A stretch of DNA of 46,825 bases. It comes from Rhizaria sp. SCN 62-66. Lineage: Eukaryota. Each line of letters begins with the position of its first letter. Positions within the stretch are counted from its first letter, which is position 1. Of this stretch, positions 1-46,825 are shown piece by piece. The notes below the pieces were generated by a model. It was not told the origin of the DNA. It was given only the letters and a program-made list of their open reading frames with translations, and searched no databases. The stretch covers positions 1 to 46,825 of the forward strand of contig MEDY01000234.1 in NCBI GenBank assembly GCA_001724265.1, in the 5' to 3' direction. A program made the translations under genes and the position numbers.

Positions 1-487
1 GTCCGGCCCCACCATCGTCCACCGCAAGTGCTTCTAAGCACTTTTCGGTCACGCGCGATGAAGCCAGCTCTGACTGCTGCTGCTCTTTTGTTCTGTTCTT
101 TCCATTTTGTTCCACTCCGCTGGCGGTTAACGGCTCGTGAGGCTGGCCCCGGCTTGTAAAGATTTTTTTTCGCACAAAACTCAATACAAATGTTGCCCTT
201 CAACTCTAGCTACAGTCGATTTAAGTTCACAATTGGCTTATTATACTGACTGTGACACGTTAGTTTGTCTTAGTCAGTCCTGAAATATGAAGATATTCTA
301 GCGTGCCAATCCGCGCTGAAGGAGGGAGAAAGCTGCGGTAGATTCTCTCAAAACACGGGGTTGCACTGTTAAACTTGAGTTTCTGGTGTAGTTATTTTGT
401 TCTCGTATAGAATACGAAATATAAAACTCTGAATAATTGATTTTATAAGACAGGACGGTCGTTTGAGTCTTTTTGGAGGGTGGAAAT

Positions 488-1673
488 ATGAGCCACCTCA
501 GTCTGGCGAGCATGCTGCTCTTCGTTGCCGTGCATCTCACGACAGCAACAGAGGTCAATAGGATCTCTGCTGCAGTGGCTCCGTCTTTAAGCAAAGCACC
601 GTCTTTGTCTTTCGCCAGTCAAGGGGCCGTGCTTCGCGCTGAGCGGTCTGTTTCAGTAACTCTTCACCCGTCTTCCTTGGACACAAGCAAACGCGCAAGC
701 GCTCTTAGTTCCGTTCGCGACGCTAATGGCGATGGTTAGAAGGACGATGGGAGCGACGACGATGCCAGTGGTGGCGGTGGAGGCATTGACTCGACGCTTT
801 TGGCCGTTGGCATTGTTGTTATCGTCCTGATTGGCGCCATCGGCGCTTTTATTGCCCGTCGGCTATGCACTGTGGGCGACGGCCGTGAGCCTGAGCAACC
901 AGTCTTGGTACGTAAATACTATGCTCGCGTCTAATGTTGAGTTTAATGCCCGCGTAGTATACCCACCCGCTGATAATCGATTACGTCACTTGGGTTGTTG
1001 TTGTTTTTTTCATTTCCTTCTTGCTCGTATTCTATGCGTCCATATCTTGCCATTTGTACTAAAATAGGAGGCGCTGCCCGCGGTCGACGACGAGCCCGCC
1101 TACGACCGTGACGTCGAGCTCGCCATCTCCGGCGCTCGCTCTGCATCCGCATCCGCATCTGCAGCATCTGGCGGCGGCGGTGCTGTGGAGGCCGCGACGC
1201 ACGTCTCACGGTCCAGCTCGTCGTCCTCGCCGTCACCGACACCGCGTGGCATGCGACTCGCGACCGCCACTGTGACTCGCAGCGCTCTCGGCAGCACTAT
1301 CAGCAGCAACAAGAACAGCAGCCGCGGTAGCGGCGGGCATGGTAGCGCGTCGACTGAACCCATATTCGCGTCTTCTCCCGCAGACGCTGACGCTGACGCA
1401 GACTCTGCAGAGGTAGACGACGATGAAGGAGATGAGGAGGAGGGTGATTTGGGCGCGCCGATGCGCCGCGCGCCCGCGCTGTACAACAGCGCACCGCCGC
1501 GGCGCACGCACGCCAACGCCAACGCGCACACTGCACTCGAGGCTGTGGCGCGAATCGAAGCCGAGACCGCGGCCGCAGCGCAGCAAAGTGCAGTGCAGCA
1601 GCGCGCGCAGACGCCGCAGACGCAGACGCAGTTTGCGCGCACGGTCAGTGGAGAGGCGGGGGCTGTGCAGTGA
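488..1673 (+). CDS. Single-pass type I membrane protein (signal peptide, TM helix, low-complexity cytosolic tail); exons 488-907 and 1068-1673; in-frame TAG at 737-739
   Basis: N-terminus MSHLSLASMLLFVAVHLTTA resembles a signal peptide. The frame continues through TAG into KDDGSDDDA...TLLAVGIVVIVLIGAIGAFIARR, a TM helix followed by a basic stop-transfer. A phase-0 intron (908 GTACGT ... AAATAG 1067) joins it to the frame of the 1185..1673 ORF. Ends in TGA. Confidence 0.7.
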
Positions 1674-2144
1674 GCGCAGAACGCAGCCTTAACACGCACA
1701 CTCACGCATATGCTTGTGTGTTGTTGTGAAAGTTTCTGTTTCTGTGCCGTTTGTTCAGGTCAATGCTGCATTGTCTTTCATGTTGGTTTGAATTATCTTT
1801 GCTTTTGTTTCCGCTGCGAATACGCGTGCGCTTTGACTCTGTGTGATTACAATTTGATTGTTGATCTGTCTCAGTCATAGCAACGCAGGCCAGTGTCTTT
1901 CCCGTCAGTAAGTTATCTCGGGGTATACTTAGAAGCCATCAACACTCATACACAACTTGTTGTATTGAAAACAATGGGATTCATAATAGTAAAAGTACAT
2001 TGTGTATTCTTGCACATGGCCCTCGGTTCCATGAACAATTTATGTAAACAAGGAATTGTAGCTTGATCGATATCAGCACAATCCGCCATACATTTAAGCT
2101 GATGTCACACGTTGGTAACATCATATGAAGACAGTGTGTGACAC

Positions 2145-4440
2145 TCACACGCGGATGCCGATACTGAATTTGCGCTCAATATCGGCCACTGCGAGCGCAA
2201 GTACGTCGCCCATCGACAGGCTCTCGAACGGCACCTATGATGATGCAAAGCGAGTAGGTACAAAGAAGAATAAAACAGATTAAAATACAAAAGAGGATGG
2301 TGGTGAGGATTAGCAATGAGCAATTAACATAGTGTGACGAAAACGTATTATACAGTGCTCTGTTAATATAATGTGATGTGATCAATGATCGATTCAGAGT
2401 GCGCGTGTCTCGTGAGATGTCGTGTTGATGCGTGTGCGTACCGATGTGGTTTTGAGTACGACTGCACCGTGGAGCGGCACGCCGACCGCGGCCGCCACGA
2501 TCACCGCCGCGGCGCCCGCGCCCAGCGCCACCGCCACAGGCGCCGCAGCAGGCACCGCCGCAGACGAGGCAGGTGCAGAGGGCGCAGAGGTGAGGTCGGC
2601 CAGAGAGCGGACGTATCCGGGCAGACGGGCAGTCGCGGAGGACGCGGCCTCGGTCTCGGGCACGCCCCAGCGGCGCAGCGCGGCGGCCACCGCAGCGGCC
2701 GCGGCTTCCTTACTTATCGGCGCAGAGGCAGCGTCACTCGCAGTGGGATGGCTACTATGGAGAGGCGGGGGCGGGAGGACGAGGAGCAGGCGCGCAAAGC
2801 CCGGCATCACACGGGTCGGCACTGCAGGCGGCGGCAGGAACACGGGCACAGCAGCAGCAGCAACCGCAGCAGCCTGGGTGGCGGTGGCGTCCTTCTTGTC
2901 CTTGCTCTTTGTTGACTTGCTCTTGGCGTCAGCGGCGGGCGCGGAGGCTGGGCCGGCCGCTGGGCGGTATGAAGCGCCCGAGGCCGTGATGGTCAGTGCG
3001 GCGGCTTCGGCGTGGGTAACCGTAAGCACGGCGTCAAAAGCGCTGCCGTCGATGCTGCTTGGCGCGCGCAACGCGTCACTGCGCAAAGAAAAGCATCGCA
3101 ACGGAAAGCACAGCAAGAATTATAGGAACGCGAAGCAGTGATAAGAGAGATAAGACAAAGATTGGCGTGTTTGTTGCACAACTTCAGCAAAAAAAACATC
3201 TAATTAGTTATATAACATAAATCACATACTTTCGTATCGGAAGATATCAATTATATCACGTATATATCGATAAACGTGTGATATGACGTACGCGAGCGAG
3301 TCGGCGGCCTGGACCAGGAAGCCCCAGCGAGGTCCGCCCGCGGCAGGAGGGGCACCGGGCGCCACAGGCTCCGCGCCCGTCTCCCCGTGCACGCACGCCA
3401 CCCCGCCGCGCGCACCGCCTTTGCTGTGGCGAGACGCGGCGGCGGCGACGGGAGCGACCGTGGGCAGCGGGCGCGGGAGGCGGAGGGTGACGCGCGTGCG
3501 GGGCGGGATGGCGTGCGCGACGGGCAGCACACAGGTCCCGGGGCCCAGCTGCACGCGGCACGACAACGCCGCCTCGGACGCGGGCAGCGGACGCGCCACC
3601 ACCACGCCCTCGACGAACTAAGAACGCACAACGAGGCAGCAGAAATAACAAACACGCAGTGAGACAGGGGTATTGAAGAGATTAACTTTAGTAGAACAAC
3701 ATGAGCGAATCTCACAGACATAAAAACCGCAAAATACACATGAAAGATAAAGTTATAAATAAAGGACGAGATATAAAGTTATAAATCTCTTTGTGAGAGA
3801 AGATAAGGCATACCTGGACGTTGCCGACAGTGACGAGGGCGTGGTGCGGGGCCGGCAGTGGAGGCAACAGCCCTACGTGGCGGAAATCGTCGTGAAACGG
3901 CAGCAGCGCGCGCCGCAGTGCCGGGGGCGTCTCGAGGTACTCCATCAGCCGCGCCAGCCGCACGTGCGGCGCGTCGCTGTTCTCCCTCGCAGCGTTCGCG
4001 CCAGTACTAGCGCTAACACTGTTGTAGGTGCAGTCTGCAGGGTAGACGATGAGTTCGTCGATGGCGTTGACGATGCACATGCGCGCAAGCTCGTACGCGT
4101 AGAACGTCTGCATGCGCGGGCAGCGGAGCCGCGCGAAGGCGTCCGCGCTGAGCGCGACGGTGAAGGTGAACGCGCGCGGACGCCAGCCGGAGGGGCGCGG
4201 CGGCCAGAGCAGCGCCGTATGAGTTGCGCAACCCTGTGCGCAGGGCAACAGGTGCGACGGCGCGGGGGGAGACGCGCGCGCGCGCTGCCGAGTGCCAGCG
4301 TTGGAGTCGGAGTCGGAGTCGGAAGAGTTAGAGCTGGAGTCCGAGGACGAGGACGAGGACGAGCCTGAGTACTTTGACGATGCTGCGGCGGCGCGAGCGG
4401 CTGCGCGCGGATCCTCGACGCGGGAGCGCTTAGGAGGCAT
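2145..4440 (-). CDS. SPOUT1: SPOUT1/C9orf114 (CENP-32)-like SPOUT methyltransferase, divergent; exons 4440-3814, 3617-3292, 3078-2442, 2234-2145
   Basis: Motifs TFYAYELARMCIVNAIDELIVY, LARLMEYLETPPALRRALLPFHDDFRHVGLLPPLPAPHH, FVEGVV, RVTLRL and WGFLVQAADSL match the family (LQYLECPQYLRK..FP.H..L...GLLNPLD.PHH; FREGVV; YWGY.VR). Three GT-AG introns keep the frame. Ends in TGA. Confidence 0.8.
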
Positions 4441-4745
4441 TTTTGCGCGTTAAAAGTTTTAGTTAAAAAAACCTGCTAGATGTATGTTTCGCAAAAGCGG
4501 TGTGCGGTTGATGTTGACGGAAGATGTGGTGCAGCAGCAATGCAAAATGGACTATCATGTCAAGCACTGGGTCAGCCACCAATGAAGTAGCACTGGCTGA
4601 GCGATCATTGAAACAAGTGCTGTTGGACTCTAATATCCATTCTTTGCTTTGCTTTCTTGTGCATACTATTATAGCGTATTTGCCTTTTTATATCTTTTCT
4701 CTTACCACTGCTTTACCGCTTGTCTATCTTCTCTTAGCTCGAGTC
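4441..4745. promoter_or_regulatory. Compact divergent intergenic region between the SPOUT1-like (-) and ACOT-like (+) genes
   Basis: Head-to-head start codons about 300 bp apart across an AT-richer spacer. The bidirectional promoter is inferred from geometry only. Confidence 0.45.
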
Positions 4746-7700
4746 ATGTCTGCTCCTTCGCAGACTCTACCAATGGTCCGTCCTCCTTTGCCGGGTATTC
4801 GCTCTCTCACCCTCGCTCTTTTTCCTTCCACAACTTCACTCACCCTTACTATCTTTGCTGCTGTTTCCTCTTCGCCCTTACCCCGCCCTTCGCCGCGCCT
4901 GTTGCCCCGCGCCGCAGACAATCGAGGAGACGGAGGTCTAGATGGTGCAGCTGCTCGACAGCTCCATGACAGACGAGTTCAGCGAGCTCACGCCCGGACA
5001 GCTCCTCAAGTGGATGGACGGCTGCGCGTGCATGTCCGCCGAAAAGTACGCCATCTTCTCTTAACTTTCGCTCACTTAACTCCTCTCATCTGTCTCTGTA
5101 TCCGACGCACACGTGCTTATCCCCCTCTCCTCTCCGACTATTCATATCTTCTCCCTCCCTCCTCCCTCCGCCCATGCCCACCCACCCTGTTCCCGCCGCC
5201 CTTGCGCCCCGCAGGTTTGCGATGCGGTCTTGCGTGACGGCCGCGATGGACGACGTCTCGTTCCTGGCGCTGCCGCGCGTGGGCGAAGTCGTCCAAGTCA
5301 AGGCCCAGGTCAACCGCGCATTCGGTACTTCCATGGAAGTCGGCTGTGTCGCGCTGGTTGAGGACCTCTACTCGGGCCGCGTGCGCCGCCTCTGCTCCGC
5401 CTACTTTACCTTTGTCGCGCTCGATGCCTCAGGCGCCAAGGTTCGTCTCCCGCGCCTCGGCGTGGCCCCGCCCCAGCCCCTGCGCGGCCCCACCGGTACT
5501 CCGCTACTGCAGCCCGGCCAGTCCCCGTCGACGACGTCGCTGCAGAGCGGACAGCTGTCGTCGCGCCCCGCCACGCCACCACCGGCGATCCCGCTCCCCG
5601 CCGCCGCCGCCGCCGCCGCGCGCGCGCTCGGGGACAGCGGCGGCCCCAACGCCACTGTAACATCCGCATCTCCATCCGCATCAGCGTCCGCGGCTGCATC
5701 TGCTGCCACCACGACTGCCGGGCCGGCGCTAGCGACCACGATGGCCTGCCCCGCGCCGCGCGCGCTGCGACTGCCGCTGACAACCGGCGACGCCGCCGCC
5801 GTCGCTGCTGAGGCCGCTGCGTCATCCGCCGCCGATCTATCCACCGCGGACAATGGGGACGTTAGTAGCGGCGCCGGGGCCAGTACGAGCCCGAGCGCGC
5901 CTGACCTGACTCTGGCGGCGCTGCCGCCGCTGCCGCTGACGCTGCCGCTGCCGCTAGATCTCGGCCTAGACGGTCCGGACGGCGGGCTGGACCGCGGTCT
6001 GGACCGCAGCCTGGACCGGGGAAACTATGATGTGGCGGCGGCGCCTGTGGGGCTGGCCGCGGCCCCGCTGTCGCCGTTGCCGCCGCGGCCGCGCACGCCG
6101 CTGCCCCGCGACCGTAAGCCCGACCGCGACATGCGCAACCGTGACCGTGGGCGTGGTGGCAGAGGCAGAGGCAGAGGCGGTGAAAGAGACGGCGGCGCCA
6201 ACGAGACCGAGGCGGAGACCGAGACAGAGGCGGAGACAGAGGCGGAAACTGTGGACACCGACGCGAGCAGCGCACCCGGCGAGCTGATCAGGCACGTCAG
6301 TCTGTCGTCGCTACCAAACTCACCCTCGGCCTCGGTCTCCGTCTTTGCCGCCAGATCGTCTCGCGTCGGCATGCAACAACAACAACAACAACAACAGCAA
6401 CAGCCTCAGCAACAGTCTCAGTCGCAGTCGCTGCAGCCGTTGCAGCAGCTACAGCAGCCGTTACAGCAGTCTCAGTCGCAGTCGCATTCACAGCATTCAC
6501 AGCAGCCGCAGCAGCCGCAGCAGTCTCAGCAGCAGCCGCGCGCGCTGTCGGCGGCTGGCTTTGTGACTGCGAACGTGCTCTCCTCAGCCTCTGCGACATC
6601 TGCGGCCCCCGTGCTTGCCTCCGCCTCCGCGCCCGCCGCAACAAACACAACCACAAACACCACGACAGTCACCCCGACGAACGCGCCAGACGACGCGGCG
6701 ACGACGCTTGTCAAGGCGAAGACAGTGCCGGCAGCAGCGACCGCTCCAGCACTGGCAGCAGCACCGGCGATGGCAGCAGCACCGGCGATGGCAGCAGCAC
6801 CGGCGGTGGCAGTAGTGGCGACGTCGCTGTCGACGTCGCCGACGGCCGCGGCGGCGTCTGCGTCCATGTCCGATCCCGACACGCCTCTCATGACCTCCGC
6901 CTCCGCCGCCAACAAGACCGGTAATTATACAGGCAATGCAGGCACCGGGACCGCGGCTGCCTCCGCGTCGCGGGGCCCCGTGGCGGCGGCCGTGGCGGCG
7001 GCAGCGCTGGCGACGGCGGCGGACCGCGCGATCACGAACCAGCGGCGCTGGGACGAGGCTCTGGAGCGACGGAACCTGCGTCTGCTGCGGCGGCAGATCA
7101 TCGCCGAGACCGAGCACAAACTTAAAGCGTCGCGCGCGATGGAGACCATCCAGGCGCGGTCACTGCGGGCGTACCAGGACGCGCTGCAGGCGCTGGCCGA
7201 GAGCGGCGAGGGCGGCGCCGCGGAGGCCGTGGCCGCGGTCGCCGCCGCGGTCGCCGCGGGGGAGAGAGACGCTGCCGCGGCCCCGGACTCGGCGGTGACC
7301 GCCGGAGAGGAGGAACGCATGCCCAGCCTCAGCAACAGCAGCACCAGCGGCAGCGGCGGCGCAGCGACGGGCGCTGCGACGGCCGCTGGGTCGTCAGCGT
7401 CGGCCAGTGTGGCGGCGGCGGCGAGTGTGTCATCGATGCTGGGGAGCCCCGTCTCCGGCGGCGCGCGGCTGGGCCCCGCTGCGGCGCGCGCGGGGGCGAC
7501 AATGCCCGTGGCGGTGGCGGACGAGAGCGGCGCGGGAGTTGTGCTGACGCATCACACGCCGCGGTTTGCGGGCGACTGCTGCTGCCTCGACACGCAGCTG
7601 GTCCTGCCGGTGCACGCCAACCACATGCAGACGTGTTTCGGCGGGCAGACGATGGCGTGGATCGGTGCCGCGTGCACCATCGCCGCCGTGCGCTTCGCGC

Positions 7701-9256
7701 GCACGCAGCTCACTGTGCAGCACATCGACGACATCCACTTCTTCTGCCCCATCCGCGTCGGCGACCGCGTGGTGGTCAAGGCGCAGGTCACGCGCTCGTT
7801 CGCGGCCGCCGTGGAGGTCGGGTGCCGGCTGGAGCGCGAGTCGCTCGACGGGCTCCGCGTGCACGCGCTGTCAGCGTACATGATGTTCCGCACGCGCTCC
7901 GCCGCGCCGCTGCGCTGCGAGCTCATGCCCGTCACGGGCGACGAGACGCGCCGCTGGGCGCAGGCCATGGGCCGGCTGCGGCTGCGGCTCGAGCGCAAGG
8001 CGATCCACGCGCCTGACCGCGGCGCCGGCGGCGGCGTGCCTCAGTGGACCCCGGCGACGCGGCTCGAACTCGTGTACTCGAACATCAAGCTTCTGCTGTC
8101 GGCCAACGCCACGGCGACGACGTCCGGCGCCGCGCTGATGTGGGAGCGCGTTCCCGCGCCGCCCTGCCCCGCGCCCACGCCCGCAGCGACCGCAGCAGAC
8201 ACTGCCGCGACAGGAACTGAGAAGACTCAGGCCACGGCGGCTGCGGCGGCTGCTGCGGCGGCGCTGGAGGCGGCGATTGTGGCGGCGACGGAGCCGCGGC
8301 TTTACTTCCGCGCGGCCAACAAGGCCGCCGGGCAGGGCGCGTGTCTGCGCGTGGTCACCCTCGTCCCCTGTGCAGCGCGGCGCCTGTATACGCTGCTGCT
8401 CGACCTGCGCCGGCGCCCGCAGTGGGACGCGGCGTCCGAGGTGACCGAGACGGTGATGCCCGTGGACGCCGCCAACGACATCTGCCGCTTCCGCACGCGC
8501 GCGCCGCCCGGACCAGGGCCTACGGCGCCGCAAGACTACATCCTGCTCCGCTCCTGGCGCGCGATGGCCGCCGCCGCGCCGCCGCCGCAACAGCAGCCCA
8601 CCGGCTCCACTGGCGCCAACGCCAACATCGCTGGTAGCAGTGGCAGTGCGCCACAGCAGCAGCAGCAACCTGCGCAGTATGTGATTTCGTCGCGGTCGAT
8701 CGCGGTGGCCGAGTTCCCCCCGACTCCGCCGTACGAACGCGCCGACGTTCAGGCCTCGGGGTTCATCATCCGCCCGCTCCGCGCGCCCGCGTCGGTCCGC
8801 GCCCACTTCCCCCCCGTCACCGCACCCACTGCGCCTACTGACGTCGCCGCCACCGCCGCTACGGCTGCTGTGGCTGCGGTTGCGGGGGAGTGGAGCGAGC
8901 TGACGTACGTGCTGCAGATGGGGCGCCTCGCCATGGCAGTGGGCTTGGGCGACGTCGTCGGAGACTCGCATGTCGTGCGGCTGTCGTTCAGGAGACTCGT
9001 CGCAGGCGTCCGCCACGGCTTCCCGCCGCTGCCAGACGCCGCCAGCCACAACGGCAGCAGCAGCAAGGGCGACAGCAACAATGGCGCTGGCACTGCTAGT
9101 GCTGGCACTCCTAGCGTTAGTGCGGGCACTCCTAGCGCGAGTGCGGGCGCGAGCGCGAGTGCGGGTGTTAGACCTGAGGTAGAGCAGATGGAGAGTGAGA
9201 CCGTCGATAAAGCATCTGCTTTTGCGACTGCGGTGGCAGCATCGCCGGATAATTAA
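4746..9256 (+). CDS. ACOT11/ACOT12-like acyl-CoA thioesterase (hotdog-hotdog-START) with long low-complexity inserts; exons 4746-4775 (tentative), 4918-5045, 5215-9256; in-frame TAG at 4939-4941
   Basis: The spliced N-terminal domain TEV*MVQLL...[37 protein letters not shown]...VKAQVNRAFGTSMEVG matches hotdog 1. QLVLPVHANHMQTCFGGQTMAWI...IDDIHFFCPIRVGDR matches hotdog 2. LLDLRRRPQWD...QDYILLRSWR...YVISSRSI...SGFIIRP matches START. Ends in TAA. Confidence 0.9.
6755..6810 (+). repeat. 18-nt coding tandem repeat (GCAGCAGCACCGGCGATG)x3 encoding AAAPAM
   Basis: Read directly inside the ACOT-like interdomain linker. Confidence 0.8.
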
Positions 9257-9571
9257 GCGCTGTGAGTGCCTGCCCCCGCGTCGTTACTATGAGTGTGACC
9301 ACTGTTCTGTGACCATATGGCGGTTTGGGGATGTGTGTTTTTTCTGATTGAAGTTTGATTTATTATTGTGTTTCATGTTCCTTTGTTGTTTTTATCCTTG
9401 TGTTCGCATGCGTGTTTTATTTTATAACAACATGCAACTTATCCTGTTTCTAGATTAACTTATGTATTTCGTGTGTTACTTTTACTTCTTCTATTGATTA
9501 AACAATTCACTGCTTGCCGCTGTACATACTCTGTGAATTTTAACTGCTAACTCACCCACGAGCCCACCCGC

Positions 9572-9599
9572 TACTGTTCGTACTGTTCGTACTGTTCGT
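9572..9599 (+). repeat. (TACTGTTCG)3 tandem repeat
   Basis: Three exact 9-nt units read directly in intergenic DNA. Confidence 0.85.
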
Positions 9600-10464
9600 G
9601 TGACTGCTGCTGTGGCTGCTGCCGTGGAGGCCAAACTTGGAGTACTTTGCCTGAGAAGCCTCGTAGAGCCAAAGCGCTGTGTGAACGCTCACTCACCGAG
9701 AGCAGCATGTCTCTGTCTGCAAACAGAAAATGCATCGCCGCTGAGTCAAACAGCCCGCATATATCGCAGACAGCGCACGTCAGGGGGTGGGTGCGTTCTC
9801 CTCTCTGTAAGGCATCACTCCGTGGTGTCGAAGCTGTGGGCCACCGTGGGATAACGGTGAGATACAGTGAGATACAGTGAGACCGTCCCTGTCGTTAAGG
9901 CTGTGAGACACTGGTCAGATGACGGCGATACACGGCGAGACACCGCGAAATGCTGTCCCCGGCAGTGCCCTCCACAAGCGAGGCGTCTGTCTGCGAGTGC
10001 GTGTTTGCGTCGTCCACTGTCCACTGTGCACTGTGCCCATTGTGTCATCGCTCCTTTACACTGTCTGTTGATTGCTGCAGGTTCAGCCACTTTGATCCAG
10101 TATGTTCGCAACAGTGAATATGGCAGAGTGTGAACAGTGGGCAGTGCGCATAATATGAGTAAAATTTTATGGAGCTTTGGTTTTTGTAGCGCTCTGATAT
10201 ACGGAGAGAATAAATAATGACTATTTGTATTCGTCTTCGTCTTGTGAAGCTCGCAAACTGGTCTGGGGCCTGTGGGGGGTGCCGTCTTACGGCGCATAGT
10301 TCAAAGAACGTGTCGAGAGCGGCAATGCCACGGAGGTCGCAGTGACGGCAGCGAGGGTATTCGGTCAATCTTAGAGGAGGCCGTATGCGAATTGCAACAG
10401 AGGCGGGAGCAGCAGTGGAAGTGAGGCTGGCCTAAGTGAACTGAAAGATCTGTCAATAAAGAGA

Positions 10465-10970
10465 TCACATCACGTCCGTCTTTACGGCCCGTACCGCCTG
10501 TGCAAAGAAAGTATGTAACGCAGAAAAGAAAACGGGATAGAAAACCAGTATTGAGGTGTCAGAATAGTAGGAAGCAAGCGAGGATAGAGAATGAGGTTGG
10601 AACTATACGAGCAGGATAAGAACGCTGGAGAGGTAGAAGAGAGACGTACCCGGGCAACGATGCCCTTGGGGCCAGGGCCGACGCAGAACTCGACCCGCTG
10701 GCCGGCGTAGAGCATCTGGTGCTCGTCGCCGACGATGGCGGAGAAGTGCACGAAGACGTCGGTGCCGTCGGTGCGCATGATGAAGCCCATGCCCTTGGCG
10801 GCGTCAAACCACTTCACCTCGCCACACTCGCGCGCGGTCGGCGCGCGGATAGCGGTAGAAAAGAAACACGCAAACAGGCCGTCGGGCTGCAAGGGTGGCG
10901 GCGCCATTGGAAGCGGAAGCCGCTTCAGGGCGCTCTTGGTGCGCGGCCCGAGAAAGAGACTCTGAAGCAT
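10465..10970 (-). CDS. Cold-shock domain (CSD) nucleic-acid-binding protein with possible organellar presequence; exons 10970-10650 and 10497-10465
   Basis: GEVKWFDAAKGMGFIMRTDGTDVFVHFSAI...LYAGQRVEFCVGPGPKG contains the RNP1/RNP2 CSD motifs. Intron GTACGT(10649)...GCACAG(10498) adds AVRAVKTDVM then TGA. The N-terminus is Arg/Lys/Leu-rich and acid-poor. Confidence 0.85.
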
Positions 10971-11587
10971 CACAACCAAGATTGAGGAGCTGGGAAATGA
11001 AGATGATAAATCGATTTAACGTAAGTTCCGAAATGAAATTGAAAATGAGAATATTGAAATATCTCAAACCCGTGTCGCCACTCTTCTTGACGGACATGTC
11101 ACTGTTCTGCATTGACTTTACTTTGCGGTGTTCTGTCTCCAACTTGCTTGCCACCCGTTGCCGCGCTGTGCAGTCACAAAAGTATGAAAGAAAGCAATGT
11201 ATGTATGATAAACAGTCACGAACATGGCTATATTTGCGGTAGTGCCAAATAAACCATAATGAAAAACAAAAGCTTGTCCAACTTCAAGTTGCTATGCAGA
11301 TATATCGCTGGATATCGCGGTCGAATGCTCTCTGTACGCGGCAGAGCTAAGCGAGCGCAGCGCATGTGGTGCTATGCAACGTGAGTGCAGAGCGCCAAAT
11401 AGTGCCTGTGCAACACTGTCCTTATCATCACAAAGTTATATCAAAGAAAAATCACGTCAGCTCACTTCTTAACCATTTCGCTGTGTTCTCGCCCCAAGAG
11501 ATACTTGACTCCAATGAACCTCAGCACATACAATGTACAGCTGTATGTACGAGTCCACGTGCGCAGATATGGCCGACCACAACGCAC

Positions 11588-12397
11588 TTAGGCCTGCTTG
11601 GACGTGTTAGCAGCGGCCGCGGCTGCAGCGGCCTCCCCGCGCGCGCGCCAGTCCGCCGCGGCGGCCTCATCCACCGCGGTCCCTAGCCCCGTGGCGTAGC
11701 AGTTGGCCACGGCGAGCATGGCCTTGACGTTGCCCAGCCCGGCCGCGTGCAGATACCACTCGAGCGCGGCGTGATGGTTGACCGCCGTGACCCCCGTGGC
11801 GTCGGGCGCAAGGCCCAGTGAGAATAGCAGACCGAGGTTGCGAGCGGCGGACCCGTGGCCCTGCTCGGCGGCGCGGCGCCACCACTTGACGGCCTTGGCC
11901 CAAGACTGCGGCACGCCCGCGCCGGAGCAGTAGCACCAGCCGATGTTAAACTGAGCCGTTGTAAGCCCGGCCGCGGCGGCAATACGGAAGTACTTGTACG
12001 CCTCGGCCTCGTCGCGGGGAACGCCGAGCTCGCCTTTGTACAGCGCCACGCCCACGTTCTGCGACGCCACGGGGTTTCCCGCCATCGCTTCAACCTTCCA
12101 CGCCTGGATCTGCGCGCGCCAGTAGTCTTGGGAGCGCTCAGGTGCGCCGTTGCCGTCGTAGCCCCCCGCGGCCGACGACGATGACGATGACGACGATGAC
12201 GAGCCATTGGCTGCTGCGTGGGCCGCCGCGATGGGGATGCCCGCGCCCGCAGCAAGAACGGCGGAGGAGTAGTCCGTGGGGAACGTCTCGTCGATCTTGA
12301 TGTAGCGGCCGTCGTCGGGCGGGATACACACGCTTAGAGAGGGACGGTGACGCATGCGCACGTACTCGTTGGAGACCTTGGACTCACTAGTGGACAT
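11588..12397 (-). CDS. Sel1-like repeat (SLR/TPR) protein
   Basis: About four repeats of the type AQFNIGWCYCSGAGVPQSWAKAVKWWRRAAEQGH. Start taken at ATG 12397 (MSTSES), where GC-rich coding begins. Ends in TAA. Confidence 0.85.
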   Translation of the reverse strand: MSTSESKVSNEYVRMRHRPSLSVCIPPDDGRYIKIDETFPTDYSSAVLAAGAGIPIAAAHAAANGSSSSSSSSSSAAGGYDGNGAPERSQDYWRAQIQAWKVEAMAGNPVASQNVGVALYKGELGVPRDEAEAYKYFRIAAAAGLTTAQFNIGWCYCSGAGVPQSWAKAVKWWRRAAEQGHGSAARNLGLLFSLGLAPDATGVTAVNHHAALEWYLHAAGLGNVKAMLAVANCYATGLGTAVDEAAAADWRARGEAAAAAAAANTSKQA

Positions 12398-13306
12398 CGA
12401 CACTGGGGTGAGACAAACCAAGCATGCGTTGCAAAAAGTCAGTTTAGCAGCGTTGTAAACGGAGTATGTTGTGTTGCAGGTATAACGATGGAAGTGCAAA
12501 GAGTTTGGCGGAGGGGGGGCAAACAACGAGTTGTGAAGGTGAGTGAAATCGAGACAAACTGAGAGGTTGTTCAGACGAAGTCAAATAAAACTACTGCAAA
12601 TCAATTGCCTCTTTTGCGCACAACTTGAAATATACTGTTTTAGTGGTTTCAATCGAATATCGCACCCGATATCGTGCGTTTTGACAAAGTGCATTGGTGA
12701 AGTTTGTCGCTGTGGCGAAACTTGAAGACAGCTGAGAGTGGTTGTTGCTGAAAATCGGCATTGCCACAAACAAGCGTATTAAAGGAGGGTTAATTAGTGC
12801 CACTAATCTTTAGAAGGCAAACTAAAAAATACCTTGACGGTGTCTTCGTGGCGTACGACTTGCTCCTTAATGCCTGTTCAACTCGCGCTGCAACGAGAGT
12901 GAAGGCCAGTGCTGGCAGGTGACTGTGAGCGGCCGCCTGTTGCTACGTTACGCAGATGTCGTTAGAATTGCACTTGTGTGTACACTATATCATCTCAGGT
13001 TATGTCGCATTCGTTATTGAGGAGCAATAAATGTTCCTTTTTTCTCGCTCATTGCGCAAAGTGATCATATTCAAGTCACTTGCGTTGCGATGAAGATTCT
13101 CTTCAGTTGTTGTGAACATAAATGTATTAAAGCGAGTGTCCTCTCACTCTGTGAAAATAAAACATGTCGCCAAGGCGCCAAACTAATTTAAATACTGTCT
13201 TGCCATTAGTGACGATGAGATTGACAAAAACAAAGATAGAAAGAAAGAAAGATAGATAGAGCAGCAACACTTGCTCATCCTCTGACCAGATAAAGGAACG
13301 GGCGAT

Positions 13307-14326
13307 TTAGCCGATCATGTTCTTCTTGCGGCCGCGCGAGCGGACATCGTTGAGGCGCGTCATGACCTTGTTTCCGAGCACATTCTTGTTCTTGTACGTG
13401 TTGTAGACCATGTGTACCAGGTGTTCCGAGTGCGCGTGCGTGGTCTGCACGGCCCGCTCCATGACGTAGAAGTCCACCGCACGGTCCTCGACCATGTCCG
13501 AGTTGAACGAAAGCCCGAAGTCGATAAGGAACAGCTTCGTGGGAATGTGCACCTCGCCCTCCGCGGGCGCGGGCTCGGCGGCGGCGGCGGCGGCAAAGGG
13601 CGACCCTGCGGCCGGCGCGTGCCCGGGGGGTCGCGGGATGAGCATGTTACTGGTGGTGAGGTCACCGTGCATCACGCGCTGCGCGTGCGTGTCCGAAATC
13701 GCGGTACCCATCAGCACGGCAATGGCTTCGACCGCGGCACGCACGCGCGGCTCGCGTAGGTCGCCCAGTGACGAGATGAACTCGCGAACCGGGATCGCGT
13801 CCAGCTCCTGCAGATACAGCACAAGCTTGTCCTTGTCCGAGTGGATCAGGCGCGGGGTCGGCAGCCCGTAGCGCGCGCCGCGCTCCAGCGCGCGCACCTC
13901 GGCAGTAAACTGGCGGCGGCGCAGCTTCTGGTCAAGCTCGGGAAGCCTGGTATGGGATCGAAGGTGAAAAGTGTGAAGTTAGAGTAATATAACTCGTGGA
14001 AGGTAGCAGTGAGGAGTTGGAGGGAAGAAGAGCTGCGTGAAACATAGTGTGGACGTACCGGTAGGTCTTGCAAAAGCGCTCCTTGGCAAGGCAGGACTCA
14101 CCACGAAAAACGGTGCGGTAAACGCGCTACAGAGGGGAAAGTAGAGATAGTGAGCGAGAGTAATGTGTGAGGAAGCAAAGACGGAGTAAGCGAAGTGCGC
14201 GAGCGAAGAGAAACAAGGACGTACGGCCTCAGCACCTTGGTGGAGGAGAGTGCAGTTCTCGCCGAGAGCCTTTGAGGCGAACGAGACGGGCTCGGTGGCC
14301 GCGGCGGCCGCGGTGTCGGACGACAT
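13307..14326 (-). CDS. BUD32: BUD32/TP53RK (PRPK) atypical kinase, KEOPS complex; exons 14326-14225, 14126-14059, 13946-13307
   Basis: Spliced sequence has LHQGAEA|RVY...AKERFCKTYR|LPELDQKL, HGDLTTSNM, LIDFGLS, EDRAVDFYVMERA and the C-terminal VRSRGRKKNMIG, all diagnostic of Bud32. Two GTACGT-AG introns. Ends in TAA. Confidence 0.95.
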
Positions 14327-14861
14327 GCTCAGCAATGACCGATCCTCAGTCTGAATCGAGAGCTGCGCCAAGCGGGCTGTATCGAGGGAAATAAAGTCTA
14401 TGCAAGGAAAGAAACAAACAACACAAATAGAATAGTGAGTGTAATATCGTTGAAAAGAGTGAGTGAATGTAACAACGGACCCTGGATCGCGATATCGCTT
14501 GCTTTAGTAGGCCGCTGATCGAGGCCCCAGTTGCGCACGACGGCTCGCGGACCGGCCGACCCTCTCTCATCATCAGTGACTGATCCAGACCTTCAAATCA
14601 GAATTGTGCCATAAATCAACGTCATATTGCTTTAGGTATTGAATTTTGTCGCTGTTATCATTGCTGTCTATCTTCCATATTTGCTGTATCTCTGAGCAGT
14701 AACATTTACCCCTTTAAATATTTTAAAGTTTGGACTAGGCTCACCACGCTTGCGCTTTTGCCGTCCTCTGCATAGACTTCTCTTCAAGCTATCTGCACAA
14801 CGTAGAACTCGTTTTATTTGATTGTAGATTGGAGACACTGAAGTGATTTATCGACACGAAC
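14327..14861. promoter_or_regulatory. Divergent intergenic region between BUD32 (-) and the MFS transporter (+)
   Basis: Head-to-head genes about 535 bp apart. Contains GATCGCGATATCGC at 14485-14498. Confidence 0.45.
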
Positions 14862-15307
14862 ATGTCGCAACTTCCGCCGTTGCCTGGTGGGGCCAGCAGC
14901 GCGGATCGCAATAAGACCCCATCCAACAAAAATCCATCCACGCCTTCGCAAGCCTCTGCGTCGGCTGCTGGGTCCGGCGGCTTTACCCCCATGCTCTCCC
15001 CCGTGGTGTCTGAGACGATGACTAACCGCTCCCCGATGCTGTCGCGCCGCCGGTCTCGCAGCGGCAGCCGCAGCCGCACGGCATCGATCATCGGCGTCGC
15101 ACTGCCTCTGACCCCTGCGCAGGCGCTGGGCATCACGCAGGCCCCCACGGTGCCCATCATCGTCCCCGCGCTGACCAGCCCCACGACTGAAGAGGCATCG
15201 CCCGCCACCGCGGCCGTCGCCGCGCGCCCTAGATCCAGCCGTCTCAGCCGGCCCTCCCCGTCCCGCTCCGGCTCCTACCAACAGCAGCAGTATCACTACG
15301 AGCAGCA

Positions 15308-15338
<31 letters not shown>

Positions 15339-17550
15339 TCTAAGAAGCAGTCGTCTTCGCCGCTGCTCGCGGCCGCGTTCGCCGCGTCTGCCGCCGCGGG
15401 CGCCGCCTGGAGCGCGGCCAGCGGTGCCGCCTCCCGAGCCCGCTCCGCCATCTTCGGCCGCCCCACTGACTCTACCACAGGCGCTTTCGCTGGCGCTGCT
15501 GCGGTGGCCGGTGATTACGACGCGCTGCCGCTCGCCACCGCGGCGACGCACGACGCCGATGATGATGGTGAGGGCGCGCTGCTGCTCTCCGGCCGCAACG
15601 CCGCGACCCACGCCTCCGCGAGCAAAACCGCCCCGCTCAGCAGTAGCAAGGGCAAAGGCGGGTTTCTACTGCCGGCCGCGCCCACGGTCACCGTCGCCGC
15701 CTCCGTCCACGGTCACCCGCACGGCGGCCACGTCTCCCACAGCAGCGGCGGCCACGGCGGCCACGGTGAGGAGCCCACGGGTCAGTACGCTCTGTCGCCG
15801 ATGCGGTGGTGGATCCTGTCCCTCTTCTCCGTCGCCGCATTCCTCAACAACGTCATCTGCTTCTCCTACGCGCCCATCTCGCGCCAGGCGGAGCGCTACT
15901 TCCATTCAGCGCAGCCCATGGACTGGTTGGTGAACATCTACTTTATCACCTACATCCTCACGGCTCTGCACGCGGCGAAGCTTCTCACGCGCTTCGGTCT
16001 GCGCTACTGCTTCCTGCTCGGCTGCCACGCGCAGGCCGTGGGCGCCGTGATCCGCCTGCTTGGCCCCATGCTCGCCACGGCGCTGGGCGCGCGGTACACG
16101 TCCTTCACGTGGGTCCTCGTTGGCCAGTTCATCTCGTCGCTCGGGCAGGGGTTCTTCGTCAACACTCCGCCGCTGCTGTCCGCCACCTGGTTCGGCAAGC
16201 ACGAGCGCACCTTTGCCACCACGGTCGCGTGCAACTTCAACACGCTGGGCGTCGCGGGCGCGTACGCCGTCGCCACGCTCGTCGTCGGGAACTCGTCGGC
16301 GCGCGTTCCGTACGCCGCGGGCATCCCCGCCGTGCTCGCCGTGCTTTGCTCTGTGCTGGCCGAGGTTTCCTTCGCCGACGCCCCCGCGACGCCACCCAGC
16401 GCCCACGCCGCGCAGTCGGCCAAGAAGCGCAAGCGCGCGCGCGGGAGCGGCGGCGCGGGCGGGCCCGACAGCGTCAAGCACGGCCGCAACCGCGCCTCCA
16501 TCGGCAGCATTACCGCCCACGCATCCGCTGCTGACGGTACCGATAACGCTCACTGCGACAACAACAGCAACACGGCCACCGCCGCGGACGGCTACACGCT
16601 GCCCGCGCTCGGTTTCCAGGCTGATGCCGACGACGCCGCCGCCGTCGCCTTGCCACCTCGGTCCAAGCCCGGCTCCGTGACTGCGGCCGCCGCCGGTGCT
16701 GAGGTGGAGCGCAAGCAGACCGACGAGGACGCCTATGCTGACGCCGACCGCCACAGCCAAGGCCACAGTCAGGGCCACGACGAGACCGACGCCGTGCTGC
16801 CGCTGCTGCCGCGGAGCGTGGCCGAGAGCGCGGCGGCGGGAGGGAGCAGTTACGCGGCGCGGCGCGCGTCGTCGATGCCCGTCGTATCCGACGCACTCTT
16901 AGAAGGATTACTCCCCGCGCAGGCACGCTACCGCGGCGCACAGCAGCAACAGCAGCAGCAGCAGTTGCAGTCGCAGTCGCCTGGCCTCTGCAAGGGCCAG
17001 GGTGGACTGGGGAGTCCGATATCGCCGGCGACGCGGCGCGCGCGGTTCGCCGAGGACGAGGCGCGTGCCGCATTCCCCTACGGCGACCAGGATGAAGATG
17101 AGGACGAGGACGAGGACGAGGACGGGTCTTCGTCGTCGTCGACCGACTCGTCAACAACGTCCTCCGGCGAAGGCAGCAGCGACAGCGACGAGGACGATGA
17201 CGAGGACGAAGACCAAGACCTCGACAGCGGCAGTCGCGGCTCCGGCGGCACTGGCAGCAGTGACGGCAAGAAGAGCGCCCGCGGCAGCAACGGCCGCCGC
17301 AGCGCGTTCGCTCCCGCTGGCGCTAAGGTGCCCGCGACTGTGGTCGCCTCGCAGGCCGCGCGCGCCGCCGCTCTCGCCTCGTCCCTGTCAACAGCAATGG
17401 CGGCAACGGGTGCAGCTGTCTCGCCCACCGCCACCGCCGCTGCCGCTGCCGCTGCCGCTGCGGCTGCGGACGGTAACGGCGGTGTGGCAGTTGTGCCGTT
17501 GGCCGCGCCGCCGATCCGCCTGGCCATGCCACCCGCGCCCCAGCTCTCGA

Positions 17551-17590
<40 letters not shown>

Positions 17591-20500
17591 TGAGGGTGAT
17601 GAGGACGAGGGCCCCGACGCGCGCGCCCAGCGCCACGCGCTGCGCCGCGAGCTCAAGAAGCAGCTCAAGTCGCGCCTTAAGGGCCGCTACCGCACTAAGT
17701 ACTCGTCTAAGTACCAGAGCAAGATCCGCCCCGGCCCCGGCACGCCCGGGCTCGGCGCCATGGGCACCCCGCGCCTCACATCCTCCAGTGTCGGCGCGAA
17801 CGGCGGTCCCGCGCTGCTGTCGCGCGGCCCGGGACTCGCGTTCGCGGGCAGCACCAGCGACGCAGCGGCGGCTGTGGCGTCGCCGGTGTTTGCGCGTGCG
17901 TCGAGCCGGTTCCTCGAGCTCGACCTCTCGGGCTCCGCCGCCGGGCTCTCCGCCGCCTACGGCGCGGCCAACGGGGCCGGCGGCAGTCCGTCTGCGCCGA
18001 CGGGTCCCTCGCATGCCGAGATCAAAGCCCGCCGCCGCCTGCGCCGCGCGATGCGCCGCGCGCAGCTCGAAAACGCCATCTTTTCCGCTCTGCTGCCGGA
18101 GTCGATGCGCGAGCACGGCTTGGCGCCCGCGCAGCTGCTGGCGGTGCGCACGACCACGAAGCGCGTCAAGGAGCGTGTGCTGCGCGAGTTCGACCGGCTC
18201 GGCGGCGCCATCCCGGCAGACCGTGCCGCTGCGGCCGCCGCGGCAGTCGCCACGCTTAAGGCCTCGCGCGCGTCGGCCGTCGCCGCCGCGTCGGTCACCT
18301 CGCGCGGCCGCGCCAGGGGCGCCAAGGGCGGTAAGGGCGCCGCCGTGAGGGACGGCGGCTTCGGCGGCGCGGTCGCCATCGACATCCTCGACAACGGCGA
18401 TGAGACCGACACAGACTCCGACGCCGACGCAGCCGCGGCCGCCGCGCGTAGCAGCAAGCGCAGGGGGGCCCGCTCCGGTCGCTCTGCCGCCTCCACCGCC
18501 GCCGCCGCCGCCGGTGCTCCCGTCCCTGCCGCCTCTGAGGTGTCTCCAAGCCCGACGAGCGGCGACGCTGCCTCCGGCCACGCGGCCTTCGGCGTCGTCG
18601 TCGCCGCGGCCTCGCAGGGCTCGACCGGTGCGGGCGGCGGTGGTGGTGGTGGTGGTGGTTCTACGCGCCAGTCGCGCCGTGGCGGCCGCTTCTCTCGCGC
18701 TGGCAGCCGCACCGCGTCGCCGGTGCGGCACGCCGCCCCCACGCGCGCGCGCCGCGGGCCGTCATCGCGCGCGCTGGCCGGCGCGGCGGGCGCGGCGGAC
18801 TCTGTGGCGCACTCGACGCACGTCCGCACGGCCTCGGTCGAGCGCGTCATGGGCGCAGGGTACCAGGCCGCCGCCACCAGCCTCGCCCTCGGCAGCGCCG
18901 GCGGCCTCAACGGCCACGGCTCGGTCGGCAGTCGCACCGCCACGCCCTCCGCCGCCGCCGCCGCCGCCGCCGCCGCCTCTGCGGGCGTGCTGGACAGCTC
19001 ACGGTCTGGCAGCAGCTCTGCGATGCGTCGGTCCGAGTCGATCGCAGCCGCCCGGGCCGCCAACGCCGCCGGCAGCGCCGCCGTGACCGACACTGCCGTT
19101 AGCGGCACGGGCAAACAGCGGCTGGCGAACGTCAAGGCCGCCGCGGGGTCCGCCGCGACGACCGCGGCCGTGCTGGAGCTCTTCTCGCGGCGCGACCCGG
19201 CGTCGGCGGCGGCCGCGAGCGTGGTCGCCAGCGCGGCCGACGTGGGTAACAACGCCAGCGCCGTGGGCATCGCCGCGGCAGAGGCGGCCACGGGTGCTCT
19301 CGTCCCCGGCGCCGACGCGGCCACCGCGGCGACGCTCGCGACCGGTGTAGATGAAGACCCCGACAACCTAAGTGTGATGGACCAGATCAAGATTTTCGCG
19401 AACCTGCTCTCGGTGCGCGGCTTCGTGCACACGCTGCTGACGTTCGGCGTGGCCGAGGCGACGATCAACGCCTTCTCGACCTTCATGGACTACGAGCTCA
19501 ACCACGTATTCCCAGCCTCAACCATCGGCTGGATTGGCTGCGCATTCATCATCTCCGGCCTGCTCTCGAGCGCGGCGTTCGGCTACCTCGTGGACCGCAC
19601 CAAGTGGTACAAGAAGCTCACGCTCATCATCTACGCCTGCGCCATCCTCTCGCTCGTGGCCTTCACTGTGCTGGCCGCGACTGTGCCGCCCGGCGAGCGG
19701 CTCGCGCCCCCGACCCCGCTCTCGGTCACCCCGGCCGGCGGCTACGCGGAGCTCTCCGCAAACGGCAACGCTGCGAACAACGGCACGACGATGGCCGTGG
19801 TGCTGCCGCCCGACGCGGCGAATAAGTTCCAGAAGAAGTTGTCCGTGGCGACGACCAAGGCGCACAAGGACGCCGCCAAGGCCGTTGCCTCGGGCACCGC
19901 GGTCGTGCTCTCACCCGCCGCCGCCGCCGCGCTCGCTAAGGGCGCCGCTGCGGTCGCCGCCAACAACGCCAATGCCAACGCTAGCGGCGAGCCTGCTGAC
20001 GCTGTGGACGCAGAGGCGGCGGAGGATGCAGCGATGGTGGCGCGTCTTGCGGCGCACGCGGCGGCGCAGGCGGCGGCGGAGCGCGAGATGACGCCGAAGC
20101 AGCTCGCGCGCGCCCGCGAGGCGGCCGAGCGCGCGCGCGAGCGTGTGCGCGAGAAGGAGCTGCTGGAGAACCCTCCGGGCAACGCGTGGCTCATCTACGT
20201 GTCGATCATCGCCGTGGGCGTGTTCCTGGGCCCGCTGCAGCCGATCGCGATCGAGGCCGCGGCCGAGTGCACCTACCCCATCTCGGAGGAGCTGTCGACG
20301 ACGATGCTGCAGCTGCTGGCCAACGTGGCGTCGGCCGTGCTGGTACCGGTGTGCACGACGCTGCGCAACCCCGAGACGGGGGACATGCACGCCGCCAACT
20401 GGCTCCTCATCATCATCGTGTGCATGGCCGGCGGACTCTTCTTCTTCTGGCCCGAGCGGCTGCTGCGCGCCGAGAGCGAGGCCGAGTCCATGCCCGTCAT

Positions 20501-20756
20501 CCTCGCCGCCGTGCAGGCACACTCGCTCGCTGCGATGCTCGACGCGCAGGCGCGCGAGGAGCGCCGCCGCCGCCGCCAGCTCCGCTCCGGCAAGGCCAAG
20601 TCGATCGGCAACATCGAGGAGCTGTACGGGCCCGGCGTGGCGTCTGACGCCGCGGATGCTGGCGGCGTGTCGCTACTCCAGATCAAGCAGATGCACACTG
20701 CGCTCAAGAAGAGCGCGCGCAAGAACGCGCGCCGCAGCGCCGCCGCGCACGAGTAA
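14862..20756 (+). CDS. MFS transporter of FLVCR/SLC49 (DIRC2-like) type with very large low-complexity loops; single exon
   Basis: YALSPMRWWILSLFSVAAFLNNVICFSYAPIS, VGQFISSLGQGF...PPLLSATWFGKHERTFATT, GYLVDRTKWYK and EAAAECTYPISEELST are FLVCR-family motifs. Two 6-TM halves. Ends in TAA. Confidence 0.9.
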
Positions 20757-22237
20757 ATGAAAACACTCGTTACGCAACGGACAGTCGCAAAATAGTGTCA
20801 AAGATGCAACGTGTATTATTTTAGTTTTTATCTCTCTGTGCTGTGTGTTTGTTGGCTTCTGTTGTCGTCTCCATTGGATGGTACGATGCAACGGTCACAC
20901 AATGAAACACAGCGTTATTTTAAGTCAGACGGCATGTTGCAGAATATCTAATTTTTTTTACCGTCACCCTGCAGAAGTTGAGATTTTGTCATTAACTACA
21001 CACATGAATACGTGAAGAAAGTGATATAAGTCTCGCAATTTTAGCAAATTTATCAGAATATGTATTTACTACTAAGTTTACACTTCGCTGCGGAAGTGTT
21101 TCAAATAATACAAGTACACGTAATAATAAAGCAAAATGTTTGCGTCGCTCGACATGCGCGCGTTGTGTAGTTATAATCATAAGTAAAGCGGAATAAGGTG
21201 ACTCATACAAATGAATATAAATAGGATAGCGATGGCAATATCAACACCCCAAACAACGTGTTCATAAAACATTGTTTGAGTTGATACACTGCGACGTTTA
21301 GAATAGCATGGATTGATTGCATCAGGATTAAATCACACATTACGCCCTGATCGACGATAGGTCTGTCAGTCGGTTGCTGCAAAATAAAAAGAACATAACC
21401 CTTCCTTGATCATTGAAAATCAAGACAGGGTACAATGATAAAAGGAAAAGAAACAGGGTACTTTCAACAACAACGGCAACAAAAAGAAAATCAAAACACA
21501 GGGTAATCATGACGGACAAGTCGTGCACAAAGCAGCAGTGCGTGCGAAGCAAGTCGGGATTGTAATGGGATGATATAAATGACAAGGTTGAGAAGCAATC
21601 AATGTAGCGAGGTCAACGTATGCATTTGGGGCTAAAAGATATAAAATACAAATGGTCTGCGGTTTAGGTAAGCATGAAAAAACAGACAGATAGAGTTCCT
21701 TCGGTCGTCGCGGTCACAGCACACAGCTTACACAAAAGCGCGACAGCCTGCAAATGAAAGCGAGCGAAGAAAGTGGATAGAATAGAGAACCGACAGCGAC
21801 TTTGGCGACAAGTATCGGGTATCGTTGCGACATTGATGCAGCTAAACGGACGTCGCGTGACTCGCAAACGTACACGCAAGTGCACGAGTGGGCAAGAAGT
21901 ACACACAGGGGGGGGGGTAGTAAAGTTAGAAACAGAAGAAAAAGAAAGCGCAATAACCGGCTTAGGACGGGCACATTGTGACACGAGTACAAAAACAAGT
22001 AAAGAGTGCAAATTGGGTGGACAAGGCCGAAGCGGGGGTTGTAGAAAAATAATAATGAGGGAGGCGCAAAAACCAACAGCACGGGAGCAACAACAGCAAA
22101 AAAGAGAAAACGCACAAATAGAAGAAAAGAAACAGACAATCATCATTAAACGTTTTATACAAAACTCTGAGTAGTCGAAATGATCACACTCGCCGTGGCC
22201 GAATGGCGCGGCGGGTTTAGTGCGCCGCGTTTAGCGT

Positions 22238-24634
22238 TTAGTGCGCCGCAGAAGGTCCGCGCAGTGCGGCGGAGGCCTCGTGCATCATCGTGGCCATGGC
22301 GGTGCCGCGGCGCGAGCCCAGCACGGCGGCCACCGAAGCCAGGTCGCTGCCAGGCACGCACGACGTGTCGGTCAGCGCGCCCCCAGCGCCACCGCCAGTG
22401 GAACGCTGGCGCCCGAAGCCGCCGCTGCTGCTCTGGCTGGCCTTAAACGCGGCGGCCGCGGCAGCAGAGGGCGTCGAGGAGGGCGTGGAGCTCGCGCCGT
22501 CGCCACCGCCGCCGCTGCTGACGCCGCCGGAGGTCGTGGGCAGTAAGAACGAGACCGAGACTGACGGCCCCCGCTTGTGCGTGCGCGCCGGCACCTGACG
22601 GTCTGCTGCCGACCCGCCATGCTTAAGCGCGTTCGGGCCGTGGGGGCTCTCGCGGCGCGACGCGGCCGTGCTGCCCGTCGCGCCGCCAGCAGCGCGCGCG
22701 CGGCGGCTCTGAGTCAGCGCGCGCTCGCGGGCGCGCTGGCGGCGTGCGGCTTTGCGGGCCTCATCATCGCCGCCCTCCTTGTCGTCATCGTCGTCGTCCT
22801 CACAGTCGTCGTCGTCGCAGTCGTCGTCGCTCGATGGGCTGTTGTAGTCGGAAACGGAGTCGCCGGAGCCGGGCGCGCCTGACTTGCGCTCACGCTCACG
22901 GCCGCCGCGGCCGCGGTGGGGCTGCGATTTCTGCGGCAGCTGCAGCTGCAGTTGCTGCTGAACATCGCTGCTGCGTTTGCGCTGGTGGTGGCCGTGGTGG
23001 GGCTGATGGTGCCAGTGCGCGGTTTGACTCGCGCTGACGCTGCTGTCTGAGCAGTCGCCGCCGCTGAAGGTGTTTGTGTGGTGGAGGTTGCTGGCGTGCC
23101 GGTTCATCTAATCGTCGCCGCTGTCTCCGTCCAGAATCATGTCCACGATATCGCGATCCTTACTGCCGCCACTGCCGCGGCCACCGCCACCGCCGCCGCC
23201 GCTACTTCTGCTGCCGCCGTTGCCGCCGCCGGCCGTGACTGAGCGGCGGCGGCCCGCGGCGGTGCCTGACCGCGCAGTGAGCAGCAGAGTGGACCCAGCC
23301 GTGGCAGGCGTGACGCGGCGCTGCAGCGCGCCCGAGTGCTGCGCCTGCATCTGCGCGTGTGGCGGCTGCAGGTTGAACATGTTCCCGCCGCCGGCGCCGC
23401 CGTTGCTGCTGCTGCCGGCGCGCGAGAGCGTCGGCGCCGTGTTGCGGTTCGCGCGGACCGACGTGAGGCTCTCTTCGAGGCGGCGGACCTGCGAGCCACC
23501 GACGCCCGAGGCCTTGTAGACGTCGAGACTGCGCGCGAGCGACTTGACCAGGTCCGCGCGCTCCGTCGAGTCAATCTCGCAGTAGACGAACAGGTCGCGG
23601 TGCACGCGGGGGAACTGCTGCAGGAACACGTCCTTGGGCACGCGCGGCCCCGCGGGGGTGCGGCGCACGAGCGAGTCGTAGATGTATTTAAACGCGCAGA
23701 ACACGGCCTCGGCGTGGGACGAGCCCGGGAATTTCTTGCAGCGCTGGCGGTAAGCATAGCGCACGATCTCGACGTCGTTGTACGCGCGGCGCTTGTCGCC
23801 AGCGATGCGGTAGACAATGGCGATGAAGCGCGTGTAGCAATCGACGGCAAGTGCCTTGAGGTCCTGAACGCTGAGCGCGGACCCGTCGGGCTCGTGGCAG
23901 TAGTACGTGAACACGTCCTCGAGGTGGATGGGGTACATGAGCAGCAGCGGATCCGTCCAGTTCTCCGGGAAAGCGTCGAGCGCCGCGATTTGGTCAGGCG
24001 TCAGCGGCACGCTCGCGTCCAGGCCTTCGCTGCTGGCGCCCGCGCTCGCCGCGACCGCGTCGGCAGAGGTGGAGGCCGCGGCGGAGGTGCGGCGGACGGG
24101 CGCGGTGAGGCGGCGGCGTTCGAGCGGCTGCGACGGGTTATAACCAGCGTCGAGCGGGAGACCGAGGATGGAGGCCGCGGTGACGCCCTGAGCGACTGAG
24201 GCCGGGCGCGGGGTCATCTTGCCGTAAAGCAACGCCTCCTCAGGCGTGAGCTGGACCTGCGCAAAGGCAAAAGACATGCCCGCGAGCGGGTCGTCGTCGC
24301 TGTCGATGCCGCCCACACCGCCCATGCTGCCGTGGGAGGGCGGGTGCTCGTCCAAAGAGAACATGTTCCCGCCCGCGCCGCCGCTCGAGGCGCCTGCAGA
24401 GGAGCGAGCGCCCGCGCGGGAGCTCGTGACGCCCGTGGCGCCGGAGCCGGGGGCGCGGGTGTAGCGCGCCGAGAGAAGCATGTTGCGGTTGCGCACGGAC
24501 ATGGTGACGGCAGAGTTGGCGTGAGCGCCGCCGCCTGCGTCCGACTCCGTCAGCTGGGTCGAGCCCTGGCGCACCGGGAGGCGCGAGGAAGGGCCCGGCG
24601 ACGTGTCGGCAACTTGGGACGATCCGCAACCCAT
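22238..24634 (-). CDS. Predicted N-myristoylated/palmitoylated protein with a central helical (degenerate EF-hand-like) domain; one ORF if TAG 23110-23108 is read through
   Basis: Starts MGCGSS (Gly2/Cys3/Ser6). Globular-looking segment LEDVFTYYCHEPDGSALSVQDLKALAVDCYTRF...VPKDVFLQQF. The ORFs 23108..24634 and 22238..23107 abut in one frame (GDSGDD*MNRH) with the same composition. Ends in TAA, followed by AT-rich DNA. Confidence 0.7.
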
Positions 24635-25457
24635 TTGTGAGTGAGAACGCGTAAAAGTCCGGCGATGGGGCTGTTCAACTCGAGAACCTGGGTTGAGCTG
24701 GAGGGGTTAGGGCGACAGATGTCGTATCAGAAGCAAGAGTTAGAGGAAATATGTAACGGTTAGTTATGCGACGTGTGCCTTCTGTGTCGAAACACCAAGA
24801 AGTAATTGAATCAAGGGTCATGTCTGGCGTGAAGTCGAGGAGAATGCAACTTGTGAAGATCGTCTTGGTTGATCGAGGATCATTTCACGCCATTATGGAA
24901 GACCCAAGTCATCGCAATGAAGCTAGAAATTAACAATAATATAGTTAAAAATGTGGCTCATCCCAGAAAATGAATGGCAGTCCAAAGCAACAGTCCCGTG
25001 ATGCGAGTGAACACTCTTTTGGATTCTTGTCACATGCTTCGCTCTGTAACTGCCGGCAATTTTTCGCGAACCGCGCCTCATGATTTTCGATCGAGCTCCT
25101 CTCGACACTCTGCAATGCTTTCACATATCAAGGTGTTTCGCGGCTGGAACGTCCTGTTTGCATTGTCCAATTGAAACCTTCGACGATTCACGCACTTTTT
25201 ATAGCTGTGCTTCTCTTATTGTTTGCTCTGTCGGTTTCTATCTCTCTTTCAGACCCGTTTTAGGGACGCTTTCGCCACTCTCGACTGCTGGCCCACCTGA
25301 GAACCTATCATCGCCTGGACGGGTTGCATAACCGAACCCGTTTTTTGGCATACACGCACTTGACGTCTGTACTGCTCTTTTGCTTACTTTGGCGCAGTTT
25401 TTGTCTTGCCAGCCGTCTCAGCCCCGCCGGCAGCGCCGCCCGCCCGCTCCCCCGAGC

Positions 25458-28400
25458 ATGAGCCTCAGCAGCGCCAGCACCAGGGCGGCCGCCTCGGCTC
25501 GCCCCGGCGCGGCCGCTGCGCGTGCCCCGGGCGCCCATGACGACGACGACGACGCCGAGTTTGCGCTGGACGACTTTGACTTTGACGTGGGGCCGCTGCT
25601 CTCCCCGCAGCCTGTCTCCAAGACAGGCAAGAAGTCCTTCGTACTCCCCAGCGACACGTCCCCGTCATCGGACAACAGCCCTGGCGTTGCTGCTGCTCCT
25701 GCTCCTGCTCCTGCTGCTGCTGCTACGGGCGAGTTGTCGCCGCTGTCCCGCGCCGGACACGACCCCTTTGACCTGGGCGCGCTCGACGACGACTTCAACG
25801 CCCCCGCCAAGCCCCCAACATTCTCCCCCACCAACACCACCACTGCATCATATGTCTCTGCGTCATCGCCCTCGACTAGAGCCGCACCGGCCTCCCCATC
25901 GCCCTCGGCACTGTCGCTGTCGCTGGGGTTGTCCGCGTCGGCCGTCGCCGAGGCCCGCGCGCGCCGCGCCGCGCTGTACGAGCGCCTGGCTCCTGCGTCC
26001 CAGCTGACGCAGAGGCTGCACGCCGCTGAGCTCATGGACCTCGACTTCCTCGCCGTCGTCGCGGAGCAAGACGAGCGCGCGCGTAGACACCACGCCGCGC
26101 TCATTGCGCACTCTGACGCCAAGATCGCCGCCGGAGACGTCACGCCCCCCGCAACGCCCCCCGCAACTCCTCCGCCGACGATGCCGCCTGACGACAACGG
26201 CGACGCAGATGCAGATGACGCAAAGCAGCACCACGCTGGGGAAACCACAGCGGGGAGCGCGCCGGAACACGTGACCCGCGCGCCCCCCCGCGCGTACCAC
26301 GCGGTGACCGTGAGCAGCCTGCTCAACGCGGAGCTGCCGCGCGCCAACACGGGCGCCGGCCGCGCCCGCGCCACCGCGCTCGCCGCCTGCGCCCGCTCTG
26401 CTGCCAGCGCTGCGGCCGACGGGAGCGCTCCCACGAGCGCGAGCGCGACTAGTCCGAGCTCTGCCACCGGCGCCGCCGCCGCCGCTAGCGGCGCTAGAGG
26501 TGCTGGAGGTGCGGGAGCTGACCCTGAGACGGTCGCGCGGGTGGCCGTGGCTGCCACGGCGGCGGCGGCGGCGGTGCGGAAGAAGAGCGCACTTGTCGTG
26601 ACCCGCGAAAACGTCGACAACGACATCTGGACACAGGCACTCTCCCGCCGCCTTAATAACGGCGCCAATGACGCCAATCCCGTCAACCCCGTCACAAGTG
26701 CGACTTCTGCTGCTGCTGCCGACTCAGCGACTGCGGGGGCCCCGCTCCCGCGGCCGCTGGCGTGCCCCGACCTGAAGCCCTTGCTGCCTCTCGCCCTGCG
26801 CTCCCCGCCGCCGCCGCCCGAGACCGCAGGCGCCCCCGCGACGCTGACGCTGAGCTCCGAAGTGCGCTTCCGGTTCAAGCGAGTGGCGCACGGGCGACGC
26901 GTGCGCTGGGCCGACGCGCCTCCGCCCGAGCAGCTGACGATGACCGACGAGGACTGGCAGCCCGCGCTGCGGCGCGCGCGCGAGAGGGCCGAAAAAAACG
27001 CCAAGCGCGCGGAGAAGGCGGCTGCCAAGGAGCAGCGCAAGGCAGCGAAGAAGCTCGCCAAAATCATCGGCACTGTCGGCGGCGTTGTCGGCAAATCTGT
27101 TGGCGATGCCGCGTCTGCTACTGCCACTGCTGCTGCTGTTGCTGCTGCTGCTAGCGCTGCTGAGGCCGCAGAAGGCGATGCTGCTGCGACCGAATCTAAG
27201 GTTGCTGTGGCAGAGACCAGCGCAGAGACTGAGACAGAGACCAAGGCTGATGCCAAGGCGGCGACTCAGGCGGCGACTGCTGCTGTGTCTGCGCCCCTGC
27301 CGGCGCTTGCGTCACCAGTCTCAGCGCCGGTTGTCGCGATCGTGCCCGCCGCCGTCGCCGCCGCTGCCGCGCCCTCTGTCACAGCCACTGCCACTGCCAC
27401 TGCCGCTGCCGCTGCGAGCGCCGCTGCTAGCGCGAGTGCGGATGCGGGTGCGACTAGACCTGCCATGCGCGGTATCGTCCTCCCCGCGCCCCTGAGCACT
27501 GCCACAGCAACGGCGTCGTCCTTGTCGTCCGCCGCGCTCAGAGCCGAGACTGGCCGTGAGGCGTCGGTCCGCGCGGCGCTCGAGAGCGCGCTGGCGGCCG
27601 GGGCGGCCGGGGACAGCTTCGGCCCGCACCGGGACGCCGCGGCGCGCAGAGAGGCCGTGTGCAGAGAGGCCGCCCTCAGAGAAGCCACCCTCAGAGAGGC
27701 AGCGCGGCTCCGCGTCACCGAGCAGCAGCGGCAGCAGATGCGGGAGGCCGGGCGCAGGGCCACCTCGGTCGCGGACCTGCAGCGGCGCGCGGAGGCCGGC
27801 GAAGACGACGAGGACGAGGATGAGGACGGAGATGGAGGGTTCAGACTGCACTTTGCCGGCAACGGCGCGAACAGCAGCAGCGACGACGATAACGGCGACG
27901 GCAATGATATGAAGCGCCCCGTTGCCAGCAAGCAGTCCGCCGCTCTGAACCCCCCCACGAAGCCTCTTGCGGCCGCGTCTGCCACCGCTGCGGCTGCAGC
28001 TGTAGCGCCTCAAACCCCGACGAAGCCCGCCGCTGCCACTGCCACCGCTGCTGCTGTCGCCGCCGCGGCAGCCGCGCCCCGGTCGACCGCCGCCCCGCCA
28101 CAGCTCTCGCTGATGTTCCCCGGCGCCGCCGCCGCTGCCGCCGCCGTGGCCGCTGCCTCCGGCCTCCCCCCACCGCGCGACGACGCGCTCTCCCCGCGCC
28201 GCACCGCCCCCGCTGCCCCCGCAGCCGCCGCTGCGGCTGTGGCGGCGGTGTCGTCGCTCGCGGGCGGAGCTCCGGCTGCGCGCGGGGGCGGGCAATGGCG
28301 CGCGCAGGGGGCCGCGCTGGAGCAGACGTTTGAGCAGCTCTCGCTCGAGATCGCAGCCAGCAAGCCCACCGCCGCCGATAACTGCAACAACAACAGCAAC

Positions 28401-31400
28401 AAGCCCGCCGCTGCCACAGCGACTGCTGTCACGGCCACTACGATGGCTGTGGCGCGCGCTGCCGTTGTCGCTGCGGCGAAGGTGCGGACCACCAACGCCG
28501 TGACGCTGACGCAGATGCAAGACGCGTGGCTCGCGCAGCCCAACAGCCAAGAGCCAGACACCGCGGACGACAGCGACGACGACGACGACGGGGTGACGCG
28601 TGTGCGCATCGTCGTCAGCGACAGTGATGACGACTGCGACGACGACGCGCGCGCCCCCGCGCCTGCGTCCGTCTCCGCTGCCTCTGTAGCTGCCACCTCG
28701 GGGACCGCGCCTGCGATGCCAGCTGCAGTGCCGACGACGACTGTGTCCGGGTTCGCAGTGGCCGGCTCCATCACACCGTCACAGACTCACGCTCCCACTC
28801 AGACGCAGACGCAGACACAGACTCAGCCCCGTATGCTAACGCGCGATACTGCCACAGCCACCCCTACCACAGCTGTCTCGACTGCTGCTGCGACGCGTCG
28901 CTCGCCGCCGCAGCCGCAGGCGCAGTCGCAATCTCGCAGCGCGCCCTCTGCCGCAGCCGCAGCAGCAGCGACTGCAGCCGCTGCGGCGTCAAAGCGCCTC
29001 AGTGGCGGCGGTGGCGGCGGGCTGCCCGGTCGCCCGCAATCCCCGGTGGGGCGCGCGCGCTCCCCGGTGCCGCGGCCTCAGTCGCCCTCCGCCGGCCGCC
29101 GCCTTGCCACCAGTGGCCCACCTGCCACTGCGGCGTCGGCTGCGGCCGTGCGTGGCCGCGTCGCCAGTCCCGGTCGCAGCGGCGCTGGCGGCGGCGGCGG
29201 CGGTGTCAGCGCATGTGGCGGCGGTGTGCGTGTGGGCAGTCCGTCCCGGTTCGCCAGTCCGGCGCGGCAGCGCAGTGCGCGTGCGTCGCGCGTTGCCACC
29301 ATCCACATGGGTTCCGATGACGATGACGACGACGACGACGATGCTGATGATGTCAATGACGGCGGCAATGTTGATGGCAACGGTCAAGAGCAGCCCGTGG
29401 CTGCCGCGGGTCGTGGCGCGAAGACCGGCGCTGGTCCCGGTCCGCGCCCGTCGAGCCCGCGCCCGCTGAGCCCGCGCACCCGCAACTCGGCGTCGGTCAC
29501 CGTGCCCGCTCTGGCGCGCACCGGCAGCAACCGTGCCACGGCCGCAGCCGCAGCCGCAGCCGCTGCTCCTGTCGCCGCTGTCACTGCTTCCGCGCCCGTG
29601 TCTGAGCCCGTGCCCGCGTCGGCCGAAGCTGCAACTGTGAATGTGGCTGCGACGACTGCGACGGCTGCGACGGCTGCGGCCGTTGCGACGGTGTCCACAG
29701 CGAGTGCGGCCGCGGTTCCTGCGGCAGCGCCTCTGGCCTCCCGCGCGGCCGCGACTGTGCGTGACGCCGTGCCCGGCGAGTCCGACAACACTCTCGCCAC
29801 AGCCAGCGAGTCGGGTGTGCAGTCGCAGTCTGTGCTTGACTCGGCGACGCATTCGGGCGCGACTGTGGAGGTCGACACAACGCCGCAGCGCCGAAACGCT
29901 GCTGTTGCTGCTGCTGCTGCTGTCGCGCGCCCCGCCACTGCCACCGCGACGGGCGCCGCCCCCATGTCCCCCCACCAACAGCGCCCGCAGCAGCGGCCGG
30001 CAGCCGCCGTGCCTGCTGCGGGCACTGTGGGCAAGACGACAACACCCGCCCGCTCCTCCACGCAGCGCCTCGCGCGGCCCTCCTCCGCCGCAGCCACAGC
30101 GGCAGCGACAGCTTCGGCCAACGCCACCGCGTTCACAGCGGCGACGGCTGGCGCATCCCCATCCCCGACCGCTGCCACCGCAGGTCCCGCAGGCTCCCCT
30201 AGCGCGCGCAGCCCCACCGGTGCAACGGGCGGCGGCGGCGGCGGCGGTGGTGGGACAACCGTGGACACGCTGAGCGGGACATCTGCGGTGCACCAGGAGT
30301 TCCTCCGCCGGCTCCGCGCGCGCAAGGCCGAGGAGCGCGAACGAGCCCTCGCGCGCGCTGCGGCGGCCGCGGCGGCGGCGGTTGGTGGCGCCGCCACGGA
30401 CGCCAACGCTATGAGTGTGCATCACGTTGGCGGTGATGCGTCGTCGTCGTTTGCGACTATGACAACTGCGACGCCCGTTGCAGCGCACACGACCGCTACT
30501 CTCAGCTCGCCCTCGCACGCACACGCGCATGCGGCGAACAGCAGTATGGCTGCGACGGCGAATGCTGCGAGCGCGATGCCGCTGACGCGCACGCCCGCCG
30601 CGGCCGCCGCCGTCGTGGCCGCGACCGCTGCTGCCGTCGTCCGCGCCGCCGCCGCCGTCGCCGTCGCCGTTAAGGGCCTCGCGCGCGCGGACGCGCTGGT
30701 GCGCGGCGACGCCCGGTTCGAGCCGCTGCGGCTGGCGCGCGCAGCGCAGCTGGCGCAGGACCAGAACCAGCTCGCGCACGCGCAGGCGCAGGCCGCGCAG
30801 GCGCAGGCGCACCTCGCGCAGCTGCAGGCGCAGGCTAGTCTGGTGCAACGCAAGGCCACCGCTGCCGCGACAGCCGCAGCGATGACTGCGGCGGCGGCTA
30901 CAGCGGCGGCGCAGGCGCAGGTGGCTGCGGATCCCAGTCAGCTGCACGGTCAAATGCAGGCGCAACTGCGCTTGGGACGGGCCACACAGGCTGGCGGCGG
31001 CGGGGCCCCCGTGAGCCCACGCGCTGGCAGCGCCAGCGGCAGCTCCAGCGCGAGCTCCAGCGCCAGCAGTAGCGCGAACACGAGCCCCAGCGCCAGCTTC
31101 GGGGGGCCTGGCTCTGAAGCCGACGTCTCGCGCACTGCTGCAACAACAACCACATCCGCCCGCGGCGCCCCCAGTCCCGGGGGTCTCGGTGGCCACGGTG
31201 CGGCGGCGACGGCGGCGGCGCAGCGCAGTGGATCTTTCGGTCCCAAGGGCTGGACGCCGCCAGTCGGCAAAGACGCCGCCGCCGCGCGCGGCGAGCGGAC
31301 CCCCACTGTGACTGCGCGCATGCAGCAGTCTAACCCGGGGGCCGCGAGCCAGAGCCAGAGCCAGAGCCGGGGTGCGGCGGCACGTGACCGCAGCAACAAC

Positions 31401-32623
31401 TCTACAACTGCGACCCCCCTGCGCACCCGCACTCCCACTCGCACCGCCACTGCCACTGCCCCTGCGGCTGCGGCTGCGGCCGTGGCCACCCCGTCTGCTG
31501 TGCAGTCAAGTGCAAACGCTGCGCTCACGAGCCACGCAGGCCGCACGCCGATGCGCCGCCCCGCCACCGCCACCGCAGCCGCCGCAGCTGCCGCTGCCGC
31601 GGCTTCCACAACATCGGTCACGTTTCTTTCGACTGCGACTGCCGCGGCCAGTGCGACCCCCGGGCACTCGCGGCGGCCCTCAGCAGGCGGCGCGGGCTCC
31701 GGGGCCGCCGCCGTCGCCCCCGCCGCTGCGGGCGTCTCTAGCACCCGCAGTCTCGCCCATGGTAACGCGTATACCCACGGTTACGGTCGTGCTGCGGTGG
31801 AGACGCGGCTTAACTTCTCGCCCGACTCCGAGGCCGAGACTGCCGAGACCGCTGAGACTGCCGAAACCGCCGCCGCGCACCGCGCCCGCAGCAGACGCGA
31901 GGAGCAGACCCCCCGTGTCGTCACGGTCACCGCGGCACCGGTAACGCCCAACGCTGCGGTGCGATCGCCAGTGCCAGCGCCAGGAACACCGGGAACGCCG
32001 TCGTCGTCGTCGTCGCGAGATGTGATCGAGTCGCCGCACTCTGCGCTGCGCGGTGCCGCGTGCCCCGCCACGCCCTCGCGTCTCTTCTTCACTCACGCCG
32101 CCCCCAGCAACAACCATGGCGACCATCACGACAACGTCGCTGGTAAAGCGCCGGTCGCGGATGATGCTGATGCCGTGCATGAGCCGCACGCTGCGCACAG
32201 TGGTTATGCGTCTGCGCACAGTGGCGCCGCGCAGTCGTCCGTGAAGAACCCCTCTGCGGCCGCCAGTGACAGAGAGAAACCCCACGCCGGCGCTGTTGAC
32301 GCGCACTGCGCGCTGGCCGCTGTGTCCGGCTCTCTTGTCAGCGGTTTACGCGGTGGGAGCGCTGTCGCCGGTCACAGTGCGTGCGTGTCGGTCGGCGGCG
32401 GCTCACTCGCGGGCTCCTGCGCCGCCCCGCCGTCGCCGCTGCACGTGTCGGTGGACTCTATGCTGCCGGAGGGCGAGGCGCGAATCACTGCGCTCGCGCA
32501 GCGCATGGCGGCGCGGGAAGCGGCGCGCAAGCGCGGCGCGGTGCCGGCGCCCGCCACGGCCACGTCGGCGAATGAGCGCGCCGTCGCGCAGGCGCGCACT
32601 CTCGCGCTCGCGCTCGCACAACA

Positions 32624-32654
<31 letters not shown>

Positions 32655-34610
32655 GCCAAGCAAAAGCAGCTGCAACAGCAACAGCAACAACAGCAGCAAA
32701 AGCAGCAACAACAAGAGATGAAGCAACAGCAGGATAGTGCTGCGGCGACCGCGACTCCTGCGAAGCGTACTGCGACAACGCCATAGCAGCAACGCCCTCA
32801 GTCAGCCGTTGTCGCAACCGCTAACGCCACTGCGACTGGGACCGCTACATTGATTGCGAATGTGACGAGCGCTGCAGCTTCGCCGCAGGCCAAGTAGTCG
32901 CTTGGCCTCCCGTTGTCAATGGCAGAAAACGCGAACCTTGTGGCTGTGCCGTCTCCCGCCCCAGTGTCCGTGACGGTGAACGTTCACGACGACGATGACG
33001 ACGACAATGACGACGATTATGATGAACACGGTGACAACGACGACGCCAAGCCCTCGGCTGCCACTGCCGCCGCCGCTGTCACCGCCGCAGCTTCGAATGC
33101 GGCGCTTGTCTCAACCCCCGGCAAGCCCCCGCGGCCTCAGCCCTCCGCCTCCGCCGCGGCTGCCACTGCTGCTGCTGCTGCAACGGCGACGACGACGACG
33201 ACTACGACTGCGGCTTCACTGGTGCCCCCGCCGGCGCGCGCGTCGCTGATGCCGCGGCAGTCCCCCGTCTTTATCCCCGCGGCGTCGCCGTTCTTGCCCT
33301 CGACGCCCACCGCCGCCGCCTCCGCAGCAGCTGCCTCTGCCGCAGCCGCCGCGGCCGCAGGCGGGGACTCGGCGCCCCACACGCCTCTGACAGGCGCGAT
33401 GGCGGGCGCGTCGCCGGGACACATGGCGCTGGATCACAGCGGAACACACGGTCCTCACGGTACACGTGGGACCCATGGGGGCGCAGGTGACGCGAGGGCG
33501 CAGCAGGCGCGCGCGCGGTTGTTGTCGGCCACTGCGGCCGCGACCGCCGCCGCCGTCGCCGCTGCCGCCGCCACCTGGAACGCCACCACATTGTCGCCCG
33601 CGAACGGCGGTGTCGGTGGCTCTGGCGCTTCAAACGTGAGCTCAGTAGCCCCAGGCTCGCCCGCCGCGGCGGCCTCTGCGGCCGCCGCGGCGGCCGCGGC
33701 GCTGCTGGCCCCGCCGCCGCCGCCGACGCCGACGCGCGCGCTCGTCGTCAGCACGCCCAAGGGCGTCGTCGCCGGCGGCGGAACCACGACGTCCTTCACG
33801 TTTGCGTACATCCCGCGCCGCAACCTCGCGCCGCCGCTCTCCATCAACGGCAGCAGCGGTGGCGGTGGCAGTAGCGGAGCTAAGCGGTCTCCGCGCCTCA
33901 AGCCGCAGCAAGCCAACGGCGCAGGCACGAGTACCGCCGCGGGTGGCACGGGCACTGGTGCCGCCGCGGGTTCCTCGGGTTCCGGTACACGTGGTGGCGG
34001 GGGGCAGACGCGCGCTGCAGGGGACCGTTCCCCGCGCGCGTCGCCGCGTGGGTCGCCTCGTGGGTCCCCGCGGGGCTCGCCCCGTGACAGATCAAGCAGT
34101 AGCGCGCATAGCAACAACAACAACAACAGCAGCAACAACAGCAACATGAGGCCGTCGCCGTCGATGCTGTGTGGACACGCACAGCACGCGCCGGGGCCGC
34201 TGTCCCTGGGCGACGGCTCCGCGGCCTCAACCCCACGGTCCACGCCCACCGCCACGGGCAACGGCAGCGGCTACAGCTACGGCTATAGCGGTGGCTCTGA
34301 GAGCGACTCCTCAGCCGGCGGCGGCGGCATGGGCGGCGGCGGCGGCGGCGGCGGCGGGGGTGGCGGGGCGGCTGTGGTGTTGGCGGACCCCGTGGCCACG
34401 CTGCCGCCCGCGCTGGCCGCGAGTCTGGCATCCGCGCGCTGGGCGGGCAACGTGCCCGTGGCCATGACCGCGGGCGCGCGCGCGCGGGCCACGGGCACCG
34501 CGGTTACCGGCGGGTCCCCCACGGCCTCGCCCTGGGCCGGCGCAAACGCGGGCAACGACGATAGCGCGAGCGAGCACGAGACGGGGGGGGAGTTCTCGCT
34601 CGGCGACTGA
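25458..34610 (+). CDS. Giant (~3050 codon) intrinsically disordered Ala/Ser/Thr/Pro-rich protein with short coiled-coil blocks; in-frame TAGs at 32784-32786 and 32895-32897
   Basis: ORFs 25380..32786 and 32913..34610 share a frame. The gap reads TTP*QQRPQSAVVATANATATGTATLIANVTSAAASPQAK*SLGLPLSMAEN with coding-like composition. First ATG is at 25458. Ends in TGA, where GC drops. Confidence 0.7.
32619..32731 (+). repeat. CAG/CAA polyglutamine tracts
   Basis: Read directly. Similar tracts lie at about 6374-6535 and 15303-15337. Confidence 0.85.
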
Positions 34611-35444
34611 CGTGACTGAGGCTGTTACAGCTTGACGAATGCTGCAGTGACGCGAGTGGCAACTGAAGCTTACAAGTGATAGCCTGCGAACCGATACGAT
34701 GTGTCTTTGAGAGCAACAAAGCTCGGTGCATCGTTTTTATGCAATTTCAAAAGATTTAATACTACCCGTGATTTCTACTTTTTTAGTTTCAACGAATTTC
34801 TAATTAGTCTCACCCCTGTGTCGCGCGGGGACAGCCCAGTAGGGCGCCTGCGCGGCTGTATACACTAGCACTTCTTTCATCAGACATACGTGAATATTAC
34901 GCGCATGCGACACAAGACGAGTGTAGTCGCGTCCAGTAGCATACACTGTATAACAAGTCAATACTGAATTTTAGAATGGTATTCAAACAAATGCGTGTGT
35001 CGCTGGAAAAGCAAAATGGGTTACGTTTCGTGACTTCCTTTGGTGGCGCGACGGCAGGGGGTGGGCAGCAAGGCAGCAAGAAGGCCGATAATCGAAGAGA
35101 TCGCATGCGACATCCTGAACGCCCCTTGAATTTGAACCGATATTAATAGTTTTTATGTGTTTTGATCAATACTCTATTTTGAACATATACCGTCAAAACC
35201 TAGCTGTGACCTGTGATATGTCGGGTAATCGCAGCCTCTAGAGACGCAAGTGCCGGATCTCGTTGTGCTCTTCCAAGAGCGCTCCAAAAATGTAATCATG
35301 TTCGCAGAGCCAGGCTTAACCCATTCCCAATCCGCGAACCTTTATTTTGCTCTCCCGCAGCCCCGCAGAGTCACGCCCATTAGCCAAGAACCCTCCTTCT
35401 TCCGACCTAGCAGCTGAGATACTCTTTCATCCACTCGTGCGTGA

Positions 35445-37499
35445 ATGAGCGTGATTAAAGCGGGCACCAAGGTGCTCCCCCCGCACGTCTTCGCCAATTC
35501 CTGGCCGATCACAGACCAGCTCATGCTTTGCGAGTGCGTCGTGCGCCTCCTCACCCACGCCTCCTCCGTCTCCGGCGGCGCCCCCGCCACGGCGGTTGAC
35601 TGGGCCCTCATCGTCGCCACCGTCGCCGCCCGCTCCGGCTCCGCCGCGCGCGCCGCCGAGACCCCCGCGTCGTGCCAGGAGCAGTACGCCACGCTTGCCA
35701 CGGCCCTCGCGCGCTCTATCCCGGGCGCGCCGTTCCCCGACGCGCTGTCCCTCGCAGCGCGCGCCGTGCTCTACCTCAAGGACATCCGCATGAAGGACCT
35801 CGCGCGCGACTTAGTCTCGTGCAAGGACAACATGCGTGTGTTTCGCGCCGACGTTGACTTCGCCGACGGCCGCGCGCTTGATCCAGCCCTGCTGCAGCCC
35901 GCGGCCTCGGCCCTGCCCGCGCCGCCACCCATGCAGGTTCAGTTCATCTTCCCCCACGCCACTCCGTCCGCGGTTCCTCTCCCGGTCCCCAACGTCCCCG
36001 CCACGCCCGGCAGCGCCGGCAGCGCCGGCGCCGGAGCCGCGGCTGCTGCGGCGGCGGCGGCGGCGCAGATGTTCGCCGTTCTCTCCCCCGCAGACACGCG
36101 CGCGCTGCTGCCCCACGTGGAAGGACTTGACCCCGCAACGGGGCTGCCCCGCGGCGCCGCATCGCTGGACGAGGTCGTGGGGCTGTCGCTGTCGACGACG
36201 CACGTGCCCGTGGTGGTACGCGTGACCGCGCGCACCGCCTCGCGCCCTCTCCTCGCGCAGATTGTCGCCGAGGTCCGCGCCCACCCCAAGGCGGGCCCCT
36301 TCCAGCGGCCCGTGCAGTTGGAAGAAGCGCCGCGGTATCTCGAGGTGATCCGCCGGCCCATGGACCTGGGCACCGTGGCCGCGCGCGTCGAGAGCGGGGA
36401 GATCGCGCACGCATTCGCGCTGTTCGAGCTGCTGTGCACGATCTGCACCAACGCCTACACGTACAACGCCAAGAACGCAGACATCTGGCTCATGGCCAAA
36501 GAGGTCGACGTCTTCATCTCGCAACTTTTCCAGAACGCGTTCCCCGAGCTGGCCGACATCTTCCCGCCCTCGACGGCCGACTCGCGCCGCGGGCTCAAGC
36601 GCCCGAAGCCGCAGCGGCCCGGAGCGGTGCTGCCGCCTGTGCCTGTTCCCGGGCACGCCGAGGAGCCCGCCGATGCGGCGGCTGTGGCGGCGCTGAACAA
36701 GCACTCCGGCAACCAGTCCAGCACTGTCACTCCCGCGGGCGCTGGCGCTGGCGGCTACGCTGCTCCCGCCGCCGCCGCTGCTGCTGGTGTTGTTGGTGGT
36801 GTTGCGCCTGCTGCTGCCGCTGCTTCTATGGTTAAGATGGAGGATGCTAACAACGCTGCTGTTGCTGCTGCCTCTGCGGTGCCCATGGTGAAGGCCGAGC
36901 CTGCTGCCGCTGCTGCTGCCTCTGAGGCCGCTGCGCCTGCGTCCCTGCTTGCCTCCGCCCCCTCACTCCTTTCCTCCTCGTCATCCTCGTCCTCGTCGTC
37001 GCTGCCTGTGACCGGCTCTGTCAGCTCGACTGGGTCTTTGACTGGGACCTCGGGGTCTGGCTCCGGGTCGCTGCCGACGGTGCCGGAGGACGGCGTGCCG
37101 GTGCAGCTGGCGCAACCCCAGCCCTACTCGGCTAGCGCGCTCGCCTCCATGCAGCCGGGCCAGAGCCAGAGTCAGAGCGGGGGGCAAGGCCAGGGGATCC
37201 CGCCCCTCAGCCGCGGCTCCAGCGCCGCCGCTGGTGCCACGGGCACGCCGCAGTCGCGCCCGCGGCGGCCGCGGTCTACCTCCCCGGCCCCGCAGCAGAT
37301 GGCTCTCGACGGGAGCAATGGCGGCGCCGAGGGCCGCGCGTCGCCGGACCCGCTACCGCAGCCGCAAGTGAAGCGGCCGGCCCGCACCCCGCGCAGCGCC
37401 GCCGCCGCCGCGGGGGGCGCGGGCGCTGCGGCGACGGCGGCGGCGGAGGAGGACGAGCTGGCGGCGGGCAAGCGCACAACTCGCGCCAGTCGCGGTTGA
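35445..37499 (+). CDS. BRD8-like bromodomain protein (N-terminal SANT/Myb-like region plus bromodomain)
   Basis: Bromodomain HPKAGPFQRPVQLEEAPRYLEVIRRPMDLGTV...ICTNAYTYNAKNADIWLMA (~36250-36545) with the conserved Asn. N-terminal WPITDQLMLCECV...DWALI...PASCQEQYATL resembles the BRD8 N-terminus. Ends in TGA. Confidence 0.8.
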   Translation: MSVIKAGTKVLPPHVFANSWPITDQLMLCECVVRLLTHASSVSGGAPATAVDWALIVATVAARSGSAARAAETPASCQEQYATLATALARSIPGAPFPDALSLAARAVLYLKDIRMKDLARDLVSCKDNMRVFRADVDFADGRALDPALLQPAASALPAPPPMQVQFIFPHATPSAVPLPVPNVPATPGSAGSAGAGAAAAAAAAAAQMFAVLSPADTRALLPHVEGLDPATGLPRGAASLDEVVGLSLSTTHVPVVVRVTARTASRPLLAQIVAEVRAHPKAGPFQRPVQLEEAPRYLEVIRRPMDLGTVAARVESGEIAHAFALFELLCTICTNAYTYNAKNADIWLMAKEVDVFISQLFQNAFPELADIFPPSTADSRRGLKRPKPQRPGAVLPPVPVPGHAEEPADAAAVAALNKHSGNQSSTVTPAGAGAGGYAAPAAAAAAGVVGGVAPAAAAASMVKMEDANNAAVAAASAVPMVKAEPAAAAAASEAAAPASLLASAPSLLSSSSSSSSSSLPVTGSVSSTGSLTGTSGSGSGSLPTVPEDGVPVQLAQPQPYSASALASMQPGQSQSQSGGQGQGIPPLSRGSSAAAGATGTPQSRPRRPRSTSPAPQQMALDGSNGGAEGRASPDPLPQPQVKRPARTPRSAAAAAGGAGAAATAAAEEDELAAGKRTTRASRG

Positions 37500-37505
37500 G
37501 AGTCC

Positions 37506-37530
37506 ACTTGACTTGACTTGACTTGACTTA
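37506..37530 (+). repeat. (ACTTG)4+ pentanucleotide microsatellite just after the bromodomain gene stop
   Basis: ACTTGACTTGACTTGACTTGACTTA read directly. Confidence 0.9.
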
Positions 37531-38459
37531 AGCTCGTACATGACTTGAGCAAGATACTAGGACTACCTCTTTTTTACGATGTCAACATCTCATCAAGCGT
37601 GTTAAGTGTAGTCAGCTGCGCTCTGCTTGTATGTGTGTCTGGTAGTCTTGTTGTTGTTTGTTGCCTCTCTTTGTTGAATCGCTCTTTCTGATGTTTATAT
37701 TTACCACACGCTACCGTTGTTACGGGGGCCAGTTTCAGCTTTTCACGCTCGATATCACACGGCTAATAGGCGCTGCGCCGCGCAGCAGACTTGCTGCGCA
37801 TGGCTCGAAAGAAATGCGATTTATTGTGCAACATTTGTTTGGTTAGTTGAAAATACTGTATTGCTCTTCGAATCAGTTTCCAAACTCGTGTAATAAACTC
37901 GTGCAATACTGCTCAGTGTTTTCCGAGTAAGCTGAACTCGACCACAAACGAGTTCTTAAACCACTGATACAACATACTCAATGATTTCACACTGAAGTAT
38001 ATAAGCACAAGCAAGTGAAGATGCAATGTAAACATGATTTTACCTGGATGTATATCATACATTTGCTGTATGGCTCTCAAACATGAAGTTATCATCTAAA
38101 AACGTCGTACTCGACCACAGGTACTGTGAGGAAATCGATCAATAGGAGAAAGTTAGCGCTCCACTAGAACAAACACATTAGAAATAGGAGGCCGTGTGTC
38201 CAGCTAAACTGATTATATCTAAAAAATGCATCGGTTTCAAAGTTAGATGCATGACAATTGACAAATGTGAGTGGTGACCATGGAGCTGGTTGTTTTGACG
38301 TGACCGTGAGCGAAAACAGTTCTCCAATCGTTGTGAAAACATCATGCAGATCTTCTTATCCCGTCGTCACGTTGTAAATACGTAAGGCTCATGTGAACAT
38401 GCACTACTATTTTTTTCATTTTCTTTAATAATATCTTCCTCTCTCTCGATCTAGACGCT

Positions 38460-39632
38460 ATGGGCCATTATCATTTGGGCCTGTAGGGCACACTCGGCCT
38501 GCTCTACATCTGCTTCTCTTTCCTCGTCATCTGCGCTCTCATCGTTCCTCTGACGCCGCAAACGAAGCGCAGTATCGGACCTCCAATTACTGAGATTGCC
38601 CGCATTCTGGCATACGCGACCATTGTTCCTTTCCTCATCACTCTGAGTGGTAAGTTTCGCTCTCGTCTCCATTCCGCTTCGCTCACGCGCTATGTTCCTC
38701 CACTCTGCTCTCACACTACACGCTCTAATATCTATTTGCTTCCCGCGTAGCTGTGTACTCGATGGATAGTGCGGCCAAGGACTACGACCTGCACCGCCTT
38801 ACATCGCACATGTTCGACAAAATCGCATACCGGGTACGCTTAAAAGTAAATCTCAGTGACTATCTCTTCATATCTTCCCTCTTGTCTAGTCACTTCGCGC
38901 GTGTCGTACCCAGTCTATGCAGTCCCCCAGTTTGGTCTCAGTGTAGCGCTCAGTAACGCCAACCCAGGTCTACGCGTCCAGCATCTATGCAGCCTCTTGG
39001 TAATGTCTCAGTGCTGCGTTTGCGGCGAAGTTTGCTTCGTCCTGGTTGTCTCAGTCGCTGTGCTTTGTAACCATGTAACGACCGTCAGCCTGAGCAGCTT
39101 TGCAGTGTGACTGACATCATGACAGTCTCGAGTGACGGCATCCGTGGAACACGCTAGATGCACAGACGTCTGAAGGTTTTTACCGCTGCATACTTTTACA
39201 CATGTCCCACACCAGATCTCATACTGTACTATACGCTCCTGCAAGTAGATATTACTATGCCCTTAAACTCGCTTAGACATCTTGCTCTGTCCTCACTCGT
39301 GTTCACCTTACTCCTACTGATCTCCTGGAACGCGTGCACATATTAATCACACAACAACACAACAGGAGTTGCGCGCGCAGCGTGACGCGCTCGTGGGCGT
39401 GTTCGGCCTCATGCTGGCCCCCGTCCTCTTCACCCTCCGTGCGCAGTTCATCGGAGGCAGCCTTTTCCCCGACGAGGACGCCGCCACGCCCGCCGCGCGC
39501 GCCGCAGCGGTCGCCGCGGCAAACAGGGGCGCAGCCGGTGGCAGCAACGGCGCGAGCAGCAGCAGCAGCAGCAGCAACGGGCAGCCGATTGTCGGCGGCA
39601 AGAGGATGTCTGTCCCGCAAAGCGCAAAGTAA
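38460..39632 (+). CDS. BAP31/BAP29 (Yet)-like 3-TM ER membrane protein; exons 38460-38649, 38751-38833, 39366-39632; probable in-frame TAG at 38484-38486
   Basis: Spliced product MGHYHLGL*GTLGLLYICFSFLVICALIVPL...ILAYATIVPFLITLSAVYSM...FDKIAYR|ELRAQRDALVGVFGLMLAPVLFTLR mirrors BAP31 (MSLQW...LLLCIPF ... KLFRAQRNLYIAGFSLLL). Introns GTAAGT..TAG and GTACGC..CAG keep the frame. Ends in TAA. Most of the gene is missed by the ORF track. Confidence 0.7.
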
Positions 39633-39905
39633 ATGCGCTTCTATTTCAAAAAGAAATTTTCAATCAATGAATCACATGCACTTTAATACATAGCCAACCC
39701 TGTTATTTGTCTTATAATGACTTAACTGTGCAATAAACCTTAAAATGATTTTTGGCCAAAGCGAGGCTCGAATTGGCGCCCCTGTCAAGTTGAATTTCGA
39801 AACTGACACAGTGATCTAACGAGACCGTCATTGGCGTTGCTAACTTAACTCTGGAAGAAAACTCACATGAATGACCTTGTATTTTTAATTATGTCCTCTC
39901 CACAG

Positions 39906-42900
39906 ATGGACTTTTAGCGCTACGTCTCAGCGCGCCAGCGCCTGGAGGAGTTCATCCACGCGCTCAACGTGGTCGAGGCGGCGCAGTCCGCCGCGGGCCC
40001 CCAGCAGCCCCACCTGGCTGACGAGGACTCTGACGCGCTGTGGCACCTGCAGGCGAGCGACAGCTCCGGCGGCTACGGCCCCAGCGGCGCGGTGCCGCTG
40101 CTGTCGGCCGAGGAGCACGACGAGGCGCTGCGGCAGCGGATTCGGGCGATGATCCGCGATGGCGCGCTCACTGTCACGTTCCAGCACGAGCCGCTGCCGC
40201 TGTCGGAGCAGCTGCACCGCGAGCGCACGTACCTCGCGCGCACCATCTTCAACGCAGTAGGCGAGCCGCAGGTGCCGCGGTACCCGGGCGAGGAAGGGCT
40301 CTTCGTGCCCCCGCGGACCGAGATGCCCGACTGGGACATGTACAAGCTCTACTCGCGTCTCTCCCGCGAGGACCCGCGGCGCACGTTCTTCTTTGACGAG
40401 AACGGGCACATGATCCACGCCCCCGAGCAGCGCGGCGACCCCCTCTCCCGCGTGTTCGAGCTGCGGGACCCGTTCCTCCCCCCGGACCCGCGTCTCGCGG
40501 TCGTGGTCAACGCGCCCCAGCAGCGCGCGCAATCACGGCAATGGCTGCCGCTGGTGCTCAACGTCGCGCGCGTGCGCGTCGAGGACCACCCGCTGTTCAC
40601 GCTGGAGGACCGGCTCTGCGTCGCACTGCGGCGCGAGGTAGAGCGGTGGCACCGCCGCCGAGCTGTCGACGTCACGCAGCACTACACATCGCGCATCGCG
40701 GCGCTGCGGGCACGGGTCGAGGGGCAGGTGCAGCGCCTACAAGCCATCCTCGCCCGCCTCGCCGCCCCGCGCCCGCCCTCCGAAAATCACAACAACAGCC
40801 ATAACAGCGGCGGGGGGGACTCTGGGGAAGGGGAGACGTTGCAGGCGCTTAAGGCCGTTTGCGCGAGCGCTGTGCAGGAGGTGCTTTCGGGGCTGGCGCG
40901 GCTCAAGGAGGCGCGTGTGGCGCGCGACGAGGAGTGGGCGGCTGAGCAGCGGCACTTCGCGGATATCTACGCGGCGTGGCAGCGCGTCAAGGCGTTTCGC
41001 GAGCAAACAGGCGCTGTCTATGCCAGCATGGGCTACAACCTCGCCACCACCCTCACCAACAACACGATGAACACGAATACACCGACACCGACGGGAGAGG
41101 GTGGGAGCATCGTGAGCCCGCGCGAGGGCGTCGCCTCGGCCTCTGCCGCGGCCCAAGGCGCCGCGCCGGCCGCCTATGTCGGTTTCCCTCTGTCGCTCAA
41201 AGTCCGCCGTACGGCCACGGACCACGCGGCCGAGCTTGCCGCGTGGCGCAACGACGAGCTGGCCGAGCTGGACGAGGCCCGCCGCGCGCGCGAGCTGCTC
41301 AACGTGCTCGAAGACCTCGAAGAAGAAGCCAATAACAGCAGCGCCGACGCTCAGTACGGCGGTAAGAAGCCGAGTTTGGAGCAGTTAATGTTTTCCGACG
41401 GCGGTGCGGCGCTGCAGGCGCAGCTGGCGGGGCTGGACGAGGACCAGCGCGCGCGGCAGCTTGCCGTCTGGGAGGCTGAAGTCCGCCGCGAACGGTTCGC
41501 CGCCAGGGAGAAGCAGCGGCGGCGGGCGTTTGACGCGACTGGCGAGTTCGAGCGCGTCCGCGCGCGCATGTTGGCCTCGCGCCGGCCGCCCGGACGCCCG
41601 CTGCTGGAGCCGCTGCTGGATCTGAGCACGCCCGTGACGCCCGAGGCCTCGTGCCCGCCCGCCGAGGTCAAGCGGCGGCAGCGGATCGGGTCCACGCTGC
41701 TGTACGTGACGCTCCACGTCAACGGCCGCCCCGTGGCCGCGGGCGACAAGGCTCCCCTCCGCTTCCCGCAGTGGACGGCCGACGTCAACTTCGCGGCGCG
41801 GCTCCAACTCACGGCGGCGCCGCGGTCCGTGGTGTTTGCTCTGCGCCAGGACGCGCTGTTCACGGACCCCGTGCTGGCCGAGTTCTTCCTGCCCGTGCCC
41901 GACCTCGCAGCGCAGCCGCACCTGCGCGAGGTCACCGCCGCCGGCCGCCGCTTTACCGCGCCGCTGCCCGCGCCCGACGCGCCCGCTGACCGCTTCCACG
42001 AGGTGTCAGCCGTGTGCTCGGCGTTCTGGAACGTCCCGGCGCACGTGCTGAAGGATCCTGACGTCCTGCGCGCGTTTGCTGCGACCAACGACGTCTCGCT
42101 CCCGGCGCCGACCTCGCACCGACGCGGCGGCGGCGCGGCGGCGGCGGCGCACCAAAGGGACCTGGCGAGCATCGACCCGAACGACCCGCGCAACGCGCTG
42201 CTGGCCGATCTCGCCCGCCGCGGGGATCCCCTGCGCGCCGCGGCCGTCGCCACCGCCGCGGACTCCAATGGCGGGAGCAGCGGCGGCGGCTTCTCGGGAT
42301 GGGAAGTGTGTCCTGACTTACTGCTTGTCAACGAGGAGTACTACGTGCCGTCGGCGCGCAAGCGGCTGCTGCGCGCGCGGCGCGACGCATTGTTTCTCCG
42401 CGAGCCCGTGCCTCTGCGCGAGGACCAGTTCTCCGAGGAAGCCTTGGCCACACTGGCGCGCTTGGCCGAGACCGAGACCGGCGACGGCGACGGCGACGGC
42501 TCCGTCGGGGCGCACGGCCGCGGCGAGCCCGGCTTCTCGGCCGTCACGGCCATGGCCAAGCGCGTGCAGGATCTCACGGGCCCCGGCTTAACTTACGACG
42601 GAACCGGTGAGTCAGGGGTTCCCGGCGGTCCCGTGCCCGCGTCCGTGGCGGACAACGCGGCGCGCATGCCCTCAGCGGCGGCACTGGCGGCGCTGCGACA
42701 GTCTCTCGCCGGCGACGCCGCCACCGGGCCCGTCGACCTGCACGCGCTGGAGCGGCCTCTGGTGCTGCCGTCGGCGGACGCGGCGGCCGCAGAGGCGCAC
42801 CGCCGCCGCGAGGAGCGCTACTACGGCGTCGCGCTGCCCAACAGCAGTGGCAATAGCGGCAACAATATCGGCGCTGCGGTGACCGTGGGCGGCGGTCGCG

Positions 42901-45491
42901 CTGCAGAGAACGGCGCGCTTGTGCTGGCCGGTAGTGCGGCGTCGGGGACGGCGATGGGACTGGTTGATGGGCGCACGGGCGACCGTGACCTCGCGACTGC
43001 CCTGGGGCTAGTCGGCGCGCGCAACGAGCTTGCCGTGACCGACGTGAGCGACGTCGTGTACGAGCAAGTGAACCCTGACCTGGTGATGACGTCCACGTTC
43101 ATGCGCGACCTGTTCCGCCCCGTGCGGCCGCTATTTGTGTACCGCGACGACGTGCGCGCGGTGACGAACCCGCGGTCGTGTGCGCTCGTCTGCCAAGTGC
43201 TCCGCGCCAGCAACGTCCCACTGCGGACGTCCGCATCCGCGTCCTCGTCCTCCTCGGGGCCGGCGCTGGTGCCGGGACAGACGCGTGAGGCCCGTGAGGG
43301 CGCACGCGCGGCCGCGCTCAACTGCGTCGTACAGGTGTCGTTCCAGGAGAGCGTGCGCAAGACGAGCCCGGCCGCGGGGCCACACCCGCGGTGGCAGGAA
43401 GTGCTGCATTTGCCGTTCACGACGCCGAACGACAGCTACGACGCCGCGTCGCTCCTGCAGCTGCAGTCGCCCGTGCTCGTTGCGCTCTATGACCAGGTGA
43501 CCGTGAGCAACGAGGTCATCGATGCGCGGTTCCAGCGCACTCAGCTCGCCAGCGTCGATTTGCGCTATCTGGGCAGTGTTGAGATCCCGTTCAGCACCAT
43601 CTTCGCCGCGTCCACCATCGAGGGCGCCTTCGAGGTCCGGTTTTTTGCAATTAACAAAGAACAAGCTCTTCTTTTTATTCATGCTAAGTGTTAATTTTTT
43701 CACTCACATTTATATCTTCTCGTATTTTCTCGCTTTGTTGTTTCATCGTTTTCTCAGGTCGAGGTGCCGCTGTTGCACCTGGGCTACCAGACGCCAAACC
43801 CGGCAGTGCCGACGGTCGTCCACCTGTACCTGACTCTGGACCCGCTGCTGATGCCGCCGCGCTCCGACCCCTACGCGGCTCTGCTGGCGGCACCCGCCGC
43901 GGCGACCACGTCGACGGACTCGTCCGCGTCGGCGGGTCTGGTGGACACGCTTCCGACCGCGGCGACTGCTGGCGGCGGGCTGAACCCGGCGTTCCGCAGG
44001 GTAATCGAGTGGGCTCAGCGCGCGTCGGCCGCGGCTGGGCGCGAGGTGCGGCCACTGGTTGGCGACATCAACGGCGAGCCACAACTCGTGACGCGCTTCC
44101 TCACCGCGCAGGCCCCACCCGCGGCGTGCCAGGGCCACCCGCGCGTGTTTGCTCGGTTCGTCTCGCTCGTGCCGTTCGTCGAGGACTACCGTCTGCCGCT
44201 GGGCGGGGACGCGCCCGCCGCCGCGCTGCCCGACGTCTGGTGCACCTCTGCGCAGTTCCTCCGGCTCTCGGGCGGCGACTGGGAATAGCACGCGGTGTTG
44301 CTGTGCAACTACTTCTACTGGTGGGAGGCGCAGACGCGCGAGGCGGACCGGCTGCAGGGTATTGTGTGGGAGACGTTCCTCGCCGTCGGCACCGCTGTGC
44401 CTGAGGGAGACACGTGCTACTGCCTCCGCATCAAGAAAGTCGTACGTCCTCAATCTATCTGTTTCTCCGATAATTTCATTCACTTTTTTCTTTTTAACGC
44501 TCGACACTTACATGCGCGTTTCTGATCTCATTTTTGATAGCATGCTTTTTTATGTTGCTTTTATTTTTGTTTGTTTTTGTTTTTAGAATGGCGCTGTCAA
44601 GGAGCAGACGCTGTACAACGCCGTGACGCACCGCGCCTACGCCACCTCATACGACTCGGCTCTCTTGCCGCTGAAGGAGATCTCGATGCTGGCGTGCCGC
44701 GACAACGTCTACGCGAACCTGCAGGAGTCAGCCGCGCCGGTGGACATGAGCTTCGACGTGACTGACGCGCGCGCGTGGGCTCCGCTCTTCACAGCCAAGT
44801 TCGACGTCTTCGCGTACAACCGGCTCTACGGCGCCGCGTACACGACCCTGCAGACGGACTTGCGGCTGTCGTACGAGCCGGACCCGCGGCCCGCGGCGGT
44901 GCTGCTGGCGGCCGCGGCGGCGCGCTGGGGCGAGTTCGGCCGCCGGCTCGAGCGCATCCTGCAACGTGCGTTCGAATCCTGGCGTGTGCTGCCCACCGAG
45001 TGGAACTACGGCGCCGCGAAGTTAGGCCGCGAAGTGCTGGCGCAGCTCGAGGCCGTTGAGGTTGGTGAGGCAGACGATCTGCGGGACCGTGGGCCTGTGG
45101 CGAAGCTCAAGGCCGCGTTTGCATCGGCGCACGGGTTTCCGCTGCATTTCTCCTGCGCTGCAGACGACGAGGTATGTCGTGTGATTAATGTAATCATCAA
45201 CGATCGACGTATTTCAACGTATTTCTGATATGAATTATTTGCTTTGTTTATTGTATCTCACTGTAACTTCACTTTTGTTCACTGTTTTGTTTGTTTTGCA
45301 CGGTTTAGACTCTATTGGAGCCGTCGACGAAGAATCCCATCGTGCGCAGGCTGCGGACAACCCTGCTGCATCTGAACGAGGAGCCCAACACGGCCTTTGT
45401 TGTTGCCGTACACACACAGCCCTACACGAGCAAGTTCGCCTCTGTCTGGGTGTTTGTTGCCGCGCTCTCCTCCGCGCCCATTGACGCCTAA
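39906..45491 (+). CDS. CC2D2A: CC2D2A/MKS6 ciliary transition-zone protein (coiled coil, C2 domains, C-terminal CEP76-like transglutaminase-like domain); exons 39906-43634, 43758-44441, 44587-45171, 45309-45491; in-frame TAGs at 39915-39917 and 44286-44288
   Basis: Motifs EDHPLFTLEDRL, IDPNDPRNA, C2 (VLRASNVPLR...VQVSFQ...GPHPRWQEVLHLPF), ARFVSLVPF...DVWCTSAQFL...GDWE*HAVLLCNYF, PEGDTCYCL, DNVYANLQ, GFPLHF and C-terminal FVVAVHTQPYTSKFASVWVFVAAL match CC2D2A. Three frame-preserving GT-AG introns. Ends in TAA. The 5' end may include an upstream exon (CACAG acceptor-like site at 39901-39905). Confidence 0.92.
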
Positions 45492-46380
45492 ACACACAAT
45501 GTTGCAACCACTATTGACTGATGCCGTCATTTGATGCTATAAGTCATTGGTGCTCAGTTGACGCGGCCGCGCGTATATCGGGGTTGAAATGTGTTTATAT
45601 ATTGTTTAATCGAGAGAAATAAATAGCTACATAGTGAATGAGTAATACACAAAGTGATTGTCGTGACAAAACTGCATTGTATTTCAGACTTCCGACTCAT
45701 GATGCGAGCGGCATCTCAGGATACAATAGCCATTATACTGTCATTTTGGTATCTATAATTTTGTGGAAGACATGGCACGAAACGAGATTCGATGCATATG
45801 CAGATCACTGAAAGAAGTTATAGATGAGTAAACAAACGCAGATAAAATATGCTGAGATAGGATAGAAAAGAGAATGTTTGTGTTCTCAATCGTGCGACGC
45901 GTTCTTCATATGTGCGCATCGAACAAATTAAGACATTAAAAAGCAGAAATGGCGCAAGTTCTTAAACAACAACAAACATGGGACAAGAGAATTTTTAAAC
46001 AAGCTCGACTTCGGTATAACTTGCTTAAAGTCGCGCTAGTACTCGCGCATCTGGACAGTTATTATCTGAAAAGAAATTTAACGATCATATGCTGCAACAA
46101 CATCGGTAATGACAAGACTGCCGCCAGTTGTCAGCAAGAAAAACATACAAAGAGGAAAGAGAAAAGACGCCGTCTTTAGAATCCAACAAGACAATAAGCA
46201 ACAATGGCTTGTGCAGACTTCATTTGCGCAAGTTGCTGCTGATGTAAAGAGACTTAAAATAGATCGTTCATATACGTACACAGCAAAAAAACAACTGCAT
46301 GCGTGCAATTAAGCGCGGCTATGATTAAGGAGAAGATTGAATAAAACAAACGTATTGACAAAAAAATATGCAAGGAATGA

Positions 46381-46825
46381 TTACATCAAGAAAAGAGACA
46401 TAGCGAGCAGTGCGATAAGCATTGCACTTGCAGAAAATGACAAAGCAGCAGCGCCACTAACCTTGCCGCACGTTCCGTCAGCCAAACAAACGCCGGAGAG
46501 ACAGTCCGCGTTCTCGGCACAGGGCTGAGGCGGAGAGTCCGTCAGCGAGCGGAACGACACGGGCGGCGTGCTCGTGAGCGACAAAGGATACGTCGTGTTG
46601 ACGCCCGCAACTGTGGTCGTGAGAGTCATGTCGAACAGCCTCTTGTAACTTGTCACAAAGTTGCACACGACGGAGGGAGCCACGGGTTGAAAGCCACCAG
46701 TCTGCAAAGACACCTTATTGCCGCTGGCAACAACAGCATTTGTCACAGCGACGCAGTTGTGCACGTGCGAGCTGAGCGTGAACGTGTCCTCAGCCTCCAG
46801 CAGCGCAAATGCGCCAATTGGCGCA
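46381..46825 (-). CDS. 3' end of a secreted, probably GPI-anchored surface protein (truncated by the window edge)
   Basis: The frame is open from the window end. A Cys-rich CAENADCLSGVCLADGTC module is followed by small residues SGAAA and a hydrophobic C-terminus LSFSASAMLIALLAMSLFLM then TAA, typical of a GPI signal. Confidence 0.7.
   Translation of the reverse strand, partial: APIGAFALLEAEDTFTLSSHVHNCVAVTNAVVASGNKVSLQTGGFQPVAPSVVCNFVTSYKRLFDMTLTTTVAGVNTTYPLSLTSTPPVSFRSLTDSPPQPCAENADCLSGVCLADGTCGKVSGAAALSFSASAMLIALLAMSLFLM

Follow-up and report, generated by a model that had tools for sequence, protein, structure and literature searches.

We find that UAG is likely to be a sense codon, rarely used and most probably read as glutamate, in a nuclear, intron-bearing, GC-rich eukaryote in which UAA and UGA terminate translation; the organism is known from bioreactor and wastewater metagenomes only. 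The evidence comes from one 47-kb window (the whole stretch of 46,825 nucleotides analysed here) and from one relative, ~55-78% identical to it. An earlier note on this DNA had claimed that UAG is sense and that UAA and UGA are stops. Within this one window the claim was supported: four TAGs in three genes were verified by homology, no TAA or TGA was found in frame, none of 11-12 gene ends used TAG, and TAGs were present in contigs from another study.

All eight TAGs listed in the earlier note are present in the window, at 737, 4939, 32784, 32895, 38484, 39915 and 44286 on the plus strand and at 23110 on the minus strand, the last being CTA at 23108-23110 of the plus strand. The description of all eight as in-frame codons held in part. 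Four (38484, 39915, 44286 and 23110) are coding by homology and two (32784 and 32895) are probably coding, as judged by continuity of frame and composition, while 737 was unverified and 4939 ambiguous. The sites 32895, 38484, 39915 and 44286 were compared with independent contigs; 737, 4939 and 23110 lay outside this comparison, and 32784 fell in none of the contig pieces listed. Two sets of contigs (X2 and X3) were identical to the window over all four sites. Contigs from a separate study (X4) retained the TAG at 38484, 39915 and 44286, with 4 SNPs relative to the window across 37428-41159 (3.7 kb), and a JGI contig (L003) was 100% identical to the window across 37354-42369, a region that includes the TAGs at 38484 and 39915. 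Assembly error, with CAG or GAG as the true reading, had been named as a possible refutation; since the contigs of the other study and the JGI contig keep the TAGs, these are not assembly errors at the sites that those contigs cover. The TAGs are genuine in the DNA.

Two of the TAGs lie in a gene (39906..45491, plus strand) that resembles CC2D2A, a protein of the ciliary transition zone, and is called the CC2D2A-like gene here. Its four exons (39906-43634, 43758-44441, 44587-45171 and 45309-45491), with junctions read in the sequence, are separated by GT..AG introns and end in a TAA terminator at 45489. The product has both of the domains by which CC2D2A was recognized, an N-terminal C2 domain (Pfam CC2D2AN-C2, PF15625, 59.2 bits) and a C-terminal CEP76 peptidase-like domain (PF24656), the latter matched in exons 2 and 3 at profile positions 1-52 and 64-121. 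A PDB search with exon 2 found no relative, and a search of the ESM Atlas gave generic C2-domain clusters only, every one <0.9. The gene is collinear with the sequences of the relative (protein P0004 and contigs L001, L002 and L004), and these alignments show no gap over 39915 or 44286. Where TAA and TGA codons break the alignment they are intronic, the corresponding stretches being absent from the spliced contig L002 of the relative. At the gene end the window matches the relative, whose ...TPAIDA precedes TGA TGA TAA, so that the TAA of the CC2D2A-like gene coincides with the terminus in the relative.

The TAG at 39915..39917 is codon 4 of this gene, and the relative has GAG (Glu) at the same position (window ATGGACTTTTAGCGCTAC, relative ATGGACTTTGAGCGGTAC). 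Similarity to the relative opens exactly at the ATG, the 60 nt upstream being dissimilar; the ATGGACTTT that precedes the TAG is conserved 9/9 with the relative's start. About 85 residues of protein similarity to the relative pass before the next Met. The TAG at 44286..44288 lies in exon 2, within the CEP76 peptidase-like domain, where the relative has GAA (Glu). The alignment is ungapped (window GDWE*HAVLLCNYFYWWEAQ, relative GDWEEHAVLLCNYFYWWEAQ), and the PF24656 match runs across the site.

The TAG at 38484..38486 belongs to a separate gene (38460..39632, plus strand), a putative BAP31-like gene for which a Pfam search gave no match. The first exon spans 38460-38649, and the last exon ends at a terminator-like TAA at 39630. 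The gene is syntenic with CC2D2A in the relative's L001, and it matched an ORF of the relative in two tblastn segments (E=4e-17 and 6e-14). In the first of these, against a 150-aa ORF, the window's MGHYHLGL*GTLGLLY aligned with MGRNHLNLETTLGLVY, collinear and ungapped, so that codon 9, the TAG, faces GAG (Glu). There is no Met after the TAG in the first exon.

The fourth homology-verified TAG, at 23108..23110, stands at residue 509 in an ORF of 798 residues opening with MGCGSS, in a minus-strand gene without assigned family (22238..24634). The product is 55% identical to protein P0006 of the relative over 302 residues, and the blocks RRQRARQRAL and HRRGPSVS of P0006 match window residues C-terminal of the TAG. 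When the segment after the TAG was aligned with the C-terminus of P0006, the local score was 97, compared with 57.5 +/- 8.5 for shuffled sequences, none of 2000 reaching 97; four other low-complexity ORFs scored 39-52. This similarity was recovered by the shuffle test but not by BLAST with composition adjustment. GC content past the TAG stays at 0.67-0.75, and beyond the terminator-like TAA at 22238-22240 it is 0.46-0.47. The TAG itself lies inside an insertion specific to the window, and hence no residue was assigned from this site.

A large low-complexity ORF of 3092 codons (25458..34610, plus strand, ending in a TGA at 34608) holds the TAGs at 32784..32786 and, 37 codons further on, at 32895..32897. 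Both are probably coding, since frame, coding score and GC content continue past them. Coding log-odds in the frame of the ORF were 0.30 between the two TAGs and 0.51 past both, GC content was 0.62-0.66, and it dropped to 0.45 past the TGA. Between 32787 and 34607, no TAA or TGA occurs in the gene frame, whereas the other two frames contain 9 and 10. The X2 and X3 contigs are identical to the window across 32813-33785. An extended search found no homologues of 32898-34607, and a phmmer search with 31500-34607, the TAGs read as E, gave 0 matches among 1.84 billion representatives. Contigs from an RNA library (X5) were located on ORFs, including this one at four places; among the pieces listed, none spans a TAG here or elsewhere.

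The two remaining sites carry no weight for recoding. The TAG at 737..739 lies in a putative membrane-protein ORF of 148 residues (488-934, plus strand), with a signal-peptide-like hydrophobic N-terminus before it and a 20-residue hydrophobic stretch (LLAVGIVVIVLIGAIGAFIA) after it; the coding log-odds of this ORF were near zero (0.06 and 0.02), and no Pfam family matched it. It may be noted that sites 737 and 23110 both stand in acidic runs (DGxKDDGSDDD and DSGDDx). The TAG at 4939..4941 is immediately 5' of the ATG of the first hotdog domain in an ACOT+START gene on the plus strand, and could belong either to the 5'UTR or to coding sequence. No in-frame ATG was found upstream of it in its ORF. 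There is a possible, well-formed first exon of 60 nt upstream, with an intron closing with a pyrimidine tract and CAG, and the alignment to ACOT12 structures in the PDB (3b7k, 4mob) starts two residues before the TAG, which faces V. Speculatively, the ACOT+START architecture may hint at an amorphean flagellate.

In ~2,125 codons checked by homology there were three TAGs in frame and, as the earlier note had maintained, no TAA or TGA; the absence of frameshifts that it reported also held in the homology-compared genes (at least three, within 22 kb). In-frame UAG occurs in conserved coding sequence at four sites in three genes, one of these sites within a Pfam domain match, and UAA and UGA terminate and are absent in frame from the checked codons. 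The earlier count of 13 gene ends (8 TAA, 5 TGA, no TAG) was closely reproduced: among 11-12 terminator-like sites, seven were TAA, four or five TGA and none TAG, a sample too small to rule out occasional TAG termination. Under a standard code, and if 20-35% of stops were TAG, a count of zero would have a probability of ~0.01-0.07 and is only mildly unlikely by chance. A further point against recoding is that GC-biased codon usage would likewise favour nonsense of the TAG type only. After six of the TAA and TGA stops, GC content falls to 0.37-0.47 and TAA or TGA appears in all frames; after the TAGs at 32784, 32895 and 23110, GC content is 0.62-0.75, the coding score in the same frame is positive, and there is no TAA or TGA. 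Coding GC3 is 0.75-0.88. Screening the whole window by codon log-odds for stops with coding signal on either side did not discriminate: antisense frames and the genuine TAA of Bud32 were flagged too.

Three of the verified TAGs can be aligned with residues of the relative, and all three face Glu (GAG, GAG and GAA). Because of this, and because the PF24656 profile favours E or D at 44286, the meaning of UAG is probably Glu, as judged from three sites and a single relative. This inference is tempered by the codon counts, in which GAG makes up ~26% of single-step TAG precursors, so that random nonsense mutation would give Glu at 3/3 sites ~2% of the time.

Under the standard code, the TAGs could be passed by leaky or programmed read-through, near-cognate or low-level suppressor tRNAs yielding full-length protein in reduced amount. 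The rarity of TAG in the checked codons fits this, as does its absence from three large ORFs (4970-9256, 14847-20756 and 35445-37499; 4,081 codons). We nevertheless consider read-through unlikely. TAGs at codon 4, at codon 9 and in a conserved domain would, with partial read-through, lower the yield of the whole protein, and two of them lie within one gene. The base right after each of the eight TAGs (A, A, A, C, T, G, C, C) provides no common context, and no terminator-like site uses TAG. Moreover, the residue that near-cognate tRNAs ordinarily insert at UAG during read-through is Gln, Tyr or Lys, so that the uniform Glu facing the alignable TAGs argues against it.

If UAG is sense, it could stand for a residue other than Glu, such as the Gln, Leu or Ser of published UAG-only codes. 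This would be compatible with the small number of alignable sites (three, from one relative), with the V that faces the ambiguous TAG at 4939 in the alignment with human ACOT12, and with the small differences in Pfam score at 44286: PF24656 scored 37.9 with E at this position, 37.8 with D, 35.4 with Q and 32.6 with L, E exceeding Q by only 2.5 bits. Against it, Glu was found at 3/3 sites compared with a background of ~6% (122 of 2,125 codons), E and D are the best-scoring residues in the profile and L and W the worst, and the sites at 737 and 23110 lie in the acidic runs described above. The code with UAG=Gln (the Iotanema type, presumably NCBI table 15) in particular disagrees with the data, as Gln faces none of the three alignable sites and Q scores below E. 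A non-Glu meaning is therefore distinctly improbable.

It may also be asked whether the code is standard and the TAGs are true nonsense alleles in genes that are decaying or dispensable. A single transversion turns GAG into TAG, no other stop is reached so easily from GC-biased codons, and the strains compared are only ~0.1% divergent, so that they could have a nonsense allele in common. However, three or more genes would have been hit inside 22 kb, with no frameshift and no TAA or TGA. Past the TAGs, identity to the relative (77-78% in exons 2 and 3 of the CC2D2A-like gene) is as high as before them, both strain SNPs in exon 1 of that gene are synonymous (2/2), and TAG is absent as a terminator. 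We regard decay as very unlikely. An artefact, whether an error of sequencing or assembly or the splicing out or editing of the TAGs from the mRNA, is scarcely credible: among the RNA pieces listed none lies over a TAG site, and introns here often end in ...TTTAG while 39915 reads TTTTAG, but identical TAGs occur in the contigs of another study and in the separate JGI contig, intron removal would delete conserved residues since no alignment has a gap at a TAG, the conserved ATGGACTTT at 39915 is preceded by unconserved sequence, and U-to-G editing is, to our knowledge, not a known activity.

Reading UAG as Glu, with UAA and UGA as stops, can be compared with known nuclear codes. PMC5304391 and PMC11687900 agree with the precedents listed in the earlier note. 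The published UAG-only reassignments with UAA as a stop are UAG=Gln in Iotanema spirale, Protocruzia tuzeti, Hartmannula sinica and Trochilia petrani, UAG=Leu in the rhizarian exLh and three TARA phyllopharyngean ciliates, and UAG=Ser in Scotinosphaera. The present code would resemble these in having a sense UAG decoupled from a terminating UAA, and would differ in the amino acid, which is here inferred to be Glu, as well as in the GC-richness of the genome and the very low usage of TAG. Long contigs and spliceosomal introns also set this genome apart from a ciliate macronucleus, which is unlike a GC-rich, long-contig, intron-bearing genome.

According to PMC10553269, Oligohymenophorea sp. PL0344 has UAG=Glu and UAA=Lys, with UGA as the sole stop. 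It shares with the present case UAG=Glu and the decoupling of UAG from UAA, but here UAA terminates (seven terminator-like TAAs and none in frame), and no ciliate features were seen in this organism. PMC12153298 and PMC11687900 give UAR=Glu for peritrich ciliates and Blastocrithidia, the latter with cognate tRNAs for UAR, UGA=Trp and UAA doubling as a stop. These too are alike in UAG=Glu, whereas here there is no in-frame UAA or UGA. A UAR=Glu code (presumably NCBI table 30 for peritrichs and 31 for Blastocrithidia) does not fit, as the checked coding sequence has no TAA in frame and gene ends use TAA most often. PMC12153298 describes the genomes of Blastocrithidia as GC-poor and ties their code change to AU-richness, a drive that does not apply to the GC-rich genome studied here. 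In the literature searched we found no code in which UAG=Glu while both UAA and UGA stop translation.

We lean towards the view that UAG=Glu with UAA and UGA stops is an undescribed nuclear code, in an uncultured, GC-rich, non-ciliate flagellate of wastewater reactors, which would have arisen without the usual AT-pressure and may be at an early stage of reassignment. Nuclear code changes are rare, and cases with UAG and UAA decoupled are a handful, giving Gln, Leu or Ser according to PMC5304391 and PMC11687900. If true, the present case would add a new code table and a further instance of eRF1 distinguishing UAG from UAA, and A/T mutational pressure could not account for its origin, the genome being GC-rich.

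Mechanistically, a tRNA-Glu with the anticodon CUA, one base from CUC, would read UAG, and eRF1 would have lost recognition of UAG and kept that of UAA and UGA. GAG-to-TAG mutation would then be the source of TAG codons, which would be tolerated. The window contains no eRF1 gene. An Rfam search of the window gave no match and no tRNA; the single tRNA call made by ARAGORN, odd and inside an ORF, was taken as spurious.

The low frequency of use proposed in the earlier note agrees with our counts, three TAGs in ~2,125 checked codons and, as estimated from ORF lengths, ~6-7 in the ~11,000 codons of the window, or ~2-3% of Glu codons. In ~2,100 aligned codons of the relative there is no TAG in frame, so these data do not extend the code to the whole clade. 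Such low usage suggests a young or constrained reassignment, a stage that lets the ambiguous intermediate, codon capture and tRNA loss models be told apart. A metagenome search gave contigs L001-L004 only, and a contig search with the database protein P0003 brought up no more of its contigs. In gene calling, this organism's proteins are broken up or cut short at TAG, and the database models P0003 and P0005 begin after or end at one.

The 46.8-kb window carries genes on both strands, split by GT..AG introns, and its long ORFs are 65-75% GC against 37-50% GC in the spacers. Pfam matches on the minus strand, between 10.4 and 14.5 kb, mark three genes, for a cold-shock-domain protein, a Sel1-repeat protein and a Bud32-like kinase. 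Elsewhere they identified an acyl-CoA thioesterase with two hotdog domains (4HBT) fused to START (4942-9256), an MFS transporter in a very long ORF (14847-20756), a bromodomain protein (35445-37499) and a CC2D2A-like ciliary gene (39906-45491). From this gene set and the introns it follows that the window comes from the nuclear genome of a eukaryote that has a flagellar or ciliary stage. Its sequence occurs in public metagenome runs from bioreactors, wastewater and activated sludge. Exons (62-75% GC) are sharply set off in composition from UTRs and introns (37-47% GC), and the GC drop starts exactly at the stop codon (e.g. at the gene ends 9254, 20754, 34608, 37497 and 45489). In the MFS ORF (1,969 codons), long low-complexity insertions separate the halves of the transporter fold. 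The two hotdog domains and START of the 4942-9256 gene form the vertebrate ACOT11/12 architecture, which is unusual in a protist and may hint at the lineage of the organism.

An earlier note had listed TAGs at eight positions (737, 4939, 23110 on the minus strand, 32784, 32895, 38484, 39915 and 44286), and all eight were confirmed in the window. Contigs of four public sequencing runs were compared with the window over 24900-44899; sites 737, 4939 and 23110 fall outside this interval, and none of the listed contig pieces spans 32784. Contigs of runs X2 and X3, which look like a single data set produced by, or close to, the study that may be the source, matched the window exactly over 32895, 38484, 39915 and 44286. 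Run X4, from a different study, retained the TAGs at 38484, 39915 and 44286; its four SNPs over 37428-41159 mark it as a slightly divergent strain. A separate JGI metagenome contig (L003) was 100% identical to the window over 37354-42369. Assembly error is therefore excluded at the four sites covered.

The window genes were compared with those of a relative, known by two proteins (P0004, P0006) and three contigs (L001, L002, L004), at 55-78% protein identity. The CC2D2A-like gene is collinear with that of the relative over ~1,640 residues, and two TAGs (asterisks) lie inside this alignment without gaps. At 39915 the window reads MDF*RY and the relative MDFERY; at 44286, inside a match to the Pfam CEP76 peptidase-like domain, the window reads GDWE*HAVLLCNYFYWWEAQ and the relative GDWEEHAVLLCNYFYWWEAQ. 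The TTTTAG string at 39915 resembles a splice acceptor. Nucleotide similarity to the relative, however, begins precisely at the ATG three codons before this TAG (ATGGACTTT, 9/9), the 60 nt upstream of the ATG being unlike the relative, and protein similarity runs on for ~85 residues before the next Met. Hence, an acceptor was rejected, and the TAG is codon 4.

The TAA and TGA triplets that break the CC2D2A alignment are all located in its three GT..AG introns (43635-43757, 44442-44586 and 45172-45308). The first is absent from L002 and kept in L004 (97 nt), and the other two are absent from both. Both contigs therefore look transcript-derived and support the exon boundaries with direct evidence of splicing. 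In the protein model P0004, two introns are translated as if coding. The window gene stops at a single TAA (45489); aligned with it, the relative has three consecutive in-frame stops, TGA TGA TAA (L002 2099-2107, L004 1903-1911).

Upstream of CC2D2A, L001 has a 150-residue ORF whose window homologue starts at 38460; we take both to be BAP31-like, and Pfam gave no match for the ORF. The TAG at 38484 is its codon 9 (window MGHYHLGL*GTLGLLY, relative MGRNHLNLETTLGLVY, E=4e-17), and the exon holds no later Met. The minus-strand gene at 22238-24634, which contains TAG 23110, has a core 55% identical to P0006 that matches no Pfam family. Residues past this TAG align to the C-terminus of P0006 (RRQRARERAL/RRQRARQRAL, HKRGPSVS/HRRGPSVS) with a local score of 97, compared with 57.5 +/- 8.5 for shuffles (0/2000 reached 97) and 39-52 for four other low-complexity window ORFs. 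BLAST with composition adjustment missed this similarity. The gene begins with MGCGSS (24617-24634, minus strand), a motif that resembles N-myristoylation/palmitoylation signals. Judged from homology across or after them, the TAGs at 38484, 39915, 44286 and 23110 are thus in frame within the coding sequence of three genes.

One 3092-codon low-complexity ORF (25458-34610; ~3,000 residues, Ala/Thr/Ser/Gln-rich) holds the TAGs at 32784 and 32895, the second 37 codons after the first. No homologue was detectable when the ORF segment 31500-34607, with TAG read as E, was searched by phmmer against 1.84 billion representative proteins. Within 32787-34607 the gene frame contains no TAA or TGA, against 9 and 10 in the other two frames; coding log-odds remain positive (0.30, 0.51, 0.24), at a GC of 0.62-0.75. 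A second gene in the same frame, starting within ~135 nt of these TAGs, is possible, but would be unlike all other gene boundaries in the window: after six of six TAA/TGA gene ends GC is at once 0.37-0.47, with stops in every frame. Both TAGs are therefore likely to be coding. Contigs of the RNA library (X5) fall on this ORF at four places. A 3-nt deletion variant at 30792, in a repeat of the ORF, appeared in contigs of all four runs; either the repeat is polymorphic in length or repeats of other organisms matched there. Within the ORF, ARAGORN called a 'tRNA-???' of 95 nt whose anticodon has two bases (26288-26382, minus strand); the call is probably spurious, since an Rfam search showed no tRNA there.

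The remaining two sites are less clear. The 148-residue ORF around TAG 737 is weakly coding, and the TAG falls between a hydrophobic N-terminus and a membrane-span-like stretch. TAG 4939 directly precedes the ATG at which the first hotdog domain starts, and its coding status is ambiguous: the ORF has no in-frame ATG upstream, but an exon of 60 nt with a GT donor can be drawn there, with an intron ending in a pyrimidine tract and CAG, and the alignment of the N-terminus to human ACOT12 structures (3b7k, 4mob) starts two residues before the TAG.

Terminator-like sites were sought by scanning for stops that follow coding signal and precede AT-rich sequence. TAA was found at 9254, 20754 and 39630 (plus strand) and at 11590, 13309 and 22240 (minus), and TGA at 1671, 34608, 37497, 2396 (minus) and perhaps 655 (minus). 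The only TAG candidates in the scan were antisense of known genes or the in-frame sites themselves. Including the CC2D2A stop, the totals are 7 TAA, 4-5 TGA and no TAG, close to the earlier count (8, 5 and 0). TAA is preferred despite a coding GC3 of 0.75-0.88. Some 2,125 homology-checked codons contained three TAGs and neither TAA nor TGA, bearing out the earlier claim on the latter two. The claim of eight in-frame TAGs is largely right, with four coding by homology, two likely so, and 737 and 4939 possibly so.

Opposite each of the three alignable TAGs the relative encodes Glu (GAG, GAG and GAA), a residue that makes up ~6% (122/2,125) of the homology-checked codons. For a test that does not draw on the close relative, CC2D2A exon 2 was scored against Pfam PF24656 with the residue at the TAG varied. 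E and D scored highest (37.9 and 37.8 bits), followed by Q and S (35.4 each), K (35.2), X (34.5), A (34.3), Y (33.7), L (32.6) and W (32.1). TAGs 737 and 23110, which have no alignable residue in the relative, sit in acidic runs. Glutamate is thus the best inference from three aligned sites, and we consider it fairly probable that UAG is decoded as sense, as Glu. The earlier proposal of a sense UAG with UAA and UGA as stops is thereby supported and sharpened. A tRNA and eRF1 mechanism would lie behind such decoding.

One alternative is random nonsense alleles in decaying genes. TAG is the stop most easily reached in such GC-biased genes and, by arithmetic on window codon counts, would arise from GAG in about one case in four; therefore, neither the restriction to TAG nor the agreement with Glu at three sites is more than modest evidence. 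Against decay, several genes are affected with no frameshifts, identity to the relative does not fall after the TAGs (77-78%, exons 2 and 3), both coding SNPs between strains are synonymous (2/2), and none of the terminator-like sites is TAG. Context-dependent read-through is unlikely because the bases following the TAGs vary from site to site and two TAGs are as early as codons 4 and 9. None of the listed RNA contigs crosses a site, so the TAGs may be edited or spliced out of the mRNA. The gap-free alignments leave no room for an intron.

A UAG-only reassignment is described, in the available text of the cited papers, to Gln in Iotanema, Protocruzia, Hartmannula and Trochilia, to Leu in the rhizarian exLh and three TARA phyllopharyngeans, and to Ser in Scotinosphaera (PMC5304391, PMC11687900). 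The window organism would differ from these in the residue, Glu. In the same kind of excerpts UAG=Glu is reported only alongside a reassigned UAA (PMC10553269, PMC12153298, PMC11687900): Oligohymenophorea sp. PL0344 has UAA=Lys (PMC10553269), and peritrichs and Blastocrithidia have UAA=Glu (PMC12153298, PMC11687900), whereas UAA is a terminator here. A full-text literature search turned up no code in which UAG=Glu goes together with termination at UAA and UGA. In-frame TAG is absent from ~2,100 aligned codons of the relative, which may point to a recent change or to lower TAG usage in the relative.

Follow-up and report, generated by a model that had tools for sequence, protein, structure and literature searches.

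The window analysed here, a stretch of 46,825 nucleotides, contains at 39906-45491 a CC2D2A/MKS6 gene of four exons and 1726 codons that ends in a TAA terminator. To judge from its sequence, the gene is CC2D2A-like, with a CC2D2A N-terminal C2 domain and a C-terminal CEP76 peptidase-like domain. The spliced model has no frameshifts and, within its 1726 codons, no stop other than its two in-frame TAGs. The components of the gene are as follows.

39906 to 43634, forward strand: exon 1, with the ATG at 39906 and the CC2D2A N-terminal C2 domain (PF15625, 5e-16)
39915 to 39917, forward strand: in-frame TAG, codon 4 of the gene (M-D-F-TAG-R-Y)
43635 to 43757, forward strand: intron 1, 123 nt, 32% GC, GT..AG, phase 0
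43758 to 44441, forward strand: exon 2, the start of the CEP76 peptidase-like domain (PF24656, 5e-08), carrying the second TAG
44286 to 44288, forward strand: codon 1420 of the gene, an in-frame TAG where GDWEEHAxLLCNYF has its near-invariant Glu
44442 to 44586, forward strand: intron 2, 145 nt, 32% GC, GTACGT..TTTTAG
44587 to 45171, forward strand: exon 3, the remainder of the peptidase-like domain (PF24656, 9.7e-11)
45172 to 45308, forward strand: intron 3, 137 nt, 32% GC, GTATGT..TTTAG
45309 to 45491, forward strand: exon 4, ending ...SSAPIDA, with the TAA stop at 45489-45491 and a C-terminus that aligns with proteins P0003 and P0004

The scores for PF15625 and PF24656 all exceed the curated cut-offs and the PF24656 match spans the TAG at 44286, so that the assignment to CC2D2A made in an earlier note on this DNA is borne out. 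Exon 1 is 63% identical to the corresponding protein of a relative (P0002) and ends at the donor GAG|GTCCGG at 43635; an in-frame TAA at 43692 falls within intron 1. Homologues of exon 2 number 442 at E<=1e-3. The IKKV|NG junction left by removal of intron 2 is confirmed by an intron-less contig (L004) and a protein (P0003) of the relative, whose sequence at the intron 3 junction reads ADDD|TLLEP. Following the TAG at 44286, amino-acid identity to the relative is 81% over 303 codons, and both proteins end ...IDA (P0003 in ...TPAIDA, with a TGA stop; P0004 ends ...SSRAID). The gene shares with the CC2D2A/MKS6 family both domains, the GDWEEHAxLLCNYF motif and the conserved C-terminus, and differs from it in the Ala/Gly-rich inserts that are typical of this genome and in its two TAG codons. 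The C-terminal protein of the relative found no counterpart in a sequence search of the PDB. Exons in this genome have about 70% GC, the three introns of this gene 32% and intergenic DNA 42-50%.

The TAG at 44286 is real, lies in frame inside conserved coding sequence and is stable across samples. It falls within the span 44272-44318, where the earlier note had placed a TAG in the motif GDWE*HAVLLCNYF; positions 44274-44315 read GGC GAC TGG GAA TAG CAC GCG GTG TTG CTG TGC AAC TAC TTC. In the frame of the exon, the reading frame around it is open for 197 codons upstream and 78 codons downstream. Matches to PF24656 are found on either side, and the homologues align across the codon without a gap (GDWE-X-HAVLLCNYF versus GDWEEHA[IV]LLCNYF), which leaves no space for an intron, as the note had argued from the conserved coding sequence in the same frame on both flanks. 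The peptide that the note named across this site is LSGGDWE[X]HAVLLCNYFYWWEAQTR. Contigs from three other studies cover the codon:

43341 to 44650: X3 record 5, 0 differences
43849 to 44650: X4 record 15, 0 differences
44137 to 44352: X5 record 22, 0 differences

Because the TAG is unchanged in all three, over 216-1310 bases, an assembly slip cannot account for it. A contig from another assembly (L003) is identical to the window over 5016 bases that include the TAG at codon 4, and the TAG at 44286 is reported in this contig as well; X3 record 1 and X4 record 9 likewise span the TAG at 39915 without change. The assemblies that carry the TAG at 44286 come from several studies and are dated 2015 to 2025, with the contigs compared directly to the window drawn from only four of 15 listed sequencing runs (X3, X4, X5 and X7); the small-share runs X6 and X8-X15 play no part in the analysis. 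We considered whether the codon might nonetheless be an artefact of assembly or sequencing, or might be corrected in the transcript by UAG-to-GAG editing. Such an explanation gains some room from the absence of RNA contigs at the site: neither 39915 nor 44286 is covered by a contig of the polyA RNA run X7, which stops short of the latter at 44236. The recurrence of the TAG in three independent assemblies, together with the identity of L003 over a stretch that includes codon 4, makes it hardly tenable, and we know of no U-to-G editing of nuclear mRNA. The X7 contig at 45117-45378 crosses intron 3 unspliced, and run X5, which is labelled RNA and is probably DNA, crosses intron 2 unspliced; we draw no inference from these runs about expression, splicing or editing in the organism.

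The coding sequence beyond the TAG at 44286 evolves under constraint. Comparison with the relative gives a dN/dS of 0.10 for the 303 codons that follow the TAG and of 0.19 for 148 codons before it, with dS of about 1.4; among contigs from other runs 35 codons are variable, 26 of them synonymously. These values, with the intact TAA end, disfavour a pseudogene and agree with the note's observation that the downstream exons remain conserved to the C-terminus. Any one site, taken by itself, would look no different after a GAG-to-TAG nonsense mutation, and the argument therefore rests on the pattern across the window. In general terms, the TAGs could have arisen by nonsense mutation of genes that are decaying or dispensable (pseudogenes or null alleles) in an organism with the standard code, given that GAG-to-TAG needs only one G-to-T change and that, of all the nonsense codons reachable in one step in these GC-rich genes, 67% are TAG. 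We regard this as very unlikely in view of the low dN/dS and predominantly synonymous variation, the 1726 codons free of frameshifts and other stops, the persistence of the same TAG across assemblies over ten years and several studies, and the fact that three different genes within 47 kb are hit, in each case by TAG only.

The identity of the amino acid at 44286 was read from an alignment column of homologues. The set comprised 151 proteins, the best 150 of the 442 matches plus P0002, and 149 of these cover the column, which contains E in 147, A in one and V in one. The position is almost invariably Glu, in line with the acidic residue that the note had proposed. None of the 149 covering homologues has Leu, Trp or Tyr, the residues judged there to fit poorly; nor does any have Gln, whose frequent occurrence would have weakened the case. 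The nearest relative, about 80% identical in this region, has GAA at the site. At codon 4 the relative begins MDFERY, with GAG opposite the TAG at 39915. On alignment this second site is only weakly conserved: the relative and P0013 have E, Mataza has N, and the other homologues cannot be aligned. A by-eye alignment of the N-terminal FER of P0005 to the codon-4 motif was dropped when MAFFT did not reproduce it. The preference for Glu over other amino acids holds at 44286, with the caveat that 44286 and 39915 are the only two informative sites; both point to Glu, and they are too few for a code call.

Three further in-frame TAGs lie in two other reading frames of the window.

23108 to 23110, reverse strand: in-frame TAG in an 822-codon ORF (22238-24706)
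32784 to 32786, forward strand: in-frame TAG in a 3092-codon low-complexity ORF (25332-34610), unresolved
32895 to 32897, forward strand: another TAG in frame in that ORF, also unresolved

A protein of the relative (P0154) has RRQRARQRAL and HRRGPSVS in one ORF, and the window counterparts of both come after the TAG at 23110; this TAG is located within an insertion and so carries no information about the amino acid. The low-complexity ORF around its two TAGs found no match in a homologue search, not even to itself, an outcome we ascribe to a candidate list swamped by low-complexity matches, and Pfam gave none. The TAG at 32784 directly precedes QQ in a Gln-rich stretch, and the segment that follows it has 61% GC, as against 42-50% in intergenic DNA; it could be a real terminator or could encode Gln. 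A conserved and otherwise intact coding context is thus present for three of the five in-frame TAGs (44286, 39915 and 23110), with 32784 and 32895 unresolved. Some other TAGs that at first seemed to be in frame belong to 3' splice sites: that at 1065 (GTACGT...AAAATAG|GAGGCG) and those at 44584 and 45306. A scan for TAGs flanked by at least 50 open codons on each side returned 85 sites in the window, and all of these except the four already described were judged either to fall inside known genes, out of frame or antisense, or to lie in noncoding-looking sequence; the TAG at 39915 is missing from this list because it has fewer than 50 codons upstream.

The position of TAG 32784 bears on whether UAG, if it is a sense codon, might specify something other than Glu, or not Glu alone. 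Gln is the commonest outcome of stop codon reassignment, and either a Gln meaning or ambiguous decoding would fit a TAG immediately before QQ. Moreover, CAG equals GAG as a one-step neighbour of TAG in these genes (337 versus 335), and only two sites are informative. At both of those sites, however, the relative's codon specifies Glu, and in the 44286 column Gln is wholly absent where Glu is nearly universal. Decoding as Gln, or with mixed meaning, accordingly seems improbable to us.

Across nine gene models with 10,463 codons, TAG occurs in frame five times and TAA and TGA not at all, whereas the models terminate in TAA (six) or TGA (three) and never in TAG, in a sample that is small and with the proviso that TAG 32784 could terminate. 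The in-frame TAG frequency is 0.48 per 1000 codons, and UAG, if it means Glu, would represent about 1% of the Glu codons in the window. Under a model of random nonsense mutation, five hits out of five on TAG have P = 0.13, and two hits both on GAG have P of about 0.06; taken by themselves, the counts do not settle the matter. The RNA that follows each of the five TAGs shows no remarkable structure (z -1.20 to +0.69), which argues against readthrough driven by structure. A tRNA with anticodon CUA was not found in the window by ARAGORN, and Rfam gave no match; the sole ARAGORN call, of 95 nt with a two-base anticodon and inside a coding region, was taken as a false positive. Two scans of the genome contigs found no mis-binned copy of the contig.

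The same census must be weighed against the possibility that UAG is mainly a stop with a dual meaning, read through in a leaky or context-dependent manner by near-cognate tRNAs. The scarcity of in-frame TAG is in keeping with such an arrangement, TAG 32784 might end a gene, and the next base is C at three of the five TAGs; a C after a stop codon favours leaky termination. On the other hand, an essential cilium gene with stops at both codon 4 and codon 1420 would yield hardly any full-length protein, and insertion by near-cognate tRNAs would not restore the invariant Glu. With no TAG terminator in nine gene models and nothing unusual in the downstream RNA, we consider readthrough unlikely.

We thus favour, as rather probable and no more than that, a code in which UAG is a rare Glu sense codon while UAA and UGA still terminate; tRNA, eRF1, spliced-RNA and peptide evidence are all lacking. 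Under this proposal the TAG at 44286 would supply the conserved Glu of GDWEEHAxLLCNYF in a full-length CC2D2A/MKS6 ciliary transition-zone protein, whose function is inferred. The decoding mechanism is modelled on other lineages in which UAG means Glu. By analogy, UAG would be decoded by a putative tRNA with anticodon CUA derived from tRNA-Glu, in which a C36-to-A change from CUC would allow reading of UAG and not of UAA, and recognition of UAG by eRF1 may have been weakened.

Variants of the standard nuclear code are rare, and UAA and UAG hardly ever change independently of each other. The two are split in only a few lineages, in which UAG has become Leu, Gln or Ser, or, in one ciliate, Glu with UAA as Lys (PMC11687900). 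That ciliate, Oligohymenophorea sp. PL0344, retains UGA as its stop and has tRNA(CUA) genes most similar to tRNA-Glu (PMC10553269). The window resembles it in that UAG would mean Glu and differ from UAA, with a tRNA-Glu-like tRNA(CUA) only inferred. In contrast to PL0344, where UAA is reassigned and UGA alone terminates, TAA here ends six of nine gene models and never occurs in frame, and the genome has GC-rich exons and introns of 123-145 nt. Peritrich ciliates (NCBI table 30) share the use of UAG as Glu, with UAA also Glu and UGA the sole stop (PMC11687900); that code is rejected by the absence of in-frame TAA from 10,463 codons and by TAA at the end of six of nine models, including CC2D2A at its conserved C-terminus. 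Outside the ciliates, Blastocrithidia (NCBI table 31) also has UAG as Glu, in a code where UAR is Glu, UGA is Trp and UAA doubles as a stop, accompanied by cognate tRNAs and eRF1 changes (PMC12153298). Unlike the GC-poor trypanosomatid genome of that lineage, in which all three stops are reassigned, the window has exons of about 70% GC and spliceosomal introns, and table 31 is again excluded by the lack of any in-frame TGA or TAA. In Rhizaria sp. exLh (Sainouroidea), perhaps of the same supergroup, UAG alone is reassigned and UAA and UGA are kept as stops; UAG there is Leu and frequent, with 384 in 71 genes (PMC5304391). The 44286 column is instead Glu, with Leu in none of 149 proteins, and UAG is rare (5 in 10,463 codons).

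We found no published code that assigns UAG, and no other stop codon, to Glu, a search that did not extend to the supplementary tables of the papers cited, which may list UAG-only lineages. Whether this uncultured, rhizarian-like protist of engineered wastewater systems, with its GC-rich exons, would have the first nuclear code to assign UAG alone to Glu and keep UAA and UGA as stops is in our estimation an evenly balanced question. The organism is probably an uncultured rhizarian of wastewater and bioreactor metagenomes. In a FastTree phylogeny of the C-terminal 620 residues of CC2D2A, a 13-row clade with SH-like support of 97 unites the window with Mataza and Reticulomyxa; as a single-gene tree, this provides only a lead to the lineage.

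If the proposed code is correct, UAG as Glu alongside UAA and UGA as stops would constitute a new code variant and the second case of UAG as Glu outside the ciliates. Should the placement hold as well, it would represent a second, independent capture of UAG in Rhizaria, by an amino acid other than that of exLh. The reassignment would have taken place in GC-rich genes, to which explanations based on AT pressure are not obviously applicable, and with UAG still very rare in such genes it would offer a test of codon-capture versus ambiguous-intermediate models. A practical consequence is already visible in database entries P0001, P0010 and P0153, where standard gene callers have cut genes at TAG; with genes split in this way, the proteome of the organism is mis-annotated in public metagenome resources.

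The codons singled out in the earlier note (GGC GAC TGG GAA TAG CAC GCG GTG TTG CTG TGC AAC TAC TTC) lie at 44274-44315 on the plus strand, with the TAG at 44286-44288. Pfam agrees with its naming of the gene as CC2D2A-like: PF15625, the CC2D2A N-terminal C2 domain, is matched at 5e-16, and PF24656, the CEP76 peptidase-like domain, spans the TAG into exon 3 (5e-08 and 9.7e-11). The gene model is as follows.

39906-43634, plus strand, exon 1
43758-44441, plus strand, exon 2, which holds TAG 44286
44587-45171, plus strand, exon 3
45309-45491, plus strand, exon 4
Introns of 123, 145 and 137 nt, plus strand, all GT..AG

When spliced, the model comprises 1726 codons, terminates with TAA and has TAG at codons 4 and 1420 as its only internal stops. 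The window is eukaryotic, with exons at ~70% GC and intergenic DNA at 42-50%; GC falls to 32% in the three introns listed above, which can be seen by eye because they differ so sharply from the exons. Introns are uniform (123-159 nt; 909-1067, 43635-43757, 44442-44586, 45172-45308), with GTACGT, GTATGT or GTCCGG donors and a T-rich tract ahead of AG. The closest relative (P0002, P0003; contigs L002, L004) is 63% identical overall and ~80% identical around TAG 44286. Since P0003 aligns to L004 without any gap, that contig is intron-less and cDNA-like; L004:547-1902 encodes the C-terminal 452 residues colinearly, whereas L002 retains introns, so L004 looks like a spliced transcript, a cDNA-derived contig. 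It provides direct support for exon junctions in the relative, and together with P0003 confirms IKKV-NG and ADD[D/E]-TLLEP (hyphens mark the junctions). The C-terminus, ...IDA, is common to P0003 and the window's protein.

A search of 1.84 billion cluster representatives with exon 2, its TAG written as X, gave 442 matches at E<=1e-3, of which we realigned the best 150 with P0002. All but two of the 151 proteins (P0010 and P0065) cover the TAG column, which reads E in 147, A in one and V in one, the last a short, truncated alignment. This finding supports the Glu reading of the earlier note and its view that Leu, Trp and Tyr fit poorly: no L, W or Y occurs among the 149 covering proteins from this set, nor does Q, which the note said would weaken the Glu call if frequent among close relatives. 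The relative has GAC TGG GAG GAA CAC against GAC TGG GAA TAG CAC in the window, and at codon 4 ATG GAC TTT GAG against ATG GAC TTT TAG. The codon-4 position is also E in P0013 and N in Mataza, the remaining N-termini being unalignable.

The TAGs are a feature of the organism and not an assembly error. Contigs from three other studies cover TAG 44286 with no differences (X3 record 5, 43341-44650; X4 record 15, 43849-44650; X5 record 22, 44137-44352), and the codon-4 TAG is unchanged in X3 record 1, in X4 record 9 and in L003, a metagenome contig of another assembly that is 100% identical to 37354-42369. Standard gene callers split their ORFs at these codons: P0010 begins directly after 44286 and P0153 stops at 23110. 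Against a pseudogene, the conservation claimed for the downstream exons is borne out by a dN/dS versus the relative of 0.10 over the 303 codons from TAG 44286 to the C-terminus, compared with 0.19 over the preceding 148 codons of exon 2 (dS ~0.9-1.4). The 39 base differences listed from other runs all map to this gene, where they affect 35 codons, 26 of them synonymously; some stem from short, divergent contigs, possibly of related strains.

Stop codons were counted in the following nine gene models or long ORFs, which total 10,463 codons.

4970-9256, thioesterase/START protein
14847-20756, MFS transporter
22238-24706, 822-codon ORF
25332-34610, 3092-codon low-complexity ORF
35445-37499, bromodomain protein
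39906-45491, CC2D2A
11588-12580, Sel1-repeat protein
13307-13978, SPOUT-type methyltransferase
3712-4449, one further ORF

In-frame TAG occurs five times in these codons and in-frame TAA or TGA not once, while the terminators are TAA in six models, TGA in three and TAG in none. Counted as Glu, TAG supplies 5 of the 395 putative codons for that residue (GAG 335, GAA 55). Third positions are ~75-87% GC, yet TAA is the preferred terminator, which is unusual and fits avoidance of TAG terminators. TAG 23110 is internal to the coding sequence of the 822-codon ORF, because RRQRARQRAL and HRRGPSVS lie in one ORF of the relative's P0154 and their window counterparts lie downstream of it; it falls within an insertion and is therefore uninformative on the amino acid. 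The 3092-codon ORF (plus strand; Ala/Thr/Gln/Gly-rich, with long poly-Q and poly-A runs) is broken only by TAGs 32784 and 32895, 111 nt apart; it has no Pfam domain, and a homologue search detected none. It remains possible that TAG 32784 is a genuine stop, and Gln too would fit its Gln-rich surroundings; for one continuous gene we count the 570 further codons of open frame after the TAGs and the 61% GC of the 132 nt after TAG 32784, unlike every intergenic region of the window.

Random one-step nonsense hits would be TAG in 67% of cases (five of five, P = 0.13), and 24% of the codons one step away from TAG are GAG (two of two Glu sites, P ~0.06). A code change is not proven by counts alone; the argument depends on combining them with intact frames, downstream purifying selection, persistence in other samples and a Glu column that is nearly invariant. 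With few informative sites and no tRNA, eRF1, cDNA or peptide data, we consider it probable that UAG is translated at all, and lean modestly towards a code in which UAG means Glu while UAA and UGA still terminate.

The RNA downstream of the five TAGs gave no support for structure-driven readthrough. By analogy, the simplest mechanism would be a tRNA-Glu copy with its anticodon changed from CUC to CUA, which would read UAG and not UAA, consistent with TAA still terminating, and lowered UAG recognition by eRF1 may act alongside it. This inference is modelled on the ciliate PL0344, where 10 of 10 tRNA(CUA) genes resemble tRNA-Glu (PMC10553269), on Blastocrithidia (PMC12153298) and on the argument that the UAG-only change of the rhizarian exLh requires anticodon CUA (PMC5304391). 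At 26288-26382 (minus strand), within the low-complexity ORF, ARAGORN calls a 'tRNA-???' of 95 nt whose anticodon has two bases; this is almost certainly a false positive, because Rfam shows no tRNA there.

UAG alone is known to be reassigned to Leu (exLh, phyllopharyngean MAGs), Gln (Iotanema, Hartmannula, Trochilia, Protocruzia) or Ser (Scotinosphaera), and a Glu meaning of UAG is known only where UAA is reassigned too, to Glu in peritrichs and Blastocrithidia or to Lys in PL0344 (PMC11687900). None of these last three codes fits the window, because TAA and TGA never occur in frame there and both terminate. exLh also reassigns UAG alone, but to Leu, whereas Glu is supported here. A full-text literature search, with supplements and subscription journals outside its reach, found no report of UAG alone as Glu.

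The relative's CC2D2A has no internal TAG and a TGA terminator, and four codons ahead of its start ATG there is a TAG in the same frame (L001:975-1000); its four short contigs are insufficient to tell whether the code change is shared. In a FastTree tree built from 55 CC2D2A proteins over their C-terminal 620 residues, the window, the relative and P0004 fall in a 13-row clade (SH-like support 97) together with Mataza (Cercozoa) and Reticulomyxa (Foraminifera), the only two rhizarians named among the 55. As a single gene, this gives a lead to rhizarian affinity and not a placement. The stretch is present in contigs of runs labelled as bioreactor, wastewater and activated-sludge metagenomes (4 of 15 listed runs compared). 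Of the long genes in 4970-37499, five in all, only the 822-codon gene is on the minus strand; the other four, like CC2D2A beyond them, are on the plus strand. The spacers between long genes are 0.6-2.4 kb and AT-richer, and the encoded proteins carry many Ala/Gly/Ser inserts.
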